Of a stretch of DNA of 64,000 nt, positions 1 through 64,000 are shown one piece after another. The notes beneath the pieces are model-generated. The model was not told the DNA's origin, searched no databases, and worked only from the letters and a program-made list of their open reading frames with translations. Source of the stretch: a virus; the IMG/VR virus record IMGVR_UViG_3300035491_000116, positions 2,239 through 66,238 of that record; one strand, given 5' to 3'. A program made the position numbers and the translations under genes. Numbering within the stretch: the stretch's first letter is position 1; the number at the start of each line of letters is the position of its first letter.

Positions 1-16
1 TGTCGTGTTTTGTCGC

Positions 17-59
17 ATAGTACCCCTAAGTTGTTTTTGCGTAAAGCCGTAATTGCGGC
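17..59 (-). promoter_or_regulatory. sigma70-like promoter (-35 TTTACG, 17 nt, -10 TACTAT) abutting a GCCGTAATTGCGGC operator-like motif
   Basis: Minus strand reads GCCGCAATTACGGC-TTTACG-N17-TACTAT and points out of the left edge of the window. Confidence 0.6.
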
Positions 60-60
60 T

Positions 61-300
61 TTACGCTGAAGAAGGCAGTGTGACGCCCATCTCGTGCTCC
101 AGTTTCCACATGAGCACCATGTCATCCCGCCAACGCAGTAGGCCTTGTTCAGGTACGTCCTTTCCGGACGCTGCCAGCTTCTTCAGCAGCAGTCTGGCGT
201 CCTTCTTCTCAAGGCCCGTGAGGTCGTTGATGTTGCGCCAGGTAACCTGTTCGCCGGTTGCCTCGTTGATAAATCCATCTTCTGTTTTGATTATTTTCAT
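61..300 (-). CDS. hypothetical early protein (79 aa)
   Basis: ORF in the minus-strand gene train; start overlaps the stop of the upstream ORF. Confidence 0.7.
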   Translation of the reverse strand: MKIIKTEDGFINEATGEQVTWRNINDLTGLEKKDARLLLKKLAASGKDVPEQGLLRWRDDMVLMWKLEHEMGVTLPSSA

Positions 301-479
301 GCCATTTCCTCGTACTCGTCGTCTATCTCAACGCCTTCTTCGTTGAGGCGGTTGGCCAGCACCGTGGCCAGCACATACGTTGGTTCTGTGTCGTCGACAA
401 CCTCGTTAAGGTGCTCTTCCAGCACCTTAACGATCGACGCACGGGTCATGACTGCCATTACCTTCTCTGGCGTCACCAT
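297..479 (-). CDS. hypothetical acidic protein (60 aa)
   Basis: GAGG RBS; ATGA overlap with the next gene. Confidence 0.65.
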   Translation of the reverse strand: MVTPEKVMAVMTRASIVKVLEEHLNEVVDDTEPTYVLATVLANRLNEEGVEIDDEYEEMA

Positions 480-552
480 GGGTCGTTACCTCTGGTTTGT
501 GGTATAGCCTGAAGTAGTTGATGCTCTTCGAGGGCCTTGTAGTCGGCGTCGA

Positions 553-1275
553 TCATGTGGCCTTCGGCGGGACGCCTTTCTCCAACATCTTGCGGACCTT
601 CTCGGCCTGCTCGACGGGGACTACTTGGCGCTTCGGCTTTTCCGGTTCAGGGATGAGGGCGGCTGCCTCGGGTACCAGCTCCTGCAGTTGCTTTTTGGTC
701 TTGCAGGCTTCGAGGAGGCTGGCCAGCTCAGCGCGGAACGCCATGGCTTCCTTCACTACGTTGAGGAAGTCATCTTCGACGGACTTGAGTTCGGCTACCA
801 GCGGGTGGCAGTGAGGGAGCTTTTCGACACCTTCCAAGGCTGGCAGGGTTGATGGGGCAGTCAGCCTCAGCCTGTAGGTATCGAAATTGTTCTGAACGTG
901 TGTTTTGAACTCAGAGAAGGGCTCTGAGAAGAGGACCTTGCCCAGGGTATGCTCGAACTCTGTGCGCCCCTCTGAAAGAGTGACGTTGTAACCCTTTCTG
1001 CTGATTCCTGTGATTTCCACGGGATATAGGCTGTCCTCTTCCTGCGCCTTCCGCGGCGTAACCGTATAGACGCCGTTCACCAGCCCGAGCTGGATCAACT
1101 CAGCCCACTGTTTCTGCGGCACCGGGAACACCTTCTTCACGTTCTCGATGTGAGCCGCCCAGAACTCTTTGTTGATGGCTTCCATCCGCTTAACCAGTGT
1201 TTCAGCGTTGTGGGCTACGGCCTTGATCATCAGCTGATCTGCGATGTCAGTGCGGAGCTTCTTGTTCAGGTTCAT
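553..1275 (-). CDS. Nmad5-like (nucleotide modification associated domain 5) protein
   Basis: N-terminal MNLNKKLRTDIADQL and C-terminal TKKQLQELVPEAAALIP match my recollection of the Nmad5 pattern (M-x-L-x-K-x-x-R-x-x-I ... T-x-K-Q-L-x-E-x-x-PE). Confidence 0.6.
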   Translation of the reverse strand: MNLNKKLRTDIADQLMIKAVAHNAETLVKRMEAINKEFWAAHIENVKKVFPVPQKQWAELIQLGLVNGVYTVTPRKAQEEDSLYPVEITGISRKGYNVTLSEGRTEFEHTLGKVLFSEPFSEFKTHVQNNFDTYRLRLTAPSTLPALEGVEKLPHCHPLVAELKSVEDDFLNVVKEAMAFRAELASLLEACKTKKQLQELVPEAAALIPEPEKPKRQVVPVEQAEKVRKMLEKGVPPKAT

Positions 1276-1499
1276 TCGTCGGTTCCTGTGTCATTGCGCA
1301 CCAGCCCGCACCGGCTACGATCTTCCGCGTAGTCGCTGCAGGCTCTGAAAGTCCAGTCTGGTGTCGCTGTTGGAGGTGGTGGGCCAGGCCTGTCAAGCGT
1401 TTCGGCGGTGGCCAGCAGCAGGGCTGCAGAGTAGAGGAGGGTGAGTACGGTGGTGGCTACGATCCCCGCGGCCAGCAGGTCAGGTTCGCGCTCCTTCAT
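1272..1499 (-). CDS. small membrane-anchored or secreted protein (75 aa, start MKEREPD)
   Basis: Hydrophobic N-terminal helix, Pro-rich linker, two Cys; stop overlaps the Nmad5 start. Confidence 0.55.
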   Translation of the reverse strand: MKEREPDLLAAGIVATTVLTLLYSAALLLATAETLDRPGPPPPTATPDWTFRACSDYAEDRSRCGLVRNDTGTDE

Positions 1500-1737
1500 A
1501 GTCGATAAGCCCTTGCTGTTTGAGCCACTCGGCCAGGTGGGTGGAGGTGTAGTCGCTGCCTGTAGGCACCTCTGACTCCGGTACTTGGTGGAGGACGATC
1601 GGGTGGCTTGGCTCTCCGTCCTTCGTGCACAGGAACAGGTCGTACTTGCCTCTGACTGCCTCTTGGTAGCAGAGCAGGCGGTCGCCGTCCCGGTAGTAGG
1701 CGCGGCATAGTCCGTTCTCAACTCGCAGTAGTTTCAT
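1480..1737 (-). CDS. hypothetical protein (85 aa)
   Basis: Coupled ORF; resembles a common phage family (CRxYY...LxCxQ...LxxCTxDGEP). Confidence 0.7.
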   Translation of the reverse strand: MKLLRVENGLCRAYYRDGDRLLCYQEAVRGKYDLFLCTKDGEPSHPIVLHQVPESEVPTGSDYTSTHLAEWLKQQGLIDYEGART

Positions 1738-2279
1738 CGTGGATTGCCCTCAATGTCGTTGGGGTAGGCGTACACCAGACACTCCAGAACGTGCGCTGAA
1801 TCCGTCGGAACATCGACGAGCCGGCCGTTCTGGTCTACCAGCTGCCAGCCTTGCATGACCGCCTTGATGGTAAGCGTGTCACCGTTGTTCATGGCGATCT
1901 GGACGCCGTTCGCCACATGCCCTCGCAGAGAGTGAAAGGCGTCCTGGGTGGTTGTCGTCGGCTCCTCGTCCGGATAGGTGGTCAGGTGCTCCATAACCGG
2001 CCCGTCTTGGTCGATGGCCACCCACTGACAGCAACAGCTGTGTGCGAAGTGGAGCACCTCTTCCAGGTCTGTCGGCCAGTTGTCCGACATATCCTCGACG
2101 CGCTCGGCGACGTGCACTCGCCAGCCGTAGGTGCCGATCGGATCCGTCACAGGCAAGTCGATACCTGTGTCCGGTGTGACACCCATACGCTCTGCGACCT
2201 TGCTGTCCAGCAGATCTCTGGTCTCTTGGGAAATGTGCGCAGTCGATACGACGATCATGCGCTGAATTTCGTATGTCAT
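1734..2279 (-). CDS. hypothetical protein with STAHIS motif (DUF5983-like N-terminus)
   Basis: Likely start MTYEIQRMIVVSTAHISQET, GAGGAAGG RBS, ATGA overlap. Confidence 0.65.
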   Translation of the reverse strand: MTYEIQRMIVVSTAHISQETRDLLDSKVAERMGVTPDTGIDLPVTDPIGTYGWRVHVAERVEDMSDNWPTDLEEVLHFAHSCCCQWVAIDQDGPVMEHLTTYPDEEPTTTTQDAFHSLRGHVANGVQIAMNNGDTLTIKAVMQGWQLVDQNGRLVDVPTDSAHVLECLVYAYPNDIEGNPR

Positions 2280-2692
2280 CCGGCCTTCCTCGCGGTAAGT
2301 GGGCGGTGCTCCCAGCTGATCCGGTGCTTGTCGGCAAGAGAGGCCTGAGCCCACACGCTTCCCGCCACGCCCTCTGGGGCGATGTGCAGCCAGTCGCAGT
2401 GGGTATCCAGCCATTGCACGATCAGGCGCTTGGTCTCTGCGTCGATCTGCCAGGCTGGAACACCACCGTAGAGGTTCACCCCGCCTTCACCCTGCATGAA
2501 GGTGCTGACGTAGTAGCGGGACACGAACTGGCCGTGATCTGTGTGGTCGTAGCGGGCGTCGAAGAACTCGATCAGCGGCTCTTCCTCTGCGTGGATCAAC
2601 TTGTCGTCCAAGCCGTATTTCTGGCCAAACTCAACCAGTCGAATGTTCCACTCGATCTGGTCGTAAAAGGTTGCTGTTTGGTGCATGGTCAC
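2276..2692 (-). CDS. hypothetical protein (138 aa)
   Basis: Coupled ORF with GAGGAG RBS. Confidence 0.7.
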   Translation of the reverse strand: MTMHQTATFYDQIEWNIRLVEFGQKYGLDDKLIHAEEEPLIEFFDARYDHTDHGQFVSRYYVSTFMQGEGGVNLYGGVPAWQIDAETKRLIVQWLDTHCDWLHIAPEGVAGSVWAQASLADKHRISWEHRPLTARKAG

Positions 2693-3036
2693 TCCTCAGT
2701 CAGAATGAAGCCGGCAAACGCGGTCTGCTCGGACCTCACGCCTTTCATGGTGTAGTGGGTATGGACGATGATTCCGGGCATGGCGTAGCCTTCCTCGTCG
2801 TCCAGCGGGGCTTCAAGGGTGAAGCCGTGCCAAACCGCCCAGCCGGTAAGTTCGCGGGCTTTGGTGAAGTCCTTGGCAGTTTTGAACTTGACCGTCATCT
2901 TGTGCAGGATCTGGACACTCTGTACCCCAGTCAGCTCAAGCACCCTCTGCCCAGCGTCCTCACAAACCTCGTCGTGCTCCTCTGTAGAGAGCTTGAGATG
3001 CGGGTAGGGGTAGGCGTTCTGCAGAATCAGTCTCAT
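2689..3036 (-). CDS. hypothetical protein (115 aa)
   Basis: Coupled ORF with AGGAGGAAG RBS. Confidence 0.7.
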   Translation of the reverse strand: MRLILQNAYPYPHLKLSTEEHDEVCEDAGQRVLELTGVQSVQILHKMTVKFKTAKDFTKARELTGWAVWHGFTLEAPLDDEEGYAMPGIIVHTHYTMKGVRSEQTAFAGFILTEE

Positions 3037-4268
3037 GCCGCTTCCTCCTGTTCCTCTGCGAGTCTCACGTCGATCAGCTTGCGGATGGCTTCCGCTTGGG
3101 TAACCAGATACCGACCGTCGCGGTCCAGCGTCTCCAGCAGCATCCGGATCGGGTCGTCCTCTTCAAGCCCCAGCTGCCTGCACAGGTAGGCCACAGACTC
3201 GGTGAATCCGTCCTCTGATACCGCCCGCATCTGGGTACCCGGGCTGAACTCGAAGCAGAACTCAGGACCTGCGAACAGGTGAGTCGCGGCCTTGGCCAGC
3301 TCAACGCAATCGAAGATCTGCTCTCCGATCAGGGGCTCGCCGTCTAGTTCGCACTCCCATGACGGCTGAATCTCGACTGAGCTGCCCATAGGGACGTCGT
3401 GATGGGACAGGGCGCAGGTGAGTCGGCCGAGGCCGATCTGCTGCAGCCATAGCTTGCCGTTGGAGATGGTGAAAGGGGAGTTCACGGAGACCTTGTCGGC
3501 CAGCTCCTCTCCGTCGAAGGCGCACTCTGCGTAAGCGTCTCGACCCCTCCAGTCAGCGTTGCCGATGTCGATTCGCAGGCCGCTGGGCGCCGGCAAGCCT
3601 GCCGCTTCGAGGTGGTTTCCGAGCTGTTCAACCAGCTCGGATAGGTGGGATTTGTAATCGTCCCACTCTTCGCCGGTGCCGACATCCCGGCCGTCAATAG
3701 ACTCAGCGGGCTCGACGATAGGGCGAACTACCGAATCGCAGTGGCCGCAGCGGTGGTACGGGCCGCTTACATGCTCGAACTCGCTACCTTCGTTGTCGTC
3801 GATATGGACTGTCTCAGACGTTCCGCACTTGGGGCATTCCCAGCTGTTGAACAGCTCCAGTTCTGCCTTCCACTGCTCGTAGGTGTCATAGGAGAAGTAG
3901 CCAGCCACCTGGGACTTGACCACCCCGTCCTCGGTGTAGAGGTGGGCACGGTCTACCACGTCAGTAGCGATGCGCTTGAGCCGCTCCTGAAACTGGGCAG
4001 GTTCACAGTTCAACACCCTTGTCGCGTAGTGGAACAGCTGCGACCCGTCAGCCTTGGGGTGGCGGTGCAGGTAGTTCCTTAGCGGGTACTTCAGCTTTTT
4101 CTCGTTGTAGTTCACCAACAGCTGGCGGAGCAGGTGGGGCTGCTCGACGAGGTGCAGGCGGCTGAACTGTTCCGGGGTGGCCCCATGGAACATCAGGAGG
4201 GTTGGCAGATAGGCTGAGGCGTAGTCGCCCATGGCCGATTTTACGATGCCTTGGTAGAGTTTTTTCAT
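3033..4268 (-). CDS. hypothetical protein with zinc-ribbon (CPKC ... CGHC), ~411 aa
   Basis: Probable start MKKLYQGIVK; two CxxC pairs; acidic C-terminal half. Confidence 0.7.
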   Translation of the reverse strand: MKKLYQGIVKSAMGDYASAYLPTLLMFHGATPEQFSRLHLVEQPHLLRQLLVNYNEKKLKYPLRNYLHRHPKADGSQLFHYATRVLNCEPAQFQERLKRIATDVVDRAHLYTEDGVVKSQVAGYFSYDTYEQWKAELELFNSWECPKCGTSETVHIDDNEGSEFEHVSGPYHRCGHCDSVVRPIVEPAESIDGRDVGTGEEWDDYKSHLSELVEQLGNHLEAAGLPAPSGLRIDIGNADWRGRDAYAECAFDGEELADKVSVNSPFTISNGKLWLQQIGLGRLTCALSHHDVPMGSSVEIQPSWECELDGEPLIGEQIFDCVELAKAATHLFAGPEFCFEFSPGTQMRAVSEDGFTESVAYLCRQLGLEEDDPIRMLLETLDRDGRYLVTQAEAIRKLIDVRLAEEQEEAA

Positions 4269-4528
4269 GGCTTTGGTCTCTCGATAACGACAGGGTGCCC
4301 AGCGTCGTCCTGCACTTCGTAGCGGCCTTGGTACTGCAGGGCGTCTACCACCTTCTGGCGGTGGGAATCGTCCAGCCCTGCCGCATCCAGAAACGCCTGG
4401 ACGCTGCACCAGTCGGAGCTGACTTCGCAGTTCAGCTCCCTGTGGAAGTAGGTGAGGCGGTAGGTGCCTCGGTGGCGTATGAAAATCGCGGCGACCTCGG
4501 AGCGGGGGTCGAGTTTGGTGGCTCTCAC
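4265..4528 (-). CDS. hypothetical protein (87 aa)
   Basis: GTG start overlapping the upstream stop. Confidence 0.65.
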   Translation of the reverse strand: MRATKLDPRSEVAAIFIRHRGTYRLTYFHRELNCEVSSDWCSVQAFLDAAGLDDSHRQKVVDALQYQGRYEVQDDAGHPVVIERPKP

Positions 4529-4890
4529 TCCATGTCCTCCGCGGCGTCGGACGGGATGATGTCCACATCCACGTTGTTGTTCTCCCCTGGCAGGGCGAAG
4601 ACAAAGCTCTTGCGCTTAGGCAGCTCACCGGTTTGCCGGTTGTGGAGGCGCATGTCCTCAAGGGCCTTCCGCACTTGGGTGTGCAGTGGTCCGCCGGGGT
4701 CGTTGTGGAAAATGTCCCCGTCTTCCCCAATCTCAAGGATTACGAGCCTGGACTCCACCTCGTGCATCTCTGCGTCGAACAGGCAGTAGTCCTCGAAGGC
4801 GTCTGGGCTAATCTCGTAGATCTCCCAAGTTGACTGCGCTTCACTGGGGCCAATCTCTACGCGGGCCTGCAGTCTGACTGAATGGCTCAT
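4525..4890 (-). CDS. hypothetical protein (start MSHSVRL)
   Basis: GAGGAG RBS; ATGA overlap. Confidence 0.65.
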   Translation of the reverse strand: MSHSVRLQARVEIGPSEAQSTWEIYEISPDAFEDYCLFDAEMHEVESRLVILEIGEDGDIFHNDPGGPLHTQVRKALEDMRLHNRQTGELPKRKSFVFALPGENNNVDVDIIPSDAAEDME

Positions 4891-5345
4891 GCTGTCTTCT
4901 CCTCTGCTTTGCGCAGGTGCCATGCCGGGGGAACCGAGCTGTAAATGACGTCATCCTCGAGGGCGTAATAAAGCTGCTCCTCGATGTAGCCCTTGATGTC
5001 GTTCTTGTCGTTCTTCCCTCCGGCCTTGACGACGATGCCGGTGAACGTAGGGGTGACCCTGACCATGTGGTGAGACCAGTGGGTGTAGCCGCCGTGGTCG
5101 TCCATGTGGTGGAAGGAGGTCTGGAAGGTCAGCAGGTTGTGTGGCGTCTCCGTCTCAGCCATCTGGGTACCTGCATCAAACCCGCTGCCAGACGGCAGGT
5201 GGGTCTTCACCAGTCGATCAATCTCCTCCTCTACGTGGTGGAGTTGCTCACGGGTTCGATCATCGAACTGGGGCTTGTCTCGAAGGGTGTTGCGAATCTG
5301 GCACAGGGACGCCAGAGCGACGTAGAGCTTTGCTTGTTGCGCCAT
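4887..5345 (-). CDS. conserved phage hypothetical protein (LPSGSGFDAG motif)
   Basis: AAGGAG RBS; motif LPSGSGxDxG ... FHHMDDHGGY. Confidence 0.75.
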   Translation of the reverse strand: MAQQAKLYVALASLCQIRNTLRDKPQFDDRTREQLHHVEEEIDRLVKTHLPSGSGFDAGTQMAETETPHNLLTFQTSFHHMDDHGGYTHWSHHMVRVTPTFTGIVVKAGGKNDKNDIKGYIEEQLYYALEDDVIYSSVPPAWHLRKAEEKTA

Positions 5346-5357
5346 GGGGTTGGCTCC

Positions 5358-5711
5358 TTACGGGGTTGTGGGTTGCCGTGTTTGCGTCTCTGCGGGAGGC
5401 ACGTAACGGGTGCCATGCAACATCTGTCTCGCTAACCACGCCGGTTCGATCGGGTAGTCGTTGAGCAGCTCCCGGCGCTGGCGGAAGCAGTCGACGAACC
5501 CTTGGGCCTGAGACCCTTCCTCGTTCTTGAGGATGTCCTCGATGAGCGCCGCCGCCTGCTCCTTCCAGAAGTTGCGGATGCCTACGCAATGGCCGTTGAC
5601 GACGTACTCGATAGTCGCCGTGGAAGGGGAGCGAAGGTCGAAACGCATCTCGATGTATTCGCCCGGGCCAAGTTCTACTGCATGGGTTCCACACTGCCTG
5701 GGGTAGGTCAT
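5358..5711 (-). CDS. hypothetical protein (117 aa)
   Basis: Coupled ORF. Confidence 0.65.
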   Translation of the reverse strand: MTYPRQCGTHAVELGPGEYIEMRFDLRSPSTATIEYVVNGHCVGIRNFWKEQAAALIEDILKNEEGSQAQGFVDCFRQRRELLNDYPIEPAWLARQMLHGTRYVPPAETQTRQPTTP

Positions 5712-6286
5712 GATGACGAATCCTCGTAGCTCAGTAGGCGGGCCTTCAGCTCCTCTGCGTCTTCCGGCAGGCGGTAGTCAATGGCATGGGAGTAGTTATC
5801 CGGGAGCGTCTCGGCCTTCCTGGCCTTGGTCCCCTCGATGACAGCGCGGACGTCCTCGATGGATCCAGACACCCAGATCACGCGGTCATCTGTCTCATCG
5901 GTACCGCCGTCAAACCCGTACCCGAGGATCTCGTACAGGCCGGTTGGCTCGTCGTCTTCATTCCCCACGTCGCGGATCTCGAACCCTTCAGCGGTAAGCA
6001 GGTCGCAGAGGTCGCTGGTCGTGGTTGAGTCCCACTCGACCCCGTCTACCAGCCGATGGATGTCCTCCAACAGGGTGGCGGCTCGCTCTACCGTGTCAGC
6101 GGGCGCTCCAGCCCCGGTGTCATGCCGGCGGAGGAGCTCTGCGAGCGACATGCTCTCGTAGGTGTCTTCCGAGTGATGCGGCTCGATCTCCTTGTTGCAG
6201 GCTGGGCACTTGTCGTTGCAGGCACAGTCCCATTCGTCGATCCACTGCTCACCGCAGGGGCATTCGTAGTGGTTGATATACCTCAT
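5708..6286 (-). CDS. hypothetical protein with N-terminal Cys cluster (CPC...WxxxWDCACNDKCPAC)
   Basis: Coupled ORF; Cys-rich putative metal-binding N-terminus. Confidence 0.7.
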   Translation of the reverse strand: MRYINHYECPCGEQWIDEWDCACNDKCPACNKEIEPHHSEDTYESMSLAELLRRHDTGAGAPADTVERAATLLEDIHRLVDGVEWDSTTTSDLCDLLTAEGFEIRDVGNEDDEPTGLYEILGYGFDGGTDETDDRVIWVSGSIEDVRAVIEGTKARKAETLPDNYSHAIDYRLPEDAEELKARLLSYEDSSS

Positions 6287-6579
6287 ACCGTAGGTCTCCA
6301 GTCGGTGAACACAAACTCAATCGCGGACCAGACAAAGTAGTAAGCCCACTTGCCTTCGATCTTGCCGCGGTGGAACGTCACGAGAGGGTCCGATTCAATC
6401 GGGCTGCCCTTTCGGTACCCAAGCTCCTCTTGGAGCAGCCTGACTTCCTCCACCTTGACGTTCGCAAAGAACGATCTGGAGGTGACCTCGATGGAGCCCT
6501 CAATCAGGTCATTCAAGTGCGCTACGTTACCCGGCCAGTTCTCTCGGTTGCTGAAGAAGGGGAGACTGCGCTTAGCCAT
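6283..6579 (-). CDS. hypothetical protein (98 aa)
   Basis: Coupled ORF with GGAGGG RBS. Confidence 0.7.
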   Translation of the reverse strand: MAKRSLPFFSNRENWPGNVAHLNDLIEGSIEVTSRSFFANVKVEEVRLLQEELGYRKGSPIESDPLVTFHRGKIEGKWAYYFVWSAIEFVFTDWRPTV

Positions 6580-7069
6580 CTTTGCGGCCCTCCAGCCAGT
6601 CCATCACCTTCTTGACTCGCTTAGCGTGGCTCATGTAGGTCTCGCCTCGGCCTCGCGGCGCCATGAAGCTGTAGTGACATTTGCCCAGGCGGACATAGAA
6701 GGTGGTCACGTCGCCGCTGTAGAACTCGCTCATGTAGAACGACTGATTTCCGTTTCCGTGTTGCCAGTCGCAGGGCGGCAGTACCTCCAGCGCGTATTCG
6801 TACTGCTCCTCGGTGATCTCCACCGGGTCAGTGGTCATGGCCTTCTCTGACTCGGCAATGAACTCGTCAGCGTCCCTCAGCACAGCGCCCGTCCGCTCCT
6901 TCATCTCGTCGACGGTGTCGCCGCTGTACATGCCGAACAGCTCGCCGGTTTCGAGGTGCTCCTTCACCCCATCCTGTGCGTTGGTTTTGCCGGGCACCAC
7001 GAACAGGAGATCCCAGCGAGCCTTGAATTTGGGCACGTCGGTGCCCGCCACTTGAGTAGCGTCAGTCAT
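6572..7069 (-). CDS. DUF1419-like domain protein
   Basis: EITEEQYEYALEVLPP...FYMSEFYSGDVTTFY resembles the DUF1419 motif; start MTDATQV with AAGGAC RBS. Confidence 0.55.
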   Translation of the reverse strand: MTDATQVAGTDVPKFKARWDLLFVVPGKTNAQDGVKEHLETGELFGMYSGDTVDEMKERTGAVLRDADEFIAESEKAMTTDPVEITEEQYEYALEVLPPCDWQHGNGNQSFYMSEFYSGDVTTFYVRLGKCHYSFMAPRGRGETYMSHAKRVKKVMDWLEGRKDG

Positions 7070-7085
7070 TTGGTTTGTCCTTGGG

Positions 7086-7523
7086 TTAGATGGTATGAAC
7101 GAGCTTGTCGTCGCCGAGGTATACCTCGAACGGGCCTGCCTCGCCGCAGGCATTGGTAAGGGCGTCACGGACGTCCTCCGGCACCTCTGAGCGGTCCCAG
7201 AAGCCAGCCCCGTGCCCGTTGCGGGTCAGGGCGAAGTCGTGACCTGCGTAGTCCCAGACGGTGCCTTGGGATGGGTCGAACTCCTTGTGCTCGACGTAGC
7301 GCAGGAGGTTCGGCAGGTTCGCATCGAAGAACGCCTTGCACTCTGCGGCGCAGTCCATAGCTGCCTTCTCGGAGATCTCGTACTCGTCAAGGTGCACGTC
7401 CTCGCCGGTCACCGGGTCGGTGTCCATGGAGGACCAGAGCAGGGCGGTGATGTAGCCGCGGGTGAAGTATTGGAGGGCGGCGCTGGTACGGGTGTCTTGC
7501 TCGTCGGCTGGTGTTTTAAGCAT
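7086..7523 (-). CDS. conserved phage protein with GHDFxLTRNGHGAGFWDR motif
   Basis: YITALLWSS and AGHDFALTRNGHGAGFWDR motifs; GAGGA RBS. Confidence 0.75.
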   Translation of the reverse strand: MLKTPADEQDTRTSAALQYFTRGYITALLWSSMDTDPVTGEDVHLDEYEISEKAAMDCAAECKAFFDANLPNLLRYVEHKEFDPSQGTVWDYAGHDFALTRNGHGAGFWDRSEVPEDVRDALTNACGEAGPFEVYLGDDKLVHTI

Positions 7524-7722
7524 GGCTGACGTCCTCTGCCAGTCGAAATGTCTGCTCCGGGAACTGCTCCCGGAACCACGCGAGGTCCTCTGCCCCGTAC
7601 TCTGCACGGGTAGGGAGGGCTTTGCTCTTCTCCTCGCAGGTCTGTACTTCCTTCTGCGGCATCCGGCGGCAGAACACCCAGGCCCAGGCTCCGTCATTAC
7701 GCTGTACTTGTAGCTTCTTCAC
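7516..7722 (-). CDS. hypothetical protein (68 aa, GTG start)
   Basis: AAGGAG RBS upstream of GTG; fills the gap between neighbours. Confidence 0.55.
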   Translation of the reverse strand: MKKLQVQRNDGAWAWVFCRRMPQKEVQTCEEKSKALPTRAEYGAEDLAWFREQFPEQTFRLAEDVSHA

Positions 7723-8011
7723 TTTGCTTCTCCTTGATGAACAGGGTGAAACCGTACCTGGAGCCTGCCAGACCAGACCGGCACAGCTCGCACTCTTGGT
7801 TGCTGAACTCCTCGTACCCATCACCATCGGGGTCGTCCTCGGTAGGCTCCACACCGCACGACAGGTGGCCTTCCCGGCCGTTCAGCTCTCGGGCAAGGTC
7901 ACCGTGGCGATCAGCGCTGAAATCGTCACCAGCGCCCTCTGGGGCGTCGTCGTTCACCCAGTAGTGCAGGCAGTCTTCGCAGACGCTGTATTCATAGGTT
8001 TCGTAGTTCAT
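7697..8011 (-). CDS. acidic zinc-finger-like protein (CEDC ... CELC)
   Basis: Two CxxC pairs; coupled start. Confidence 0.65.
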   Translation of the reverse strand: MNYETYEYSVCEDCLHYWVNDDAPEGAGDDFSADRHGDLARELNGREGHLSCGVEPTEDDPDGDGYEEFSNQECELCRSGLAGSRYGFTLFIKEKQSEEATSTA

Positions 8012-8523
8012 CAGCTCAACTCCTTCATGGCCTGCCGGCCAGCGATCAAGGCGTCATTGATCAGCCCCACGTCAGCAACGATGTGCTTGGCGCCCGGCAG
8101 CAGGTTCTCGATTGCCTGGATGCAGAGGTTGAGCGCAGCTCCTACGTTCACCGGTGCGGGCTGGGGCTCATTGAATGACAGGTCGTCGGGGTAGGCGGCG
8201 ACCACTGATTCCACCCACTTGGTGGCGTCCACGCTTTCAGGGCCTTCTTCCCTCACCTGCTCGATCAGTTGCAGCATCGGCTCGCTGCTCAGGTCGTCCA
8301 GCACCTCGTAGGCAAAGATCATCGAGTTGTCGGAGAAGTCGATCAGAGCGGTGATCTCCTGAGAAATGGAGATGGCCAGCTCGCCTACCCCACACATGAA
8401 GGCGTCCTCTGCCTCCCACCACTCGGCGTCTTGGTAGGCGTCTGAGTTTTCAACGTAGTTACGGTGCAGGCGGGAGGCGATGTACGCCATATCCGCCGGG
8501 TCAAACGGTTTCATGACTTGCAT
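8011..8523 (-). CDS. acidic hypothetical protein
   Basis: Start MQVMKPF after the AAGGACAAACCA leader. Confidence 0.7.
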   Translation of the reverse strand: MQVMKPFDPADMAYIASRLHRNYVENSDAYQDAEWWEAEDAFMCGVGELAISISQEITALIDFSDNSMIFAYEVLDDLSSEPMLQLIEQVREEGPESVDATKWVESVVAAYPDDLSFNEPQPAPVNVGAALNLCIQAIENLLPGAKHIVADVGLINDALIAGRQAMKELS

Positions 8524-8708
8524 TGGTTTGTCCTTTGGTTGATTGATCTCATCAGTTCCACCGACTGCCGGCTTCGCTCCTTCACAAAACACTCTGGGTG
8601 GTTGGGGAACAGGCGGGTGTAGTCGGATGGCTTGCCTCCGGTTTTCGCTGCCCGTTCAGCCGCACTGGGCACGAGCACTACTGGCTTTCCGCAGTATTTG
8701 CAGGGCAT
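8511..8708 (-). CDS. small conserved phage protein (CxxCGKP...PSAAERAAK)
   Basis: Same AAGGACAAACCA leader; CxxC plus H-x-x-C motifs. Confidence 0.7.
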   Translation of the reverse strand: MPCKYCGKPVVLVPSAAERAAKTGGKPSDYTRLFPNHPECFVKERSRQSVELMRSINQRTNQCKS

Positions 8709-8805
8709 TGGTTTGTCCTTCAGATTTGAAGAGGGTGGCGCCGGCCGAGTGAGAGAAGGTTCCGCCTTTCATCCCGAGCGGGGCCGGCACCATAAACAGG
8801 GGCCG

Positions 8806-9252
8806 TTACAGTTCGTGGATCTCGTCGAGGGTGAGCCCGCTATCGTCCCACATGGCGGGGTAGACGGTGCCTCGGTACATTCCGACCACTATGAGGTCGT
8901 CCACGCCACACTCCCATTCCTCGGCGCACTCTTCCAGAGCCAGTTTTGCTGCCTCCTTGCTGGAGTCTGTGGCAACTGCGGTGTGGTAGGTACTCGTGCT
9001 GGACCGGTCCTGCAGGGCGCAGATCACCGTGTACGCCCTGTCCTGGGCGTGGCTGAGGTCTTGGGTGATGGTCACCTTGGCTTCGTACCCCTGGGTCGCG
9101 GAGTCTCGGGTGATCAGGACTTTGTGGCTGACGTCTTCCGCACCCAGGTCGAGATTGGCCGAGCTTGCCACGCTCTCCGCAAGCAGCTTGACGATCTGGG
9201 GTTGGTTTAACGTGTGAAATATCACCCTCTCGTGGATGATCCTCTCTTTCAC
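8806..9252 (-). CDS. hypothetical protein
   Basis: GTG start with GGAGGAG RBS overlapping the upstream stop. Confidence 0.65.
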   Translation of the reverse strand: MKERIIHERVIFHTLNQPQIVKLLAESVASSANLDLGAEDVSHKVLITRDSATQGYEAKVTITQDLSHAQDRAYTVICALQDRSSTSTYHTAVATDSSKEAAKLALEECAEEWECGVDDLIVVGMYRGTVYPAMWDDSGLTLDEIHEL

Positions 9253-9890
9253 AGTGACTCCTCCGCCCGCTCGATGATCCAATCCAGCAGCTCCCAGCGG
9301 TCACGACCTTGCTGGGTGTCGCGGCCCCAGTCAGCCTCTGAAACCCCGCCGTCCGGGTCTGGAACCGGGTAGCAGAAAGCCCCACTGTGCTTAGGCCAGC
9401 CGGCAGCGAGTTGGCGCACTGCCGTGTAGAGGCTGACACCGAGTTCGTAGGCGTCAAGTATGTCATCCAGATTGGAGCAGATGCCTTGGTAACTTATCGT
9501 CGGCCCGTACTTCCTCAGGCGCTTCATACCCTCAACGATCTCTTTCACACTGCCCGGTCTGTCCTCGACAAACCTATCCCATGTAGCATCCAACGCCGAG
9601 GACAGGCCATAGGTTAAGTTGGCAATCAGCTCCGCGGCCGAGTTGCCCCACACGACCAGGAAAGAGCCGCGCCGGGCCGTGCCTTCAACGTCGTTGGTAA
9701 AGTGGAGCCAGCACTCCTCAACCTGATTGGCCTTGATCATCGCCTCGACATGCGAGAGGCCTTCAGCAGGCTCCCTGCCGTCGCCGTCGTCAATCTCCGT
9801 GAGTCGCCATCCACGGTAGTCCAGCTCCGCGATGGTGCGGACCAGGGCGAAGCGCTCCGCCGCGGTGTAGAACACATTTGCTTCAGTCAT
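9249..9890 (-). CDS. hypothetical protein (213 aa)
   Basis: AAGGAG RBS; coupled. Confidence 0.7.
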   Translation of the reverse strand: MTEANVFYTAAERFALVRTIAELDYRGWRLTEIDDGDGREPAEGLSHVEAMIKANQVEECWLHFTNDVEGTARRGSFLVVWGNSAAELIANLTYGLSSALDATWDRFVEDRPGSVKEIVEGMKRLRKYGPTISYQGICSNLDDILDAYELGVSLYTAVRQLAAGWPKHSGAFCYPVPDPDGGVSEADWGRDTQQGRDRWELLDWIIERAEESL

Positions 9891-10111
9891 TTGGCTTGCT
9901 CCTTGGTCTTTCTGGTTGGCTCCACGACTACTGCCGCAAACGTCGATGAGCTGAATTTGGTGCTACGGATTTCCCTCGCACATTTATTGAGCGCTGCGGC
10001 TACCTTTTTTGCCTGCTTGGCGTCGAGGTAGACCGTCTCCCCGTCAACACCGAGGAAAGACACAGCGGCCCTGTCGAAGAAGCGGTGGATGCCTACGCGC
10101 ACCTGGTTCAT
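9887..10111 (-). CDS. hypothetical protein (start MNQVRVG)
   Basis: ATGA overlaps at both ends. Confidence 0.6.
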   Translation of the reverse strand: MNQVRVGIHRFFDRAAVSFLGVDGETVYLDAKQAKKVAAALNKCAREIRSTKFSSSTFAAVVVEPTRKTKEQAK

Positions 10112-11193
10112 ACCGGTAGCCCCAGTTGGTTGTGGCTGTAGATCACCAGCGCGTCCCGCACCTTGTCGCGCTCTACGTTGCGGGTCAGCTCCAGTCCGGC
10201 TTCGTCGTAGCCGACCCATTCGCTGCCGTCCCACTGGATATGTGGGTCAGTCCAGTGGGGTACGCGGTGAACAGACAGCTCGAAGACGTCGAAGAGGTCT
10301 CGGTTGGCAGCGACGGGGTTGGACAAGCAGACGCTGGTCATGTTGGGGTATGATTTGCTGACGATCAGGTAAGCGTCGGGGAAGTCGCTGACGGGCAGTT
10401 GATCGGCGTTGCTTGGGTACGTGTCGATCAGCTCTCGTGCTTTATCCAGGGCTTGGCTAGCTGCTACTGGGCCTTGCCCGAACACGTTCATGAAGTGCCT
10501 CAAGTGTCCGGAGACATCTGCGAGCGCGGCGACTAGCGCTTTCGACCCTTTGCCGGCTCCTTTCGGCGCTTCCAGAGCGTGGTCATTGGGTTCTCTCATC
10601 AGCTTCTTCAGCTCGCAGCGGACCCACTCGTCAGCGTCCTTCAAGGCCCCGGTATCTCTGGCTTCCGAGTAATCCTTCTCACACTTCTGCTGGAACTCCC
10701 AAGCCTCTCTGAGGCCTTTTAGCGGACTAGCCGGCTGTTCGCCCGTGTTGGCCGCATACGTCACCGGCACCTGCTTCAGACCGGTGAGGATCTCGTAGGG
10801 CTGGAAGGAGCTGGAAGGGAAGACCGTTCGAGTCTCGAACAGGTGATTGTTCGACAGTTCCTCGAACCGGCCGTGGTCACAGGTTGCGAAGTCATCCTGT
10901 CCCTTTCTGCGGTACAAGTAGACTGGCGGCGCCTCCGGCAACTCCGCCAGCATGGCCTTGTAGATCAGGACGGCGATGGTGCCCTTGCTGATCACATGGT
11001 CCTTGGTGCGTAGCTCTGCCTCGTCGCCCATCCACGCGGGTATCTCATGGCCGAGATTGCCCAGATGCTCCACCAGCGTGGATGGCGTGTGCTTGTTGCT
11101 CGGGTAGGAACGCATCCACCACACAATACTGCGGGCGAGGCCACCCCACTGGGCCTCCGTGGGGTTGAATGGGGCGATTACGTGTTTGGTCAT
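10108..11193 (-). CDS. multi-domain hypothetical protein (361 aa)
   Basis: Long ORF coupled at both ends. Confidence 0.75.
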   Translation of the reverse strand: MTKHVIAPFNPTEAQWGGLARSIVWWMRSYPSNKHTPSTLVEHLGNLGHEIPAWMGDEAELRTKDHVISKGTIAVLIYKAMLAELPEAPPVYLYRRKGQDDFATCDHGRFEELSNNHLFETRTVFPSSSFQPYEILTGLKQVPVTYAANTGEQPASPLKGLREAWEFQQKCEKDYSEARDTGALKDADEWVRCELKKLMREPNDHALEAPKGAGKGSKALVAALADVSGHLRHFMNVFGQGPVAASQALDKARELIDTYPSNADQLPVSDFPDAYLIVSKSYPNMTSVCLSNPVAANRDLFDVFELSVHRVPHWTDPHIQWDGSEWVGYDEAGLELTRNVERDKVRDALVIYSHNQLGLPV

Positions 11194-11591
11194 TTTGGTT
11201 CCCTGGGAAGGTTTCGGGAGAGGTCGAGGGGATGCACACCGAACAGGTTGGCCATCGGCACCTGTAGTTGCTTGCGAAGGGTGTCCAGAGTCAGCTGCAG
11301 CGTCTGAATACGGGCCTGCTCCTCCGTCATCCCGTCCATCATGGCGGCTGCGGCGTTGTAGGCGTCGTCATCGACATAGGGGAGTTCCCCGTAGCCACGG
11401 AAGCTATACCCGATAAGCTGGGCGAGTTGCTGGTGGTCCTCCCGGGAGTAGTCACCCCGGGCGATCTCGTTGAGACCAAACCCGTGTTCCGTAGCGAAGT
11501 CGAGGAGGTCTCTGACGATCTTGTTCTGCAGGAACCGCGTGTTTCCTGCCTCGTCGACGACGAGGGGCTGGATTGGGGGCTTCTTGGTCAT
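11190..11591 (-). CDS. conserved phage hypothetical protein (RFxxNxIVxxLLD ... QLAQLIGYS)
   Basis: Recognisable motif family; AAGGAC RBS. Confidence 0.75.
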   Translation of the reverse strand: MTKKPPIQPLVVDEAGNTRFLQNKIVRDLLDFATEHGFGLNEIARGDYSREDHQQLAQLIGYSFRGYGELPYVDDDAYNAAAAMMDGMTEEQARIQTLQLTLDTLRKQLQVPMANLFGVHPLDLSRNLPREPK

Positions 11592-11770
11592 TGCTTTGTC
11601 CTTACGTTGCTCATTGATGGCTGGCGGCCTTCCTCCAGCGCCTTGGTGTGTTCTTCCCGCATGGCCGGCGTCCAGGCTGACATTGGGGAGCCGAAGTCCA
11701 CGCACTGGTCCCAGCGCTGTGCCTGAGCAGTCCAGAAGGAGTAGGGCGGCATTCCGCTACGGGTAGTCAT
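11588..11770 (-). CDS. hypothetical protein (60 aa)
   Basis: Coupled at both ends. Confidence 0.55.
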   Translation of the reverse strand: MTTRSGMPPYSFWTAQAQRWDQCVDFGSPMSAWTPAMREEHTKALEEGRQPSMSNVRTKQ

Positions 11771-12147
11771 GCGGCTTTCCTCTCGTAGTCCCGAACCAAG
11801 ATGAACCAGAGCTTTTTCACCTTCTCCGGCTCATCACCGAACATCCACTCCCGGATCGTCTTCTCGATGACCTTGCGGGTGACCGGCTCGTTGTCACTGA
11901 ACAAGGGGCTGATGTACTTGCTGGTGCGCACGTCAACGGTGTAGGTCTCGCCGTCTCGGGTCTTGTACGTCACCTCTTTGGTGGCCCGCTCGATGGTGTC
12001 GAACAGGCCTCCGCTGCCATCAGCGAACTTGACCCACACCTCCAGTACAGTGGCGGGGCCTTGCTGGGCTGCCCACTGGCGCATGGCGGAGTGGAGGCCG
12101 TGGTCGGTGTGGAAGTCGCGGGCTTTCGGTTTAGGTGTTCTGGGCAT
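11767..12147 (-). CDS. hypothetical protein (126 aa)
   Basis: GGAGG RBS; coupled. Confidence 0.7.
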   Translation of the reverse strand: MPRTPKPKARDFHTDHGLHSAMRQWAAQQGPATVLEVWVKFADGSGGLFDTIERATKEVTYKTRDGETYTVDVRTSKYISPLFSDNEPVTRKVIEKTIREWMFGDEPEKVKKLWFILVRDYERKAA

Positions 12148-12595
12148 TGGCTTCTGCCTCCATCATTCGTTCGTGAAGCTGCATCAGTTCATCGTGTTCA
12201 GCCCGGTATTCAGCCCGCTCCTTCAGGAAGTTGTCGAACGTAATCTCTCCGTCAGGGGCGTAGATGAAAACCCGGATTTGGGTATGGCCACCACGGTCAA
12301 AATCGTCAGCGATCTTCCAGACCAGCGTGCCAGGCTTGAAGTCTTGGAGGATCGGCAGGCGCTCTTGCCTGAGGACGTGCTCGGCCAGGTCGAAGTCCTC
12401 ATAAGCTCCGTACCACTCAGGGGAGAACTGCTCGAAGGTCTCGCTAACGATGGCAGGGATGTCTACCTGCAAGCAGTAGCAGATGTCGTCCAGGGTTAGC
12501 TTCGCCGGGGGTTTAGGGTCACCTTCACTGCGGAAGAACACCCATTCGATCAGCTCCTTGAGCTGTTCCTTGGTTTCAACCCTTACCATGTGCAT
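12131..12595 (-). CDS. hypothetical protein (154 aa)
   Basis: AAGGAG RBS; overlaps neighbours. Confidence 0.7.
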   Translation of the reverse strand: MHMVRVETKEQLKELIEWVFFRSEGDPKPPAKLTLDDICYCLQVDIPAIVSETFEQFSPEWYGAYEDFDLAEHVLRQERLPILQDFKPGTLVWKIADDFDRGGHTQIRVFIYAPDGEITFDNFLKERAEYRAEHDELMQLHERMMEAEANAQNT

Positions 12596-13046
12596 CGGTA
12601 TGCTCCTTGAATGATTCGTTGAGCATGTCCAGCATCCGGTCTTCGCCTACTCGGTGCAGCGTCTCAAAGCAGTGGTTGCAGCCGACCCAGAGCAGGGTGC
12701 GGATCTCATTGAGCTTGTGCCTGCCGTCCTGTACCCCGGCGGCTCCGACGGGGCGCAGGTTCCACGACAAGTCGGTGCTCCCGCAGAAGCTGCAGCGGGT
12801 GTCTCTGAAGGAGGACGGGGTCGATTCACTGCGCAGCGTCAAGCTGATCAGTCCCCGGTCATGCTCGGCCATGTTGTCGATCGCCTCCGCTACCGTCTGG
12901 TCGAACTGACCCTGCTCCTCCAGCTGGGCGCTGGTGCCATAGTTGAGCTGGGCATGGGAGCAGGCCTCGGCGCTGCGGAGAATGTCACGCAGGTCCTTGA
13001 GGGAAAGGCGGCCGAGGTAGGCTGTGAGGATTCTGGCGTGGTTCAT
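12576..13046 (-). CDS. zinc-ribbon protein (CSFC ... CNHC)
   Basis: Two CxxC pairs; GAGG RBS. Confidence 0.7.
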   Translation of the reverse strand: MNHARILTAYLGRLSLKDLRDILRSAEACSHAQLNYGTSAQLEEQGQFDQTVAEAIDNMAEHDRGLISLTLRSESTPSSFRDTRCSFCGSTDLSWNLRPVGAAGVQDGRHKLNEIRTLLWVGCNHCFETLHRVGEDRMLDMLNESFKEHTDAHGKG

Positions 13047-13273
13047 TGATCTGATACCTCGTAGTCAGGGTGCCAATGGACCCGGAAGTCGTCGAAGTCC
13101 CGCCGGGTCGCCTGGCGGTACTGGTGCGGGTAAACCGGGAAGATGAGGCCGTCCAGGTTGGTGGTGCCGATGGCGCCTCGGAGCACACTGGCGTGGAGGA
13201 TCTCGACGCTGTAGAACTCCTTGCCTTCCCGGAGCAGCCCCAGGGTGTGGCCTTTGTAGACGACGGCCTTCAT
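13043..13273 (-). CDS. hypothetical protein (76 aa)
   Basis: Coupled ORF. Confidence 0.7.
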   Translation of the reverse strand: MKAVVYKGHTLGLLREGKEFYSVEILHASVLRGAIGTTNLDGLIFPVYPHQYRQATRRDFDDFRVHWHPDYEVSDQ

Positions 13274-13557
13274 TGGTCTGGCTCCGGTCGGTTAAGCACC
13301 TCGAAAACGTGGAAGACTAGGCCGTTCTGCATCTGCACGGTGCCAATGAAGGCGAGGTCTACGCCTTCGGGAAGGTTGTGGCCGGTACCTGCCACGATGA
13401 TCTCTCGGGCTTCGTAGGCACGGTGGCTGTCGTCCACCTTGGCCCAGAGAAATATCTGGTCACCTTGGGCACCGACGGACAGGATCCCTGACTCAGCCGG
13501 CATGCTGATTACCTCTTGCGCCGTGTGGATGAGGTATTTCCAGACTCTGTAGGTCAT
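13270..13557 (-). CDS. conserved phage protein (VWKY...LWAKVD...GTG...FIGTVQ...LVFHVFE; DUF7352-like)
   Basis: Widespread small phage family motif; GGAGG RBS. Confidence 0.75.
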   Translation of the reverse strand: MTYRVWKYLIHTAQEVISMPAESGILSVGAQGDQIFLWAKVDDSHRAYEAREIIVAGTGHNLPEGVDLAFIGTVQMQNGLVFHVFEVLNRPEPDQ

Positions 13558-13568
13558 GGGTTAGCCTC

Positions 13569-13985
13569 CTACGCGATGAACTCACGGATGCGGGCGGCGA
13601 CCTCTTCCGCTCTGGTTCCTTCTTCTCCCGTGTAGCTATCCGGGGAGAAAAGGTGCCGGGCTTCCTCGTAGTAGATGCCGAAGAAATCCTCTACCGCGTC
13701 CCAGCCGGACGAGTATCGGTAAGAGGGGAGGTCCTCGTATGCCCGCAGCCCTTGCTCGTTGAACCAAGGGTCGAGGCAGGCATAGCCAACCGCACAGGCG
13801 ACCGTGCCGCACTCGTGGTGCTCCACCTCGTCCTCTGACAGGCCGGAGGCTACAGCGGTGTCCTTCACGTCCATGAAGCAGAGGTCTTGGGTCTTATGGA
13901 CCCAGACGGAAAGGTTGAATGGCCTACGTTCCAACGCCACCTTGTCCAGCAGCTCTGCCAATTTCGTCAGTCGTTCAATATTCAT
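13569..13985 (-). CDS. conserved phage protein (CGTVACAVG motif)
   Basis: Start MNIERL; FNLSVW and CGTxAC motifs. Confidence 0.75.
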   Translation of the reverse strand: MNIERLTKLAELLDKVALERRPFNLSVWVHKTQDLCFMDVKDTAVASGLSEDEVEHHECGTVACAVGYACLDPWFNEQGLRAYEDLPSYRYSSGWDAVEDFFGIYYEEARHLFSPDSYTGEEGTRAEEVAARIREFIA

Positions 13986-14716
13986 TGTCTTGGTTCTCTT
14001 CGGTTGGTGAGGTTTCGATGGGGTCGATGTCGGGTTCGCCCATCTCGTAGAAGCACTCCTCGTCCGGGTGGTACCCCTCCCAGAGCCGCACCTCTGCATG
14101 CAGCGGGCTGCCACGTTCAGTCGTGATGATCACGTCCAGTATTTGGCGGGAGGAGAGGTCACACTCGAGCGCCTTCACCTTGTTCTCCAAGTCGAAGAAC
14201 AATTCGGCCATGGCCTGTGAGTTGCCGTAGCGCTTCTCAGCCCAGAGGTAGCCGAGGTTGGCCCACTCGCCGACCTTGTAGCTGAGCCTGTTCCACGGGT
14301 ACTCAGGCTGGTGGCGGTCAAGGAATCCCTGCACCATCGCCTCCAGGTCGGCCGAGTCCGCCTTGTCGCCCCGCGGTATCTCAAACAGGTCGTAGGCCTC
14401 AGCCGGGTCGGGCAGATCGCTCAGTTGGAATCCGAAGTCCTCCGCCTCGATCAAGCCGTGAAGCTCCATGCCCAGCCCAACGGGGTTGGTGAAGTTCACC
14501 CCTGTCAGGCACTCATACCCACCTTCGTACCGGCCAAAGATGATGGCCCCGAACGCAGCAATCTCTGCGGCTGGGCCTCTCAGTCCGGGCGGGTGTTCGA
14601 GCAGGTCATGGGCGGCGGTAAGGGAATCCCCGGGGGTGAAGTAGTCAGGGGGCGTTGTGCTCCAGCCACCCAGGCGGGTCGCCGTCGGGGCGGTAGATCA
14701 ATTGGTGCTCAGTCAT
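13975..14716 (-). CDS. hypothetical protein split by a +1 frameshift at CCC-TGA (14650-14645); programmed frameshift or pseudogene
   Basis: ATG at 14716 has a strong AAGGAG RBS and gives 23 aa ending CCC TGA; the +1 frame is open from there to 13975 and has no ATG/GTG/TTG before 14499. Confidence 0.55.
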
Positions 14717-14764
14717 CGGGTTGCTCCTTGAAGGCCCGGCCTTACGCTTGGCCGTGTTTACGGC

Positions 14765-15316
14765 TTAACGGTCCCACCCAAGCCGCTGCGCCTGATGCAT
14801 CAGTACCTCGTACAGGTCATCAGCGATCCGCTGGGCCAGCTCGGCGTCACTCAGGTGGCCGCTGCGCTCCAGCCTGCCGGAGTAGGAGAGCTCCACCTGA
14901 TTCGGGGTCTTGTCGTGGTAGGTCTGGCAGAACCCCAGCACCCACTGGTAGTCGTCGTCATCGGCACCTACCGGCTTGGCTGCCCACAGCTCGGCGCTGA
15001 TGTGCGGGTAAAAGTCGGCGTCGAACAGCTGGCTGGCTGGCAGGATCTCAGGCTCGCCGTCCTGGCCGTAGGCCACGTCGCTGATCAGGCAGCCGACCGC
15101 GCACATGGCACCGTCGTCACCTCGGTAGGCGCACCCTTCTAGGGGTTCCCGGTTGGTGAAAGACCGCCGGCGCTGGGTGGCAAGGTGCGTGGCCATCTTG
15201 TCCACGATCGGGGCGAAGATGGCCAGCCTGCCGATGAGGTTGGTGGGTGGGGAGTAGACCGGCTGGTAAGGGGTGAGATTCATGGTTTTGACTCTCGGTT
15301 TTTGAGTGAGATTCAT
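14765..15316 (-). CDS. conserved phage protein (CAYR...CAVGCLI motif)
   Basis: Motif C-x-Y-R-G-x4-CAVGCLI; GAGGA RBS. Confidence 0.75.
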   Translation of the reverse strand: MNLTQKPRVKTMNLTPYQPVYSPPTNLIGRLAIFAPIVDKMATHLATQRRRSFTNREPLEGCAYRGDDGAMCAVGCLISDVAYGQDGEPEILPASQLFDADFYPHISAELWAAKPVGADDDDYQWVLGFCQTYHDKTPNQVELSYSGRLERSGHLSDAELAQRIADDLYEVLMHQAQRLGWDR

Positions 15317-15326
15317 GGGGTTATCC

Positions 15327-16466
15327 TCAGTCAGTGAGCGACAGTTCCGCCGCCAGTTTTCCTGTCACCCAGCCGAACTCCGGCATGAGGGACTTCTCGA
15401 CGTTGGGCCGGCTGTCCTCGGCGCGGATGAACCCCAGCACCTTGCAGCGGTCCTCCCACACCGACAGCTCCGCCTCCGCCAGTGCCTCCGCTGCCCGCTG
15501 AATCTGGATCGACCAGATGCGGTATGCCGGGCTCGGGTTGAATCCCTCCGTGAGCTGGTTGGCAAGGTGATGGGCCTCCTCAGCCGTGATGAACGTCACC
15601 TTCCGGCGGAGCAGATCATCCACGGCGTAGGACAGGAACGAGGCCGGGGTGATGCCCACGTTCTGCGACAGGGCGAGCAGCTGGGCCGCCGTCATCTTCC
15701 CGTGCCGGTTTTCCCGCCACGCCCGGCAGATAACCAGACGCTGGGCCAGGACGAGGCGCGGGGTGTCGATCAAGGTGCTGCCATCCCACGGCGCATAGGC
15801 CACCGCATTGCGCACCTCCTCGTGGGTCACCGGCTCATCGTACTCATAGGGCGCCGGCAGCTCGGTGGCGTTGGCCTTCTCAACCGCGAAGTCCAGGTAC
15901 GGGGCGACGACATCGAAGCGCACCGGTTCCATTGCCACCATCTTGGCGAACGGCTCGGTGCCGGGACGCTCCAGCAACGCCTTGATGACGTTGCTGCCCT
16001 TGCGCCGCTCCTTGATCGGTGTGTCGGCGTAGGGCAGGGGGCAGTAGTAGGGCCGGTTGAACGCCTTGAGATAGGCGTCCTGTGCCCGACCAAACCCGGT
16101 GAGACGCAGCGCCGACACCCCTTGGGCATCGACGAAGCTGCCCATAGAGGCGTTCAACATCTGCAACGCCAGCAGCGGGGAGATGGCTTGGAGGTGCTCC
16201 GGCAGGTCGGCCAGGCCCTTGTACGCATTCTCCCTGACGGCCTTGGTCGGCCATTGCCGGTGGCGCAGCGCCGACCAGTTCGGGCGGCCATGGCTGCGAA
16301 ATAGCAGGTTGAAGGTGCTGCGGTTGGTGGGGGTCGGCTCCTTGTAGACGTCAGGCGGGGTGACGTCGTGGCCGAGGGCAGTGAGGAGGTTGTACTCCCA
16401 GCTGCGAAGGCCTGCTTCCTCATCTTCTGGAGTGCAGGTATTACGCAGGGTTTGGTAGGTTTTCAT
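15327..16466 (-). CDS. hypothetical protein (379 aa), first gene of the long early operon
   Basis: Long ORF with AAGGA RBS. Confidence 0.75.
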   Translation of the reverse strand: MKTYQTLRNTCTPEDEEAGLRSWEYNLLTALGHDVTPPDVYKEPTPTNRSTFNLLFRSHGRPNWSALRHRQWPTKAVRENAYKGLADLPEHLQAISPLLALQMLNASMGSFVDAQGVSALRLTGFGRAQDAYLKAFNRPYYCPLPYADTPIKERRKGSNVIKALLERPGTEPFAKMVAMEPVRFDVVAPYLDFAVEKANATELPAPYEYDEPVTHEEVRNAVAYAPWDGSTLIDTPRLVLAQRLVICRAWRENRHGKMTAAQLLALSQNVGITPASFLSYAVDDLLRRKVTFITAEEAHHLANQLTEGFNPSPAYRIWSIQIQRAAEALAEAELSVWEDRCKVLGFIRAEDSRPNVEKSLMPEFGWVTGKLAAELSLTD

Positions 16467-17219
16467 GCGATTCCTTGGGGCTTAAAAAAGTCGGAATGAA
16501 ACAAGCACTTTTTTTGTCCGCCGGTGGAGCAGCGAGTCCTAAGCTGTCGCCTAGTGTTAGCAAATGTCTCCTAGTGGATGCGATTGTCACCGGTATTAAA
16601 AAATCCCGAACACGGTGTTCAGTATCTTTTACGATATTCGCAAGTGCTTGATTTTACTGGGTTATTTCCTGTCCACAAGTGGACGCTGTAGTGGTGTGAA
16701 TGAGTACAAATTGCGACCTTAACGGGGGTTTCAGGCGAATTTCTGGGGTCGTTGGCACCTTGGTTGACGGGGAAGGCGACAGTTTTGGATGACGGGCTTG
16801 GTCAGCGGATGAGAGCTGTTCTCATTCTGGGACCAGATTTGGGCTAAATCAGGCTGAGATTGATGTGATTGATTATGGGCTGGATAGGCCGAGATAGAGG
16901 CTTTCCGAGTCAATCAAGCAGCGTGATGTCGTGAGGAGGTAGGAAGTGGCTGGGGGTTTGGTTGTTTTTTCGTAGAGACTCTGCGCTGAAACGCCTAATA
17001 GACTTTCAAAAAAACTTCTGCCGAAAAAATTTTTTCGGCGCTCCCAGAGCAAATTCTGGAGAATCTATGGAAAAACACACACCACAACCATCACAAAACG
17101 ATCCCCTATATATATATAAATAAACAATAATTATATTTATATATTATAAGGGGCCGTTATATTGCTCCTTTCATATTACCGGCCCGTTATATAACCCAAA
17201 CCCAATACAAAACTCTCAA
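16467..17219. other. structured non-coding block with palindromes and a 43-nt AT-only core (candidate origin or control region)
   Basis: No credible ORF; perfect 20-bp palindrome 17020-17039; 17107-17149 is all A/T except one C. Confidence 0.6.
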
Positions 17220-17504
17220 TCAAGCCCAGGGCTTGAGGTTGTTCCTACCACGCTGCCCAAACCCGAACCCGCGCCGACGCACCGGGCCGGAGCCGAACTC
17301 GTGCCGCTTCCAACCCGGCTGCTTGCGCCCAATCAGCCAGCAGACCGCTGCGGCACCGAGGATCATCAAACACAACGCCAGCCACAGCCCCAGGAAGGCC
17401 GCTGCCGGCGCTGAAAGGTCGAAGGTGCACCCAACCCACAGGGCCAGTTCCTGCGTAACGCTGGGCGACGCTGGGGACGCCTCACAGAATTGGTTTACAG
17501 GCAT
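17220..17504 (-). CDS. small single-pass membrane protein (94 aa)
   Basis: AAGGAG RBS; hydrophobic stretch AFLGLWLALCLMILGAAAVCWLIG followed by a basic tail. Confidence 0.6.
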   Translation of the reverse strand: MPVNQFCEASPASPSVTQELALWVGCTFDLSAPAAAFLGLWLALCLMILGAAAVCWLIGRKQPGWKRHEFGSGPVRRRGFGFGQRGRNNLKPWA

Positions 17505-17719
17505 GTCAGGTGCTCCTTGAGGTCGCTGGGGACCTCGCTGATGACCTTGGAGCCGGAGACGCCGCTGGTGCCGTAGCTGCACAGCACCCCGGCGACCTTG
17601 GTGAGTGCACACGGGATCGAACCGTGCGCGGTGGCTGGGAACCAAACAAGGCCCGGGAAGGCCTCTGCGGCTTCAGCTGCGAGCTGCTCAGCGGCGACGT
17701 CGGTATCAATGCGGGTCAT
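17495..17719 (-). CDS. hypothetical protein (74 aa)
   Basis: GGGAG RBS; overlaps the next gene. Confidence 0.6.
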   Translation of the reverse strand: MTRIDTDVAAEQLAAEAAEAFPGLVWFPATAHGSIPCALTKVAGVLCSYGTSGVSGSKVISEVPSDLKEHLTCL

Positions 17720-17724
17720 GGCGG

Positions 17725-18069
17725 TTACTCCCTGATCAGTCTGGTGACGCCGACGATGCGGCCGTTTTGGTCCCGGATCGGGCCGTCATTGGGGCCGGTA
17801 CCGGGGGCGAGGACGTCAGGCCGGCTGATACCGGCGGTTTTGAGGGCCTTGAGCACCAAGCTGGAGGTGACGTAGTGGACGCCCTCCTGCGGCTCTGGCA
17901 GGCCCTCGACCTCGCTGAAGGCGTTTTCGTAGACCGGCATTCCGCCGACCTCACCAACGAACACCGAGGAGGATCTGACACGGGCAAGCTGGCCGCTGAC
18001 CGGCAGCTCGACCACGCCGTCGGCGGTGTAGAGGGTCAGGGCGTGAGGGGTCATGTTGATCAGTTGCAT
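17725..18069 (-). CDS. NxTPH-motif protein, candidate Crn4-like cyclic-oligoadenylate ring nuclease
   Basis: LINMTPH ... SGQLARV ... LPEPQEGVHYVTSSLV ... RPDVLAP ... IRDQNGRIVG; family assignment is from memory. Confidence 0.5.
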   Translation of the reverse strand: MQLINMTPHALTLYTADGVVELPVSGQLARVRSSSVFVGEVGGMPVYENAFSEVEGLPEPQEGVHYVTSSLVLKALKTAGISRPDVLAPGTGPNDGPIRDQNGRIVGVTRLIRE

Positions 18070-18201
18070 AATTTTTTCCTTTTCGGGTAGCCACCTTTGC
18101 GGCTACCCGTCTTTGCGGTATTGATGGCCACCTTTGCGGCCGTTCGTCTCCGGCTTTCAGTGTTCAGGATAGCGAACAGCCGGTTTTGATACTTGCCGTG
18201 T

Positions 18202-18669
18202 TTACGGCTTTGGGGCGGCGCCGGGCACGTCCATGGCGGACAGGGCGGCTGTGAGAGCCTCAGCGGCGGCGTCAGCGTCGATCCGGTTGGCGGTGGGGCC
18301 GTGGGTATGGTTAAGCGACTCACGGACCTCAGCGGGGCGCTTACGCAGCGCCTCGACCATATCCCGCTCCCCAAGGGAGTGGGCATTCATCATCGCCGCT
18401 GGGATGGCCATGAGGAATCCTGGCTGGGTGTAGTCGGCCGCTTTCAGCCGTTTCATCTTGATCTCGCAGTTGAACCGATGCGGCATGACGCCGTAACGCT
18501 CCGGCATGATCCGGCGCAGCTTGCCGATGACGCTGCGCGGGGTGTCGGCAGCCAGGAACAGGCTGTGAACCGCGTAGACAACGCCCTGCTCTTTGAGGCG
18601 CAGGGTTACCAGATAGACGTTAGGACGAGGCAGCTCGCCGGCTGCGATAAACAGGCTGTGATTCGGCAT
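18202..18669 (-). CDS. hypothetical protein (155 aa)
   Basis: AAGGAACCAAGACA leader before ATG. Confidence 0.7.
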   Translation of the reverse strand: MPNHSLFIAAGELPRPNVYLVTLRLKEQGVVYAVHSLFLAADTPRSVIGKLRRIMPERYGVMPHRFNCEIKMKRLKAADYTQPGFLMAIPAAMMNAHSLGERDMVEALRKRPAEVRESLNHTHGPTANRIDADAAAEALTAALSAMDVPGAAPKP

Positions 18670-18778
18670 TGTCTTGGTTCCTTGTTTTATTTGGTCGGCT
18701 TGGCATCGTCAGTGCGCCGGGAGCCACCCGAACGCAGACCGCCAGCACGGGGCTGGCGGTTTCGCCGTTGGTTGGGGA

Positions 18779-19027
18779 TCAGGTGGCCGAGGTCAGCCAC
18801 AGCTCGTTGCGTGTCCACTTCCAACCGAGGACGCTGAAAGTGATCTGGAGCACTTGGCGGACCTGCAACGGGTCGCCGGTCTCCAGTGCCAGCTCAATGG
18901 CGTGGCTTGCCTGACACGCTGCGACGAAGTCCGCGATGGACTCCACGCCGCCGTTCATCTGCTTGCCGAGCTGGCGGAGGCTGCCGCGAACGTCGACGGC
19001 AAGGTGTTTGATAGCGTTGGTTTTCAT
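18779..19027 (-). CDS. hypothetical protein (82 aa)
   Basis: AAGGAAATCAAGAC leader. Confidence 0.65.
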   Translation of the reverse strand: MKTNAIKHLAVDVRGSLRQLGKQMNGGVESIADFVAACQASHAIELALETGDPLQVRQVLQITFSVLGWKWTRNELWLTSAT

Positions 19028-19131
19028 GTCTTGATTTCCTTGTATTTATCTATGTATTAGGGGTTTTCTGACCAACTATCAGCGCCGGTCTGGCTGGGGG
19101 TTTTGATAGTTGGGCCGGCTGATAACCGGAT

Positions 19132-19166
19132 AATAAAAAGCCCGTCCAGACAGTGCCTGGACGGGC
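19132..19166 (-). terminator. intrinsic terminator 2
   Basis: Minus strand: GCCCGTCCAG-7 nt loop-CTGGACGGGC followed by TTTTTATT. Confidence 0.75.
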
Positions 19167-19181
19167 GTACACGCGCGCGCG

Positions 19182-19215
19182 AATAAAAAAGCCCCGACCG
19201 GAAGCCCGGTCGGGG
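19182..19215 (-). terminator. intrinsic terminator 1
   Basis: Minus strand: CCCCGACCGG-GCTT-CCGGTCGGGG-CTTTTTTATT, directly after the 19222 stop. Confidence 0.85.
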
Positions 19216-19221
19216 TGTGGG

Positions 19222-19869
19222 TTAGGCCTTGGCCTTGGGTGCCGCCTTTTCCTTGCTGGTCGGCTTGATTGCCGCCAGTTGCGCGGCCTTGTCGCCGTCC
19301 ACACTGTCCGGCGCGGCCTTGGTCAGCGCTGCGCTTGCCACCTTGTACAGTTCGGCCAGTTGGTCGGACAATGCGACCGCTTCGGCATTGTCGGCCAGCT
19401 TGACGCCGTTTTGCAGCGCCTCGGCCAGCTTGGCCATACGGTCGGCCAGTTGTTTACCGGTCAGCGGTTTAGGCGGCTGTTCCGGCTTTTCCTCTTTTTC
19501 GACCGCTTCAAATTGTGCAAGCGTCAATTTGAAAGTCTGGCCATCGGCCAGCACTTCGGCCAGTTGGCGGCGTTCGGCTTTTTTGCTAAGCGTCCAGCCG
19601 TCAGTAATGGAATATTGCAGGCCTTTTGTATGTGCTTTGATATACGCCACGACCCGGCGACTATCAGCAGACGGCTTGCCGCTGGCGGTCTGACACGCTT
19701 TCATCATATTGTTGAGCCAGTCGGCTTGACCGTTCAAGATAGCGTGCGCTGCTGCTGCGTTGGCCCAGTCGCCCAAGGCGTCAAGCGCTTTTGCCTTGGT
19801 AGTGGCGAAGCCTTTCATTGTTGCGCTGGTAACTACTTTGCCGCGGATAATGATTTTTTGATTTGCCAT
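19222..19869 (-). CDS. Ala/Lys-rich hypothetical protein, outermost early gene
   Basis: Start MANQKII after the CAGGAATCAAGACA leader (the track starts it at 19908); followed by a strong terminator. Confidence 0.75.
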   Translation of the reverse strand: MANQKIIIRGKVVTSATMKGFATTKAKALDALGDWANAAAAHAILNGQADWLNNMMKACQTASGKPSADSRRVVAYIKAHTKGLQYSITDGWTLSKKAERRQLAEVLADGQTFKLTLAQFEAVEKEEKPEQPPKPLTGKQLADRMAKLAEALQNGVKLADNAEAVALSDQLAELYKVASAALTKAAPDSVDGDKAAQLAAIKPTSKEKAAPKAKA

Positions 19870-19905
19870 TGTCTTGATTCCTGTATTGATTGTGTAGTTT
19901 TTCTG

Positions 19906-19933
19906 CAATGCCCACTGTCATCAGTGGGCATTG
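19906..19933. promoter_or_regulatory. perfect 12-bp inverted repeat (CAATGCCCACTG-TCAT-CAGTGGGCATTG)
   Basis: Read directly; 36 nt upstream of the 19869 start. Confidence 0.6.
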
Positions 19934-20890
19934 TCGAATAACCAAGGCGGGCGCGGTGGCCCGCCATTTTCGTTGTCTTGACTAGGTACCGAGGCGAATC
20001 GGTTGCTCTTTTGATTGCCGGTCGCCGGGCGCAAAGGCCGGGCAATGCATGGCGACGCTCGATCAAGCGGCAACGGGCGCAGTTCGCCCGTCGTTTCCGC
20101 TTCGTTGTGGTCGGTTGCCTAGTCTCCAGATTTTTAAAGTCGTGGTTGCTCAAACCACTACATACCCCATGCCCGCTAAATGGTAATGATTATCATTATC
20201 AATGGCTCGCCTTGCCCCCATTCAGTCGCCTATATAGGCGCCGTCCGGGTGGCGTGGCCAGCAACTGGAAAAGCACGACACTCTGACCAACGGCCCGCCA
20301 TGCGGTGCCGTGACGGTGACAGTGGAACAATCGGCAAGCCTTCGGCCTTACCGAAAATCCACGGTCACTAGGGAAGCGTCCGGGCCAGTGGTGCGCCCGT
20401 TGCAGTTGCTGGCCGGTGGCCAGCGGGTGGAAGTCGGTTTTTAAAGAGCGGGGCGGGTCAGAGACCGCCGGTCAGACCGGAAAGCCGTAAAGCCGCTTTG
20501 CCGTGTCGACAAGGCAAAGATTAGGACAGTGGCCCGAGTGAGTCAAGCATAAATTGATTCTTTTTTAGGACATTTCACGCCACACCCCGCCCCGTCTTTT
20601 TTGACTACTCCAGAACGTCCATCTTCCCCTACCACCCCGCCCAAAATTTTCACATTTTTCAAAATCCCAGCCACAAACAAACCCCAGACCACCACTCCAC
20701 CCACCACCAAAACCACCACAAAGCCCAGTAAAATCAACACATTGCGCCGATTCACCACCAACTTTCCCCAGACCGTCACAGGCCCCTACAGCCACAACCA
20801 AAATGGCCAAACCAGCGCCACCCCCGCGCCGGCGCAATCCACAATCGCCGGCGCACCCAAGCCCAGAATTGGCTGCGAAAATCGCAAATT
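19934..20890. other. non-coding, hairpin-rich and strand-biased block between divergent early and late arms; candidate genome end or cos/pac region
   Basis: No credible ORFs; several GC hairpins; G-poor plus strand at ~20560-20880; lies just upstream of HU/terS. Confidence 0.45.
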
Positions 20891-20891
20891 T

Positions 20892-20935
20892 GCCGGAATT
20901 ACGGCTTTACACCTCGGCGGGGTCGCTGGTATAAC
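20892..20935 (+). promoter_or_regulatory. sigma70-like promoter (-35 TTTACA, 18 nt, -10 TATAAC) preceded by GCCGGAATTACGGC motif
   Basis: Hexamers at 20906-20911 and 20930-20935, upstream of the HU gene. Confidence 0.6.
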
Positions 20936-20975
20936 TTAGCCCGACTTCAATTACAGAAATTTCTAAGGCAGGCAC

Positions 20976-21257
20976 ATGAGCAAGAAGCTGAACACCATCG
21001 TCGACCTCACCACCTCCGTCCGAGATCAGCTCGGATGCACCAAGGCAGAGGCGCGTCGCGCTGTCGAAGCGGTACTCAACTCCATCAATGATTTGTCTGA
21101 AGACAAGAAGCTGCAGCTGAAGGGCTTCGGTACCTTCCAGATGAAGACCCGCGCACCGCGCAACATGATTGCCCCTGCAAACGGCCGCGAGTACCACATC
21201 CCACCGACCCGCAACCTGACGTTCCGTCCGTCCAAGATCGCCGGTCGCGTCGTCTGA
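20976..21257 (+). CDS. HU/IHF-family histone-like DNA-binding protein
   Basis: TKAEARRAVEAVL helix, LQLKGFGTF signature, arm RAPRNMIAP, FRPSK. Confidence 0.9.
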   Translation: MSKKLNTIVDLTTSVRDQLGCTKAEARRAVEAVLNSINDLSEDKKLQLKGFGTFQMKTRAPRNMIAPANGREYHIPPTRNLTFRPSKIAGRVV

Positions 21258-21808
21258 TGTCAGAGCAGTTCATCCCGAAAGGCTACGTCGAGATGCGGGC
21301 AACCCATCTCGCCACCGAGGAGCTGATGTCTCCTCGGATGGAGCTCAAATCCCGCGACCCCAAGCTGCTCAACAGCCTGGACGACGTCGTGGGCGGGCTT
21401 CGTGAGGGCTTGATCCCTGAGCAGCTGTGCTCCGCTCTGGTCGATGCAATGCCTGACGCCACCCGGCGCCGAATGGTGCAGAAGTCTGCGGGCCTCGATG
21501 CCACGGTGATCATGTCGCTGAAAACCATGCTTGGCAGGGTGGACGCGGTCCTCAGCAGGGTAGTGAGCGAGGACGGCACCCCTGCCGGCAGGGACGAAGA
21601 CCTTCCGATCTCGGTGAAGGACGCGCTGAACATGGCCATCCGGGTCTCGCAGGTAATCACCAAGGACCTGCCCAAGGTCTACCAGGTGGACCGCCTGCAG
21701 CGCAGAGAGGAAGCGTTGGCTTTAGTCATGGAGAAACACATGACGCCTGAGCAGCAGGACGCGCTGCTGGAGGAGCTTGAGAAGCTGGAGGGCTCTGTTG
21801 TTGAGTGA
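21257..21808 (+). CDS. terS: putative terminase small subunit
   Basis: Position upstream of terL, helical, 183 aa; no diagnostic motif. Confidence 0.5.
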   Translation: MSEQFIPKGYVEMRATHLATEELMSPRMELKSRDPKLLNSLDDVVGGLREGLIPEQLCSALVDAMPDATRRRMVQKSAGLDATVIMSLKTMLGRVDAVLSRVVSEDGTPAGRDEDLPISVKDALNMAIRVSQVITKDLPKVYQVDRLQRREEALALVMEKHMTPEQQDALLEELEKLEGSVVE

Positions 21809-21846
21809 TAGTAGTGCCTAAAGGCTATCACTAAGAGCTATTTCGC

Positions 21847-21873
21847 TGTTATTATTGCTGTATGGACATACAG
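21847..21873 (+). promoter_or_regulatory. extended -10 promoter (TG-T-TATTAT) with an overlapping LexA/SOS box CTGTATGGACATACAG (21858-21873)
   Basis: CTGT-N8-ACAG; 14/16 identical to the E. coli recA operator core CTGTATGAGCATACAG. Confidence 0.7.
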
Positions 21874-21959
21874 TTATTCCGAATTATTTCGGGTTTTTAC
21901 TGGTTAGGTAGGGTGGTCTCGATTCACCGTACCGGCTAAATGCAACAGGAAGAGAAGCA

Positions 21960-22157
21960 ATGGAAAAACAACAAGTTAAAGACATCGCACCAGGTCAATA
22001 CCGCATTTTCGGCGGCCTTCGCATTACCGTTAATCGCAGCGCCTATGGTGATGTGAGTTGGAATGCCGGACGCCTCACCTGGCTGGTATCCATGCTGCTC
22101 AAGGCCCGTCGCGCCCTCGGTAAGCAGTCCATCAAGCTGGATCCGGTGACCGTATGA
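21960..22157 (+). CDS. small basic protein (65 aa) inserted between terS and terL, putatively SOS-regulated
   Basis: AGGAAGAG RBS; stop overlaps the terL start (ATGA). Confidence 0.65.
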   Translation: MEKQQVKDIAPGQYRIFGGLRITVNRSAYGDVSWNAGRLTWLVSMLLKARRALGKQSIKLDPVTV

Positions 22158-23878
22158 GCGGGATGTCCTCCAGGCTGAGAACACGCCTGAGCAGGGAGGA
22201 CGGTCTCCGAGAGCTGGACAAAGTTGTCCAGCGCTACGGGGTCGTGAACGGGAAGCCTTTCTCGTTCAAGGACCACGAGTTCCAGATCGAGATTATCCGC
22301 GACACACGCTCCAGGCAGTCCGTCCGCAAATGTTCGCAGGTGGGGCTGTCTGAGCTGATGGTTCAAAAGACCCTGGCGCTGGCCACGGTCTTTCCTCACA
22401 AACGCTGCATTTTCACGTTGCCCACCCTCGAGTTCGCCAACAAGTTCTCAAAAGACCGTTTCGACGCGGCCATTGAGAACTCGGAGCACTACAACGCGAT
22501 GGTGGTCAAGGCGAACAACTCGGCCAGCCAGAAGAAGATCGGCAGCTTTACCCTGTATGTGGCCGGCAGCTTTGGCAACAACTCGGCGATCTCAGTACCA
22601 GCCGAGATCCTCATCAACGATGAGGTCGACTTCTCCAACCCCGAGGTGCTCGGCAAATTGTCTTCCCGCCTGCGACACGCGGAGCTTGAGGATGAGCGTG
22701 GTTACCGTGGGATGCGGAGCAAGTTCTCGACGCCGACAGTGCACGACTACGGTATCGACGGTGACTTCGAGAACGGGCACCAGGCTTACTACATGGTCAA
22801 GTGCAGCTGTTGCCAAGAGTGGGTGCTGCCGAATTTCTTCGAGGACTTCGTGGTGCCTGGATTCGATGGGGCCATGGCGGAACTGCGAAAGGGCGACCTG
22901 TCCAACCCTCGGTACCGGTTTGACGAAGCAAGCCTTCGGTGCCCGTCTTGCCGTGGTGACCTGTGGCCGGCGCTGTGTGACCCATCACGCAGGCAGTGGG
23001 TAGCGAAGCGGCCGGACGCTTGGGAGCACAGCTACCAGGTCTACCCATGGGATGCGCCTAAGTACAACCCACCAGGAGTGGTAATCCGCCAGCTGGGTGA
23101 CTACCCACTCATCTCTGACTACTACAATTTTGTGCTCGGCGTACCTCACTCTGACGCCGAGAACAGCTTCAACGTCGAGCAGGCGTACAAGGACCGGATT
23201 TCTGATGTAGAGATGTGGCAGTATCTCGTCGGAACCGTAATGTCGGGTATGCGCAATGCCGGTGTTGTCGCCGGCATGGACATCGGCAAGATCTGCCACT
23301 TCGTCGTCAAGGCTAAGGCTGGCAAAAACTGGCACGTCGTCTACGCCGAGAAGATCAAAAACACCCGGGAGAACCCGGCGACCAAGGAGATTATTGGGCG
23401 TATTGACTACTTCAGGTGTGCGAAGGTGTGTATTGACGCTGGCCCTGACATCACCCTGGTCAACAACTTGGTTGAGGCCCGCCATCAGGTGTCGGCGGTG
23501 GTCTACGTCCGCAGCATCAAAGGTCTGCAGCCGTTCGAGGTGAAAGGGGAAGGGGAGGTTATCAACGCCGACCGAACCAAGACCCTGAAGGAGCTTCTGG
23601 CGAAGCACAACAGCGGAGAGATCCGCTACATGCGGCGCCAGGACATCCGAGACGAGATTTTCAACCACCTCAAGACCACGAAAAAGATCAGGGAGCGCAG
23701 CTCGGACGGCGACATGGTCGAGCGGTTCATCAAGACCAGTGATGACGACCACTGGGTTCACGCGCTCAACTACGCGCAGATCGCGGCAATGGTCGTGTCA
23801 TCCTCGCTGACCACCGGCGTTATCGGGGTGCTGCCGGGCGTTTCGACGGTCAGGGTGGGGTCAGCGGCTGGGGACTAG
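22154..23878 (+). CDS. terL: terminase large subunit, lambda gpA-like
   Basis: Walker A RKCSQVGLSE, Walker B ILINDEVD, STPT coupling motif, CSCC and CPSC zinc motifs, nuclease GMDIG ... HWVHALNYA. Confidence 0.9.
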   Translation: MSGMSSRLRTRLSREDGLRELDKVVQRYGVVNGKPFSFKDHEFQIEIIRDTRSRQSVRKCSQVGLSELMVQKTLALATVFPHKRCIFTLPTLEFANKFSKDRFDAAIENSEHYNAMVVKANNSASQKKIGSFTLYVAGSFGNNSAISVPAEILINDEVDFSNPEVLGKLSSRLRHAELEDERGYRGMRSKFSTPTVHDYGIDGDFENGHQAYYMVKCSCCQEWVLPNFFEDFVVPGFDGAMAELRKGDLSNPRYRFDEASLRCPSCRGDLWPALCDPSRRQWVAKRPDAWEHSYQVYPWDAPKYNPPGVVIRQLGDYPLISDYYNFVLGVPHSDAENSFNVEQAYKDRISDVEMWQYLVGTVMSGMRNAGVVAGMDIGKICHFVVKAKAGKNWHVVYAEKIKNTRENPATKEIIGRIDYFRCAKVCIDAGPDITLVNNLVEARHQVSAVVYVRSIKGLQPFEVKGEGEVINADRTKTLKELLAKHNSGEIRYMRRQDIRDEIFNHLKTTKKIRERSSDGDMVERFIKTSDDDHWVHALNYAQIAAMVVSSSLTTGVIGVLPGVSTVRVGSAAGD

Positions 23879-24181
23879 GGCGCCGTCGCGCACCTTGTAG
23901 CTCATGTCATCGTTTCTGACGGCGCAGTTGAACCCGTCCTCACCGTAGTAGCTTTCGAGGCTATTGCTGTCCTTCTCGACCGGGCCGTTGTTGGTCAGCT
24001 GGTAGAACGTGGTGTACGTTACATCCTGGTCAGAAATAGATACGCAGGTGTCTCCAGATGGGCCACGGAAAATCGTGACTCGACTGTCTACTGAGTCAGA
24101 CCTCACCTTATACGGTGGCGCTTCTCCTGTACCGCAACCGGCCAAGCCAACAACCAACGCGCCAACAATCAACATCCTCAT
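23861..24181 (-). CDS. antisense-oriented lipoprotein (moron-like)
   Basis: Signal peptide MRMLIVGALVVGLAG-C with LAGC lipobox; GGAG RBS. Confidence 0.75.
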   Translation of the reverse strand: MRMLIVGALVVGLAGCGTGEAPPYKVRSDSVDSRVTIFRGPSGDTCVSISDQDVTYTTFYQLTNNGPVEKDSNSLESYYGEDGFNCAVRNDDMSYKVRDGALVPSR

Positions 24182-24303
24182 CCTAAGTAACTCCTCAGCT
24201 TGAACTTTAGCCGAGTCTACCATGCAAATAACCGTTTGCTACTTGACAGCTTTTTCCTTATTCTCTAGCGCAAATGCGGCTTTACGGCAATACGGCAAGG
24301 TGA

Positions 24304-25767
24304 ATGGCAGCCCAGAATCCGAGTAAGAGCAGATCAAGAGGCCAGAACGTCGGTTCTGGCGTCGTGCTGCCTAAAAAGAATCTGGCAGGCAAAGCCAAGG
24401 CGGCTCGCCCTGGATCTGACCTGGACAAGGGCCAGACCCTTCGCAACGAGCTAAACACGCACGTTGCCAAAGCGATCAAAGAGATCCGCAGCCGCACCAA
24501 CGTCAACGAGATCATCCGTGTCCTGTCACGCGAGGACGGCCTGTTCAGCGCCGCAATGAACAGCATGGTGGCGATCTCCGCGAACAGCGGCTTCCGTATC
24601 GCAGGTCGAGACGCCAGCGGTGCCATGAGCCTCGAGGTGATGTCAGTTGCCTACCTGCTGTTCGACCGCTTCAACACCCTGCACGACTACAGCAAGGGCT
24701 ACAACGACAAGCCGGGCAACCAGTCGCTTCTGCACACCCTGCAGATTGACGTGGTAGGTACAGGCGGCTGTGGCTTAGAGCTGGTGCTGGACAAAGAGTT
24801 CGGCCCTGAGCGTATGGTGCCGATCGGTTACTCGACCATCGAATGGGAAGCGGATGGCCAAGGCGGCCGGTACCCGGTGCAGGACAGCGGTGACATCAAC
24901 CTGAACCTGCCTACGGTCTTCATCGGGGAGCACCACCGCAACCCGGACGAGGCCTACTCTGTCAGCCTGCTACGTCCAGGCCTGTCCCACACCATCACGT
25001 TCAACGAGTTCCTGGAAGACATGCACCGCGCTGTCAACCGGGTCGGCCACAGCCGCCTTGTAGCCACGCTGTTGTCTGAGAAGGTCAACGCGGCGATGGA
25101 CGACGAAACCCGGGCCAGCCCACAGAAGGCAGAGGCTTTCTACAAATCGGTTAAGGAGCAGGTTGAGGAAGCACTGGCAGGACTGGAGCCGGAGGACGCC
25201 ATTGTTGCTTATGACAGCGTCACCTACGACGTCAAGGACACCGGGGGAAGCAAGTCTGACTACAGCTCGCTGCTGTCTACCTTGGGCAACTTGTTCGGCG
25301 CGTCGCTGAAGACCCCTCCGGCGGTATCCGGGTTACGCGCTGAGGGCGGCCAGGGCCTGTCCAACGCCGAGACGCTGATCTACCTGAAGGTTGTCCACGG
25401 CACCCGCGCCCCTGTCGAAGAGACGGTAAGCCGGGCGCTCACTCTGGCTGTTCGCCTGTTGGGTATCGACGGCTATGTGAACTTCGAGTTCCTGCCGATC
25501 AACCTTCGGCCCGACGAAGAGCTGGAAGCGTACAAGGGCACCCGTCAAAAGCGCGTCCTTGAGCAGCTCAGCTTGGGCCTGATCAATGACGCAGAGGCCT
25601 GCTTCGCCCTCGGCCTGCGCCCCCAAAGCATGGTTGCAGAGCTTGCCGGTACCGGCTTCTACAGCAAATCCAACACAACCGGCGGTGAAGAAGGTGAGCG
25701 CGATAGCTCTACCGGCCGAGCGCTGAACCCCGGAACACCATCAAAATCCGGAGGCGATGACCAGTGA
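24304..25767 (+). CDS. portal protein
   Basis: 487 aa between terL and the head protease; typical size and position. Confidence 0.75.
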   Translation: MAAQNPSKSRSRGQNVGSGVVLPKKNLAGKAKAARPGSDLDKGQTLRNELNTHVAKAIKEIRSRTNVNEIIRVLSREDGLFSAAMNSMVAISANSGFRIAGRDASGAMSLEVMSVAYLLFDRFNTLHDYSKGYNDKPGNQSLLHTLQIDVVGTGGCGLELVLDKEFGPERMVPIGYSTIEWEADGQGGRYPVQDSGDINLNLPTVFIGEHHRNPDEAYSVSLLRPGLSHTITFNEFLEDMHRAVNRVGHSRLVATLLSEKVNAAMDDETRASPQKAEAFYKSVKEQVEEALAGLEPEDAIVAYDSVTYDVKDTGGSKSDYSSLLSTLGNLFGASLKTPPAVSGLRAEGGQGLSNAETLIYLKVVHGTRAPVEETVSRALTLAVRLLGIDGYVNFEFLPINLRPDEELEAYKGTRQKRVLEQLSLGLINDAEACFALGLRPQSMVAELAGTGFYSKSNTTGGEEGERDSSTGRALNPGTPSKSGGDDQ

Positions 25768-27191
25768 AGACTTACGGCAGAGTCTGGCTCGGTACTGAGG
25801 AGGCGTACATTGCCCTTCAGACTATGGAGCAGAAGTATTTTGGCCAGGAGGCTCCTCAACCTGTTGCGTTCTTGGACGACGACGACCACGACGACGGCAT
25901 GGACCGCGACTTTGGGGTTTCCCGTGCGCGTATCGGCCTCATGGCCTTGGAGCGTGTAGGTAGTACCGCGGTCATCAAGGTGCACGGCACCCTGACCAAC
26001 ACCCACCGCTGGTGGCACCGGTACTTCCAGGGCGAGCTGACCAGCTACGAAGTAATCCAGGACGCCCTGAAGATTGCACGGGAAGATGACGGTATCGACC
26101 TCATCTGCATGGACTACGCCACCGGTGGCGGCCTCGTCCGTGGCCTGGACATTACCTCTCAACACATCTCGATGACCCGCAAGGTCAAGCGAGTTGTGTC
26201 TCACACCGACAGCTCCGCATTCTCTGCCGGCTACTGGCTCGCCTGTAACAGCGACAACCTGTCGGCCAGTCGGATGGCTGAAGTCGGGTCTATCGGCACC
26301 CTGTTGGTTTCCTACGTGTTTGCAAACACAGAGGAGAACCAGGGCGTTACCTACCGGGTGTTCCGCGCTGGGGAGTTCAAGGCGCTGGGCAACCCATACG
26401 AGGACCTGACTGAAGAGGCGGCGGCCTATATCCAGCAGAACCTCGACAAAACCAATTCCTTCTTCCTCGAGCACGTCGTAGCTCACCGCAATCTCGCAAT
26501 GGCCAACAAGGCCGCGTGGGGCGAGGGCAAGACGTTCTTCGCCGAGGAAGCAATGGCAGTAGGACTTATCGACAGGATCGCCAACCTGTCGGAAGTAGTG
26601 GGGAGCGGCGCTTCCCAAACATCAACCAGTGACCCCCGGAGGTTCGAGATGAAAATCTCAGCGGAAAAACTGGCTCAGATCGAGGCGGGCGCCGATCCGA
26701 AGGACGTGCTCACCACCGAAGAACTGGCCATGTACCAGGAGCAGCTGGCAGCTGGCTCCGAAGAAGAGACTCAGGACCCAGCAGCAGACGCAGGCGGCCA
26801 AGCCCCTGAGGACGGCGACGAGCCAGAAGCGCAGAAGCCCTTGGCCTCTGACGTTGTTGCGGAAGTCAAGTCTCTCAACAAAGAGATCGGCCGACTGGAA
26901 GCCAAGCTCGAAGCTGCTGAAGCGGCAGCTGAAGAGCTGAAGCAAAAGCTGGCTGCGAAAGACGCCGACGTGACCGCCCTGATGGACGTCTCCAAAGTTG
27001 CCGTAGACAAGCTCTGCGTGGCACTGGGCAAGCCGTCCGAAACTATTACTTCGCCGACCGCGATGGTTGCTCGCTACCAAGAGCTCACCGCCGAGATGGG
27101 CAAGAAGTTCAAAACAGGTCGCCAGACCACAACCCCGACTGAAGACCCGGAAGGCCCAAAAGCCACCGGTAACTTCCGTCATAGCATGTAA
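25764..27191 (+). CDS. S49-family (SppA/ClpP-like) prohead protease with C-terminal scaffold
   Basis: AFSAGYWLA catalytic Ser motif, VGSIG, FKALGNP; acidic linker and coiled-coil C-terminus. Confidence 0.85.
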   Translation: MKTYGRVWLGTEEAYIALQTMEQKYFGQEAPQPVAFLDDDDHDDGMDRDFGVSRARIGLMALERVGSTAVIKVHGTLTNTHRWWHRYFQGELTSYEVIQDALKIAREDDGIDLICMDYATGGGLVRGLDITSQHISMTRKVKRVVSHTDSSAFSAGYWLACNSDNLSASRMAEVGSIGTLLVSYVFANTEENQGVTYRVFRAGEFKALGNPYEDLTEEAAAYIQQNLDKTNSFFLEHVVAHRNLAMANKAAWGEGKTFFAEEAMAVGLIDRIANLSEVVGSGASQTSTSDPRRFEMKISAEKLAQIEAGADPKDVLTTEELAMYQEQLAAGSEEETQDPAADAGGQAPEDGDEPEAQKPLASDVVAEVKSLNKEIGRLEAKLEAAEAAAEELKQKLAAKDADVTALMDVSKVAVDKLCVALGKPSETITSPTAMVARYQELTAEMGKKFKTGRQTTTPTEDPEGPKATGNFRHSM

Positions 27192-27202
27192 GGAGGCCGA
27201 CC

Positions 27203-27661
27203 ATGGCTGATTTTGCATTCAACCTGTTGGCGCAAAACCCTGAGCGGTTGAACGTCATTTCTACCCGCCTCGGCGCCTCCAAAGCCGAGAAATTCAACGA
27301 CGCTGATGTAGGCAAGGCTGTGAAGCTCGGGACTGCTTCCAACCACGTTCTGTGTGCGTCTGGTGACGAGATCCAGGCTATCGTCGACAGCATCGACAGC
27401 GGTGGCACCAACGGCGGCTACAGCTTCGGCGGTGTTGACCGCGGCACCCGTGGCTTCCGCGTCAAGGCGGTGATCGGCCCCAACCAGGGTGCGACCGCTG
27501 CAGCGCTGGACGATCTGGTCGTTGCAGACGATCAGGTTGCCGTAAACACAGCAGGCATCGCCCGCGTAATTACGGGCACTCCGACAATCAACAAGTGGCG
27601 AATCATGGCTATGAACGGCGACGGTACTGCTGGTACCGAAGTCATTCTCGAGCTGTGCTAA
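27203..27661 (+). CDS. head decoration/cement protein
   Basis: 152 aa, Gly-rich and beta-rich, between protease and capsid; AAGGAGG RBS. Confidence 0.65.
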   Translation: MADFAFNLLAQNPERLNVISTRLGASKAEKFNDADVGKAVKLGTASNHVLCASGDEIQAIVDSIDSGGTNGGYSFGGVDRGTRGFRVKAVIGPNQGATAAALDDLVVADDQVAVNTAGIARVITGTPTINKWRIMAMNGDGTAGTEVILELC

Positions 27662-27687
27662 TCAGCGGTCAGTAAAGGAGACCCCTA

Positions 27688-28866
27688 ATGAAGACCTATG
27701 AAGTCCAATACTGGGCGCTGGAAAACGGCAAAAGCGTTGTCAAAAGCGTCAAGCTCGACGTAAGCGCCTACAAGAAGGCAGCAGAGAAGGGCATGACTCT
27801 GCGTCAGTATGTTCGCACTCAGGCGGCCGATTTTGACCGTTCCAAGGGCGACGTCCTGGATCAGATGTACGCCAACTCCGGCCTGTTCGACCAGCGCAAG
27901 TTCAACATGCCGGGCATGACCTTCAAGGAAATGGAAAACGAGGCCTTGGCCGCCGATTTCCGTCGCACTGATGGTAACGACACCAGCCTGGGCGCCCGCC
28001 TGCTGTACCCGCAGCTGATCCTGGAAACCCTGAACACCGCCGCGCTGCGCGACGACGGTAGCGACATCATCGCCAAGTGGGAAGGCATGATCGCTGTCAA
28101 CCGCAGCGTCAACGGTACCAAGGTTGAGCAGCCGACCATCGACGTAACCGGCCCGGAAGGCAGCCGCAGCGGTCGAATCACTCAACTGGCTGAGCCGGAA
28201 ACCCTGATCAGCATCACCACCGGTGATCGCTCGTACCGCATCCCGACCAACTCGATTGGTCTGATGATCTCCAACGAAGCGATGGCCGAGACTTCCATCG
28301 ACCTGGTGACCACCGTGCTGTCGGCCCAGGCCCGTGGTGAGCGTGTCCGCCGCATCACTGAGATGCTGAAAGCGATGGTGCTGGGTGACGAAGACATGGG
28401 CATCGCCCCGCTGCCTGTCGTTAAAGCCAACACCTTTGACAGTGGCATCTCTGCGGCCGGCGACATCACCAAACGTGCCTACATCAAGTGGCTGCACAGC
28501 AAGCAGAAGGTCTGCGACATCAGCCGCGTCCTGACTGACATCGACACCGCCCTGAGCGTCGATGAAGGCCTGCTGCCGACCGTCACTGGTCAGGACTCCA
28601 GCAAGATCGTCACCCCGTTCAGCGGCATGAACCTGGACATCACCATCCCGTCGATGATCCCGTTCGAGGCTGACCTGTTCGGTTCCGGCCTGCTGGTTGG
28701 TCTGGACCCGCGCTACGCGATCCAGCGCACTGTGAACGTCTCCGCGGCGTATGACGCCATCGAAGAGTTCGTGATGCGTAAGGCCACTGGCTTCCGCGTT
28801 GACTTTGGTGAGACTGCCAGCCGCCTGTACGACGAGGCTTGGTCCGTACTGTCCCTGGAAGTCTAA
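27688..28866 (+). CDS. major capsid protein
   Basis: 392 aa, strongly biased codon usage, canonical position, AAAGGAG RBS. Confidence 0.85.
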   Translation: MKTYEVQYWALENGKSVVKSVKLDVSAYKKAAEKGMTLRQYVRTQAADFDRSKGDVLDQMYANSGLFDQRKFNMPGMTFKEMENEALAADFRRTDGNDTSLGARLLYPQLILETLNTAALRDDGSDIIAKWEGMIAVNRSVNGTKVEQPTIDVTGPEGSRSGRITQLAEPETLISITTGDRSYRIPTNSIGLMISNEAMAETSIDLVTTVLSAQARGERVRRITEMLKAMVLGDEDMGIAPLPVVKANTFDSGISAAGDITKRAYIKWLHSKQKVCDISRVLTDIDTALSVDEGLLPTVTGQDSSKIVTPFSGMNLDITIPSMIPFEADLFGSGLLVGLDPRYAIQRTVNVSAAYDAIEEFVMRKATGFRVDFGETASRLYDEAWSVLSLEV

Positions 28867-28928
28867 CCGACCCGAGTAGGCTGAGAGCCTGGGCAAGGAC
28901 GCCCGAACTATGAACAACGAGGTGAATC

Positions 28929-29249
28929 ATGGCTATTACCAAGAAAAAGCCGGAGACCGCTGAGCCGGTCGAGGCAAAAGTAGAAGTGCCAGCCACTGAG
29001 CAGGCGGAGAGCAGCGCCCCTGAAAAGGCCGAATCCGCTGTAACCGAAGCGCAGGAACAGGTTGAGCCAGAAGCCAATGAGGAAGCCGTGAAGGCGTCCG
29101 CTGAAATGGTTAAGGTGCGCAACATCTCCAAGGGGTTCCTGCAACAAACCAGCACCAAGATCCGCGTCGAGGCCGGCAAGGTCGGCGAAGTCAAGCGCGA
29201 TTCTTGGGTAGACCTGCAGGTCCGCGCCAAGCTGCTGGAGCTGGTGTAA
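28929..29249 (+). CDS. small virion-associated protein (acidic N-terminus, basic C-terminal domain)
   Basis: GAGGTG RBS; follows the capsid gene. Confidence 0.7.
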   Translation: MAITKKKPETAEPVEAKVEVPATEQAESSAPEKAESAVTEAQEQVEPEANEEAVKASAEMVKVRNISKGFLQQTSTKIRVEAGKVGEVKRDSWVDLQVRAKLLELV

Positions 29250-29714
29250 GTGGACGTCCTCGGCCTCACTTCCTATGCGCAGATCAGAGGAGTCCTCACA
29301 GTCTCCCAAACGGACCTGCCTGACGAGTTGCTTCAGGGCTTTGGAGTCGAAGACGACTTGGCCGAGCACCTCGCCGGGTGGGCGCCTGATTACGCAGCGG
29401 TTTCTGTGGCCGGGGACGAACGCAAGGCGAGACTGCTTCGGCTGTTCGCTAAGTATTACTGTGCGAGCGTGATTGCCCGCACAGCACCGGTTTTTGTCCT
29501 GACCAAGATCTCTGACGGCTCGAACGAGGGTCAAAGGTCAGGAGAAGGACTGGCCCATCTCGCTACGTCACTGCTGGCGACGGCGGAGAAGTACCGTTCC
29601 GATTACGAAGACGCACTTTCCGGGGCCTCTAAAGGGGTCACTATCCCGAACGTCATCTCCAGGGTGACTCCGTCCCGTGACCCGGTAACCGAGGCTAGGG
29701 AAGATGTTTCTTAA
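29250..29714 (+). CDS. putative head-tail adaptor
   Basis: Position and size. Confidence 0.6.
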   Translation: MDVLGLTSYAQIRGVLTVSQTDLPDELLQGFGVEDDLAEHLAGWAPDYAAVSVAGDERKARLLRLFAKYYCASVIARTAPVFVLTKISDGSNEGQRSGEGLAHLATSLLATAEKYRSDYEDALSGASKGVTIPNVISRVTPSRDPVTEAREDVS

Positions 29715-30606
29715 CCGCATCGCAACGTGGAAGGCGCACGAACCGTTCGAGGAGTGGGATGACGCTACCCAGGCATTCGTCCCATCAGAGTTCCGCGGGC
29801 GTATCGACCTGACTGACCGCTTCCTCAGCAACTTTAACAAGCCTCTGCGCCGACGGATGCTTTACAGCGGGGCAGAGCAAACCCTGCCTGCCAGCCGGGT
29901 TATCCGGCACCCCGGAACCGGTGACGTGTACATGCTCGGGCAGACCAGAGGGGATGCGATAGAAGGGCAGCACTACCTGAACTTGACAGTCTGTCACCTG
30001 GCCACAGAGACCCCGAACGGCAGTTCTGGGTTGGCAACCCTGTACAGAAGGGCACCGGTAGGGCCGGAAGACAACCCGGGGTGGCTGGTCGAGCAGCAGT
30101 TAGGTTCAGCTTTCGTCGATATGGAGTTCCGGACCAGCGCAAGCGAACCAGAGATGTACGAGGAGAAGATCGCCAACTTCTTCGCGTTCCTGCCGGCGCA
30201 CTACCAGATGAAGGAGTGGGACTTCATTGAGCTACGCGGAACTCGTTACCGGGTAGTCGATACCTTCGCTGATAGCGGACTGGCCGGCCTGCGCATTGAT
30301 CGAGAGCCTGACACGCGAGTTGATCTCGTTATCGAAGGGGCTTCGGCCCGGCAATACGACAAGGTTAATCACCGGTTTGTCGACACAGCGGTGTCCGCAA
30401 ATGTCACCGCAGTGATCGTGTCTGACCATGGCTTCTCATCGTGGGCGGCTGAGTCTACGCCGTACCTCGACATCTCTATCGAGCAGGAACACATAGGGTT
30501 CGAGCCGAAGCCGGATATGTCTGTTGTGTTGGACGGGGTAAGCAGACTCATCACGTCTGTGTCCAAGCCGCCGCTGGCGAGGCAGTACCGCCTGAGGTGC
30601 AAGTAA
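29704..30606 (+). CDS. putative head closure/neck protein
   Basis: 300 aa in the neck module, overlapping neighbours. Confidence 0.6.
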   Translation: MFLNRIATWKAHEPFEEWDDATQAFVPSEFRGRIDLTDRFLSNFNKPLRRRMLYSGAEQTLPASRVIRHPGTGDVYMLGQTRGDAIEGQHYLNLTVCHLATETPNGSSGLATLYRRAPVGPEDNPGWLVEQQLGSAFVDMEFRTSASEPEMYEEKIANFFAFLPAHYQMKEWDFIELRGTRYRVVDTFADSGLAGLRIDREPDTRVDLVIEGASARQYDKVNHRFVDTAVSANVTAVIVSDHGFSSWAAESTPYLDISIEQEHIGFEPKPDMSVVLDGVSRLITSVSKPPLARQYRLRCK

Positions 30607-31157
30607 TGGGTAAGTTTGCCAAGTATGCAAACGCCAAGGCTCTTGAGCTGAGCCACCTGTTTAACAGGAGCATCCGGCTGTCCCTCAGGGCGGGTATCGC
30701 TGCGGCGATCAATAACACCCACCAGGACTCCTCTAACGCCGCCTACCACTGGCTGGTAGCAGAGGCCAGCAAGAGCCGCCCCGGCCAGCGCCGGGAAGGC
30801 ACCCTGCGGGACCTTCGCCAGACCAAAGGTGTGCGCGGAGAGGCGAGGGCAAAGACAGGCCCTATCGGCTTCAGAGGGGACAGAGGGTCGAATGCATACG
30901 CGACGCTGAACTACGTCCGCAGCCGGGAGACCGCCCAGGTAATTGAAAAGTATGTCGTAGGCCGCACCCCGTCCGGGAGGTTCTACTTCTACAACCCGCT
31001 GCTGGAAGGTAAGTCCAGTCCTGACTACGCCGGTCAGGACATCGAGGACTACCAGTTCAACGCGGACATAGAGTTCGCCGGTGAACAGGCCGTGGAGGCC
31101 ACTATCGAGGCGGCTGACCGTTACCTGAGAGCTGGACTGGCAAGGGGCATGAAGTGA
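30606..31157 (+). CDS. putative neck/tail completion protein
   Basis: Start MGKFAK overlaps the upstream TAA; basic, HK97 gp10-like position. Confidence 0.55.
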   Translation: MGKFAKYANAKALELSHLFNRSIRLSLRAGIAAAINNTHQDSSNAAYHWLVAEASKSRPGQRREGTLRDLRQTKGVRGEARAKTGPIGFRGDRGSNAYATLNYVRSRETAQVIEKYVVGRTPSGRFYFYNPLLEGKSSPDYAGQDIEDYQFNADIEFAGEQAVEATIEAADRYLRAGLARGMK

Positions 31158-31591
31158 TAGAGACCTTTGCAGATTTTGAAGCGCTTGTGAGGGACACCGT
31201 TTTCGCAAACGCGACAGCGGAGATGCTGTTCTGCTTCGAGCTGACCAACGACGACGATGCCAGCGAAAACGCAGCAGGTCCCTTGCTCAAGCAAGACCAG
31301 GACTTCTTCCTGTTCGAGACCGACATTACGGGCACTCGCAGGACTGCGATCTCGACCATCGCAAATAGACGTGCAGAGGGTGAACTGCTTATCAGCCTCT
31401 TTACCAAGGACAAAGGCGACCCGATCGGGCGCAAGAGACGACTGGAGGAGGTTGGAGCCTGGTTTGCCGACATGACTGTCGGCGGGGTCAGGTTCCGCAC
31501 ATTCCAGCCAACAGGCAGCGGACCGCTGATGGGTTTCAGGACCTACGACGCGGTCATCCCCTGCGATTTTGAACTGAAACGAATGAGGTAA
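31154..31591 (+). CDS. putative tail terminator
   Basis: 145 aa directly before the tail tube gene. Confidence 0.6.
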   Translation: MIETFADFEALVRDTVFANATAEMLFCFELTNDDDASENAAGPLLKQDQDFFLFETDITGTRRTAISTIANRRAEGELLISLFTKDKGDPIGRKRRLEEVGAWFADMTVGGVRFRTFQPTGSGPLMGFRTYDAVIPCDFELKRMR

Positions 31592-31596
31592 CGGCT

Positions 31597-32631
31597 ATGT
31601 CAGAAGTCAAGAGCTACAACGATTCATCCGCCGTCTCCCTGGCATACGCTATGGGCAACGGCGACACCGCGGCGGATTTCGCCGGGGAAACTTTCAACCT
31701 GCTGCCCTTCACCCAAGAAGGGTTCTCGATGAGCAAGGAGGCCAAGACCTCCACCGCCATCAAGGGTAACCGACGCTCTTCAGGCAGCAAGAACACCAAG
31801 GGCTCGGCATCTGGCTCTGCCACTTACGAGTTTGGTGTCTCTCCGTTCATCATGGACATGCTGTCTGCCCTGATGATGGATGACTGGAAGGAGGTCGAGG
31901 CCGGTGTTCCTGCTTCTGGCACCTACCTGCACGACAACGACATCAAGAAGTTCATGGCGGTAGAGAAAACCGTCAAGAGCGGGCCTCTGGAAACGGATCT
32001 GCTGTACCACGAGCGCTACTACGGTGTGGTTGCCAACGACTCCACCATCGAGTTCGGTGACGGCGAGCTGGTTACCTTGGCCATGAACTACATGGCTATG
32101 AACGCTGACTACGCCGAGGCAGCGGCCGGCGTTGATGGCCTGGGCGGTAGCATTGCGACAGCGAAGACTGCACCCGCAGATTACGAGATCGCTGACTCTT
32201 CAAACAACCTTCAGTCTGTGATTCTGCGGGACGACCAGGGCGTGGAGATGGAGGTGGTGTTCACCGACCTGAGCCTGCAGATCCAGAACAACGCACGGGA
32301 ACAGACTGGCCTCGGCCGTCAGTTCGCAGCAGGTGTGGGGATCGGCAAGGTAGCCGCAACTCTGTCTGGCGAGATCTACTTTGTAGACCAGACCATGCTC
32401 AACGCCCACATGGAGAACAAGCGCCTGAGCGCCGAGTTCACCGTGGCTACGGAAGATGGGGCATTCACCTTCTACCTGCCTAACCTCATGGTCCAGTCTC
32501 CGGCCAACAGCGCGGAAGGCGAGAACCAGGACTACAAGACCTCCCTGACCCTGTCAGCCGAGGAAGGGGAGGCCACTGTCGGTGCCAACACCTTCAACTG
32601 TGTAGTTGCGGTCAAGTACGTGCCTGCGTAA
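31597..32631 (+). CDS. major tail (tube) protein
   Basis: 344 aa, beta-rich, precedes the chaperones and tape measure. Confidence 0.8.
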   Translation: MSEVKSYNDSSAVSLAYAMGNGDTAADFAGETFNLLPFTQEGFSMSKEAKTSTAIKGNRRSSGSKNTKGSASGSATYEFGVSPFIMDMLSALMMDDWKEVEAGVPASGTYLHDNDIKKFMAVEKTVKSGPLETDLLYHERYYGVVANDSTIEFGDGELVTLAMNYMAMNADYAEAAAGVDGLGGSIATAKTAPADYEIADSSNNLQSVILRDDQGVEMEVVFTDLSLQIQNNAREQTGLGRQFAAGVGIGKVAATLSGEIYFVDQTMLNAHMENKRLSAEFTVATEDGAFTFYLPNLMVQSPANSAEGENQDYKTSLTLSAEEGEATVGANTFNCVVAVKYVPA

Positions 32632-32639
32632 ACTGTGAA

Positions 32640-32669
32640 GCCGTAAAGCCGGTGATTCGGCTTTACGGC
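32640..32669. promoter_or_regulatory. perfect 12-bp inverted repeat GCCGTAAAGCCG-N6-CGGCTTTACGGC
   Basis: Intergenic between tail tube and chaperone; built from two copies of the genome-wide motif. Confidence 0.7.
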
Positions 32670-32692
32670 ATAATTCAAAAAGGACATCTCTC

Positions 32693-33115
32693 ATGCTTGA
32701 TATTGATTCTTTGGCGGTAGACCCGAAGCTCTCGAAAGAGGGTGTGTGGGTACCGTTTATGGGCGCAGAACTTCTGATTGCTCGAAACAACAATGAAGAC
32801 GCCAACCGTATGCGCCAACAGCTCTCCTTCGAGAACCTGGAAGTGCTGCAAAAGGGAGGCGAGGAAGCTGAAGCGGCCAACGAAAAGATCCAGGCCAAGG
32901 TGCTGGCTCACTGCATTCTTCGTGATTGGCGGGGGTTCACTTCCGGCGGCAAGGAGCTCAAGTACAACCCAGAGATCGGTCTGAAATACTTCTCCGATCC
33001 TCGGTTCGTGGACTTCTACCAGTTTGTCGAAAACATCTCGATGAACCGAGGCAAGTACCGCGAGCAGGCCGAGAGCGAGGCAGTGGAAACGGTAAAGGAT
33101 ACTGCCGCCTCCTGA
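32693..33115 (+). CDS. tail assembly chaperone (lambda gpG equivalent)
   Basis: 140 aa after the tube gene; AAAGGA RBS. Confidence 0.8.
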   Translation: MLDIDSLAVDPKLSKEGVWVPFMGAELLIARNNNEDANRMRQQLSFENLEVLQKGGEEAEAANEKIQAKVLAHCILRDWRGFTSGGKELKYNPEIGLKYFSDPRFVDFYQFVENISMNRGKYREQAESEAVETVKDTAAS

Positions 33116-33492
33116 TCAAGCACGGCCGGAAGGGCATCGAGGCTTTTCGGGCGCTGGAGAAGCGGTTCGGAAAGCCCCATCCGGCGCTTGAAGGGGTATC
33201 GAAGCCGAAGCCGATCCACTTCTGGTACATCGACGCCTTCTTCAGGTTGCACAGAAGGCGGGGTTTGACTGAGACAGGGTACCAAGCCCTGTCTTATCGG
33301 GACATGGCAGGGTTTGCTGACGATGTCCTGAGACTGGATGAGGACCAACGAGGGTTCTTCTTCAGGGTGATCGAGGAGACCGACAACGCCGTTCTCTACG
33401 ACCACTACACGAAGGCGAAGGCAGACGCTGAAGCCTCGAAAAAAGAGATGGATAAGCGGCCAAAAGGCCCCAAGCGTGTGAGGCGTAAATGA
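33091..33492 (+). CDS. -1 frame extension of the chaperone (gpGT equivalent)
   Basis: Open -1 frame overlapping the gpG end and running to the TMP start; no RBS/ATG of its own; candidate slip site G GTA AAG at 33091-33097. Confidence 0.65.
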   Translation, partial: GKGYCRLLIKHGRKGIEAFRALEKRFGKPHPALEGVSKPKPIHFWYIDAFFRLHRRRGLTETGYQALSYRDMAGFADDVLRLDEDQRGFFFRVIEETDNAVLYDHYTKAKADAEASKKEMDKRPKGPKRVRRK

Positions 33493-36400
33493 GTCAGAAG
33501 TTTGAGGTGGATTTCAGTGACGCCCTCCGCAACCTTGCGTCATTCAACCGTCTCATGCAGGACGCAGGGGCCAGCCTCGATGGACTTGAGGGAAAGAACA
33601 AGAAAATTGCCGAGGGGGTTGGCTCACTCCTAAGCCGGACAGCCTCCTACTACAACAGCCTTGAGTCCCAGCTAAAGAAAGCAGGCGCTGATATGGAGGC
33701 GGTGGGGGCCGCCATCAGAAGCTCCCAGCAGGTCGCTGATGCGGCTTTTGCCGCTATGGCGACGGCGAACCTCAATGCTACTACCCAAGCAAAGGCGCTC
33801 TCCGGCGAGCTAAGGGGCGTAGGCGATCTACTGAGGGACACCGCCAGTAAGCAGTCCTACGTGCGCTGGACAACCAGGGCGGCCACGGTAACAGAAGAGA
33901 CCGCCAACCGAAACAAGTACCTGAAAGAAGCTCTCCGAGCCACTCACACAGAGGAGGCCAAGGAGGTACAGGTCAGGCTGACCAAGATCGCCGGGTACAA
34001 CAAGCTCTACACCACAGAAACCCGCCAGATGCTGCTGACAAAGCAGCTGAGGAAGGACCTGGAGCTGCAGGGTACCGCTGCAGGACGAACAAACTCGATT
34101 CTTCAGGCTCGCATAGGCGTAATCAAGGCTCAGCAGCAGGAAGAAACCCTGCTAAACGGCAAGCTGGAGGCAGCGAAGCGGGCCTACCAAGGTGAACTTG
34201 GCGCGGCGAGGCTTTCTCTCGATGTCCAGCAACTGCGGAACAAGGCCATCTCTGAAGCGGCCACGGCGGAGACTAAGCAAACACTGGCTACCCAGTCCCT
34301 TACTCAGCAGCTGAAGCTGCAAGGGACGGAGGCAGGTGCCACTAACGAGCGCCTTAAAGCCAGGATCTCTGCGCTTGCGCAGGCGCAAACTGCGGACATC
34401 AAGTCCCAGGCCACCCTCGACAACCTGAAACGCACCCATGAGGGGTTGCGCGGGGGTATCCAGGCGGAGATCGAAGTTCAGAAGGTTCGCAACAAGGCAC
34501 AAACCGAGGCTGTTACTGCTGACGTCAGGCAGGCCGCCGCGATGGAGAAGCTGACAAGAGACATGCAACAGCAGGTCTCCACCCTCGGCCAGACCATGGC
34601 GGCTATGCAGGCTCGCCTCGGCGTAGTCAAGCGGGCTCAGCAAGAGGACGAGAAAGCCGTAGGCAAGCTCGGCGAGCTGCGCCGCGCCTATGAGAGCCTG
34701 GACGGCGGAATCCAGGGGCAAATCGTCAAGCAAGCAGAAATGAACCGCGGCCGGGCGCAGGCTATCACCGCCGAGGAGCGGGAGCGCAATACGGTAGCTG
34801 AGCTGCGCCGCCAGATCGAAAGCCTGAACGGCGGGCTGGCAGAGCAGGCTGTGCACCTGCGCCACCAGAAGTCTGTGCGCGAGCAAGAGATCCTCGGCGA
34901 GGTACGTCAGAAGCAGACACTTGCTGATCTGGAGAACACCCTGAGGAGCCTAAACGGCGGAACTCAGGAGCAGATCGTTCGAGTCCAGGAGCTGATCCGC
35001 CAGCGCAAGTCCCAGATTACCGAGGACATGCGGGCTGCCTCCTCGACCAAGGAGCTCACCAAGGCGGAGAAGGACGCAGCTCGGGCTGCTGAAGCTGAGG
35101 CAAAAGCCCAGAAGGAGCTTGACCGCCAGAAGCAACACGCACTGGACCTCTTGGCCCGCCTGAAGGCGCAGATGACTACGCTCACCGGCGCCCACGCCCG
35201 GGAGATCCAGGAACTCGAGAAGGCGATTGCGAAGCAGAAGGAATACAACCGCCTGCTTACTCTCAGCACCTCTGAGCTGCTGGGGTTCACCAGCGCCCAG
35301 GCCCGCGCTGCCAGATCCCTCAACATGAGCAACCAAAGCGGGGCGATGTTACGCGCCACGCTCGCTGGGCTACAGACCTCAATCGGTATGTACACCAGCT
35401 CCACGATTCTCGCTGCAGCGTCCACATACGGGCTGGCAAGGGCAATTCGCAGTTCCATTGAGACTGGTACCGAGTTTGGGTACACGATGTCCCGGGTGCA
35501 AGCGATCATGGGCGCCGGGTTTGGGCCACAGATCGAAGCGGGCATGGCCAACGCCGAGCAGGTGGTACGGGCCCTTGGTCAGTCTACTCGCTACACAGCT
35601 ACCGAGGTTGCTGGCGGCCTGCAAGAGCTGGGGATGGCAGGCCTTTCCGCTTCCCAGGCCATGGTCGCGCTTGAGCCCTCTCTGAACATGGCGCTGATTG
35701 GCAACATCTCCATGGCGGAGTCTGCGGACATCGCTACCAACGTGATGATGCAGTTTGGGTTACAGGCCCGCGATCTCACGCATGTGGTTGACATCATGGC
35801 TACTGCCATGACCTCCTCGAACACCACAGTAACCCAGCTCGCCAACGCCCTTTCGTATATCGGCCCGGCGGCCGAGTCCGCAGGCTTCAGCCTTGAGGAC
35901 ACCACGGCTGCGATCGAGGTGCTGGCGAACAACGGCATCAAAGCAAGCCGTGCGGGTACAGGCCTGCGCCGAATGTTCGTCAACATGCTCAACCCGACGG
36001 CGAAAGGCGCCGCGATGCTGGCTGACTACGGCATCTCAATAGACGACGCTGAAGGCAACACCAGATCCTTTAGCGACATCCTTGGACAGCTGCATGACGC
36101 GCTATACAACGACGTCATTACCCCGGGCGAGCGCACCGCAGCGGTAGTTGATCTGGTAGGGGTACGAGCTGCCTCTGCGGTTACCGCGCTGATCGCCAGT
36201 ATGGGCAAGGACGGCGGCTTTGAGGCCATGCGGATGGGCCTAGACGACGTTGCCGGCGCTGCCTCTCGTATGCGCGAGGCGATGGAAGACAACCTGTCCA
36301 CCGACTGGAAGTCACTCCTGTCGGCTTTCCAAGAGGCGCAGCTTACCTTGTTTGACGGTCAGGAAGACCGCATGCGCCTGCTGACGAAGGAGATGACCGG

Positions 36401-39400
36401 CTACCTGACCGACCTCGCTAAGCCCCTCGAAGGAAGTGAGCTGGTATCTCTAGGGTTCGACGCTTCCGAGATCGTGACGCAGATCGACCTGATCGTAGCC
36501 AGAATCGAGAATATGGTCACCACCCTGACCTGGGCTGGTGGCGCTTACCTCTCATTCAAACTGTTGGCATCAAATAATCTGCTCGCTACCTCTGCGAGAT
36601 GGTCTGACCTGGCCACTAAGTACAAGCTGGTTGAGGTCCGCTCCAGAGAGAACATGGTCGCCATGAGCCAACTGCAGCGTTCTTTTGCAGTTACCGGCAT
36701 GCAGGTCGGGATGTACGCCCGGACCGTTGGCGGCCTGAACTCGGCGCTTGCAGGCACCTCCGGATACGCGGCTTCAGCAGCAGTAGGGATGAGCAGGCTC
36801 GCCGCGGCAGCAGCTCCCTTTATGGCTGCGCTGGGCTGGGCAGGGGTGCTGGCCGGACTGGGCACGGCGCTGTACAGCTTCTTCAATAACAATGCCGCAG
36901 ACACGCTCAAGGAGCAAAGGGAGGAGGTAGACAACCTCAAAAACTCCTACAAGGATCTGAAGGACACCATCGACCAACTTGCGGAGATCCGCCAGCGCCG
37001 AGCTCTGGAAGACCAAGTCGGCGCTTACGGGCGCGGGATCGAAGACATCCAGGCTGAAGTAGCACGGATGGAGGAGACAAAGAGGTTCCTCGAAGCTAAC
37101 GGCGTAAACACCGACCTCATTGTCCGCCAGCTTACTAATCTGGCCACCCAACGTGCAGCGATGGAGCGGGCGCAGCAGGACGCCGCAGAGTCCCTCAGCC
37201 GCCTTGGTACCAACGAGAACGACATCCGGGCGAAGGCTGAGCAGGTTGAGGACGTTACCAACCGGCTGAAGGAACTGCAGAGCCAACTTCTGCAGGCACA
37301 GAACACCAGCGGCCCGAACATCGGTGGCGGAATTGACACCCCCAGAGTGCAAGAGCTGAAGGAGAAGATTGCTGAGCTAAACGTAGAGCTCGATCGTCTG
37401 GTGGAGGAGTCTGCAAACGTCCAGGAGGCCCTGATCTCTGGTGCAGAAGCCTTTGCTATGCAGTTGCGCGAGATTGACGGCTACATCGGGGGCATTGAGC
37501 GGGTAAACGGGCTGTGGGCCAAGACCGCTGAACTCAGCTGGCAGCCTGGCAGCCTTGACCAGGCCGGCTTCGACAAGTTCGCTACGGCACAGGAGAAGGT
37601 TGCAGCGGCTTCAGAGCGGCTCGCTGCAGCCCAGGCCGAGTTGAACAGAGTGCAGGAGGCACAGTCCCGGATTGATGCGGGCTCAGGGACTACAGAGGAC
37701 AGCCGGTTAGTAGGGGCGACCAACACTAAGCGCATCCTTGAGGAGCTCGAGGAGGCTGAGCTCAAGCACCAGGAAGCGATGTGGGAGCTTACCGACGAGC
37801 GACAAAAGACCTCTGCGGCTGACCTTGCTGCCCGCCAGGAGCTGGCCGAGTCACAGATGGATGAGCAGGTATTGGTTGAGCTCCTCCGCTCTCGGTACGC
37901 CGATCTGAACGGCGAGCTCGCTATCAGGCAGGCTATCAGCGCCGGTGGCAGCGAGTACGCTGCTGAAGGGTTGAGGGAAGAGCACGAGATCATCGAAGAA
38001 CTGATGGCCGTGCGCGATCGCCTTAACTCCACGCTGAAAGAAGGGGAGAAGTCTACAAGGTCTGCCTCGGCGGCGGAGCGCGAACTGCAGCGAAGCATTT
38101 CCGAGGCAACGCGCACTTACGAGGCGCTCCTGAAAGCGTCTGACCCGGTAGCTGCCAGCATCAAAGATATGGCGGACAAGGCCAAGCAGCTGGACCTGCT
38201 TCTCAAAGAGAATGAGATCTCTGCAGACCAGTACGCAGTCGCCCTCCGACAGCTCAAGAAAGAGCACGTCGAGTTGACCATCGCCCAGGATAAGAACCGG
38301 GAGTCGCTCGAGAACCTGCGAGATACTTACCTAAGCTCTGAGTTTTCCAGCGAGGCAGAGGACCTCAGCGAGCTGAATCGACTGTACCGCGAAGGTGCTA
38401 TCGAGATGGCCGAGTACGCCCGGATCAAGGGCGAGATGATGGAGCGCAGCCGTGAATCAGCGCTCAACGGGGCGCCTACCGTCAACTACCGCAATCAAAA
38501 CGGCTCAGGAACCCTCGGCAATGAGTTCGTCGGGGCAATGGTTGACCGCAGCGAGGGGCTCAAGTGGTACCAAGACCGCGGAGACGCGCTCTTCGACGGT
38601 TACGAGAACCAAACCACTGGCATCCACCAGGAGGCCGACCAGAAAGCGGCAGACCTCCAGGCACAGCTCGAGGCGGAGGCGATCACCCGAGAGGCCCACG
38701 CTGAAAGGCTGATGCAGATTGAGCAGGAGAAGAACGCAGCGCTGCTGGCCGCCCAAGAAGCCTACGGTGAGCAGTCCAAAGCGCTGGATGACAGCCGCGC
38801 TGAGTACACCGAGTCCTCCAGCAAGGTTGCCACGCTCGCTGCGATGCAGTCTGCGCAGAGCTTCCTCGGTATGTTCGCCAGCGCCTCTGAGGAGGCAACG
38901 GCTCTGCAGAAGGCGGCTTTCATCGCCCAGAAGGCCCTGTCTGTAGCCTCCATCATCATGTACACCGAGGTCGCGGCTATCAGGGCCGGCGCCGAGCTTG
39001 GTCCTTTTGGTCTGCCCCTCGCGGCCATGATTCGAGCCACCGGCTACGCCTCCGCTGGCATGGTCGCGGCCATGGCCATTGGCGATCTGGCTACCGGCGG
39101 CAAAGCATCTTCCTCCGGAAACTACGCAGGGGCTTACGACGACGGTGGTTGGATTCCGCACAACAAGTGGGGGATCGTCGGTGAGTACGGCCCCGAGATC
39201 GTTCACGGCCCCGCCCAGGTTACGTCGCGCCGCCGCACAGCGAACAAGCTGGGGGGAGAAGGCGGAGGAAGCCTGACTATCGCGCCACAGATCAATGTCA
39301 CAGTGGAGGGCGGAGACGGCAGCGAACAGGACAACGAGCGTACCGGTAAGCAGATCGGAGAGACCATTAAAAATGTGGTGCTGGCGACTATGCGAGACGA

Positions 39401-39449
39401 GATGCGGCCCAACGGCATGCTGAACGAGTGGAGGAGAGCAGGTGCTTGA
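33489..39449 (+). CDS. tape measure protein (1986 aa, TP901-type core)
   Basis: TRYTATEVAGGLQELGMAG core repeats, coiled coils, C-terminal YDDGGWIP...GIVGEYGPEIV. Confidence 0.95.
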   Translation: MSQKFEVDFSDALRNLASFNRLMQDAGASLDGLEGKNKKIAEGVGSLLSRTASYYNSLESQLKKAGADMEAVGAAIRSSQQVADAAFAAMATANLNATTQAKALSGELRGVGDLLRDTASKQSYVRWTTRAATVTEETANRNKYLKEALRATHTEEAKEVQVRLTKIAGYNKLYTTETRQMLLTKQLRKDLELQGTAAGRTNSILQARIGVIKAQQQEETLLNGKLEAAKRAYQGELGAARLSLDVQQLRNKAISEAATAETKQTLATQSLTQQLKLQGTEAGATNERLKARISALAQAQTADIKSQATLDNLKRTHEGLRGGIQAEIEVQKVRNKAQTEAVTADVRQAAAMEKLTRDMQQQVSTLGQTMAAMQARLGVVKRAQQEDEKAVGKLGELRRAYESLDGGIQGQIVKQAEMNRGRAQAITAEERERNTVAELRRQIESLNGGLAEQAVHLRHQKSVREQEILGEVRQKQTLADLENTLRSLNGGTQEQIVRVQELIRQRKSQITEDMRAASSTKELTKAEKDAARAAEAEAKAQKELDRQKQHALDLLARLKAQMTTLTGAHAREIQELEKAIAKQKEYNRLLTLSTSELLGFTSAQARAARSLNMSNQSGAMLRATLAGLQTSIGMYTSSTILAAASTYGLARAIRSSIETGTEFGYTMSRVQAIMGAGFGPQIEAGMANAEQVVRALGQSTRYTATEVAGGLQELGMAGLSASQAMVALEPSLNMALIGNISMAESADIATNVMMQFGLQARDLTHVVDIMATAMTSSNTTVTQLANALSYIGPAAESAGFSLEDTTAAIEVLANNGIKASRAGTGLRRMFVNMLNPTAKGAAMLADYGISIDDAEGNTRSFSDILGQLHDALYNDVITPGERTAAVVDLVGVRAASAVTALIASMGKDGGFEAMRMGLDDVAGAASRMREAMEDNLSTDWKSLLSAFQEAQLTLFDGQEDRMRLLTKEMTGYLTDLAKPLEGSELVSLGFDASEIVTQIDLIVARIENMVTTLTWAGGAYLSFKLLASNNLLATSARWSDLATKYKLVEVRSRENMVAMSQLQRSFAVTGMQVGMYARTVGGLNSALAGTSGYAASAAVGMSRLAAAAAPFMAALGWAGVLAGLGTALYSFFNNNAADTLKEQREEVDNLKNSYKDLKDTIDQLAEIRQRRALEDQVGAYGRGIEDIQAEVARMEETKRFLEANGVNTDLIVRQLTNLATQRAAMERAQQDAAESLSRLGTNENDIRAKAEQVEDVTNRLKELQSQLLQAQNTSGPNIGGGIDTPRVQELKEKIAELNVELDRLVEESANVQEALISGAEAFAMQLREIDGYIGGIERVNGLWAKTAELSWQPGSLDQAGFDKFATAQEKVAAASERLAAAQAELNRVQEAQSRIDAGSGTTEDSRLVGATNTKRILEELEEAELKHQEAMWELTDERQKTSAADLAARQELAESQMDEQVLVELLRSRYADLNGELAIRQAISAGGSEYAAEGLREEHEIIEELMAVRDRLNSTLKEGEKSTRSASAAERELQRSISEATRTYEALLKASDPVAASIKDMADKAKQLDLLLKENEISADQYAVALRQLKKEHVELTIAQDKNRESLENLRDTYLSSEFSSEAEDLSELNRLYREGAIEMAEYARIKGEMMERSRESALNGAPTVNYRNQNGSGTLGNEFVGAMVDRSEGLKWYQDRGDALFDGYENQTTGIHQEADQKAADLQAQLEAEAITREAHAERLMQIEQEKNAALLAAQEAYGEQSKALDDSRAEYTESSSKVATLAAMQSAQSFLGMFASASEEATALQKAAFIAQKALSVASIIMYTEVAAIRAGAELGPFGLPLAAMIRATGYASAGMVAAMAIGDLATGGKASSSGNYAGAYDDGGWIPHNKWGIVGEYGPEIVHGPAQVTSRRRTANKLGGEGGGSLTIAPQINVTVEGGDGSEQDNERTGKQIGETIKNVVLATMRDEMRPNGMLNEWRRAGA

Positions 39450-39786
39450 GACCTTTCCTGAAGTAGTAGCACCGGACTGGGGCTTCTCTGACGAGACCTC
39501 GGAGGCCCTCCACGAGGTTCAGTTCGGGGACGGCTACAGGCTAACGGTCCCAGCCGGTATCAACTACCAGCGCGGATCGTGGTCATTGACATGGGAACTC
39601 GACGAAGCTGGGGTTCAACTTCTCTACCCGTGGCTGAAAGCCAGAAAGTCAGTAACCCCTTTCCTTTGGACTCACCCAGATGGGGAGGTTTATCAAGTCC
39701 TGTGCAAGTCGTTGCGCAAGTCCTGGAGGGGTTTCAACGATTACACGGTGTCAGCCACCTTCGTGCAGGATTTTAACCCGGTATGA
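39442..39786 (+). CDS. distal tail protein, lambda gpM-like
   Basis: VQFGDGY...GIN ... FLWTHPDG ... F-x-Q-x-F. Confidence 0.85.
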   Translation: MLETFPEVVAPDWGFSDETSEALHEVQFGDGYRLTVPAGINYQRGSWSLTWELDEAGVQLLYPWLKARKSVTPFLWTHPDGEVYQVLCKSLRKSWRGFNDYTVSATFVQDFNPV

Positions 39787-40493
39787 GCCAGCTCATTGCA
39801 ACTGATTCACAGCGTCTGAACCTGGACGCGCTAGTGGAGCTATTCACCCTTGACGCCAGGGCGTTTGGGGGTGGGATCATGAGGTTCACGCCTACTTCAA
39901 ACGGAGGTGCGCCTCTACTGCATAACGGCAATGCCTACATGCCGGTGCCCATCAAGGCTGAGGGGTTTTCGTGGACAAGTACCGGCACACTCCCGCGCCC
40001 AACGCTAACCCTTGCAGTTCAAGACATCTCGTTCCTCAGCCTGGTGATCTCCTCGAAGGATCTCCTCGGGTGCCCTGTCATGCGGCTGAGGACCCACAGG
40101 AAGTACCTCGATGACGGGTCTCACCCGGACCCGACAGCGACATACCCCGCAGACTACTTCGTCATCAACAAGAAGGCCGAGGAGACCCGGTCGAAGCTGG
40201 TGTTCGAGCTTACTCCGAAGTCCGACCAGGAGGGCAGAAAGATTCCCGCGCTACAGGTTCTCCGGGACAGTTGTATGCAGGTGTTCAGGCGGTGGGATTT
40301 GGAGACCTCCCAATGGGACTACACCAACGCCACCTGCCCTTACGCCGGCGAGGCCATGTACGACATCAATGGGAACCCGACAGAAGATCCGCTAAAGGCC
40401 ACCTGCGGAAAAAGGGGCTCAGACTGCGCCGCTCACTTCGGTGCCACTGCGGTACTGCCCATGTGGGCATTCCCGGGTGTAGGGAGACTTTGA
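39783..40493 (+). CDS. minor tail protein, lambda gpL-like
   Basis: VELFTLD start, PRPTLT, C-terminal Cys cluster (C...CPY...CGKRGSDC...FPG). Confidence 0.9.
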   Translation: MSQLIATDSQRLNLDALVELFTLDARAFGGGIMRFTPTSNGGAPLLHNGNAYMPVPIKAEGFSWTSTGTLPRPTLTLAVQDISFLSLVISSKDLLGCPVMRLRTHRKYLDDGSHPDPTATYPADYFVINKKAEETRSKLVFELTPKSDQEGRKIPALQVLRDSCMQVFRRWDLETSQWDYTNATCPYAGEAMYDINGNPTEDPLKATCGKRGSDCAAHFGATAVLPMWAFPGVGRL

Positions 40494-40494
40494 A

Positions 40495-41211
40495 GTGCTG
40501 ACCAAAGAACAAGAGAACCTGATTCGAGAGCAAGCGGTTGAGGCGTACCCAAACGAGGCGGTATGGGTCCTTACAGAGCGCGGGCTGAAGCAAGTAGAAA
40601 ACGCCCACGAGACCCCGGAAAGCCACTTCAGGATCAGTAAACGCGAGACAGTGATTGCCCACTCTGAAGGCCTGCTGGCGGTAATCCACAGCCATCCAGA
40701 CAGAGACCCTGTCCCCTCAGAGGCTGACATGGCCAGCCAGGTTGCCACAGGGGTGCCATGGGGCGTTCTTTCTTGCGATAGCGAGGCTGCCAGTGGAATC
40801 AATTGGTGGGGAGGTGAGCGCCCGCCACTGCTCGGCCGGCCATTCATGCACGGCATAACCGACTGCTATGCGCTTATCAAAGACTACTACCTGCAGGAAA
40901 GGCAGGTGGTACTGCCTGAGTATCCGCGAGACTGGCGGTGGTGGGAGGCCGGGCAAGACCTGTTTGTAGAAGGTTTTGCTAAAGCAGGGTTCAGAAAAAT
41001 CACCGCAGAAGAAGCCCGACCAGGTGACGTCTGGTTGGCGAAGATCCGGTCCCGAGTGGTCAACCACGGCGGGATCGTTCTCGACTCAGGGCTGATGCTC
41101 CATCAGCTTGGCAGCCCCTCTTCACCGATAGACCACTCGCGCCTGTCGGCCAGGGAGCCTATTGGTCGCTACATCGGGTTCATCACGCATTGGCTGAGGT
41201 ACGAAGGATGA
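40495..41211 (+). CDS. tail tip assembly protein, lambda gpK-like (JAB/MPN + NlpC/P60)
   Basis: IHSHP...PSEAD JAB motif; DCYALIKDYY and NHGGI NlpC/P60 motifs. Confidence 0.92.
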   Translation: MLTKEQENLIREQAVEAYPNEAVWVLTERGLKQVENAHETPESHFRISKRETVIAHSEGLLAVIHSHPDRDPVPSEADMASQVATGVPWGVLSCDSEAASGINWWGGERPPLLGRPFMHGITDCYALIKDYYLQERQVVLPEYPRDWRWWEAGQDLFVEGFAKAGFRKITAEEARPGDVWLAKIRSRVVNHGGIVLDSGLMLHQLGSPSSPIDHSRLSAREPIGRYIGFITHWLRYEG

Positions 41212-41852
41212 TCAGGATTGTATTTCACGGCCACCTGAAGAAGTTCGGAGAAGAGTTTTATCTGGACGCGGCATCCCCGGCGGACGCTGTAAGGGGTCTT
41301 TGCCTCCAGATAGACGGACTTGAGGACGTCATCAAAGCCGGCAATTGGCACGTTATCAGAGGTCCGCTGGAGGAACAGGACGACCTCACTGAGGAGATGC
41401 TAACCCTGCCCTTCGGCGCCACTACGGAGATGCACCTGATCCCGGCTATCGAGGGGGCTGGCAACGCCGGCGGTATCCTCAGCGTGGTTGTAGGCGCCGT
41501 TCTGGTCGTGGCGGGGGTTATGACAGGCAACCCTCTGCTCATTGCCGCAGGCGCCGGGATAATGCTTGGTGGCATCGTAATGATGACTATGGCCGTTCCT
41601 GTCGCGGATTCTGACCAAAACGGACCAGAGGAGAGGGGGTCATTCCTGTTTGGAAAGCCTACCAACTCCACCAAGCAGGGTGGGGCGATACCTCGTGGCT
41701 ATGGCAGGTTCAGGGTAGGCAGCGTGGTTGTCAGCAGCTCCGTCGTTGCTGAACAGTTGCTCGATTCTGACGGCAATGAACTGCCATCAGATGAAACCAC
41801 TCAATCAGTCGACTGGCCGGCTAACTGGCCTGTAAACCAATTTTTTGATTAA
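41208..41852 (+). CDS. tail assembly protein, lambda gpI-like
   Basis: Ubiquitin-like N-terminus, Gly-rich hydrophobic middle, NSTKQGGAIPRGYG. Confidence 0.9.
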   Translation: MIRIVFHGHLKKFGEEFYLDAASPADAVRGLCLQIDGLEDVIKAGNWHVIRGPLEEQDDLTEEMLTLPFGATTEMHLIPAIEGAGNAGGILSVVVGAVLVVAGVMTGNPLLIAAGAGIMLGGIVMMTMAVPVADSDQNGPEERGSFLFGKPTNSTKQGGAIPRGYGRFRVGSVVVSSSVVAEQLLDSDGNELPSDETTQSVDWPANWPVNQFFD

Positions 41853-41864
41853 GGCGCAGGGTAG

Positions 41865-44800
41865 ATGAAAACACTGGACATCCATGGCGCGGGCGGCGGC
41901 GGCGGAGAAAGTCAACGGCAGCCGAGAGAAGCCAAAAACACCCTGCAGTCTACAGCCAAGGCGAAAATCCTTGACCTGATTCAGTACGGCAAGATGCTCG
42001 GCCCGGTAAACGGCCTGCAGTCCATCTTCCTGGACGGCACACCCTTGCAGAACCCAGACGGCACGATGAACTTTGAGGGGATCCGTGTTCAGTTCCGCTC
42101 TGGTGAACCAGACCAAGAGGTTATCGAAGGGTTCCGCGGGGTAGAGAACACCCAGGACGTCTCTACAGAGGTCAAGCACGGCGTTCCTATCGTCCGATCG
42201 GTGACGAACCCAGACGCAGACGCAGCTGTGGTCACCATCCAGCTCCAGGGCCTTTCCAAGCGGAACTCCTCTGGGGACCTACTGGGGCACAGTGTCACTA
42301 TTGCCGTCGAGTGGAGCGTAGACGGAGGGCCTTGGACGACGGCGGTGCAGGACACCATTCGCGGCAAGACCATGAGCCCTTACCAAAGGTCTTACCGAAT
42401 CAACTTCGGGCAGGTGTATGGCACGGTCAACCTGCGGGTATCCCGCATCTCTGAAGACGATGATGATGACTCGGGAACTACCAGTTCCACGTTCTGGGCG
42501 TCCTTCGTCGAGATCATCGACAGAAAGCTCAACTACCCGGAAATGGCCCTCGTCGGGATTGAAGTAGACGCCAGGGAGTTCGGCAACAAGATGCCCTCCC
42601 GCGAGTACGAGATGTACCTGAGTGAGATCCAGATCCCGAGCAACTACGATCCGACTACACGAGAGTATTCTGGGATCTGGGATGGCACCTTCAAGATGTC
42701 GTGGTCTGACAACCCTGCGTGGGCTTTCTACGACCTGGCGACACACCCTGTAATCGGCGCCGGCATGCAAAACGTCGACAAATGGGTGCTCTATCGCATC
42801 GGCCAGTATTGCGACGAACTGGTGCCGAACGGCAAGGGCGGGATGGAGCCGCGGTTCACGATCAACACCCTGTTTGCCAAGCAGGAAGACGCTATTACCG
42901 CCTTGAACACCTTGGCGTCCATCTTCCGAGGCATGGTCTATTGGGGCTCAGACGCAGTCACTGCGTCTGCGGACATGCCGGAAGACCCGGTCAAGCTGGT
43001 CACCCCGGCTAACGTCAAGGACGGTGATTTCACCTACACCGGCACCAGCCTCAAAGAGCGCCACAGCGTCGCTGTGGTCATGTACAACGACCCGGACAAC
43101 AACTACGAAGCCACTCCGCTGGTCTGGGAAGATCCAGACAGCATGCGCCTATTTGGGTACCGAGAAACCAAGGTGACCGCGGTGGGGTGCACTTCCAGAG
43201 GTCAGGCGCTCAGACTGGCCAAATGGATCCTGTACTCGGAAAGGATGGAGACCGAGACGGTTACCTACACCACCTCCGTCGACCACGCTGACCTTCGCCC
43301 AGGCAATATCATCAAGGTCATGGACCCAAGCAGGGCAGGGGCAAGGCTTGGCGGCCGAGTTAAGGTCACAGGGTTAGACCAACTGACCCTGGATGCGGTG
43401 CCGGAAGGGACCGACGAGGGTACCTGGTACCTCAGCGTCGTCTTGCCCGACGGGGTGATTCAGAAGGTAGAGGTTGAGTATTTCGAGGGCAATACCGTTT
43501 ACCTGCTGACCGATCTCGCTTCCGAGCCGTCGGTAGGGGCCATGTGGGTCCTGTCGAGCACATCTCTCGAACTTCCTGAGTTTCGGGTAGTTTCTGTCAG
43601 AGAGGATGGCATCGAGTTCCACATCACGGCCACCGAGTACCACAGGAGTAAATACAACGAGGTTGAGCTCGGGCTCAAGATCCACGAAACACCGGACAGC
43701 CTGATTCCTTCTGGGCCTATACCGGCCGTAACAGGATTAGAGGCAGCTGCGTCCACATACCTCGCAGGTGGGGCCTCCCACCAAAAGGTATCTTTCAGCT
43801 GGTCACCCAGCCCTGACCCGCGCGTTCTCGAGTACGTGCTGGAGCTTTGGGGGCCAGAAGAAACCACTTGGCGCACGGCTTACGCCGGTCCTGGGCTTAT
43901 GCACGAGGAGCTGGACGCCGAGGCCGGCCAGTGGATGGCGCGGGTGAAGGCAGTCAACGGCCTCGGCGTGTCCTCCCAGTGGGTGGCTGCTACGGTAAAC
44001 GTGGCTCACCTGCTGCTGCCGGTTAAGCCTGACTACGTTGATTTCTCTATCGGCACTTTCAGCATCTCACTGCGCCCTCGCAGTTCCTACCCTGGTGCTA
44101 TGTACGAGTTCTGGCGTTCTGACGCGCCACTTACGACCGACCTGATCGAGAGCAACGCCGTCAAGCTATCTGTCTCCACCGACCTTGTCGACACCGGACT
44201 CAGGTCAGCCACGACCTACTACTACTACATCCGAGGAGCCAACGCATACGGGGTTTCTGACTGGCTGCCAGCGCAGGCAACCACAGGTGAGGATTTCGAC
44301 GACATTCTTGACGCTGTAGACACAGAGATCCGCCGACCAGGCGGCCTATTCGAGCAGATGGTTGAGGAGTCGAGCAGCGCCGTCGCCGACGGGGTTGGTG
44401 ACATTGTCTCCGGTCAGGTAGAAAGCGCCATAACTGAAGTCAAAGACGACGTCTCGGCGCTAAAGGTCTCAGCCTACCTCGAGTCGATCAGACATGCCGC
44501 GGCCATGGCAATGGGGGAAGGGGCTTCGGCCAGAGCGGCGGTGGAAGAGGCCGTCAGAGCCTCGGAGGACGCTGACCTGTCTCTTCAGATCACCTCTCTT
44601 TCCTCCACTGTGGGGGCAAATAAGGCCGAGCTTGATCAGGCTATTCTGACCCTGGCGGATGCTGACTCGGCGCTGGCAGCCCAGATCAGCGAGCTGCAGG
44701 CGCAGGTAGGCGGGGACATTTCTGCCGCGCTCGCTCAGGAGGCGCAGGCGCGGGCAGACGCTGACTCCGCGCTATCCAGTCAAGTGTCGACACTGACCAC

Positions 44801-45992
44801 CCAGTTCAACGCCAACAGTGCAGCTGTGCAGGATTCCCTGACAACCTTGAGTGACGCTGATAGCGCCCTCGCTGCGCAGATCACGGCGTTACAGGCACAG
44901 GTAGACGATGACATCTCTGCAGCGCTCTCGCAGGAGCAGATTGCCCGTGCAGACGCTGACAGTGCGCTCGCTGCACAGATCACTTCTCTTGAATCCCAGA
45001 TGGGCACCGACATCGCTGCCGCTGTGCAGGTGGAGACCAGTGCGAGAACCGCTGCCGATAGCGCCCTCGCTGCGCAGATCACGGCGTTACAGACACAGGT
45101 AGACGAGGACATCTCTGCAGCGCTCTCGCAGGAGCAGATTGCCCGTGCAGACGCTGACAGTGCGCTGGCTGCACAGATCACCTCTCTTGAATCCCAGATG
45201 GGTACCGACATCGCTGCCGCTGTGCAGGTGGAGACCAGTGCGAGAACCACTGCCGATAGCGCCCTCGCTGCGCAGATCACGGCGTTACAGACACAGGTAG
45301 ACGAGGACATCTCTGCAGCGCTCTCGCAGGAGCAGATTGCCCGGGCAGACGCTGACAGTGCGCTGGCTGCACAGATCACCTCTCTTGAATCCCAGATGGG
45401 CACCGACATCGCTGCCGCTGTGCAGGTGGAGACCAGTGCGAGAACCACTGCCGATAGCGCCCTCGCTGCGCAGATCACGGCACTTGAGTCCAGCACTGGC
45501 GACCAGTTTGCCTCGGTTCAGCAGCAGTTCACGGCAGCCACTGAGTATACCGACGGGGCAGTCGCTCGGGCCGTGACTACCGCTGAGGTGAACGGCAAGA
45601 AAGCCGTGTTTGGCATCCAGGTGGACGGCGAGGTTTCCGAGATCGGCGCCGTCGCTGACCGGTTCTACGTCTATAACCCTGTGGGGAATGAGTACAAGCT
45701 GGCTTTTGCCGTGGTCAACGGCCAGACGGTCATCGAGACCGCGATGATCGGTGATGCCTCTATCACCGCGGCGAAGATCGCTGAGGCAGCGATCGGCAGC
45801 CTGCAGCTGTCAGAGGAGATCCAGTCCGACAACTACGTCGCGGGCACGACCGGGTGGAGGTTGACGAAGTCCGGACAGTTTGAAATCAACGGGACGATTG
45901 CGGGCTCAGGTAGGACCACCATCACAAACCTTGGTGTATCGGTATTCGACAGCAATGGTGTCAAGCGGGTACAGCTCGGCAAGCTCGACTGA
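41865..45992 (+). CDS. central tail fibre / tip attachment protein, lambda gpJ-like
   Basis: HGAGGGG start, SDNPAWAFYDL, GCTSRGQALRLAKW, FN3 region, DUF1983-like C-terminus (ADRFYV). Confidence 0.95.
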   Translation: MKTLDIHGAGGGGGESQRQPREAKNTLQSTAKAKILDLIQYGKMLGPVNGLQSIFLDGTPLQNPDGTMNFEGIRVQFRSGEPDQEVIEGFRGVENTQDVSTEVKHGVPIVRSVTNPDADAAVVTIQLQGLSKRNSSGDLLGHSVTIAVEWSVDGGPWTTAVQDTIRGKTMSPYQRSYRINFGQVYGTVNLRVSRISEDDDDDSGTTSSTFWASFVEIIDRKLNYPEMALVGIEVDAREFGNKMPSREYEMYLSEIQIPSNYDPTTREYSGIWDGTFKMSWSDNPAWAFYDLATHPVIGAGMQNVDKWVLYRIGQYCDELVPNGKGGMEPRFTINTLFAKQEDAITALNTLASIFRGMVYWGSDAVTASADMPEDPVKLVTPANVKDGDFTYTGTSLKERHSVAVVMYNDPDNNYEATPLVWEDPDSMRLFGYRETKVTAVGCTSRGQALRLAKWILYSERMETETVTYTTSVDHADLRPGNIIKVMDPSRAGARLGGRVKVTGLDQLTLDAVPEGTDEGTWYLSVVLPDGVIQKVEVEYFEGNTVYLLTDLASEPSVGAMWVLSSTSLELPEFRVVSVREDGIEFHITATEYHRSKYNEVELGLKIHETPDSLIPSGPIPAVTGLEAAASTYLAGGASHQKVSFSWSPSPDPRVLEYVLELWGPEETTWRTAYAGPGLMHEELDAEAGQWMARVKAVNGLGVSSQWVAATVNVAHLLLPVKPDYVDFSIGTFSISLRPRSSYPGAMYEFWRSDAPLTTDLIESNAVKLSVSTDLVDTGLRSATTYYYYIRGANAYGVSDWLPAQATTGEDFDDILDAVDTEIRRPGGLFEQMVEESSSAVADGVGDIVSGQVESAITEVKDDVSALKVSAYLESIRHAAAMAMGEGASARAAVEEAVRASEDADLSLQITSLSSTVGANKAELDQAILTLADADSALAAQISELQAQVGGDISAALAQEAQARADADSALSSQVSTLTTQFNANSAAVQDSLTTLSDADSALAAQITALQAQVDDDISAALSQEQIARADADSALAAQITSLESQMGTDIAAAVQVETSARTAADSALAAQITALQTQVDEDISAALSQEQIARADADSALAAQITSLESQMGTDIAAAVQVETSARTTADSALAAQITALQTQVDEDISAALSQEQIARADADSALAAQITSLESQMGTDIAAAVQVETSARTTADSALAAQITALESSTGDQFASVQQQFTAATEYTDGAVARAVTTAEVNGKKAVFGIQVDGEVSEIGAVADRFYVYNPVGNEYKLAFAVVNGQTVIETAMIGDASITAAKIAEAAIGSLQLSEEIQSDNYVAGTTGWRLTKSGQFEINGTIAGSGRTTITNLGVSVFDSNGVKRVQLGKLD
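44859..45482 (+). repeat. in-frame tandem repeat, 198-bp unit, about 3.1 copies, inside gpJ
   Basis: Unit starts GATAGCGCCCTCGCTGCGCAGATCACGGC at 44859, 45057, 45255 and 45453. Confidence 0.95.
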
Positions 45993-46073
45993 GTTGTGGC
46001 AAAAAACCGTGAAAGCAGTAGAATGTTATTGCCGTAAACCCGGCAAAGAGAAAATACGGTAATCGGAGGCGGG

Positions 46074-49000
46074 ATGTCTGCAGATAACTACCCTGAGTTT
46101 AATCAGGCGGTGCAAACCCTTACTGATGAGGTTGAAGCCCTCATCACCAACGTGGGGTCTTTGCAGTCCGTAGCCAACATCCAGACAGCGGTGACCAAAG
46201 CCGGAGAGGCTTCCGATTCAGCTACGGCTGCCTCAGCGAGCGAGCAGGCCGCTGAACAGGCAGCGACTCAAGCCGCTGCCAGCCAGACCGCAGCGGCTTC
46301 CAGTCAAACCGCGGCGGCAGCAAGTGAGCAAGCAGCCGGGGAATCTGCAGCCCAAGCACAGGCAGCTTCTTCTGCGGCTTCTGCCTCTGCAGGGGAGGCT
46401 TCTGCTGATGCCGCTGCTGCTCTTCAGGCTAAACTGGATGCGGAGGTCCAAGCCATGGCGGCGGCGGGGTCTGCCTCTCAGGCCTCCACTGATGCCGACT
46501 CGGCGGCGCAGTCCGCTAGTTCCGCTGCCAGCTCTGCGACCAGCGCGGAATCGTCGGCCCAATCGGCGGCGACCAGTGCCACTCAGGCCTCTGGCAGCGC
46601 TTCGGCTTCAGCAAGCTCTGCCGGCCAGGCGTCTACGTCAGCGTCTGAAGCCGCCCAGTCGGCTGCCCAGGCATCGGCTTCTGCCAGCACAGCGACTACC
46701 AAGGCGTCACAGGCATCGGCTTCTGCCAGCACAGCGACTACCAAGGCGTCACAGGCATTGGCTTCTGCCACGCAGGCTGCTCAAAGCGCCTCGGCAGCCG
46801 GTGACTCGGAATCCGCTGCGGCGCTATCGGCTAATCAAGCTGCATCCTCGGCTACAGCCGCGCAAACCAGTGCCGTGATCGCTGAAGATGCAGAAACCGC
46901 GGCCTCTGCCTCTGCTACCTCGGCTTCTGCGGACGCGGCTTCGGCCAGCAGCTCGAAGACGGCGGCTGCGGCAAGTGCAGCCGCCGCCAGTTCCGCCGCT
47001 GCGGAGGCCTCCGACTCTGCGGACAGTGCTTCTGCTTCCGCGACTTCTGCCGATGCGAGCAAGACCGCAGCTGCTAACTCCGCCGCTTCTGCTGCCTCTG
47101 ACGCAGCCTCGGCTTCCTCGGACGCCCAGACTGCATCCGCTGCGGCAGCCCAGACCCAGCAGGATCTCACCGCAGTTACTGCAGCAAAAGACACAGTCTT
47201 GGCCACAGCCTCTCAAGTTTCTGATGACGCAGACGCAGCAGCCCTGGCAAGAGACCAGGCTGTACAGGCGGCCGCTACCGCCGCTGGCGGCCTTGTAGAC
47301 ATGGGCGGCGTTTCCCTGGCCGGAGGGACTTATCCCACCAAGCCAACTGCCTCGTCTTTTTGGAAAGTAACTGCAGGCGGCACCGTCGGCGGAGTCGAGT
47401 ATGGGGTGGGGGACACTCTCGTCTATTCCCTGCAGCTCGACGAGTTCTACAAGATTGACAGCACCGAGTCGGTCACCAGCGTCAATGGTAAGAAGGGGGT
47501 AATCAGCCTCGGCTACGCCGAGGTGGGAGCCCTTGGTGCCGGGCAGACGGCTGTGGCGGCTGCCAAGCTGGCCACCTCCAGAACCATCTCTATCACAGGG
47601 GATGGCAGCTGGTCGGTTTCGTTTGACGGGTCTGGCAATGCCACGGGCGCCTTCAGCCTGTCTAATACCGGTGTAGCCGGCGGAACTTACGCGAAGGTCA
47701 CTGTCGACTCCAAGGGGCGTGTGACCGCGGGCTCTGCGCTTGCAGCCTCTGACATCCCAGCTCTTGATGCATCGAAGGTTACCTCCGGAACCCTCGCTGC
47801 AGCCCGCGTACCCACTCTGGCGGTCAGCAAGGTGAGCGGGCTGCAAACAGCCCTCGATCTGGCCTCCGGCTTGAGCGCCTCGGGGAGTACGTCTGACCCG
47901 AACACGGCCACTACCCAGGTGATGCTGACCAACCATGCCAACGCTCCAGGGCTGGGCCGGTATTGGCACATCACCACCACCTTCTACTCCTCGATCAGCT
48001 CAACAGGTGACCGTGCTCAGCTGGCTATTGAGTACAACCCGAGTGGGATTTGTCGTGCGTTTGTACGCAGCTGCTACAACACTAACTGGACAGCCTGGAA
48101 TCCGATCGACAATACCAGCCTGACTGCCTCGGATATTCCAGCCTTGGACGCGGCTAAGATCGCCACAGGTGTGCTGGATGCGGCGCGTATTCCCACCCTG
48201 AACCAGGACACCACAGGGAACGCTGCAACTGCCACCAAATTGGCCAGTATCGGTACTTCCTTCAGTGGGACGTACCCGATGGTTATCAACGCCAGTGGTG
48301 TGCTCTACAGCCACGCGAACGTGACCTTTACCGGCACCGGCGGTGTTCTCTCCGCTCCGAAGTTCTCCGGGGACGGTGCCTTGCTGACTGGATTGAATGC
48401 CAGTGCCCTGGCTACCGGTACCATCGACGCCGCTCGCATCCCGACGTTGAACCAGAACACAACCGGATCCGCTGCCAAGCTGACCACAGCGCGGACTATC
48501 ACGCTTACCGGGGACGGCAGCTGGTCGGTTTCGTTTGACGGGTCTGGCAATGCCACTGGCGCATTTGCCTTGGATACCACTGGAGTAAGCGCCGGCACTT
48601 ACCCGAAGGTGACGGTTGACGCCAAAGGGCGAGTGACGGGCGGGGCGGCGTTGTCGGCATCCGACATCCCTTCGCTCGATGCCTCCAAGATTGCCTCCGG
48701 CACCCTCAATGCCGCTCGCATCCCGACGCTGAACCAGAACACAACCGGATCAGCCGGCGCCCTGGCCAGGAAGGACACACGGAGTCAGGACCCAACCCCG
48801 GGTGAGTACGAAAACGACGGCGTCACGTATCACTTCAAGTACAACTCGGCTACCGGGTTTACCTCAGGTGGCGGCACCTACCACAGGCTCCTAAACCTCG
48901 ATGCGTGGACCGGCACCAGCGGCGGTTTGTCCTCCCAGATGGCGTTCGGAGACAACGGGACGGTAGGCATTCGCACAGCCACCAGTGACACTGTTTGGGG

Positions 49001-50204
49001 GCCTTGGCACACTTTCTACACTACGGCCAACAAGCCAACCGCAGATGATGTCGGCCTGGGTAACGTGGATAACACCGCTGACAATGCGAAGAGTGTGCTC
49101 AGCGCTGCAAAGCTGACAACAGCTCGCACTATCAACGGGTCGAGCTTTAACGGCACAGCGAACATCACTACCTCGCTGTGGGGAGCGACAAGAACGCTTT
49201 CCTACACTGGCGACGTTACCGGCTCGGCATCTGTAAACGGTTCAGGGAATGTCGAGTTCACGATGACCCTCCCAAACACCGGCGTGAGTGCTGGCACCTA
49301 CGCAAAGGTCACTGTCGACGCTAAAGGTCGGGTTACCGGAGGCACTGCACTGGCTGCTGGGGATTTACCTTCGCACAACCATAGCGCGTCGAACATCACC
49401 TCCGGTGTGCTCGATCCTGCGCGTTTGCCCGCTGAGGCACTTGTGGGTGACACCACATATTCAGCCGGTGTTGGTCTGTCTCTGTCCGGCACCATTTTTT
49501 CGATCGCTCCTGCTACTGCGGATAACCCGGGCGGTGTGAGGCTTGGCTCTGATGTGGAGCAGGCTGTTGCACCTGTCGCGGTTACATCCAGCGCATCGCG
49601 CACTTACGCGGTCCAGATGAACGCGGATCAGCGGCTGGTGGTCAACGTGCCGTGGACCAACACGACTTACAGCGAAATCAGTGAAGCGGAAATTACCACT
49701 GGTACGGCGTCTACTGCCCGAGCTATTAGTGCTCGCCGGTTGACATTCGCTTTGGCAGGTAAGGCGAATGCTTCGCATACCCACGACTACCTGCCGCTGG
49801 CCGGTGGCACCGTAACAGGCAACGTCGTGCTCTCCAGCGCTACCGCTTCGACCAGCCCGACTACCGGTGCGCTGAAAGTCACTGGCGGTGTTGGCGTAGG
49901 CGGCGCTATCTACGCGGCAGGGAACATCGGCGGCTTGTCCGATATTCGGGTTAAGACCAACATCGAGGTGATTGAGAACGCGCTGGATAAGGTGGATCAG
50001 CTGCGTGGCGTGGTGTTTGACCGTACCGACATCAGCCTCCGTCAGACCGGTGTGATCGCGCAGGAGGTACAGGCTGTACTGCCAGAAGCCGTAAGTGACG
50101 ACGGCGAGCACCTCACGGTTGCTTACGGCAACATGGTCGGCCTGCTGATCGAGGCCGTCAAAGAGCTGCGGGCGGAAGTGAACCGCCTCAAGGGAGGTGC
50201 GTGA
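46074..50204 (+). CDS. side tail fibre with Ala/Ser-rich stalk and C-terminal peptidase S74 chaperone
   Basis: Stf-like ASA repeats, GTYxKVTVDxKGRVT repeats, knob domains, SDIRVKTNI...GVIAQEV...YGNMVGLLIEAVKEL. Confidence 0.92.
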   Translation: MSADNYPEFNQAVQTLTDEVEALITNVGSLQSVANIQTAVTKAGEASDSATAASASEQAAEQAATQAAASQTAAASSQTAAAASEQAAGESAAQAQAASSAASASAGEASADAAAALQAKLDAEVQAMAAAGSASQASTDADSAAQSASSAASSATSAESSAQSAATSATQASGSASASASSAGQASTSASEAAQSAAQASASASTATTKASQASASASTATTKASQALASATQAAQSASAAGDSESAAALSANQAASSATAAQTSAVIAEDAETAASASATSASADAASASSSKTAAAASAAAASSAAAEASDSADSASASATSADASKTAAANSAASAASDAASASSDAQTASAAAAQTQQDLTAVTAAKDTVLATASQVSDDADAAALARDQAVQAAATAAGGLVDMGGVSLAGGTYPTKPTASSFWKVTAGGTVGGVEYGVGDTLVYSLQLDEFYKIDSTESVTSVNGKKGVISLGYAEVGALGAGQTAVAAAKLATSRTISITGDGSWSVSFDGSGNATGAFSLSNTGVAGGTYAKVTVDSKGRVTAGSALAASDIPALDASKVTSGTLAAARVPTLAVSKVSGLQTALDLASGLSASGSTSDPNTATTQVMLTNHANAPGLGRYWHITTTFYSSISSTGDRAQLAIEYNPSGICRAFVRSCYNTNWTAWNPIDNTSLTASDIPALDAAKIATGVLDAARIPTLNQDTTGNAATATKLASIGTSFSGTYPMVINASGVLYSHANVTFTGTGGVLSAPKFSGDGALLTGLNASALATGTIDAARIPTLNQNTTGSAAKLTTARTITLTGDGSWSVSFDGSGNATGAFALDTTGVSAGTYPKVTVDAKGRVTGGAALSASDIPSLDASKIASGTLNAARIPTLNQNTTGSAGALARKDTRSQDPTPGEYENDGVTYHFKYNSATGFTSGGGTYHRLLNLDAWTGTSGGLSSQMAFGDNGTVGIRTATSDTVWGPWHTFYTTANKPTADDVGLGNVDNTADNAKSVLSAAKLTTARTINGSSFNGTANITTSLWGATRTLSYTGDVTGSASVNGSGNVEFTMTLPNTGVSAGTYAKVTVDAKGRVTGGTALAAGDLPSHNHSASNITSGVLDPARLPAEALVGDTTYSAGVGLSLSGTIFSIAPATADNPGGVRLGSDVEQAVAPVAVTSSASRTYAVQMNADQRLVVNVPWTNTTYSEISEAEITTGTASTARAISARRLTFALAGKANASHTHDYLPLAGGTVTGNVVLSSATASTSPTTGALKVTGGVGVGGAIYAAGNIGGLSDIRVKTNIEVIENALDKVDQLRGVVFDRTDISLRQTGVIAQEVQAVLPEAVSDDGEHLTVAYGNMVGLLIEAVKELRAEVNRLKGGA
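46668..46770 (+). repeat. 42-bp in-frame tandem duplication (QASASASTATTKAS)
   Basis: Identical units at 46668 and 46710, partial third at 46752. Confidence 0.9.
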
Positions 50205-50812
50205 TGGCACTTCCCAGTTCTGGGCAGATCACGTTTCAGGACATCGCTACAGAGCTGGGGCTGACTGGCCCCATCACTCTGGATCAGGCCGAGGTACGGG
50301 CGTTGGCCGGCATCCCATCAGGCCCTATCAGTCTTGCAGATTTGGCTGGTAAGAGTGCTTTGAAACTGACGGCGACGCTGACTATTGGGTACGCCGCCGA
50401 GGTCATCGACAAGCTGTCCATGCCTGAGTACCGTGGCTTCTGGACTAGAACCCACACGAGTATCAGTCAGAGCCCAAAAGGGGCTCTTGATCCGAAAGTG
50501 ATCGACGGGGAGACCATCTGCATCTTGGTTGAGTCACGGGCGAGCAGTAACTCCACAATGCCGCAGCACAACAGTTTCATCTTTGCGGTCACTGACCAGA
50601 CGATCCCGCTCGACTTTTTCTCGTCGATCAAGATTAAGAGCGGCTCTACGTTGCTGCATACGTTCAACCGAGCTGACGCTGCCTCTCAACGCGGGGTTGT
50701 GTATACCGGCGTAGACGACTACCCGGCCACTATCTACACCTGGACTCTCCCGACTACTGCGGCGGGCCAGGTTTTCCCCACCTCCGGCACACGCACTATC
50801 GAAATCGGGTAA
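50201..50812 (+). CDS. putative fibre-tip adhesin or fibre-associated protein
   Basis: N-terminus ALPSSGQITFQDIATELG...ISLADLAGKS, of the type that follows S74 fibres; coupled to the fibre stop. Confidence 0.55.
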   Translation: MMALPSSGQITFQDIATELGLTGPITLDQAEVRALAGIPSGPISLADLAGKSALKLTATLTIGYAAEVIDKLSMPEYRGFWTRTHTSISQSPKGALDPKVIDGETICILVESRASSNSTMPQHNSFIFAVTDQTIPLDFFSSIKIKSGSTLLHTFNRADAASQRGVVYTGVDDYPATIYTWTLPTTAAGQVFPTSGTRTIEIG

Positions 50813-50818
50813 CACAAG

Positions 50819-51520
50819 ATGACAAGAAAAGGCACCTTTATGACGCTGATGCAGCTTGGTCTGCTGGCGTTTATCCCTTACGCAGTGGCCACAGGCACCG
50901 CAGCACACTGGCTGTTGGCCGTTTTCATGTACGCGGTCTATGCGGGTGTTGGCACCGTGGTAACCATGCACAGGCTGCTGGCTCACCGGGCTTTTGAAGC
51001 GCCGCTGTGGTTCCGCTGGTTCGGTACGTTCTTTGGCACCGTGGGCAGTTTGCTGACGCCTCTGGAGTGGGTGCAGCAGCACGTTGACCATCACCGTTAC
51101 GTCGATACACAGAAAGACCCCCATTCACCCGTGATCCTCGGCTGGAAGGCGCTGTTCTTCTGCTTCCACAGCCAGGGCACCGGGACGATTGCCGTGATGC
51201 GTTTGGCCAAGGAGCCGTTTATGCGCTTCATGCACCGCTGGTTTTACCCCACCCTGGCCGGGTATATCGCGCTGCTTTGGCTTTTTGGCGGCCTTGAGCT
51301 GGTGACCTTCGCGTGGGCTATCCCGTGCCTCGGCGCCCTCTGGGGGCAGATCCTGATTGTCTTCGCGCATGACGAGCACGGGGCCAAGAACAGCGGAGCG
51401 CTTAACGGGCTGCTGACGTTCGGTGAGAACCGCCATACCCGCCATCACGAGGACCCCCGGGACATCACTCAGGATGGCTTGGCCTACTGGTTCATTCAGA
51501 AAATCAGGACTGACAAATGA
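50819..51520 (+). CDS. membrane fatty-acid desaturase (acyl-CoA/delta-9 type)
   Basis: Three His boxes HRLLAH, HVDHH and GENRHTRHH, plus DPHSP and transmembrane segments. Confidence 0.88.
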   Translation: MTRKGTFMTLMQLGLLAFIPYAVATGTAAHWLLAVFMYAVYAGVGTVVTMHRLLAHRAFEAPLWFRWFGTFFGTVGSLLTPLEWVQQHVDHHRYVDTQKDPHSPVILGWKALFFCFHSQGTGTIAVMRLAKEPFMRFMHRWFYPTLAGYIALLWLFGGLELVTFAWAIPCLGALWGQILIVFAHDEHGAKNSGALNGLLTFGENRHTRHHEDPRDITQDGLAYWFIQKIRTDK

Positions 51521-52077
51521 TCGAAGAGCTGAAGCGGCTGCGAATGACAAACGAAGGCGGCAAGGAAGTCTGGCTTATTCCAGATCTTTGGCTTGCTCTC
51601 CTGCGCGTTCAGCTGCCTGTGGGGGAGCGATACGAGGTCTACAACCCAGCCGGCCACCCCTACGCATCGGAAGGTACAGAGGACGGCTCCATCGGCGCCC
51701 TGCGCTCTGCCACCGTCGTCGCCCCCGGCGGGCGGGTGAAGGTACACAACGAGCTGCTGGAGCAGCCGTCAGTTTGGGAGGGCTCCCTGAACCCGGTGTG
51801 CAACGGCGTGTTCATCAAGGCCAAAGTCGAGTTCGAGGCTGAGATCCCGAGCACCTTGCTGTGTGCCAGCCCGCCGGGCGACCTGACCCGGTTTGCCGGT
51901 AAGCTGATGCGCCGTGAAACCGTCCTGGAAGGGCAGAGTTACACGTTCCAGGCAGGCGATGTCGGGTACGCCGTGGTTTACGGTGACGGGGAGATGCGGG
52001 GCTTTTCCGTCGAGCCTGGGGACGTTTTGACGGCCAGCAAGGACACCGTAATTGCGGTTGTGAGCGAGGTGGGTTGA
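51517..52077 (+). CDS. beta-rich, possibly cupin-like hypothetical protein (186 aa)
   Basis: ATGA-coupled; alternating beta pattern; fold is my inference. Confidence 0.6.
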   Translation: MIEELKRLRMTNEGGKEVWLIPDLWLALLRVQLPVGERYEVYNPAGHPYASEGTEDGSIGALRSATVVAPGGRVKVHNELLEQPSVWEGSLNPVCNGVFIKAKVEFEAEIPSTLLCASPPGDLTRFAGKLMRRETVLEGQSYTFQAGDVGYAVVYGDGEMRGFSVEPGDVLTASKDTVIAVVSEVG

Positions 52078-52283
52078 TGGCTTTGAAACTGGGAAGGGTA
52101 TCGCTTGAAGCAGGGGAGGGGTTCACTGCTGCCTACAGCGACGGCTGCAGGGCGGTCTACCTGGTGGAGGGAGCTCACGACACACTTGAGTATGGTAAGC
52201 CGGTCCAGGTGCAGGAGGGCGGGTCAATCCAGCTGAACGCTGTGACACCGATAGTGGTGGGGGTTGTGAGGGAGGAGGGCTGA
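52074..52283 (+). CDS. small beta-rich, cupin-like protein (69 aa)
   Basis: Coupled at both ends; AVYLVEG strand motif. Confidence 0.55.
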   Translation: MMALKLGRVSLEAGEGFTAAYSDGCRAVYLVEGAHDTLEYGKPVQVQEGGSIQLNAVTPIVVGVVREEG

Positions 52284-52777
52284 TGGCGTTTGTCGACCCA
52301 TTGGCCAACGAGGTCACCAAGGCGCTTTGCGGCGAACTACTGGCGCAGCGTGAGACGCTGCTTGAGCTCGCCAGAGAGATGCGCTTCATCGAGTGGCCTG
52401 AGCCGATCTACTCCGGTCGATGGGATGTGTCGTCGTTCAAGTACCGGCACAAAGTCTTCTCTGGTGAGTTCGGCTCTGCGGGCCTTGGCAAGCTGGGTCT
52501 GATTGATAGGCCGGAGATCCAGACTGCTGGGTTCTCCATTCTCGGGCCGGGGGCTGAGATCCGCTGGCACCAAGGCAACGCCGGCGACGTGTGGCGCCTG
52601 CACATGGGACTGGACTGCCCGGAGGGGGACTGCGCTATTCAGGTGTTGGGCGAGGAGCAGAGCTGGAAGGACGGGGAGTTTCTGATGTTCAACGATCAGG
52701 ACGCGCACCGAGCGTGGAACCGGACGGGTCGTGACCGGCTGATCCTGTTGGTGGATGTGGTGAAGGAGGGGGTATGA
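52283..52777 (+). CDS. aspartyl/asparaginyl beta-hydroxylase family Fe(II)/2OG oxygenase
   Basis: FSILGPGAEIRWHQG...RLHMGL..P...W..G....FND...H.AWN....R.IL..D. Confidence 0.9.
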   Translation: MAFVDPLANEVTKALCGELLAQRETLLELAREMRFIEWPEPIYSGRWDVSSFKYRHKVFSGEFGSAGLGKLGLIDRPEIQTAGFSILGPGAEIRWHQGNAGDVWRLHMGLDCPEGDCAIQVLGEEQSWKDGEFLMFNDQDAHRAWNRTGRDRLILLVDVVKEGV

Positions 52778-53049
52778 GTTTTGGGTTGAGGGTGTGGGAT
52801 GAGAATGGGGTGGTCACCCTCGAGTCTAAGGACCTGGTGACCAGGAAGCTGGGGCAGGTCACAACTACGGCCAACCAAGCAGGGTCCGTCACCGTACAGG
52901 GTACAGGTCTCGTCTGGTATAGCGTACAACCGAACTACCACCCAAACTTAGCCTCCACTACGGTGCCTCCGCAGATCACCGTGTCAGGCCGGGCTATCTA
53001 TTGGACTGCGGCTGCTCAGTCTGTATCCATTCAATACGGGGCCTACTAA
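52774..53049 (+). CDS. small tail-tip accessory protein
   Basis: MSFGLRVWDENG start typical of genes that follow gpJ in lambdoid phages. Confidence 0.65.
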   Translation: MSFGLRVWDENGVVTLESKDLVTRKLGQVTTTANQAGSVTVQGTGLVWYSVQPNYHPNLASTTVPPQITVSGRAIYWTAAAQSVSIQYGAY

Positions 53050-53775
53050 GTGGACGCCGGACTGCTCGTATCCGGGGACTCCGGAAACATACAAGTCGAC
53101 TCTACCTACCGTAACTTGGTATTGACGAAATCTGGGTCTATTACGCTTTCCAATGGTAACACGGAGGCGTACTCATCCAGCAATGACCCTCGCGTATTGG
53201 TTTCCTGCACCGGAGTCGACCCCCTGATCGCTGTGAAGTCTTCAGGCCCAACAAGGACGTACAGGACTTCTTCTGGGCCGGGTCAGTTTGACTTCCATAT
53301 CCTCGGGTACGTTGGGAGTTCAGTGCAGTATTTTATCTTTGATGAGGCCCCTCTCGTTCAAGGGTCGTTTGGGCTGAAGGTTTTCGGGTCTGCGGGGGAC
53401 ACCGTATTCGACTCTTCCTTACGTCCGATGAGAGTGCTTGGCAGGTACAACGGAAGCGCAGCTCCTTGGCCATACGCGGGCTCCGTAGACTACACAGAGA
53501 CTGCTTACCCGTTCAGTCACGGAGACCTGGCCGTCGTCACTTGCCAGCAGGCTGCCAGAATGGTGGTTGAGGCATACGATATGATGGGCAGCTACATATA
53601 TGAGACGTTTATAAACAGTTCCAGAAGTTTTATCAGAGGGTCAGAAGCTGTCGTAATCAACTCGCAGGAAACTGCCTTTGCAGGGGGCGGTACCGGAGGG
53701 GAAATGTTCAGAAGGGACCTCTGGGAGATACTTGTAGTAGACGTATCCGGGTACCCTTCGGAGTATTCTATTTGA
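53050..53775 (+). CDS. tail-tip accessory protein
   Basis: AGLLVSGDSGNIQVDSTYRNL ... FGLKVFG..G..VFDS, the usual partner of the preceding gene. Confidence 0.65.
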   Translation: MDAGLLVSGDSGNIQVDSTYRNLVLTKSGSITLSNGNTEAYSSSNDPRVLVSCTGVDPLIAVKSSGPTRTYRTSSGPGQFDFHILGYVGSSVQYFIFDEAPLVQGSFGLKVFGSAGDTVFDSSLRPMRVLGRYNGSAAPWPYAGSVDYTETAYPFSHGDLAVVTCQQAARMVVEAYDMMGSYIYETFINSSRSFIRGSEAVVINSQETAFAGGGTGGEMFRRDLWEILVVDVSGYPSEYSI

Positions 53776-53810
53776 ACCGTATTTACGGCAATACGGTTTT
53801 GCGGTAGTCT
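53775..53810 (+). promoter_or_regulatory. candidate lysis promoter (-35 TTTACG, 17 nt, -10 TAGTCT) inside the inverted repeat AACCGTATT-N6-AATACGGTT
   Basis: Hexamers at 53782-53787 and 53805-53810; overlaps a copy of the genome-wide motif. Confidence 0.55.
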
Positions 53811-53840
53811 CTGCAGAAATTCCCTACCGACGAGACGGCC

Positions 53841-54170
53841 ATGCTGCAGCGTCTGTACCCCGCCGTGATATTCGCCCTTCTCCTACTGGCTGCGTTCCAG
53901 TGGGGAACGGTGAGCCAGCTTAGCAGTGACCTCGACACCGCCAAGAAGTCATTGGAAACATGCCAGGGCGACCTCAAGGAGAGCAACCGCAAGATTGAGG
54001 AGCAGAACCTCGAGGTCAAACGGCTCTCCGTCCTGTCTGCTCAGTTGCAGCAGGAGGCCGGGGAGAGATCCGACGAGGTAATGTCCGAACTTCCGCAGGC
54101 GATCGAGCGTGACGTCGCATCTCCTGCCACCGCCGACGCCATGAATGCGTGGATGAGAGGGATGTTTTGA
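53841..54170 (+). CDS. i-spanin (Rz-like)
   Basis: N-terminal TM helix plus coiled coil; overlaps a lipoprotein gene. Confidence 0.8.
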   Translation: MLQRLYPAVIFALLLLAAFQWGTVSQLSSDLDTAKKSLETCQGDLKESNRKIEEQNLEVKRLSVLSAQLQQEAGERSDEVMSELPQAIERDVASPATADAMNAWMRGMF

Positions 54171-54457
54171 AGCAGGCCCTCTTGATCTGCCTGATGTTTG
54201 CCCTGCTCGGATGTGTGCAGCAGCCACCAAAGGTTGTTTACCGGGACGTCCAAGTCCCTGTCATCGTCCGGCCCGAGGCCCCAGCGGAACTGGCTACCCC
54301 TTACACGCCAACGACCCTCCCGACCTTCCTGCCTCCTGACGCTGACGGCGCCGTTGTCTCCCTCGACAAGGCCGGCGTCGATGCGCTGAAGGCGATCCTC
54401 CGCACCCTGACTACCCGTGACAAAGCATGGCGAGCCTGGAGCACTGCTGATGAGTAA
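54149..54457 (+). CDS. o-spanin (Rz1-like lipoprotein)
   Basis: Lipobox ALLG-C; Pro-rich; true start may be the TTG near 54167. Confidence 0.8.
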   Translation: MDERDVLKQALLICLMFALLGCVQQPPKVVYRDVQVPVIVRPEAPAELATPYTPTTLPTFLPPDADGAVVSLDKAGVDALKAILRTLTTRDKAWRAWSTADE

Positions 54458-54887
54458 CGTGATCACCCTCGAACGGTTCTCCTACGCCGAAGATGGCACC
54501 CTCGGAGTCCTTACTGTAGGGGATCTGGAGCTGTTCACCGTGGAGCGCCCTTGGCTGGCCAACAAACAGCGTGTCAGCTGCATTCCTGAGGGCATCTACG
54601 ACCTGGAGATGCGCTCCTCTCTGGTGGTAAAGCGCTCCAGCGGCGGCAAGTATCAGCGCGGTTGGGAGGTCAAGAATGTTCCTGACCGCACCTACATCAT
54701 GCTGCACCCTGGCAACACCATGGACGATCTGGCCGGCTGTATCGCGCCGGGTCTTTCTGTCGGCCGCCTGAAGGGGAAGCCAGCAGTCCTCAGCTCTCGA
54801 GACGCTTTCGACAAGCTGATGGACGCGCTGAGTCACCGTAGTGACTGGCAGCTTCACATCTACCAACGAACGGCAAACTACCCATGA
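54450..54887 (+). CDS. putative endolysin, DUF5675 family
   Basis: TLGVL...TVERPW...SCIPEGIY...IMLHPGNT..D..GCI.PG; sits between spanins and holins. Confidence 0.7.
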   Translation: MSNVITLERFSYAEDGTLGVLTVGDLELFTVERPWLANKQRVSCIPEGIYDLEMRSSLVVKRSSGGKYQRGWEVKNVPDRTYIMLHPGNTMDDLAGCIAPGLSVGRLKGKPAVLSSRDAFDKLMDALSHRSDWQLHIYQRTANYP

Positions 54888-55240
54888 ACTTCACGGTCAT
54901 TGACGCTATCCCCTTCCTGCTTTACTCAGTCCTCCTCTTCCGAGCCGTGGCGGTATGGCGCCGGCTGCGCAGGACCATGGCCCACTGCGAGGAGCGGCGC
55001 AGATGTCCGCCGGCAATGGCCCGGGAGGCCGAGCGCCGCAAGACCAACTTACTCATGGCACTACTGCTGCTGGTCTCTGTCTGCACAGTGGTATTCATGA
55101 TCTCCAACGCCTACACCCTGCAGGAGTGGGGCAGGACGCTGCTCTCTTTGCGCGTGTTCCAGATGTTCGTCGTCGGGAACTGTGCCGTCTACTGGCTCGT
55201 ACTGGACCTCATCATGAGGGACGCTACCGATAGCGACTGA
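54884..55240 (+). CDS. three-TM membrane protein (holin/antiholin candidate)
   Basis: Three hydrophobic segments; in the lysis cassette. Confidence 0.6.
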   Translation: MNFTVIDAIPFLLYSVLLFRAVAVWRRLRRTMAHCEERRRCPPAMAREAERRKTNLLMALLLLVSVCTVVFMISNAYTLQEWGRTLLSLRVFQMFVVGNCAVYWLVLDLIMRDATDSD

Positions 55241-55247
55241 GGTTTTC

Positions 55248-55592
55248 GTGCGGTTTCCTGATGAATGGTTCGACAAGCTCACAACGTTTGCGTACTTCGG
55301 GGCTTTGGGGGCTTTCGCAGCGCTGATTGGATACCTTGTGCAGGTGTCGAAGAAAGGCGCTGTGCCTATCTCGTTCACGCTGCTGGTCATCACCATGATG
55401 GTGGGCTGCTATCTGGGTGTGCTGTTCAGTCAGCTTTTGCCGTCTGACTGGAGCAACAGAGACGCGGTGGTGCTGCTGATCGGCGCCACCGGTGTGAAGG
55501 GGTTCGAGATTGTTTCAAAGACCGTCCGGGAGGTTATCCCGGACGTGATTCGCAAGATGATGGGCGGGCCTCCCGGCCCGCCTCAACCCTGA
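55248..55592 (+). CDS. holin
   Basis: Three TM segments, G-x-x-G-x-x-G motifs, GAGG RBS. Confidence 0.7.
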   Translation: MRFPDEWFDKLTTFAYFGALGAFAALIGYLVQVSKKGAVPISFTLLVITMMVGCYLGVLFSQLLPSDWSNRDAVVLLIGATGVKGFEIVSKTVREVIPDVIRKMMGGPPGPPQP

Positions 55593-55787
55593 CTACGGGT
55601 AAGTCCACCAGAATCTGCCAAGCAGGGTCTCACCGCTCTCGAGCAAATACTCCATCTGACGGCTCTTGTCAGCGATGTATGAGGTGCGGGAGGCTCGCAC
55701 AACACGGGCCTCCTCTACCTGGATCAGCAGCGGGCAGCCGACTGGAGGTAACATCTCCGGCGGGTTGAGCTTCAGATCGTCAACCAT
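55593..55787 (-). CDS. conserved small phage protein (LNPP..LPPVGCPL ... GRFWWTYP)
   Basis: Coupled to the upstream MazG-like gene. Confidence 0.65.
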   Translation of the reverse strand: MVDDLKLNPPEMLPPVGCPLLIQVEEARVVRASRTSYIADKSRQMEYLLESGETLLGRFWWTYP

Positions 55788-56254
55788 CAGAACGCCTTCC
55801 CACCCGCTGCAGCCCGATTCTCCGGCTTGTGGTCAGGGCGGCTGTTGTTGAAGACGATCTTCTCGATCATGGCGCCTGCAATGTTGTAGCCGAACCCGCC
55901 GCCGTAGTCCCCGCAGCGGACCAGGGCGTCAGCCAGTTCCACCTCAGCCATCTTGCGATGAGGCAGCTTGTCGTCCTGCAGGTTTTTGCGCTCGCCTTCC
56001 ATCGCCTCGCTGATCTCGGAGTGAATCAGGCACAGCAGCTCACCCTTGTTACGGTCCAAGCGCTCCCCGGTCTTCAGGTCGTTCCACCAGCCGCCGCGGA
56101 CGGACATCTCGTGGCAGAGGTTCAGGAGGTCGCGGGCTCCTGTGTACATCTGCATGATTTCCTGCGGCGTTTTGCCGGTCAGGTGGGCCAGGTCAACGAT
56201 GGCTTGTGGCAGGGTTTCTTCGTGCGGGGTAACAATGCTCATATCTGGTCTCAC
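55787..56254 (-). CDS. MazG-like all-alpha NTP pyrophosphohydrolase
   Basis: LIHSEISEAMEG...EVELAD...EK..FN..R.DH. Confidence 0.85.
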   Translation of the reverse strand: MRPDMSIVTPHEETLPQAIVDLAHLTGKTPQEIMQMYTGARDLLNLCHEMSVRGGWWNDLKTGERLDRNKGELLCLIHSEISEAMEGERKNLQDDKLPHRKMAEVELADALVRCGDYGGGFGYNIAGAMIEKIVFNNSRPDHKPENRAAAGGKAF

Positions 56255-58452
56255 AGTTCAATGATGTTGGTGGCGAGCGCTTGATCTTGCTCTCGGTGGG
56301 TGATCAGCAGCACTTGCTTGGCGCTTCCCGCCAGGCTGCTTGAAAGACCGACTGCATGGCGTTCCGACATGGACTCGGTGGGTTCGTCGAAGATCAGCAA
56401 GCTGTCGCTGCCGTAGAGTGCGCGGCTGAGGCCGATACGGATGGCCACGCCGATGTGGGCTTTCTGGGCACCAGAGGCGGAGGTCACCGGTGCTTCGATG
56501 CCATCCTCAGTGAACAGGAAGTCGCCGTCGCGGTAGTCGATCCGCTGGATCAGCCCGGACGAGGAGGTGGCCACCTGCCGGGACGCTGCGGCCAGAACGG
56601 CCTGCCAAACTTCCTTCAGGTAGGTGTTACGTCGATCGCCAAGGAACCGGCCGAGGCGCTTGGCCCGGTCATGGTCTGCTGCAGCTGCCTGCGCCGCACT
56701 CTGACGGCCTTTCAGCTCCGCCTCGCGGCGCTGAGCGTCATTGAGCTTGGCCGCGGCATCCGCCAGGGCGAACCCGGCGTCATCGACGGCCTTCTGCAGG
56801 GACCTGGCGAGCGCCGCATGTTCAGATTCCAGGCGGCGGGCTTCCGCCTCCAGCTGAGCCGCTGTGTCGATCTCGACGTCAGTGGGCGGGGTAGGAGCCT
56901 CCGGCAGATCCGCCAGCGCGTCTTCGGCCCTGGCGAGCTTCTTGGCAGCGCTGGACAGCTTGGTCTGGTGTTTCTGGTAGACAGCTGCTACCTGCTCAGA
57001 TGTGGCCACAGAGCCCTGTAGCTTCTCGACCTCGGGGGCGAGGGATTCCAACGCCTGGGTTGCTGCAGCAAGGTCCTTCTGCAAGGTGTCCAGGCCGGGC
57101 AGCTCCTCCAGCTTGGCCTCGTTGGCCAGCTTGGCTGCCGTGTGGCGGCGCAGTGCGTCCTCTCCCTTGTCGAGGCGCTTCAACTCTTCCCGGAGCGCTG
57201 CCACGTCTGCCTCAATCCCCTTGGCTTCCTGGGTGTTGGCTGCGACGGACTTCTCCTTCTCAGCGATCTCAGCAGCCAGCTTCTCAGGGTCGTGGTCAGT
57301 GAGCTGGGTACCGCAGGTGGGGCAGGCTGCGCCGTCTGCCATGCTTTTCAGCGCGGCCATTTCACTGCGGTCGATGGAGACGAGATCCAGCGCGGCGCGG
57401 CGACCGGATTCCAGACTGCTGATGCGCTCTTCGATCTCCTCACGGGTGCGGCCAGCCAGGATTTCGTCGAGGTTCCGCTGGGCTTCTTCTGCCGCGTCCT
57501 CTGCGTTGACAACCGCGTCCCCAAGCCGGAGGGCCTCACCGAACTTGCCTCGCAGCGTGTTCAAGTTCTCCTGCGCATCCTGTGCCTTGCGCTTCAGCTC
57601 AGCCAGATGCTCCCGCTGTGCCTCAACGTCTCCCGGCTCCTCAACCTCTTCAGCCTGCAGTTCCGCCAGCTGTGATTTCAGAGTATCGACGTTGGCTTGT
57701 GCAGCGCTGCGCTCACGAAGCAGCCTGTCAGCGGCTCTGCGGGCCTTGGACAGCTCCTCGGAGCTTGGGGAGGGGTAAGCCACTGCCAACGGCTCCAAAC
57801 GCGCCTGTGCAGCCTCTGCTTCGGCCAGAACCTCGCCGGCGTTGAAGTGCTCTCCCTCGAGTTGGTTGACTACGTCAGAGATCGCAGCCAGCTGCTCAGC
57901 GCTGACGGTGTTCATCTCGACGTCGCGGGCAGCGAACTTCGCCCGATCGGAAGCAGCGGCCTGCACTTTGTCGATCACGTCGACACCGGCAAACTCTTCC
58001 ACTTTCCGGGAGAGCGCTGCGCCGCCGAAGGTCAGGATGCCGGAGGTCTCACCCTGCTTGGACTGGACAAACAGGTTGTAGTCCTTGGCAGTGATGCCTA
58101 GCAACTCCTCGATGTAGGCGGTGACCGGGGTGTTACCGTTGGCGAGCAACTCTTCGTTGCCCTCGTCAATGCGTACCAGCTTGGCTGTGGACTTGGTCCG
58201 GGTCAGGACGTAAACAGCGGGCGCCACCGTGAAATGCAGCCCCAGACTGAACGTGCTCTGGCCCCAAGTCGGGACGTTTTCTTTTTTGCCCGGTACGACA
58301 GTGATGCCGAACAGGGCGGCTTCGATGGCCTGCAGCAGCGTGGATTTGCCGCGGGCATTGTCACCGACGATCACGTTCAGGCCGTCGGTGAACCAGAAGT
58401 CCTGGTTCCCGAGCTTCTTGAAGTTGGTAGTGGTCAGGCTGAGTAGTTTCAC
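56251..58452 (-). CDS. sbcC: SbcC/Rad50-like recombination ATPase
   Basis: Walker A GDNARGKST, zinc hook CPTC, signature SGAQ, Walker B LLIFDEP. Confidence 0.92.
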   Translation of the reverse strand: MKLLSLTTTNFKKLGNQDFWFTDGLNVIVGDNARGKSTLLQAIEAALFGITVVPGKKENVPTWGQSTFSLGLHFTVAPAVYVLTRTKSTAKLVRIDEGNEELLANGNTPVTAYIEELLGITAKDYNLFVQSKQGETSGILTFGGAALSRKVEEFAGVDVIDKVQAAASDRAKFAARDVEMNTVSAEQLAAISDVVNQLEGEHFNAGEVLAEAEAAQARLEPLAVAYPSPSSEELSKARRAADRLLRERSAAQANVDTLKSQLAELQAEEVEEPGDVEAQREHLAELKRKAQDAQENLNTLRGKFGEALRLGDAVVNAEDAAEEAQRNLDEILAGRTREEIEERISSLESGRRAALDLVSIDRSEMAALKSMADGAACPTCGTQLTDHDPEKLAAEIAEKEKSVAANTQEAKGIEADVAALREELKRLDKGEDALRRHTAAKLANEAKLEELPGLDTLQKDLAAATQALESLAPEVEKLQGSVATSEQVAAVYQKHQTKLSSAAKKLARAEDALADLPEAPTPPTDVEIDTAAQLEAEARRLESEHAALARSLQKAVDDAGFALADAAAKLNDAQRREAELKGRQSAAQAAAADHDRAKRLGRFLGDRRNTYLKEVWQAVLAAASRQVATSSSGLIQRIDYRDGDFLFTEDGIEAPVTSASGAQKAHIGVAIRIGLSRALYGSDSLLIFDEPTESMSERHAVGLSSSLAGSAKQVLLITHREQDQALATNIIEL

Positions 58453-58482
58453 TTGATCAGTCCTTCAAAGGTAGTTGATCTG

Positions 58483-58791
58483 CTATTCATCGGCTTCTTC
58501 CCCTTCCTCCAGGCAGTCGTTGCAGACGGCCTCGCCGCCGACCTGCTGGACCTGGCTGAGTTCCTCGAACCAGTCGCAGCGGACACAGCGCTCGAAGCCG
58601 TTGTCGAGCATCAACGCCTCGATGTGAACTTCCAGGCACTCTGGAATCTGCTGCAGGGCTCTGGCTTCACCGGAGGCGCTGTGGCCGATGGTGTCTACCC
58701 ATTCGTCGCGCTCCTGGGCGGTCATGGCGTCGAATGGGTCGCCTGAGTGAGTTTCTACCTGCGGAGGAGGCTCCGTTAGGAGGAAGCTCAT
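58483..58791 (-). CDS. acidic zinc-finger protein (CVRC ... CNDC)
   Basis: Two CxxC pairs; between sbcD and sbcC. Confidence 0.65.
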   Translation of the reverse strand: MSFLLTEPPPQVETHSGDPFDAMTAQERDEWVDTIGHSASGEARALQQIPECLEVHIEALMLDNGFERCVRCDWFEELSQVQQVGGEAVCNDCLEEGEEADE

Positions 58792-59858
58792 GACATCACC
58801 TCTCTGAGCAGCTCACGGTAGAGCGGCTGCAGGTCTGATCCCTCCAGGTCAGCGTCAATGTGGGTTCTGAGATCGGATACTTGATGTGCTACAACCTGCT
58901 CCAGATCCTGCAGGTGGTCACCGATCTGCACGTTGTTGCGGACGGCCAGCAGGTCATCACCCGCTGCCCAGACCTGCTGGACGTAGTGGGCGACAGCGAC
59001 GGCGTCTTCGGCTGCCCCGGCACCGACGACGTCGACGAACTGCACACCTCTGAGGTCCGGGATCTCCTCGCCATACTTCAGCTGCCGATAGCTGTCTTCC
59101 ATCGACCAGATCTTCACCGGCGTCAGCTCGGCGGTTTCGTCGTCCAGCAGGTAGCGATATTTGTCCGACAGATCGCTGAAACTGGTAGGGTGGGTGTTAC
59201 CCAGGATGACCACTCTGCCTTCGAGGTGAGTGGCTGGCTTGTGCTCGTGCCCCAGCAGGATTAGGTCGAAGTGGTCCAGCAGCTGCGCAGCCAGCTCTTC
59301 CGGAAGGTTGAGTGTGTCGTCCTGGATCTCGAACGCGCAGTTGTAGTTGCAGTGCAGGAGCAAGATCGCTGCCTGTCCGTCTCGATTGCCGGCTGCGTGT
59401 TCCGCAGCTTCCATCATTGCCTTCTCGAACAGCTCCTGACTGGCGTGGTGCGGGACGAAGTACAGGGCGCCGTGGGCCTCGAAGTACGGTGTGGACAGGT
59501 CGGGCGCCGAGATGATCGAGTGACCCATCTGCTTCAGTGCCGCCAGTGTCGTTACCGTGCCTTCACGGTTGGTCTCGTCGTGGTTCCCCGACAAAGTCCA
59601 TGCACACCTGTTGGCAACTTCGTGCCCTTGCACCAGCGTCGATTCGTCGTTGAACGCCCGGTCGAAGAGATCTCCCAGGCAGATGTTTTCAGCCGGTGTT
59701 TCGTAAGGGGCAGCGGCGAGCGCTGCCTCATACAGTGCCTGCTGCAGCTTCTTTGAAGACTCTCGGGTGGTATTGGCCGACCGTCTGGTTCCCAGATGCG
59801 GATCGGTGAATAGGTTGAAGATCACTGCTGTCTCCTTGTTGCAGCCAACGCTGCACAC
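58788..59858 (-). CDS. sbcD: SbcD/Mre11-like metallophosphoesterase nuclease
   Basis: DPHLG, GDLFD, GNHD and GHEH motifs. Confidence 0.92.
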   Translation of the reverse strand: MCSVGCNKETAVIFNLFTDPHLGTRRSANTTRESSKKLQQALYEAALAAAPYETPAENICLGDLFDRAFNDESTLVQGHEVANRCAWTLSGNHDETNREGTVTTLAALKQMGHSIISAPDLSTPYFEAHGALYFVPHHASQELFEKAMMEAAEHAAGNRDGQAAILLLHCNYNCAFEIQDDTLNLPEELAAQLLDHFDLILLGHEHKPATHLEGRVVILGNTHPTSFSDLSDKYRYLLDDETAELTPVKIWSMEDSYRQLKYGEEIPDLRGVQFVDVVGAGAAEDAVAVAHYVQQVWAAGDDLLAVRNNVQIGDHLQDLEQVVAHQVSDLRTHIDADLEGSDLQPLYRELLREVMS

Positions 59859-60037
59859 GTATTGGTGCCGAGGGAGTCCCCCTCAATCGCGCACTTCGCT
59901 TCCAGAGGGCTGGTTCCGCCCTCGATCAGATCCGCGATGACCTTGTGGCGGTGGGCTGTGCAGGCGACAGGGGACAGGACCACCGTCGCCACCAGTACGG
60001 CGGCGACGATGCCCATGGCCAGTTCTTTGCTGTCCAT
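59822..60037 (-). CDS. small membrane-anchored protein (71 aa)
   Basis: Start MDSKELAM; N-terminal hydrophobic helix; overlaps the upstream stop. Confidence 0.5.
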   Translation of the reverse strand: MDSKELAMGIVAAVLVATVVLSPVACTAHRHKVIADLIEGGTSPLEAKCAIEGDSLGTNTCAALAATRRQQ

Positions 60038-60204
60038 CACTCGACACCCGCGGTGGCTTTGGCGATGCGAAGGACCATGGCTGCGCCGATGATTGCTCCA
60101 CCACCGAACAGCAATCCGAAGGTGAACACATCCAGCGCCCGGTGGGCCAAACAGATCAGGTCCCTGGTTAAGGAAATGGCCGAGGATTTGAGCAGCTCCT
60201 TCAC
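60037..60204 (-). CDS. small membrane protein (55 aa, GTG start; below the ORF-track cutoff)
   Basis: GGAGGAC RBS; overlaps the ligase stop; hydrophobic C-terminal helix. Confidence 0.45.
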   Translation of the reverse strand: MKELLKSSAISLTRDLICLAHRALDVFTFGLLFGGGAIIGAAMVLRIAKATAGVE

Positions 60205-61313
60205 ACGTCCTCCCTCCAGCGCAGCGCCACCGGCAGCAGCGGGATACCATCCTTGCTGAACCCGAAGAACTGCACCGTCAGCTGCTTGCCGATATAGGAC
60301 TCAAAGTCCTGCCACTGCTTATCCTTCTCCTGCATGGTGCCTGCGGCGGTGACCTTGAAAAACTTGTTCGGGCCAACCTGGCATGTCCAGACAGGCACCT
60401 CATAGCCGAACTTCGGGGTGCCGCGCTGGCAGCCGACCACCTTGAACTCAGCGTCTGAGAAGTCTTTAACCTTGAGCAGGGAAGAGCTGCGCTTGCCGTC
60501 TTCGTATGGGGTGTGGCCGTGACGGAGGATCGAACCCTCGTAGCCTTCCTCAAGCCAGCCGGTGTGCAACGCTGTCAGCTCCTCGCGGGAGGTGACAGGT
60601 ACAGAAGGTAAGAGGATGACCGGTGAATCCGCGCTGTGAGAGAACCGGCCCAGGGTCTCCTGGAGCCACTCACGGCGTTCGCTGTATGGCATCTTCTGCA
60701 TCACGTCGTACACGTAGTATTTGAGCTGCTTCGACTCCTCTCGCGGCTTCTTAACCAGGCTGCCTATGTCCTGAAGCAGCATGCCGTGGACGTAGAGTTC
60801 ACCGTCGAGGCCGGCGCCAAGCAGTTGGTGGTCACCGAGGAAGTCGCGGATGTGAGGGAGGTGGATTTCCTTGCCGTTGCGGCTGTACATGATGCTGTCA
60901 GTCAGCCCACGGTGGCCGTCTAGCTTCGGCTGGCCGAACGCGGTCTCCCAGTCGACCTTCTCCGGCTTCACCTTGTCGATCGGGTGGGCCAGCATCGGCT
61001 TACGCAAGCCGAGGCTGTTGGTGGCTGGGGCGTCTGCTTCCTCGACGGTACGGACGTAGCCCTTGTCGAGCTGCTTCTTCACACGGCTTTCCAGCTCCAG
61101 CTGAGCCTGCTGCAGGCAAGACGTTTCGTTGGCTCGGCCGATGTTCTTTCCGAATACCTCGACAAAGTTCTCTACGTCAGCGCCGTCCAGCGTTTTGCGG
61201 TGGCGGATCACGAGGAAGACGCGGCCGTTGCTGTGCTCCTGGATGCCAATGGCCCAGGCGCCGATAGACTTGCCGTGGTTTTTGAACAGGGTGGTTGGTT
61301 CGTGGATATTCAC
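60201..61313 (-). CDS. lig: ATP-dependent DNA ligase with N-terminal WGR-like domain
   Basis: QPKLDG (motif I), LDGELY, EGSILR, LLKVK; OB domain. Confidence 0.92.
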   Translation of the reverse strand: MNIHEPTTLFKNHGKSIGAWAIGIQEHSNGRVFLVIRHRKTLDGADVENFVEVFGKNIGRANETSCLQQAQLELESRVKKQLDKGYVRTVEEADAPATNSLGLRKPMLAHPIDKVKPEKVDWETAFGQPKLDGHRGLTDSIMYSRNGKEIHLPHIRDFLGDHQLLGAGLDGELYVHGMLLQDIGSLVKKPREESKQLKYYVYDVMQKMPYSERREWLQETLGRFSHSADSPVILLPSVPVTSREELTALHTGWLEEGYEGSILRHGHTPYEDGKRSSSLLKVKDFSDAEFKVVGCQRGTPKFGYEVPVWTCQVGPNKFFKVTAAGTMQEKDKQWQDFESYIGKQLTVQFFGFSKDGIPLLPVALRWREDV

Positions 61314-61825
61314 TGGTGAAGTACCTTGTATCTGGCGATGGTTTCGGAGGCCGGCGGCATGTCCATGGCGAGGGCTTCCGCGACCTTCTCGATGTCTAAC
61401 TTGGTCCCGACGCTGATGGATTCCCACACCTGCATGGGTTGCTTATCTCGGCTGTTTGAAAGGGCTGCAATCCCGTTCCACAGTTCCAGGCGACGGCCTT
61501 CCACGTCCCAGAACAGAACGAGGTAGGTTTGCCCGAGCAGCTCGCCGTAGAAGTGAATTGCCCCACGCTGCGCGGGCCTGAGCATGGCTTTCTGCAGGCG
61601 GCGGTGCTTTTCACTGGCCTTTGCCTCAAGGAAAAGCATTTTGGCTGGCTCCTCTCCTTGCGGAGGGGGTGCCAGCAGGTAGTCAGCCGGCTGCTCCTGC
61701 ACGAACGCCCCGCCGGCCGACGCCGAGTCAGGGAATCGGTGCCAGCCGAGGAGGTGGGTTTGCTTGAGCTGGTTGAATACTTGCTCGAGCTGTTTCTCGA
61801 AAATCTTCCCAATGTCAGTAGCCAT
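61310..61825 (-). CDS. RecU-like Holliday junction resolvase (PD-(D/E)xK)
   Basis: GKIFEKQL, PADYL and FLEAKAS motifs. Confidence 0.7.
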   Translation of the reverse strand: MATDIGKIFEKQLEQVFNQLKQTHLLGWHRFPDSASAGGAFVQEQPADYLLAPPPQGEEPAKMLFLEAKASEKHRRLQKAMLRPAQRGAIHFYGELLGQTYLVLFWDVEGRRLELWNGIAALSNSRDKQPMQVWESISVGTKLDIEKVAEALAMDMPPASETIARYKVLHQ

Positions 61826-62351
61826 TCGGGAGCCTCCAAGACTCAACGTACTGCACGACAGTTGCCTGCAGATCCTCGATCGTGCCGTCGTTGACGATTT
61901 GGGTTGGCAGGGTGAGACCGCCAAGCGCGTCCTCACTGACGTGCTCTGCCACCTGCTCGGCGCCGGGGCGCAGGATCTCGATGAGCAGCCCTCCACTGCT
62001 CATGATCCAGTCCGCCTCGTTGCGGAAGCGCACGTCGCTGACCACCATTCCGGTGCCCATCTGCTCGGCTACCTGCCTGCGGCTTTCCGCCAGCAGAACC
62101 CAGAGGTCTGGGTGCACGAGGTCCCGGCCCCATTCGGTGCCGAGGGTCTGCATCAGGTAGCGGGGTGATTTGCCCAGCCACGGGATGGGCGACTCGCGGT
62201 CGCCCTCCCGGAACTTGTCGCCGAAGACGGCCTCGAGCATTTCCTTGAGAGGATCGGCGAAGGCGTAGCGCTCAACTCCAAACGCCCTGACCAGAGCGTC
62301 CGCAGCGGTGTCCTTGCCTGACCGAGCTTTACCGACAAGGCCGATCAGCAT
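61815..62351 (-). CDS. deoxynucleoside monophosphate kinase
   Basis: LIGLVGKARSGKDT P-loop, FADPLK, PRYLMQTLGTEWGR, SDVRFRNE. Confidence 0.92.
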   Translation of the reverse strand: MLIGLVGKARSGKDTAADALVRAFGVERYAFADPLKEMLEAVFGDKFREGDRESPIPWLGKSPRYLMQTLGTEWGRDLVHPDLWVLLAESRRQVAEQMGTGMVVSDVRFRNEADWIMSSGGLLIEILRPGAEQVAEHVSEDALGGLTLPTQIVNDGTIEDLQATVVQYVESWRLPNGY

Positions 62352-63058
62352 GCGATCACCATCTTCATGCCGGCTCGCAGGTCTTCTTCCAGGTCGGTCA
62401 GGTTCTCGAGAGCCCACTCGATATAGGAGTGCGGCAGGTTGCACAGCTTCTTGCCCTTGTGCTTGCCGAACTTCATCTTCATGCCTGGGTGGCCCCACGG
62501 GTTATCGAGCCAGTGCACGAACTCCTGCAGAGTGCTGACTTCTGCCCGCTGCATAGCCGGTTTGATCAGGTCGAGGGTCATGGTGATGTCAGCCAGGGCG
62601 TCGTGAGCGTTTTCCGGATCACGGCCAGTCAAGGAACGGTAGGTATCCCCGAGGTTGGCTTTCTCCTGCAGGCCGAGCACCTTGAACCGGTTAGCAGCGA
62701 TGTACAGGTCAAGGGCGGGGCGCTCTTCAAGCCCCAATCGACGGGCTATCACGTCGTCGTACCGCTTGGAGTTGAAGCCCACCACGCGGTCGATCTCGGT
62801 GGTGTTGACGACCTCAAACTGCTCGGAGAGGTAGACCTCGTAGTGAGGGGCAAGCTCGACGTGATGGTCGTAGATGCCGTGGATCTTCGAGGCCCCTTCC
62901 GGGATAGGCTCACCCGGGTGGAGCAGGGTGACGTCCTTGGTCAGGACCTCGTAGCTGCCGTCATCGAACAGCTTGGCGAAGCACAGGGCGGCTTGCGCCA
63001 CCCCGCACTTCTTGGGGTTGACCCCAGTGGTCTCATAGTCGTGGGCGAATACGATCAC
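62345..63058 (-). CDS. DEDDh 3'-5' exonuclease (Exo X / DnaQ-like) with C-terminal FGKHKG domain
   Basis: HDYETTG, GFNSKRYD, AHDALAD; MKFGKHKG...Y..W. Confidence 0.9.
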   Translation of the reverse strand: MIVFAHDYETTGVNPKKCGVAQAALCFAKLFDDGSYEVLTKDVTLLHPGEPIPEGASKIHGIYDHHVELAPHYEVYLSEQFEVVNTTEIDRVVGFNSKRYDDVIARRLGLEERPALDLYIAANRFKVLGLQEKANLGDTYRSLTGRDPENAHDALADITMTLDLIKPAMQRAEVSTLQEFVHWLDNPWGHPGMKMKFGKHKGKKLCNLPHSYIEWALENLTDLEEDLRAGMKMVIAC

Positions 63059-64000
63059 GCTGCTTCCTCCATCTGTTCCCACATTTGCTCGGCTTCACCC
63101 AGACTGCGTTCCACAGCAGCTGTGATGGCCTCATCACTGGGAGCCCGCCCCAGTTCGTGTACACGGCCCCAGTCCGGCCCGATGCTGAACTCCGGAACCT
63201 GCGGAACCGGGTGGCTCGGCGGCGTTGCGGAGCTCATGATTTCGCCCATCTCACGGCAATACTCGATGACGTCCTTCTTGTGCACCCATGCGACCGTTTC
63301 GTCGTAGATAGGAGCGAAGAAGACCATGTCGAGGCGGTGCAGCAGGTTGCGGCGGACGATACTGGTGAGAACGATGCGCAGCATCTCCGCCGCCGTGCCT
63401 TGGATGGTGGCGTTGGCGCCCTGGCGGTGCTGGCGGCTGACCTTGCCGCGGTCCTTGCTGAACACGTCGTCTGTGGCGTGTCGCTTAGTGCCGAAGGCAG
63501 TCAGGGTGAACCCGTTCTTCTCCATGAACTTCGCGGTCTCCTGCTGCCACTGCGGGATGCGGGCATACAGGGTCATGGCACCGGTCAGGAGTTCGTCGGC
63601 TTCTTCCACCGGTACAACGAGGTTGCGGGACAAGGTGCCGGGGCCTGCGCCGTAGGCCAGCCCGAAGTTGACGCCTTTAGCACTCTTGCGGATGCCGTCA
63701 GCGAGCTTGTTCAGCGGGTGGTCTTCAAGGCTCCGGGCCTGGTTGAACTCGGCGAACTCCGACAGGGCCTGCAGGCCCACTTTCAGGTCTGCGGTACCGG
63801 CCTTGGTAGCCTTCAACGCCGCGATACCTGACCCGGTTACCGAGTGCAGATCCTTCTCGTCTTCCGGGTTGTAGGCGTCGATCATTACCGGGTCGCCGGA
63901 CTCACACGCCAGCAGGCGAAGTTCCTGGCCGTTGTAGTCGATCGCTACGCAGACGTAGTCCTTGCCGGGTGGCACGAACTGGCTGCGCATGGCCTTGTCC
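63055..64000 (-). CDS. polA: family A DNA polymerase, C-terminal part (truncated by the window edge)
   Basis: Motif A DYNGQELR, motif B RKSAKGVNFGLAYG, IQGTAA, motif C IYDE. Confidence 0.93.
   Translation of the reverse strand, partial: DKAMRSQFVPPGKDYVCVAIDYNGQELRLLACESGDPVMIDAYNPEDEKDLHSVTGSGIAALKATKAGTADLKVGLQALSEFAEFNQARSLEDHPLNKLADGIRKSAKGVNFGLAYGAGPGTLSRNLVVPVEEADELLTGAMTLYARIPQWQQETAKFMEKNGFTLTAFGTKRHATDDVFSKDRGKVSRQHRQGANATIQGTAAEMLRIVLTSIVRRNLLHRLDMVFFAPIYDETVAWVHKKDVIEYCREMGEIMSSATPPSHPVPQVPEFSIGPDWGRVHELGRAPSDEAITAAVERSLGEAEQMWEQMEEAA

Follow-up and report, generated by a model that had tools for sequence, protein, structure and literature searches.

Why does a short palindromic sequence return at the junctions between transcription units of a phage genome, and what might bind it there? 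The question is raised by a 64,000-nucleotide stretch of viral DNA (positions 2,239 to 66,238 of IMG/VR record IMGVR_UViG_3300035491_000116, hereafter the window). The original prediction, made from the sequence alone, noted ten copies of a 14-bp quasi-palindrome at these junctions and attributed them to a dimeric regulator of both early and late promoters, an undescribed phage regulon. The element that carries them is a temperate Pseudomonas-type phage. An integrase gene is located at genome positions 342-1571, the contig ends join in relatives, and in a bacterial assembly one relative occurs as an integrated prophage next to lepA.

Recurrence and intergenic placement of the motif

All ten sites (46, 14751, 18195, 20484, 20892, 24275, 32640, 32656, 46031 and 53776) are found where they had been reported and with the sequence described. 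The degenerate pattern given for them, GCCGTAAWNNCGGC, is matched exactly at 46, 14751, 18195, 20892 and 46031, which is far above chance (5 matches against 0.00 expected, with none in 100 shuffles), while the remaining five sites are 1 or 2 bases away from it. Allowing up to two mismatches gives 42 strand-hits, compared with 8.9 ± 3.3 expected and a shuffle maximum of 17, and the core GCCGTAAA occurs nine times in the window where 0.87 copies are expected. Intergenic bias was assessed by unbiased k-mer testing of the complete genome (79,229 bp, 9.3% of it intergenic). The two words most enriched between genes in the entire genome are GCCGTAA, with 13 of 23 copies intergenic (p = 2e-8), and CGGCTTTAC, with 8 of 9 (p = 5e-8).

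Phased arrays of an 8-bp unit

The 14-mer was originally taken as a dyad for one dimer, a description that has to be abandoned: it consists of two 8-bp units within a longer phased array. Each site extends over about 30-32 bp and contains about four units (3-5 per site) of consensus GCCGTAAA in direct and/or inverted arrangement. The unit is formed from a GCCG-type box and a 4-bp A/T-rich spacer of the TAAA type. The central CG recurs in strict 8-bp phase, being present at +8, +16 and +24 from the core in 10, 7 and 9 of 13 arrays, respectively, with 33 counts in phase against 3-11 out of phase. Unit orientations are mixed within arrays (>>>>, >><< and ><<< patterns are seen) and also relative to transcription. 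The occurrence of about four units, direct and inverted, in each array implies several cooperating dimers. An array detector returned 18 arrays, compared with a mean of 2.0 and a maximum of 8 in 200 Markov simulations, and 13 of the 18 touch intergenic DNA, which makes up 8.9% in this count. The total comes to 13-15 arrays in the 79-kb genome.

Position of the arrays relative to predicted promoters

For 10 of 13 arrays there is a sigma70-like site whose score exceeds the 95th percentile of background, and the arrays take up two positions relative to these predicted promoters. Those at 46, 20892, 53776 and 75715 overlap the -35 hexamer. Array 1 (39-66, assigned to neither strand) is a 28-bp palindrome of four 8-bp units (>><<) that overlaps the -35 TTTACG (40-45, minus strand) of a leftward promoter with its -10, TACTAT, at 17-22; in the near-identical relative L136 a DUF7740 gene and an Xis-like gene, beside the integrase, are under the control of this promoter. 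Array 5 (20892-20919, plus strand) lies over the -35 TTTACA (20906-20911) of a rightward promoter (-10 TATAAC, 20930-20935; score 11.9) preceding the HU-like gene and the terminase genes, an arrangement likewise seen in L147 and L149. Array 9 (53776-53805, plus strand), with four units in the order ><<<, covers the -35 TTTACG (53782-53787) and the spacer of a promoter (-10 TAGTCT, 53805-53810; score 7.6) ahead of the spanin and lysis genes.

The arrays at 20484, 24275, 32640, 46031, 68298 and 74732 are positioned at +1 to +32. Array 4 (20476-20507, minus strand) has four direct units that cover about +7 to +32 relative to the leftward promoter TTGACT (20541-20546) N17 TAATCT (20518-20523), whose score of 11.9 exceeds the 99th percentile of background, and array and promoter are both kept in L147. 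Array 6 (24268-24297, plus strand; four units, ><<<) extends from about -3 to +25 relative to the portal promoter TTGCTA (24236-24241) N17 TATTCT (24259-24264; score 11.3), and this combination is kept in L147, L148, L149 and about 15 IMG/VR relatives, some 20 contigs overall. Between the tail tube and chaperone genes, array 7 (32640-32669, plus strand) forms a 30-bp palindrome of four units (>><<) at about +1 of a candidate promoter, TTGCGG (32606-32611) N17 TAAACT (32629-32634; score 7.1). Array 8 (46031-46060, plus strand) occupies about +1 to +28 behind the -10 TAGAAT (46019-46024; promoter score 9.9), ahead of the gene for a 1376-aa tail fibre. The hexamer relations proposed earlier for 46, 20892, 53776 and 46031 are present, and each of the HU/terminase, portal, chaperone/TMP, fibre and spanin (lysis) units is indeed preceded by a site.

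Two further arrays follow genes closely. Array 2 (14733-14764, minus strand; four in-phase units) stands directly after the stop codon of the gene at 14765-15316 and about 35 nt before an ATG at 14716, with no convincing promoter nearby (the best score, 2.9, is under the background median). Array 3 (18179-18208, minus strand; in-phase units at offsets 0, 8 and 24) includes the TAA stop of the gene at 18202-18669, and promoter scoring again gave no convincing promoter in its vicinity. The intragenic near-match noted at 27539 exists and belongs to an uncertain candidate array (27539-27576, plus strand) some 110 nt upstream of the major capsid gene, with units in phase at offsets 0, 24 and 32; in the relative G001 an array is found immediately upstream of the capsid gene.

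Placement over the -35 or at +1 to +32 of predicted promoters is the geometry of repressor operators. The predicted promoters concerned are both leftward (early, replication and xis) and rightward (structural and lysis), in agreement with the earlier claim that early and late promoters are both involved, and a phage-specific set of putative regulatory protein-binding sites on promoters of both directions is supported. This site set is new for the phage group, in which it has no earlier description.

The sites could also act in RNA, as hairpins or leader elements at transcript ends (terminators, signals for processing or stability, or leaders for translation), with their periodicity as a by-product. 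The arrays at 46 and 32640 fold as very stable hairpins (z about -6.9), several arrays would fall within 5' leaders, and the portal ATG of relatives comes directly after the array without a Shine-Dalgarno sequence. However, eight of the ten arrays fold like shuffled sequences or barely better (seven with z between -2.3 and +0.6, and 20484 with -3.1), and the form of an intrinsic terminator is not seen in any of the ten, since only two fold strongly and a T-run (U-tract) comes after none of them. Where an array syntenic to array 7 occurs in L149 and G001, a true, separate intrinsic terminator comes after it. Four arrays precede the predicted start site, which leaves them outside the transcript of that promoter, direct-repeat arrays are incapable of self-pairing, and the mixed orientation of the units relative to transcription also argues against action in RNA. 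Rfam gave no match at gathering score in the window. A role in RNA is accordingly considered distinctly improbable.

Distribution among related phages

The temperate relatives G001 and G004 contain 25-26 arrays of diverged CCTGTAAA units at equivalent junctions, with unit spacings that are nearly all 8, 16 or 24 bp. Among the unit pairs of relatives the same-orientation and convergent forms are common and the divergent form is rare, and the commonest site form is a palindrome of 14-16 bp. In contrast, arrays were looked for and not found in Lana, PMBT3 and UAntarctica, and the virulent Lana-type phages are also without an integrase (none in five Lana-type records, against three of five array-bearing records). 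Conservation of the sites is thus seen at syntenic junctions of temperate relatives, where the unit has diverged, and does not extend to the Lana type. An antisense lipoprotein gene (23861-24223, minus strand; lipobox LAGC), located between terL and portal and divergent from the portal promoter and its array, is found in the array-bearing, temperate lineage only and is absent from Lana, UAntarctica and PMBT3.

The Lana group has a different motif, which includes a -10-like hexamer and occurs in the sense orientation throughout. It is among the observations that favour a view of the arrays as positive-control or promoter-specificity elements, at which a bound phage factor would activate the promoters, or adapt host RNA polymerase to middle and late promoters, for the timing of the lytic cycle in place of silencing. 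Arrays occur at nearly all promoters, those of the structural and lysis units included, and four are at the -35 or upstream of it, the place of action of class II activators. Six or seven, however, are at +1 to +32, a repressive and not an activating position, and the array-linked promoters already have good -35 and -10 hexamers. Both the orientation of the arrays and their position relative to the start site vary, and they are confined to the temperate lineage, all of which makes positive control improbable.

The unit itself varies among related phages (GCCGTAAA, CCTGTAAA and CTGTATTG), and in L196 an array contains five direct units of CTGTA type. Such variation fits a phage-encoded partner that co-evolves with its sites, and argues against binding by a host factor such as an AmrZ-like ribbon–helix–helix (RHH) protein, although AmrZ is among the weak PDB matches of the RHH profile described below. 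The location of the arrays at module junctions would also suit recombination boundaries between modules, in place of a phage regulon, but the arrays hold promoter-relative positions. A host factor or a set of boundaries is considered highly improbable.

Candidate binding proteins

The HU-like protein (gene at 20976-21257, plus strand; Pfam Bac_DNA_binding, E = 3e-18), which had been named as a candidate, is not supported as the binder, since homologues occur in relatives without the motif. Two proteins follow the distribution of the motif, one RHH-like and the other an ArsR-type winged-helix protein, both encoded in the same module outside the window.

The RHH-like protein has 61 aa (genome 77688-77873, minus strand). 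Its Pfam matches are to four RHH families, all under the cut-off (best ParD, E = 7e-4), and the top matches of its profile to PDB sequences are ParD (E = 1.2e-3), omega (0.086 and 0.16) and AmrZ (0.44). The monomer model is poor (pLDDT 60). The predicted homodimer scores 0.45 compared with 0.00 for the best of three controls. Of 30 solved homodimers 20 attained this mark, as did 1 of 23 single chains, but the score of the RHH-like protein may reflect likeness to solved RHH dimers and not independent evidence. The homodimer runs agree in at least 91% of contacts with pLDDT of at least 70, and residues 15-21 pair as an antiparallel ribbon. The gene is found in array-bearing genomes only, at a fixed place, and its own candidate promoter has an array across the -35. 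Those residues of the RHH strand that face the DNA show no simple co-variation with the unit; L196 has the strand KKFTLVMP yet CTGTA units. No ParA-like gene was seen, and a neighbouring 193-aa protein is without a Pfam match.

The ArsR-type protein (97 aa; genome 78599-78892, minus strand) is encoded by the first gene of the leftward operon, by attP, and matches Pfam HTH_20 (E = 6.7e-11) and HTH_5 (E = 5.4e-10). In all array-bearing contigs examined the gene is kept at an unchanged position, and there is an array at its own promoter. This protein is the main rival as binder. As it equals the RHH-like gene in both respects, the phyletic pattern cannot separate the two. The same regulon might therefore be bound by an ArsR-type dimer on the head-to-head pair GCCG-N6-CGGC (CCTGTAAATACAGG in relatives), with a different role for the RHH-like protein. 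The Pfam matches and the constant position of the gene favour such a binder, and the 14-16-bp palindrome of the relatives suits a symmetric dimer. Many arrays, however, are direct repeats at 8-bp spacing (20484, 24275, 53776 and that of L196), which a symmetric winged-helix dimer does not explain, and in-phase third and fourth units are the rule. No ArsR-family operator is known to have a direct-repeat 8-bp layout. An ArsR-type binder is rather unlikely on these grounds, and the likeliest binder would be the 61-aa RHH-like protein.

Proposed silencing of the prophage

The arrays are probably (with a probability of about 0.6) the operators of one small phage repressor, for which the RHH-like protein is the likeliest candidate, that silences the prophage. 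One dimer of this phage-encoded repressor would bind each unit, and coating of the array by the dimers would be cooperative. Since the -35 or the first 30 transcribed bases of sigma70-type promoters are covered by the arrays, their occupation would prevent initiation or promoter escape. Nearly all transcription units would be affected, among them the early-left, replication, xis, HU/terminase, portal, tail chaperone, fibre and lysis units. The arrays at 14751 and 18195 may serve as roadblocks, and the repressor operon would be negatively autoregulated. Silencing of the prophage (immunity) is the likeliest role because the phage is temperate. What stands of the regulon originally envisaged is a phage regulatory site set, without the single-dimer site, and its most plausible role is to silence the prophage of a temperate phage, which the original prediction did not consider. 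Among the points against this reading, the candidate repressor genes are co-directional with the replication genes, an unusual layout for immunity, and the arrays at 14751 and 18195 are those without a promoter. No RNA-seq run was found to contain the phage.

Comparison with known systems

Small RHH repressors are known from phage P22, where Arc and Mnt bind as dimers of dimers to promoter-overlapping operators. They control only immI/ant, through single operators of 21 and 17 bp, unlike the genome-wide set of phased arrays described here. The phiC31 repressor, with its conserved inverted repeats, provides a comparison of the L5 type.

Fixed-period contiguous units, in both orientations within one array, are features of RHH-type arrays and are found here. 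The ParG operator consists of tetramer boxes with 4-bp AT-rich spacers, direct and inverted, to which one dimer per box binds cooperatively and represses (PMC3130281). The phage arrays resemble the ParG sites (OF and parH of plasmid TP228) in their short boxes, 4-bp A/T-rich spacers, 8-bp period and use of both orientations. The box sequences are unrelated (ACTC for ParG; GCCG or CTGT in the phage, where binding is predicted only), and ParG acts at one plasmid locus and also in partition with a ParA partner, whereas about 14 short arrays are dispersed at promoters in the phage. Tandem units of 7-8 bp are likewise shared with MetJ, which binds 8-bp metboxes (PMC2775130), and with omega of pSM19035, which binds heptads in either orientation in arrays of at least two units at several promoters (PMC9499535). 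Omega, the second-best PDB match of the RHH profile, also uses head-to-tail and head-to-head arrangements, but its similarity in sequence to the RHH-like protein is marginal (E = 0.09-0.16) and its period is 7 bp. The MetJ unit is itself palindromic and requires a co-repressor, and neither is a phage immunity system.

In L5, a temperate mycobacteriophage with siphophage morphology, the whole prophage is silenced by the repressor gp71, whose more than 20 sites are scattered through promoters and short gaps between genes (PMC9283540). The present phage is similarly temperate, with more than 10 sites distributed over the genome in such positions. The L5 sites differ in being single, 13-bp and asymmetric, oriented with transcription and bound by a monomer with HTH and stoperator domains, whereas the phage arrays are multi-unit, phased, of mixed orientation and often palindromic, and their candidate binders are RHH-like or ArsR-type. 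By analogy with both groups of systems, the arrays may be read as a dispersed repressor regulon that silences the prophage in the manner of the L5 stoperators, but built from RHH-style phased arrays.

Occurrence and anatomy of the repeated motif

The original prediction described a 14-bp quasi-palindrome, GCCGTAA(A/T)NNCGGC, at about ten operon junctions of the phage, and the described sequence is present at all ten sites. The window spans 2239–66238 of an IMG/VR virus record (79,229 bp, 59% G+C), and in it the pattern has five exact matches, against none in 100 shuffles, and with up to two mismatches it gives 42 strand-hits where 8.9 ± 3.3 are expected. The core GCCGTAAA occurs nine times (0.87 expected). 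A k-mer test that presupposes no motif ranks words by their bias to non-coding DNA, 9.3% of the genome on a crude gene map built on ORF length and codon-position G+C. The two words most strongly biased to intergenic DNA in this test are GCCGTAA, with 13 intergenic copies out of 23 (p = 2e-8), and CGGCTTTAC, with 8 out of 9 (p = 5e-8). Four more sites lie beyond the window, at window-equivalent positions 68298, 74732, 75715 and 76667, and an exact 14-mer scan of IMG/VR was uninformative, with single chance matches only. The motif is real and non-random, and most likely regulatory.

Alignment of all intergenic copies on the CGTAA core gives information peaks at 8-bp intervals on both sides. With one CG per site as the anchor, 10 of the 13 arrays have another CG at +8, 7 have one at +16 and 9 have one at +24; 33 CGs fall in phase compared with 3–11 in each of the seven other phases. 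In the 14-mer the two CGs of GCCG-N6-CGGC are separated by one 8-bp step, so it represents one head-to-head pair within a longer array of about four units. Head-to-tail units occur in arrays 20476–20507 and 24268–24297, and head-to-head units form a 28-bp palindrome (39–66) and a 30-bp palindrome (32640–32669). A detector that requires at least three in-phase units at a relaxed unit score picks out 18 arrays genome-wide; 200 second-order Markov simulations gave 2.0 on average and 8 at most. Thirteen of the 18 touch intergenic DNA, and the matches in coding DNA have the weakest unit scores and a number near chance. The match at 27539–27576, just 5′ of the capsid gene, may be a real array despite its coding position. 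A further palindrome, ACCGTAATTGCGGT (52045–52058, within the gene 51517–52077), has in-phase neighbours at 52023–52056 and could be either a chance match or a weak array inside the gene. Two copies of GCCGCAAAGGTGGC at 18084–18140 (minus strand) form short hairpins between array 18179–18208 and the gene that starts at 18069; although picked by the detector, they look like a separate element.

Position relative to predicted promoters

A stringent sigma70 consensus scan found almost no promoters, so promoters were scored instead with a weight matrix, set against a background distribution. Sigma70-type −35/−10 pairs near the arrays were scored against 400 random windows (median 3.7, 95th percentile 7.2, 99th percentile 9.5), and a predicted promoter above the 95th percentile is found at 10 of 13 arrays. 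Two geometries recur. In the first the array covers the −35 element and spacer, as with array 39–66 on the predicted leftward promoter TTTACG-N17-TACTAT, array 20892–20919 on the predicted TTTACA-N18-TATAAC promoter of the HU/terminase operon, array 53776–53805 on the predicted lysis promoter and array 75715, outside the window, on that of a ribbon-helix-helix (RHH)-like gene. In L136, a near-identical relative, the genes behind the predicted promoter of array 39–66 are a DUF7740 gene and an Xis-like gene. In the second geometry the array occupies +1 to +32. This is observed for array 20476–20507 behind the predicted leftward promoter TTGACT-N17-TAATCT, for array 24268–24297 behind the predicted portal promoter TTGCTA-N17-TATTCT, and for arrays 32640, 46031, 68298 and 74732. 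Array 76667, also outside the window, follows an extended −10 element, TGgTAGCAT. The pair scoring gave no credible promoter around arrays 14751 and 18195. The flanking gene functions checked were HU, tail fibre, chaperone, spanins, terminase and portal. If confirmed, the arrays would also give annotators a promoter map of a phage group that so far has no described one. In contigs from runs X5 and X7 one base is missing at 20920 and one is inserted after 20924; the pair sits in the HU-operon promoter spacer and leaves the −35/−10 spacing unchanged.

The arrays could instead share a function in RNA, and the two long palindromes do fold strongly (z about −6.9). Array 20484 is intermediate (z −3.1), however, and the other seven lie between z −2.3 and +0.6. 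No array is followed by a T-run, an Rfam search gave no match, four arrays are upstream of predicted start sites, and in the relatives L149 and G001 a canonical terminator of its own stands behind the tube/chaperone array. These results make it unlikely that the arrays share a role in RNA. In many relatives (L152, L153, L155–L160, L167 and L178) the portal ATG directly follows the array (e.g. ...TACAGTTAATG) without a Shine–Dalgarno sequence, so that the portal mRNA leader would consist of the array alone.

Distribution among relatives

The nearest named phages are the Pseudomonas phages Lana, UAntarctica and PMBT3, with portal proteins 65–69% identical. The motif is absent from their genomes, and the papers on these phages make no mention of such a motif. 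Portal homologues from metagenomes and IMG/VR fall into two groups. Group A (portal 72–85% identical to that of the studied phage) has a good predicted sigma70 promoter 5′ of the portal gene, followed at once by an 8-bp-phased array. In the whole genomes of two group A relatives, G001 and G004, the top intergenic k-mers are ACCTGTAAATACAGGT-type words. Each contains 25–26 arrays, at junctions equivalent to those in the studied phage, with unit spacings almost exclusively of 8, 16 or 24 bp; at a distance of 8 bp there are 10 and 9 same-orientation pairs and 16 and 15 convergent pairs, respectively, and divergent pairs are rare. The closest relative, L147, has the GCCGTAAA unit of the studied phage, and its unit-level changes preserve phase; in a MAFFT alignment of the divergent region only the left half aligned.

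Group B, the virulent Lana type, shows none of these features. It carries instead a palindromic hairpin 3′ of terL, TAACCCGCT-N4-AGCGGGTTA, with compensatory stem changes between phages (Lana, L127:1790–1850; just 5′ of portal in L162–L166, L170, L171, L175 and L182). Lana also has eight sense-oriented copies of CGCTAACTAGCG, 20–130 nt before start codons.

Several features place the arrays in the temperate branch of this family. In near-identical metagenome contigs the two ends of the contig studied here are joined. A 409-aa tyrosine integrase is encoded at its left end (genome 342–1571, outside the window), transcribed away from the leading gene of the leftward operon, with about 510 bp between them; the corresponding stretches of L136 are L136:1741–2961 and L136:2961–3472. 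An integrase is found in three of five group A records and in none of the five complete group B genomes; another record of group A carries a provirus flag. In one bacterial assembly a relative occurs as a prophage next to lepA, with the phage–host junction inside the integrase/ArsR-type intergenic region, and homologues of the RHH-like protein are annotated in Stutzerimonas stutzeri genomes. Finally, an antisense lipoprotein gene between terL and portal (23861–24223, minus strand), with a signal peptide and the lipobox LAGC, is present only in array-bearing temperate relatives. Such genes are typical of lysogenic conversion. One contig from run X9 has lost 294 bp of it (23873–24168). The integrase/ArsR-type region also contains an attachment core that matches host lepA at its end. 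It holds some six TGTACA(C) repeats as well, conserved also where a relative's array unit differs; they could be arm-type sites of the integrase or serve another regulator.

Candidate binding proteins

Two candidate binder genes are situated just inside the right end of the contig. One encodes a 97-aa winged-helix protein of the ArsR type (genome 78599–78892, minus strand; HTH_20, E = 6.7e-11), the other a 61-aa RHH-like protein (genome 77688–77873, minus strand) that matches four RHH families in Pfam, all below threshold. Lana, UAntarctica and PMBT3 lack homologues of both proteins, and the module ArsR-type–(193 aa)–RHH–108 aa–112 aa–helicase is kept in every array-bearing contig examined. 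A prophage search of species genomes with the ArsR-type protein returned unrelated distant matches only. The 193-aa neighbour was considered as a ParA-like partner and dropped, with no Pfam match and no Walker motif seen by eye in its G004 homologue. The HU-like protein is discounted as the binder because its homologues occur in motif-less relatives, as is the product of the 120-aa antisense terL/portal gene, a lipoprotein with signal peptide and lipobox and no Pfam match.

A profile of the RHH-like protein searched against PDB sequences gives ParD, omega and AmrZ as its top matches. The AlphaFold model of the monomer has a pLDDT of 60, too low for a fold search. The homodimer prediction passes with a score of 0.45, against 0.00 for the best of three controls; among solved homodimers 20 of 30 attain this score, and among single chains 1 of 23. 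The runs share at least 91% of their contacts, and pLDDT is at least 70. In the predicted dimer residues 15–21 of both chains pair as an antiparallel ribbon, the hallmark of RHH proteins. This modelled result may reflect likeness to solved RHH dimers and not be independent evidence. The DNA-facing residue of the RHH strand (L, V or D) showed no simple covariation with the unit type (CCG or CTG).

The architecture of the arrays is like that read by RHH proteins such as ParG, MetJ and omega. The ParG operator consists of tetramer boxes with regular 4-bp AT-rich spacers, both direct and inverted, with one dimer per box (PMC3130281); MetJ recognises 8-bp metboxes (PMC2775130), and omega recognises 7-bp heptads, which may face either way (PMC9499535). 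The ArsR-type protein is still a serious competitor, but a symmetric winged-helix dimer would leave runs of four or five direct units unexplained. The RHH-like protein is therefore favoured, and provided that the arrays are operators we put the probability that it binds them at roughly 0.6.

Proposed mechanism and comparison with known systems

If so, one RHH repressor dimer would bind each 8-bp unit, and dimers cooperatively covering three to five units, at a promoter or immediately behind it, would block initiation or escape. Arrays without a promoter would act as roadblocks and the repressor operon would be negatively autoregulated, which together would keep the prophage silent. In outline the regulon of the original prediction holds; its unit, stoichiometry, candidate protein and biological setting are corrected.

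A bolder reading, which we would sooner doubt than accept as a whole, is that a ParG/omega-like RHH protein is the sole immunity repressor of widespread temperate Lana-like siphophages of Pseudomonas and Stutzerimonas. It would cooperatively coat some 14–26 short 8-bp-phased arrays on every promoter and so silence the whole prophage, changes of unit (GCCGTAAA, CCTGTAAA, CTGTATTG) would define immunity groups, and induction would need an anti-repressor since an RHH-type repressor has no self-cleaving domain. A LexA-type box, CTGT-N8-ACAG (21858–21873), lies directly behind an extended −10 element and ahead of a 65-aa gene (ORF 21960–22157) coupled to terL; the loose LexA pattern by itself occurs no more often than chance predicts (1 found, 1.29 expected). 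This gene could be an SOS-controlled anti-repressor. If confirmed, such a system would account for the switch to a temperate lifestyle in a Lana-like clade that otherwise looks virulent, and would make the immunity groups of Stutzerimonas and Pseudomonas prophages predictable from sequence. It would also provide a natural set of operators, graded in strength and with several specificities (GCCG, CCTG and CTGT units), for studies of RHH specificity change. Immunity would then follow a principle distinct from the lambda and L5 types, with many short phased arrays, set on every promoter, and a very small cooperative protein.

The nearest functional analogue of the proposed regulon is the L5 repressor, which has more than 20 dispersed operator/stoperator sites (PMC9283540). 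The array regulon differs from it in site structure, orientation rule and protein type. As read from the sequence, with binding and repression as proposed, it would join an RHH-style phased operator to a dispersed prophage-silencing regulon across a whole temperate lineage.

Follow-up and report, generated by a model that had tools for sequence, protein, structure and literature searches.

A Crn4-like ring nuclease candidate encoded by an integrated temperate prophage from a tar-pit metagenome

Introduction

The question raised by the gene at positions 17725..18069 (minus strand, stop codon included in the coordinates; 114 aa) of an uncultivated viral genome is whether its product belongs to the Crn4 ring nucleases and, if so, what such an enzyme may do for the element that carries it. 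The stretch of DNA analyzed in the present study, hereafter referred to as the window, comprises 64,000 nucleotides and corresponds to bases 2239-66238 of a 79,229-bp IMG/VR record from a tar-pit metagenome. An initial annotation of these letters had named the 114-aa protein as a candidate Crn4-like enzyme against type III CRISPR immunity.

Regarding Crn4 itself, the family, its fold, its mechanism, and its phage and plasmid orthologs were already published in 2025 (PMC12830947), and what is new here is the window copy in an uncultivated prophage. Crn4b was reported to degrade cA3 and cA4 and to leave cA6 uncut, and Crn4a, a cellular enzyme, relieved type III CRISPR immunity in E. coli in a plasmid-challenge assay (PMC12830947). 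Copies on mobile genetic elements were proposed to be anti-CRISPRs, and possibly anti-CBASS enzymes for cA3 systems (PMC12830947).

Family Assignment and Predicted Structure

The PADLOC profile PDLC01138, named Unk_01 after the earlier name of Crn4, matched residues 1-111 of the protein at profile positions 1-98 of 103 (E 1.4e-17, 62.2 bits). In a phmmer search against all PDB chains, Crn4b (9R7B) was matched at E 1.1e-5 over residues 2-109 of the 114-aa protein, and the weaker matches were Crn4a (9SMA, E 3.4e-3) and its H15A variant (9QS9, E 0.07); the E-value to Crn4b was, thus, better than that to Crn4a. The protein had no Pfam match at E<=10 and no NCBIfam family match, and in PHROGs it matched two families of unknown function and nothing else.

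An AlphaFold2 model built on an alignment of 34 homologs (mean pLDDT 96.5, pTM 0.84) has nine strands and one short helix, and shows the fold described for Crn4, which combines a short helix with four or five pairs of beta-strands and differs from any other solved fold. A Foldseek search of the PDB with this model returned seven matches at E<=1e-3, every one of which was a Crn4 chain (E 1.9e-9 to 8.4e-8, TM 0.64-0.70), and the first match after these was at E 0.33. As in proteins of the Crn4b type, the hairpin extension of approximately 10 residues found in Crn4a is absent, and the hairpin consists of strands 33-41 and 44-51. The Crn4 identity put forward in the initial annotation was, therefore, supported by the profile, by sequence matches in the PDB, and by the fold search; the outcome that would have spoken against it, a lack of any Crn4 match, was looked for and did not occur.

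In Crn4a, H15 and R112 are essential, T13 lies behind H15, and the hydroxyl of S91 and several main-chain atoms bind cA6 (PMC12830947). HMMER alignments placed H9 of the window protein at Crn4a H15 and Crn4b H17, T7 at Crn4a T13, S69 at Crn4a S91, and R99 at the catalytic arginine, which is R112 in Crn4a and R103 in Crn4b. The residues by which the family is recognized, a threonine and the essential histidine within N-x-T-P-H and an essential arginine near the C terminus, are accordingly present as T7, H9, and R99. The motifs listed in the initial annotation were all found in the translation, as N5-M-T7-P8-H9 and S25-G26-x-x-A29-R30, as L57-P-E-P60-x-x-G63-x-x-Y66-x-x-S69-x-x-V72, and as R83-x-D85-x-x-x-P89 and R99-D100-x-x-G103-x-I105-x-G107. 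Nine residues (H9, R30, G56, P58, P60, R83, D85, P89, and R99) are invariant in 34 homologs. When the window protein was considered together with 80 viral homologs, H9 and S69 were each conserved in 81/81, R99 in 80/81, R30 in 78/81, and R83 in 77/81; the N-terminal and loop motifs served as search patterns, such that their invariance is partly circular, while S69, R30, and R83 are free of this circularity. Based on the profile, sequence, fold, and catalytic residues, the 114-aa protein is almost certainly a member of the Crn4 family, and the conserved residues make it a strong candidate for an active nuclease of cyclic oligoadenylates (cOA).

A two-copy complex of the protein was predicted with a score of 0.81, against 0.03 for the best of three controls. 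Among proteins solved as same-chain pairs, 20 of 30 reached the mark set for this score, as did 1 of 23 proteins solved as single chains; these counts are approximate because a custom alignment was supplied. The runs shared at least 95% of their contacts, and the pLDDT of the partner chain was at least 91. In the predicted interface, the tip of the hairpin (residues 41-49) faces the C-terminal strand of the partner (108-114), with additional contributions from residues 87, 90, and 94-95 of a long loop. This hairpin-swapped arrangement is the one published for Crn4, dimers of which have already been solved; the prediction consequently indicates likeness and may echo these solved structures. The window protein is, thus, predicted to form a Crn4-like hairpin-swapped homodimer.

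The differences from the solved enzymes are as follows. In comparison with Crn4b (MBK8772583, from a Hyphomicrobiales bacterium; 9R7B, PMC12830947), the hairpin region of the window protein is approximately 4 residues shorter, the S-R pair of Crn4b is replaced by S69-S70, and 5-6 residues (GTGPND) are inserted before the arginine. The gene for Crn4b adjoins Can2 in a type III CRISPR locus, whereas the window gene lies in a prophage and encodes a candidate enzyme. Crn4a from Actinomyces procaprae (WP_136192672; 9SMA in the apo form, 9QS9 as H15A with cA6) is only weakly similar (E 3.4e-3), has a hairpin approximately 10 residues longer, also cleaves cA6, and, in type III-D loci, is associated with Csm6-2/CorA.

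Genetic Setting and the Prophage

The gene is the third of five in a leftward unit from 19027 to 17220, the products of which are 82, 155, 114 (Crn4-like), 74, and 94 aa. The 82-aa gene (18779..19027, minus strand) is the first after the upstream terminators, is without a family match, and is syntenic in two relatives, L100 and L103. The 155-aa gene (18202..18669, minus strand), directly upstream of the Crn4-like gene, has no family or atlas match. The 74-aa gene (17495..17719, minus strand) follows the stop codon of the Crn4-like gene at a distance of 5 nt, also without a family match, and the 94-aa gene (17220..17504, minus strand), with a hydrophobic segment, is the last in the unit and is followed by a non-coding block at 16467-17219. 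At the upstream edge, two tandem GC-rich terminator-like hairpins with T-runs (19140..19215, minus strand) close the gene for a 215-aa protein (19222-19869), which is one gene upstream of the unit; beyond it lie a 1-kb non-coding region and then HU-like, small-terminase, and large-terminase genes. The block of six genes, consisting of the 215-aa gene and the five-gene unit, is syntenic in L100 and L103. None of the five other genes of this block, nor the next genes, had an informative Pfam or PHROG match, and no cas family was matched among the flanking genes scanned. A cos or pac site in the 1-kb region would place the unit at one end of the virion DNA.

The 132-nt spacer upstream of the Crn4-like gene contains a hairpin, GGGTAGCC-GCAAAGGT-GGCTACCC (18085..18108, minus strand), which is not followed by a U-run and is, therefore, not a terminator. 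A second, smaller hairpin in the same spacer (18126-18141, minus strand) has the same 8-nt loop GCAAAGGT and a GGCC/GGCC stem, and a third copy of CCGCAAAG is also present; within the window, exact CCGCAAAGGTGG is confined to the two hairpin sites. A promoter scan of the minus strand near the unit returned no sigma-70-like site, and spacer 19030-19140, when read by eye, contains weak hexamers only. The non-coding block of 750 bp at the downstream end (16467-17219) has an almost pure A/T core at approximately 17107-17149, and may represent an origin, a cluster of promoters, or a site related to packaging. It also carries a repeated ATATAACGG(G/C)CC motif and a perfect palindrome, GCCGAAAAAATTTTTTCGGC, at 17020-17039.

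Outside the window, the record encodes a tyrosine integrase (record 342-1571) and carries an 18-bp direct att repeat, TCCATCATTGCCCATATC, at both ends (record 109-126 and 79104-79121). The last 156 bases of the record encode the N terminus of LepA/EF-4 (match to E. coli LepA, 3DEG, at E 6.7e-24), while at the left end the start of lepA passes into phage DNA and then stops. Since the LepA N terminus is encoded at the right end and the lepA start is broken off at the left, the phage inserts near the beginning of lepA, in its 5' end, where a replacement start codon and the first codons of lepA are provided by the phage side of attR. The element is, thus, an integrated temperate prophage and not a free lytic phage. 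A prophage falls within the settings described for Crn4 genes, which are type III CRISPR loci, fusions to cOA effectors, and phages or plasmids.

The right arm of the element encodes PolA, ThyX, SNF2 and PIF1-like helicases, a ligase, and SbcCD-like proteins. A 20-kb leftward block, which includes window positions 1-13600 on the minus strand, is mostly unknown apart from Nmad5, DUF5983, and DUF7352 proteins and a protein with a DNA-polymerase PHROG match; the full PolA of the right arm is separate from this last protein. Searches for tRNA genes, which covered the window and the ends of the record, were negative, and no Rfam family was matched in the window. Partial relatives of the element occur in wastewater, freshwater, and marine runs, and no RNA dataset was listed among the public runs with such sequence. 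The large terminase shares approximately 53% identity with its counterparts in Pseudomonas phages UAntarctica, Lana, and PMBT3, and a megablast search of the region against cultured phages returned no match. The host is probably proteobacterial. When the lepA flank was compared with a 401-genome sample from the class to which the genome of locus L007 belongs, the matches were restricted to conserved lepA of small genomes, at no more than 77% identity over the full stretch. A LexA-box-like palindrome, CTGTATGGACATACAG (CTGT-N8-ACAG; window 21858-21873), precedes a small gene joined to the terminase; this single match compares with 1.29 expected by chance for the bare pattern, and is a weak hint of a proteobacterial host.

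Distribution of Homologs

In IMG/VR, a relative was detected by two peptide motif patterns on at least 132 contigs, against 11 loci in a survey of one genome each of 185,579 species, and these cellular loci are scattered over Gammaproteobacteria, Patescibacteria, Bacteroidota, Actinomycetota, Acidithiobacillus, and Thermoproteota. Crn4 orthologs were previously reported from 11 phages and 10 plasmids (PMC12830947). In line with that report, tblastn identified homologs in 20 cultured-phage records and 7 plasmids; the phage carriers include Bacillus phages Shbh1 and Mgbh1, Paenibacillus phages Scottie and Unity, Microcystis viruses MaMV and LMM01, archaeal viruses, and Pararheinheimera phage KLER1-1. 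Uncultivated viruses, thus, carry the family far more often than the published count would suggest (at least 132 IMG/VR contigs vs 11 cultured phages).

When the proteins of the block were compared by tblastn with 15 loci, the Crn4-like gene alone was common to the loci. A Pfam analysis of 150 flanking ORFs from approximately 75 viral loci revealed heterogeneous neighborhoods with no cas gene, no recurrent family, and no conserved partner; the families found beside viral Crn4-like genes are SSB, recombination, and methylase genes, together with many unknowns. The Crn4-like gene is, thus, a mobile stand-alone module with no fixed partner. Among the five cellular homolog-carrying genomes searched, none had a Csm1-type Cas10 (TIGR02578) above the cut-off.

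Several homologs have a noteworthy setting or architecture. A phage contig with a P22-type portal, L004, encodes a 63%-identical Crn4 homolog and an Acb2/Tad1 hairpin-domain protein (PF24729) at L004:2123-2368 and 10001-10345, and this phage, thus, combines two distinct means of countering cyclic nucleotides. The Crn4 homolog gp44 of Bacillus phage Shbh1 is located two genes past gp42, for which the depositors' annotation gives a 'CRISPR related domain' (L104:1570-2112, L104:2480-2830). In fused forms (P0046, P0050, P0052, P0063, P0074, P0076, and P0145), the Crn4 domain is N-terminal in proteins of 276-359 aa or C-terminal in a protein of 473 aa, and the other parts of these proteins have no Pfam match, except for a weak double zinc ribbon in P0050.

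Proposed Mechanism and Biological Role

The mechanism described below is proposed by homology to the solved enzymes; the activity, substrate range, time of expression, and counter-defense role of the window protein are inferred. Two 114-aa chains would pair as a homodimer, each wrapped by the beta-hairpin (residues 33-51) of the other, and a cyclic oligoadenylate would occupy the cavity at the center of their interface. The ring may be held by S69 and main-chain atoms, and R99 of one chain may grip a phosphate; from the other chain, H9 would act as the general acid in a metal-independent cut of the ring, which would release linear A2>P or A1>P products. The likeliest substrates would be cA4 and cA3, as for Crn4b. 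The second messengers of type III CRISPR Cas10 and of cA3-producing CBASS cyclases would be removed in this manner, effectors such as Can2, Csx1, and NucC would stay off, and the phage would escape. Taken together, we regard it as probable that the protein is a stand-alone, short Crn4b-like ring nuclease of a temperate prophage, which would cut cA3 and cA4 and blunt type III CRISPR or cA3-CBASS.

By its proposed action, the protein is closest to AcrIII-1/Crn2 (DUF1874), which is also a small dimeric viral destroyer of cOA that uses a histidine as the general acid and acts against type III CRISPR. AcrIII-1/Crn2 is, however, unrelated to the window protein in fold and sequence, and is specific for cA4, whereas Crn4b also cuts cA3; DUF1874 had no Pfam match to the window protein at E<=10, and no DUF1874 structure was among its fold matches. 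The phage anti-CBASS phosphodiesterase Acb1 and the Acb2/Tad sponges are likewise phage-encoded removers of cyclic oligonucleotide signals, including cA3, but have no sequence or fold relation to the window protein; cGAMP-type signals are also within the broad range of Acb1, and the sponges bind without cutting. Acb1, Acb2/Tad, and Crn4 all trigger the type II Panoptes guard system when expressed, and the Panoptes triggered by Crn4 expression is cA3-guarded (PMC13577387), which represents a predictable cost to a phage that carries Crn4.

Regarding the stage at which the gene acts, the initial annotation had placed it in an outermost early module. Its wording needs to be changed because the element is an integrated temperate prophage, for which an early module is only an inference; early expression in the lytic cycle and moron-like expression in the lysogen fit a terminator-bounded unit beside packaging genes equally well. 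We propose counter-defense during the lytic cycle as the main role and give it a modest preference. The chief alternative is that cOA immunity is dampened by expression in the lysogen. The same enzyme would then be a prophage 'moron' that is expressed in the lysogen rather than early in the lytic cycle, and that lowers cOA or tunes host signaling; low cOA would spare the prophage-carrying cell from type III CRISPR/CBASS in the case of self-targeting or leaky prophage transcription. This possibility is consistent with the integrase and the att repeat in lepA of an integrated prophage, with the insulation of the unit by two strong terminators upstream and the 750-bp non-coding block downstream, as is often the case in morons, with the homolog of temperate Paenibacillus phage Scottie, which adjoins Cro/CI-type regulators, and with the function of cellular Crn4 as an off-switch (PMC12830947). 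We nevertheless consider it unlikely as the full account, as homologs are also carried by phages that are large and apparently lytic (Bacillus phage Shbh1, a member of the Herelleviridae, and Microcystis myoviruses), and lytic and lysogen roles could both hold.

A more far-reaching view, which we regard as doubtful, is that virus-borne Crn4, including the form with the PGTGPNDG loop, constitutes a large and barely recognized class of phage ring nucleases, perhaps commoner in viromes than the 11 cultured phages would indicate, that is tuned to cA3 and cA4 and disarms type III CRISPR and cA3-CBASS, and that it acts here from an insulated moron-like unit to blunt cOA immunity in the lysogen. The window gene leaves the current picture of the Crn4 family unchanged. 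With its compact size (114 aa), confident model, and full set of catalytic residues, its product represents a practical candidate for a first test of a viral Crn4, for which type III CRISPR, cA3-CBASS, and the triggering of Panoptes are testable targets.

The Loop before R99 and Substrate Choice

The protein has a long loop before R99 (residues 88-97, APGTGPNDGP), within which a conserved insertion of 5-6 residues, PGTGPNDG (residues 89-96), lies directly N-terminal of R99 and touches the partner chain in the predicted dimer. The spacer from R-x-D to the catalytic arginine is most commonly 12 residues among the 150 best cluster representatives, and is 7 in Crn4a and Crn4b. In homologs from cultured phages, the loop is short (Scottie), intermediate (Shbh1 and KLER1-1), or long; it is, therefore, variation within the family and not a separate class, and the long loop as a sharply distinct new variant was rejected on these grounds. 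The equivalent of Crn4a R92, the guanidinium of which stacks on an adenine (PMC12830947), is S70 in the window protein and A, G, or S in most viral homologs, and E16 of Crn4a corresponds to A10.

The 89-96 insertion could alter substrate choice. The protein may accordingly have the Crn4 fold with a shifted specificity, namely, for cA3 only, for other CBASS oligonucleotides, or for short linear A-rich RNA, or it may act mainly as a signal sponge. The conserved PGTGPNDG insertion beside R99 and the loss of the R92 equivalent are in keeping with such a shift, as is the variation in specificity within the family, in which Crn4a cuts cA3/4/5/6, Crn4b cuts cA3/4 only, and the Crn4 domain of TSR1 prefers cA3; poly(A) is also nicked by Crn4a. 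We consider a shift of this kind to be improbable because the near-invariant catalytic histidine and arginine and the ligand serine speak for catalysis over mere binding, cAAG is left uncut by Crn4a, which suggests adenine specificity in the family, and loop length is continuous among phage homologs, from short in Scottie to intermediate in Shbh1.

Maintenance of the Reading Frame

The Crn4-like ORF on the minus strand opens with an ATG, as seen in the ORF listing and translation, and a Shine-Dalgarno sequence read from the letters, AGGA (18077..18080, minus strand), is located 7 nt 5' of this codon. A phmmer search against 1.84 billion cluster representatives returned 4467 clusters at E<=1e-3, 837 of which were at E<=1e-10. 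In comparisons with two relatives, which are 88% and 90% identical, the dN/dS of the gene was 0.149 and 0.298, respectively; the gene is under purifying selection, and is real and maintained. The reading of the ORF as a chance ORF or a decaying remnant, to which the missing Pfam and NCBIfam matches and the longer overlapping ORF on the opposite strand might lend some weight, may be dismissed in view of the homologous clusters, which number in the thousands, the invariance of the catalytic residues, the dN/dS of 0.15-0.30, good Shine-Dalgarno sequence, model pLDDT of 96.5, and synteny kept in relatives.

The longer plus-strand ORF itself (17605..18090) was rejected as a gene and is attributed to a shadow frame of the GC-rich gene that it overlaps. 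The neighboring 155-aa gene diverges much more rapidly than the genes around it, with 47% amino acid identity and a dN/dS of 0.40 in the comparison with locus L100, in which the identity of the Crn4-like gene is 88%, and this divergence is the pattern expected for an arms-race protein.

What the first reader, a model, noticed from the sequence alone, without database searches (positions are those of the whole stretch)
21847..22157. Near-perfect LexA (SOS) box controlling a small gene coupled to the terminase large subunit
Seen: CTGTATGGACATACAG at 21858-21873, two nt after an extended -10 (TG-T-TATTAT, 21847-21855), so it would cover the start site. A weak hairpin-T tract follows (21879-21898), then a 65-aa ORF whose stop overlaps the terL ATG. 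Established: gammaproteobacterial LexA binds CTGT-N8-ACAG; the E. coli recA operator core differs from this one at only 2 of 16 positions. Inference: host DNA damage could switch on the unknown protein and terL, or bound LexA could block terS-to-terL read-through and gate packaging. This is unexpected because no lysogeny genes appear in the window.
Basis: partly seen in the sequence, partly recalled or inferred. Interest (0 to 1): 0.75.

Follow-up and report, generated by a model that had tools for sequence, protein, structure and literature searches.

The report
SOS-controlled small gene before prophage terminase
A very good binding site for the host DNA-damage repressor LexA sits on a promoter in front of a tiny orphan gene joined to the terminase gene, and the phage turns out to be an integrated (temperate) prophage, so this is a sensible but unusually placed variant of a known kind of SOS switch.

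Summary
CTGTATGGACATACAG lies at 21858-21873, 2 nt after an extended -10 (TGTTATTAT). A hairpin plus T-run follows, then a 65-aa ORF whose stop overlaps the terL ATG. The bare CTGT-N8-ACAG skeleton is not beyond chance (1.29 expected per window). The full 16-mer is: it scores 19.6 bits on a matrix built from 19 lexA-upstream operators of Gammaproteobacteria (their median is 19.3). About 0.01 such sites are expected per 79 kb, and it matches the E. coli recA operator at 14 of 16 positions. Six near-identical metagenome relatives keep CTGTA/TACAG, the -10 and the hairpin unchanged while the positions between vary. A diverged lineage (terL 62-63% identical) carries a different strong LexA-like box in the same terS-like|small-ORF gap.

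The 79-kb record is a prophage inserted in the 5' end of host lepA, flanked by an 18-bp direct repeat, with an integrase 667 bp left of the window.

Best reading: a LexA-repressed, moron-like cassette (low GC, orphan ORF65 under purifying selection) gives SOS-inducible ORF65 with read-through into terL. ORF65's function is unknown. The host could not be named; it is probably Pseudomonas-like. This is a new variant of a known kind and of moderate interest.

The parts
20976..21257 (+). HU/IHF-like DNA-binding protein gene (93 aa), first gene of the packaging unit
   Evidence: Pfam Bac_DNA_binding, E 3.3e-18; PHROG 379. Found at the same position in UAntarctica, PMBT3, Lana and the metagenome relatives.
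21257..21808 (+). Conserved 183-aa gene, small-terminase-like by position only
   Evidence: No Pfam or PHROG hit. 36% identical to UAntarctica uan_048. The Atlas gives only weak leads to T5_Terminase_small and DUF1804 at 0.82-0.83. Its role is inferred, not shown.
21804..21832 (.). IR1: inverted repeat AGTGATAG-N13-CTATCACT. It spans the stop codon of the 183-aa gene and the -35 position.
   Evidence: RNA hairpin dG -10.4 kcal/mol; unique in the genome. Both arms are invariant (16/16) and the loop is variable (6/13) in relatives.
21847..21855 (+). Extended -10 element TGTTATTAT. The -35 position, 21827-21832 ATCACT, is weak.
   Evidence: Read directly from the sequence. 9/9 invariant in 7 relatives, while the 14-nt spacer upstream varies at 6 positions. 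Not called by the consensus scanner because the -35 matches only 3 of 6.
21858..21873 (.). LexA (SOS) operator CTGTATGGACATACAG, covering the predicted transcription start
   Evidence: The site scores 19.6 bits and is the only strong site in the 79-kb prophage. It matches the E. coli recA operator at 14 of 16 positions. The outer CTGTA/TACAG is 10/10 invariant. The inner positions vary at 3 of 6 and do not keep the palindrome.
21878..21898 (+). Leader hairpin TCCGAA-TTAT-TTCGGG followed by T5 (T6 in relatives): a weak intrinsic terminator or attenuator about 15 nt after the predicted start
   Evidence: See: dG -6.2 kcal/mol, z -2.05. 20 of 21 positions are invariant, and the one change (A to G) keeps a G-U pair.
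21947..21954 (+). Ribosome-binding site AGGAAGAG, 5 nt before the ORF65 ATG
   Evidence: Read directly from the sequence.
21960..22157 (+). ORF65: orphan 65-aa basic protein, translationally coupled to terL (ATGA overlap)
   Evidence: pN/pS is 0.07-0.22 against relatives at pS 0.17-0.25. The only homologues are its own 90% cluster of 7 members. No Pfam or PHROG hit. GC3 is 0.59 against 0.76-0.81 in the neighbouring genes.
22154..23878 (+). Terminase large subunit (574 aa, lambda gpA type)
   Evidence: PHROG 675, E 8e-107; Pfam GpA_ATPase.

Best explanation
The 151-bp gap plus ORF65 is a moron-like cassette. It sits in a hypervariable slot between the terS-like gene and terL of a temperate, Lana/PMBT3-like siphovirus that is integrated in host lepA.

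The cassette carries its own sigma-70 promoter with an extended -10. The transcription start is covered by a high-affinity operator for the host LexA repressor.

In the undamaged lysogen, LexA dimers would occlude the promoter. After DNA damage, RecA-stimulated LexA cleavage would free it. ORF65 would then be transcribed and, through the ATGA overlap and the lack of a later terminator, so would terL. The conserved weak hairpin plus T-run in the leader would damp this output.

Shown here: the operator's quality, its position, its conservation pattern, its recurrence in another lineage, prophage status, and that ORF65 is a real gene.

Inferred: LexA binding, promoter activity, SOS induction, and what ORF65 does.

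My best guess for ORF65, at about 0.3, is an SOS-triggered switch factor of the antirepressor kind. The reasons are that this is the only LexA site in the prophage and that no self-cleaving S24 repressor is detectable.
For: 1. Operator quality. The site scores 19.6 bits, equal to the median of 19 real lexA-upstream operators. The next best site in the prophage scores 12.2. It matches the verified E. coli recA operator at 14 of 16 positions.

2. Chance. 0.011 such sites are expected per 79 kb, and 2 of 300 simulated genomes reached this score.

3. Position. The site lies in non-coding DNA, 2 nt after TGTTATTAT.

4. Footprint in 7 relatives from several samples. The -10, CTGTA/TACAG, the IR1 arms and the hairpin are invariant. 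The spacer, the IR1 loop, the box centre and the flanks vary at 43-50% of positions. The central changes break the inner palindrome, which argues against an RNA hairpin and for half-site recognition.

5. Recurrence. L005 and L060 (terL 62-63% identical) carry CTGGCTTTTTATACAG (18.9 bits) and CTGTCTTTTTATACAG (21.3 bits) in the same gap, before an unrelated 70-aa ORF that also overlaps terL. Pseudomonas phage UAntarctica has one 19.6-bit site in its large non-coding control block.

6. Lifestyle. The element has an integrase, an HTH_17-like excisionase candidate and 18-bp att repeats in lepA. No S24 or HTH_3 repressor was found.

7. Cassette nature. The gap has GC 0.42. ORF65 has GC3 0.59, against 0.76-0.81 for its neighbours. 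The slot holds unrelated ORFs of 51 to about 155 aa in relatives.

8. Box type. Cultured relatives infect Pseudomonas, whose LexA consensus is CTGTATAAATATACAG (PMC13114513). 15 of 16 sampled genomes of the host's class have CTG-N10-CAG boxes upstream of lexA.
Against: - There is no binding or expression data.
- The host could not be named or its lexA inspected; the best flank match is 90% over 126 nt of lepA.
- The -35 is poor, and the scanner did not call the promoter here or in L060.
- A terminator-like hairpin about 15 nt after the predicted start would cut output.
- The lineage closest in terL (L003/L058/L061, 68-70%) has no gap and no box. PMBT3 and the Lana packaging region have none either.
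- Nothing links ORF65 to any known SOS protein or antirepressor.
- The matrix was trained on sites pre-selected as CTG-N10-CAG.
Confidence: 0.65

Rival explanations
1. The palindrome is the operator of some other regulator, phage-encoded or a different host protein, or it is one of a pair of RNA hairpins ending the terS-like transcript. Its likeness to a LexA box would then be coincidental.
For: The site is a 7+7 palindrome that can fold (dG -6.0 kcal/mol). It lies between two other inverted repeats, IR1 and the T-run hairpin. The prophage repressor has not been identified.
Against: - No second copy exists within 3 mismatches anywhere in the window, and the half-sites are not enriched. Phage repressor operators normally come in sets.
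- Relatives change positions 6, 7 and 10 in ways that break the stem while keeping CTGTA/TACAG.
- A 19.6-bit match to the LexA matrix is expected 0.01 times per genome.
- Different LexA-type sequences occur in the same gap in L005 and L060.
Confidence: 0.12
2. LexA binds here but not as the repressor of a local promoter. It could act as a roadblock to read-through from the terS-like gene into terL. Alternatively it could act as a copy-number timer that is titrated as phage DNA replicates, so that packaging genes are licensed late.
For: The site lies inside the packaging unit, between the terS-like gene and terL. LexA-like sites recur at the same junction in another lineage. The virulent relative UAntarctica also carries one strong site, which an induction switch cannot explain. 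The -35 is weak.
Against: The extended -10 is invariant and sits exactly 2 nt upstream, which is the classical occlusion geometry. The low-GC cassette looks like a self-contained promoter-plus-gene unit. From general knowledge, roadblocking by LexA is not an established mechanism. Nothing measured here speaks to it.
Confidence: 0.1
3. The site is a chance or decaying sequence with no present function.
For: The skeleton CTGT-N8-ACAG is expected 1.29 times per window. There is a single site, the closest terL lineage lacks it, and there is no functional data.
Against: The full-site score has p about 0.01 per genome. It lies in the 5% of the record that is non-coding, next to a -10. The half-sites are invariant among relatives whose neighbouring positions vary at 43-50%. 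The box type recurs independently.
Confidence: 0.08

Closest known systems
LexA-controlled dinI/antirepressor loci of Salmonella Gifsy prophages (GfoA, GftA, GfhA) and coliphage 186 tum
   Same: Both have a LexA box on a promoter outside the immunity region of a prophage. Both boxes are preceded by a terminator-like palindrome and drive a small protein gene. Both prophages lack a self-cleaving repressor. In Gifsy, induction is plugged straight into SOS (PMC3121763). The 186 tum case is from my own knowledge.
   Different: ORF65 has no detectable similarity to those proteins or to DinI. The cassette sits between the terS-like gene and terL and is translationally coupled to terL. Antirepressor activity and a cognate repressor have not been shown.
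SaPI operon I (packaging module of Staphylococcus aureus pathogenicity islands) repressed by LexA
   Same: Host LexA directly controls a promoter in front of DNA-packaging genes of a mobile element (PMC5052747 citing Ubeda et al. 2007).
   Different: SaPIs are satellites of Gram-positive bacteria with the Firmicute-type box, and their operon carries terS and capsid-remodelling genes. Here the element is a complete 79-kb phage with the gammaproteobacterial box, and the gene behind the box is an orphan followed by terL.
E. coli recA operator and Pseudomonas aeruginosa LexA consensus
   Same: The site matches the recA operator CTGTATGAGCATACAG at 14 of 16 positions. Both half-sites match the P. 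aeruginosa consensus CTGTATAAATATACAG (PMC13114513).
   Different: The centre is GGAC rather than AT-rich. Comparable centres do occur in natural lexA operators sampled here, for example CTGTATAGACATCCAG and CTGTACACACATACAG.
Pseudomonas phages Lana (Lanavirus), PMBT3 (Maxrubnervirus) and UAntarctica
   Same: They share the order HU-like gene, terS-like gene, small ORF slot, gpA-type terL, portal. The portal is 65-69% identical in amino acids.
   Different: PMBT3 is reported as virulent with no lysogeny genes (PMC8421299), and no integrase was found in PMBT3 or UAntarctica. None of the three has a gap or a LexA box before terL. This element has an integrase and is integrated.

Membership tests
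Gammaproteobacterial-type LexA (SOS) operator | 16-bp palindromic motif CTGT-N8-ACAG (CTG-N10-CAG) | tested here: met
   CTGTATGGACATACAG at 21858-21873. It is kept as CTGTA-N6-TACAG in 6 relatives.
Gammaproteobacterial-type LexA (SOS) operator | Whole-site score within the range of genuine operators and above the genomic background | tested here: met
   19.6 bits, against a leave-one-out range of 9.9-25.6 (median 19.3) for 19 lexA-upstream boxes. The next site in the prophage scores 12.2. Expected 0.011 times per genome; reached in 2 of 300 simulations.
Gammaproteobacterial-type LexA (SOS) operator | Overlaps core promoter elements or the transcription start | tested here: inconclusive
   The site starts 2 nt after an invariant extended -10. 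However the -35 is weak, the scanner made no call, and no transcription start data exist.
Gammaproteobacterial-type LexA (SOS) operator | The host encodes a LexA of this specificity | tested here: inconclusive
Its lepA flank matches class Gammaproteobacteria genomes at up to 90%. 15 of 16 sampled genomes of that class have such boxes upstream of lexA. Cultured relatives infect Pseudomonas, whose consensus is of this type.
Gammaproteobacterial-type LexA (SOS) operator | LexA binding in vitro or in vivo, and SOS-dependent derepression | not testable with these tools
   Needs EMSA or ChIP and reporter assays.
LexA-controlled antirepressor module (Gifsy / 186 Tum type) | LexA-boxed promoter in front of a small ORF outside the immunity region of a prophage | tested here: met
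   This is the only strong LexA site in the element.
LexA-controlled antirepressor module (Gifsy / 186 Tum type) | The prophage repressor is not self-cleaving | tested here: inconclusive
   No Peptidase_S24 and no HTH_3 match in the record. But no repressor was identified at all, and the record is estimated 91% complete.
LexA-controlled antirepressor module (Gifsy / 186 Tum type) | Sequence or fold relationship of the small protein to known antirepressors | tested here: not met
   No Pfam or PHROG hit. No homologues beyond its own cluster among 1.84 billion representatives. The AF2 model is too poor to search with (pLDDT 59.9).
Integrated temperate prophage | Tyrosine integrase next to one end, direct att repeats at both ends, host gene sequence outside them | tested here: met
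   The integrase has Arm-DNA-bind_3, Phage_int_M and Phage_integrase domains and is 44% identical to integrases of temperate coliphages. The 18-bp repeat lies at C1:109-126 and 79104-79121. The right end reads as the LepA N-terminus, whose first 16 codons are supplied by the phage.
Moron (autonomous promoter-gene cassette in a late operon) | Own promoter, composition unlike its neighbours, present or absent among relatives at one slot | tested here: met
   The gap has GC 0.42 and ORF65 has GC3 0.59, against 0.76-0.81 for the neighbours. The slot holds unrelated ORFs, or no gap, in relatives. One departure from the classic moron layout: the only terminator-like element lies upstream of the ORF, not downstream.
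SaPI operon I-type LexA-controlled packaging module | The element is a phage satellite with the Firmicute LexA box | tested here: not met
   This is a complete 79-kb phage with its own replication, head and tail genes and the gammaproteobacterial box. It works like operon I in placing LexA before packaging genes, but it is not a member.

The most novel reading that the evidence does not exclude
Host LexA is a recurrent, selected input into DNA packaging or late expression in this group of large Pseudomonas-type siphoviruses, temperate and virulent alike. Operators of different sequence have been placed at the terS-like|terL junction in at least two lineages, and in the central control block of virulent UAntarctica. 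In this reading LexA cleavage, or its titration by replicating phage genomes, licenses terminase expression. ORF65-type orphans would be accessories of that checkpoint rather than ordinary morons.
Probability: 0.2. Interest if true: 0.7.

Novelty: new variant of a known kind. Interest (0 to 1): 0.45.

Why it matters
LexA-controlled genes in prophages are well known: antirepressors, DinI-like genes, bacteriocins, SaPI operon I. As far as my literature searches reached, a LexA operator directly in front of the large terminase gene of a complete Gram-negative phage is not a described arrangement.

If confirmed, it would give three things:
- An SOS-inducible orphan protein whose function can be tested as a candidate new induction trigger, in a prophage without a recognisable CI/S24 repressor.
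- A first temperate, lepA-integrating member of a phage group known only from virulent isolates (Lana, PMBT3, UAntarctica).
- A natural case in which two lineages carry different LexA operators at the same gene junction, which is useful for asking why packaging genes should listen to the SOS signal.

It does not open a long-standing question, so the interest is moderate.

Tried and rejected
- Naming the host. The genome search does not draw relatives for a virus record. The lepA flank matched unnamed class-level genomes at no more than 90%. The non-coding left flank found nothing in the family or orders of the best three, or in the 400-genome class sample. The single genome-contig scan found only a distant Nitrosomonas MAG terL. 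The host genus stays inferred.
- RNA evidence: no RNA holder listed.
- ORF65 function. AF2 on a single sequence gave pLDDT 59.9 (beta-hairpin plus helix), too poor for a fold search. The Atlas gave no usable hit. The profile search of 1.84 billion proteins returned only its own cluster plus short repeat-like matches. PHROGs at a relaxed threshold gave nothing.
- Homology of ORF65 with the 70-72-aa ORFs at the same slot: hhalign probability 0.2%, and BLASTP found no alignment. They are positional analogues only.
- A cos or terminase-recognition site: rejected. UAntarctica and L003 have no gap at this junction, and the palindrome is not repeated.
- A known RNA family in the gap: none in Rfam at E up to 1.
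- The consensus promoter scan called no promoter at the box in the window or in L060. In L060 I could find only -10-like hexamers.
- The 12.4-bit site in L004 and L073 lies within the range of simulated genome maxima (13.1 +/- 2.1), so it is not counted as evidence.
- Genome G040 is flagged unpublished.

Full report
**What is in the sequence.**
- The 183-aa gene ends at 21808.
- The extended -10 TGTTATTAT lies at 21847-21855.
- The box CTGTATGGACATACAG lies at 21858-21873.
- A six-pair hairpin followed by T5 lies at 21878-21898. Its dG is -6.2 kcal/mol and its z-score is -2.05.
- The ribosome-binding site AGGAAGAG lies at 21947-21954.
- A 65-codon ORF runs from 21960 to 22157, and its TGA overlaps the ATG of the next gene.

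That next gene is a lambda gpA-type large terminase (PHROG 675, E 8e-107; Pfam GpA_ATPase). It is followed by the portal gene and an S49 head protease. Upstream lie an HU-like DNA-binding protein gene and the conserved 183-aa gene. The 183-aa gene has no family match. I call it terS-like by position only.

An inverted repeat, AGTGATAG-N13-CTATCACT (21804-21832), spans the stop codon of the 183-aa gene and the -35 position.

**Is the box more than chance?**
The bare skeleton CTGT-N8-ACAG is not. There is one match against 1.29 expected per 64 kb. It is also the only match in the whole 79,229-bp record.

Of 16 genomes, 15 had CTG-N10-CAG boxes within about 85 nt of the lexA start, giving 19 boxes. 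I built a symmetrised matrix from these.
- The phage site scores 19.6 bits. The leave-one-out median of the training sites is 19.3 (range 9.9-25.6).
- The next best site in the prophage scores 12.2 and lies inside a gene.
- A score this high is expected 0.011 times per 79 kb and 0.0009 times in the 4.3 kb of non-coding DNA.
- It was reached in 2 of 300 first-order Markov simulations, whose maxima averaged 13.1 +/- 2.1.

The K-12 operator reads CTGTATGAGCATACAG, so only the two central bases differ. GC-containing centres like this one occur in natural lexA operators of the sample, for example CTGTATAGACATCCAG and CTGTACACACATACAG.

**Near relatives.**
ORF65 has homologues only in its own 90% cluster of seven sequences. 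Their contigs come from several ENA and JGI samples. I aligned them with the window (alignment A1).

The box reads CTGTA[T/C][G/A]GA[C/T]ATACAG in the six relatives that cover it. A column-by-column count gives a clear footprint.

| Element | Variable positions |
|---|---|
| IR1 arms | 0/16 |
| Extended -10 | 0/9 |
| CTGTA and TACAG | 0/10 |
| Hairpin plus T-run | 1/21 (A to G, keeps a G-U pair) |
| IR1 loop | 6/13 |
| -35/-10 spacer | 6/14 |
| Box centre | 3/6 |
| Bases flanking the box | 3/6 |

The central changes do not preserve the inner palindrome. This fits recognition of two half-sites by a dimer and argues against an RNA stem.

ORF65 itself is under purifying selection, with pN/pS of 0.07-0.22 at pS of 0.17-0.25. 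It is therefore a real gene.

**More distant relatives.**
Pseudomonas phages UAntarctica, Lana and PMBT3 are the closest cultured relatives. terL is about 65% identical at the DNA level and the portal is 65-69% identical in amino acids.

All share the order HU-like gene, terS-like gene, small ORF, terL. The small ORF differs completely between lineages:
- 62 aa in UAntarctica
- 51 aa in L003
- 70-72 aa in L004 and L005
- about 124 aa in Lana
- about 155 aa in PMBT3

Profile comparison gives no support for homology with ORF65. The position is therefore a hypervariable slot.

The gap and ORF65 are also compositionally foreign. The gap has GC 0.42. ORF65 has GC3 0.59, against 0.76-0.81 for the flanking genes. 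Together these facts make the gap plus ORF65 a moron-like cassette.

**Recurrence of LexA-like boxes.**
I scanned the relatives with the matrix.
- L005 (IMG/VR) and L060 (a 76.7-kb metagenome contig) have terL 62-63% identical to the window's. They carry CTGGCTTTTTATACAG (18.9 bits) and CTGTCTTTTTATACAG (21.3 bits).
- These boxes lie in the same gap, between the terS-like stop and a 70-aa ORF that also overlaps terL. The surrounding gap sequence is not alignable with the window's by eye.
- So the operator type, not the surrounding sequence, is what recurs.
- UAntarctica, a Pseudomonas phage, has a single 19.6-bit site, CTGTATATCCATCCAG. It lies in the 840-bp non-coding block between its divergent modules.
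- PMBT3 (maximum 11.7), the Lana packaging region (maximum 6.9) and the L003/L058/L061 lineage (no gap) have none.
- L004 and L073 have only a 12.4-bit site, which is within the chance range.

**The phage is temperate.**
The window is bases 2239-66238 of a 79,229-bp record.
- A 409-aa integrase lies at record positions 342-1571. It has Arm-DNA-bind_3, Phage_int_M and Phage_integrase domains and is 44% identical to integrases of temperate coliphages.
- A weak HTH_17 (excisionase-like) ORF follows it.
- The record is flanked by an exact 18-bp direct repeat, TCCATCATTGCCCATATC, at 109-126 and 79104-79121.
- The right end translates as the N-terminus of elongation factor 4 (LepA). Its first 16 codons are supplied by the phage. 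The displaced original 5' end sits at the left end.

This is therefore an integrated prophage in the 5' end of lepA.

No Peptidase_S24 or HTH_3 repressor is detectable. No integrase is present in PMBT3 or UAntarctica, and PMBT3 is published as virulent (PMC8421299). The element is thus a temperate member of a group known from virulent isolates.

**Host and box type.**
I could not name the host.
- The non-coding flank found no close genome.
- The relatives' hosts are Pseudomonas.
- The published P. aeruginosa LexA consensus is CTGTATAAATATACAG (PMC13114513).

The box type is therefore the expected one, but this step is inferred.

**Mechanism proposed.**
LexA bound at 21858-21873 would cover roughly -3 to +12 of the promoter defined by the extended -10. 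This is the classical occlusion geometry. In the lysogen the promoter is shut. LexA cleavage during SOS opens it. ORF65 is then made, and transcription can continue into terL, because no plus-strand terminator was found between 21900 and 24300 and the two genes overlap.

The conserved weak hairpin plus T-run in the leader probably attenuates this output. It may also end transcripts coming from the terS-like gene. IR1 at the -35 position may bind a second, unknown regulator or stabilise the upstream mRNA.

What ORF65 does is unknown. It is a basic orphan with a predicted beta-hairpin and helix, from a low-confidence model. This is the only LexA site in the element and no self-cleaving repressor is visible. 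An antirepressor-type induction trigger, as in Gifsy prophages (PMC3121763), is therefore my leading guess at about 0.3. An SOS-timed accessory of packaging is the main alternative.

**Comparison with known systems.**
The arrangement works like two known systems:
- the LexA-controlled dinI/antirepressor loci of Gifsy prophages, which also have a palindrome before the LexA box;
- SaPI operon I, where LexA controls a packaging module (PMC5052747).

It is a member of neither. ORF65 is unrelated to their proteins, the element is a complete phage, and the box is the gammaproteobacterial type. I file it as a new variant of a known kind.

**Verdict.**
Confidence that this is a working LexA-repressed promoter is 0.65. 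Interest is 0.45.

A note from this scan on the same genome (e1-5351352) reports a repeated GCCGTAAWNNCGGC motif at operon junctions. I confirmed its enrichment, with 10 matches against 0.46 expected, including one at 20892-20905 ahead of the HU-like gene. The motif is absent from the gap studied here.

Noticed in passing
G000:C1:1-1800 and 79050-79229 (outside the window: about 2.2 kb left and 13 kb right of it): The record is a prophage inserted in the 5' end of host lepA (EF4). An 18-bp direct repeat, TCCATCATTGCCCATATC, lies at C1:109-126 and 79104-79121. The integrase is at 342-1571 and a weak HTH_17 excisionase-like ORF at 1549-1797 (minus strand). The phage arm supplies a new start and the first 16 codons, so lepA stays intact.
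   Followed up: yes
L005:2449-2464 and L060:2184-2199: A diverged lineage (terL 62-63% identical) has strong LexA-like boxes, CTGGCTTTTTATACAG and CTGTCTTTTTATACAG (18.9 and 21.3 bits). They lie in the same gap before an unrelated 70-aa ORF that overlaps terL. No consensus promoter was called there.
   Followed up: partly
L074:2129-2144 (Pseudomonas phage UAntarctica MZ605292.1, 17628-17643): This integrase-less Pseudomonas phage carries one 19.6-bit LexA-like site, CTGTATATCCATCCAG. It lies in an 840-bp non-coding block between divergent gene modules. Why a phage with no integrase would keep a LexA operator is unexplained.
   Followed up: partly
window 21809-22157 and the same slot in L002, L003, L004, L005, L056, L091: The position between the terS-like gene and terL is a hypervariable slot. 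It holds unrelated ORFs of 51 to about 155 aa, with or without a gap, in every relative examined.
   Followed up: partly
window 21804-21832: Inverted repeat AGTGATAG-N13-CTATCACT overlaps the stop codon of the 183-aa gene and the -35 position. The arms are invariant and the loop is variable in relatives. It is unique in the genome. It could be a second operator or an mRNA 3' hairpin.
   Followed up: partly
window 20976-21257: A phage-encoded HU/IHF-like gene always sits immediately before the terS-like gene in this phage group. This recalls the IHF requirement at lambda cosB for gpA-type terminases.
   Followed up: no
window 46-59, 14751-14764, 18195-18208, 20892-20905, 27539-27552, 32640-32653, 46031-46044, 53776-53789: The short palindromic motif GCCGTAAWNNCGGC is strongly enriched: 10 strand-matches at up to 1 mismatch, against 0.46 expected. 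It lies mostly at gene-unit junctions. It is not present in the gap studied here.
   Followed up: partly
G000 whole record: This temperate element has a full replication set (a 1201-aa DNA polymerase ORF, ligase, SbcCD-like nuclease) but no recognisable CI/Cro-type (HTH_3) or S24 repressor. How lysogeny is maintained is open.
   Followed up: partly
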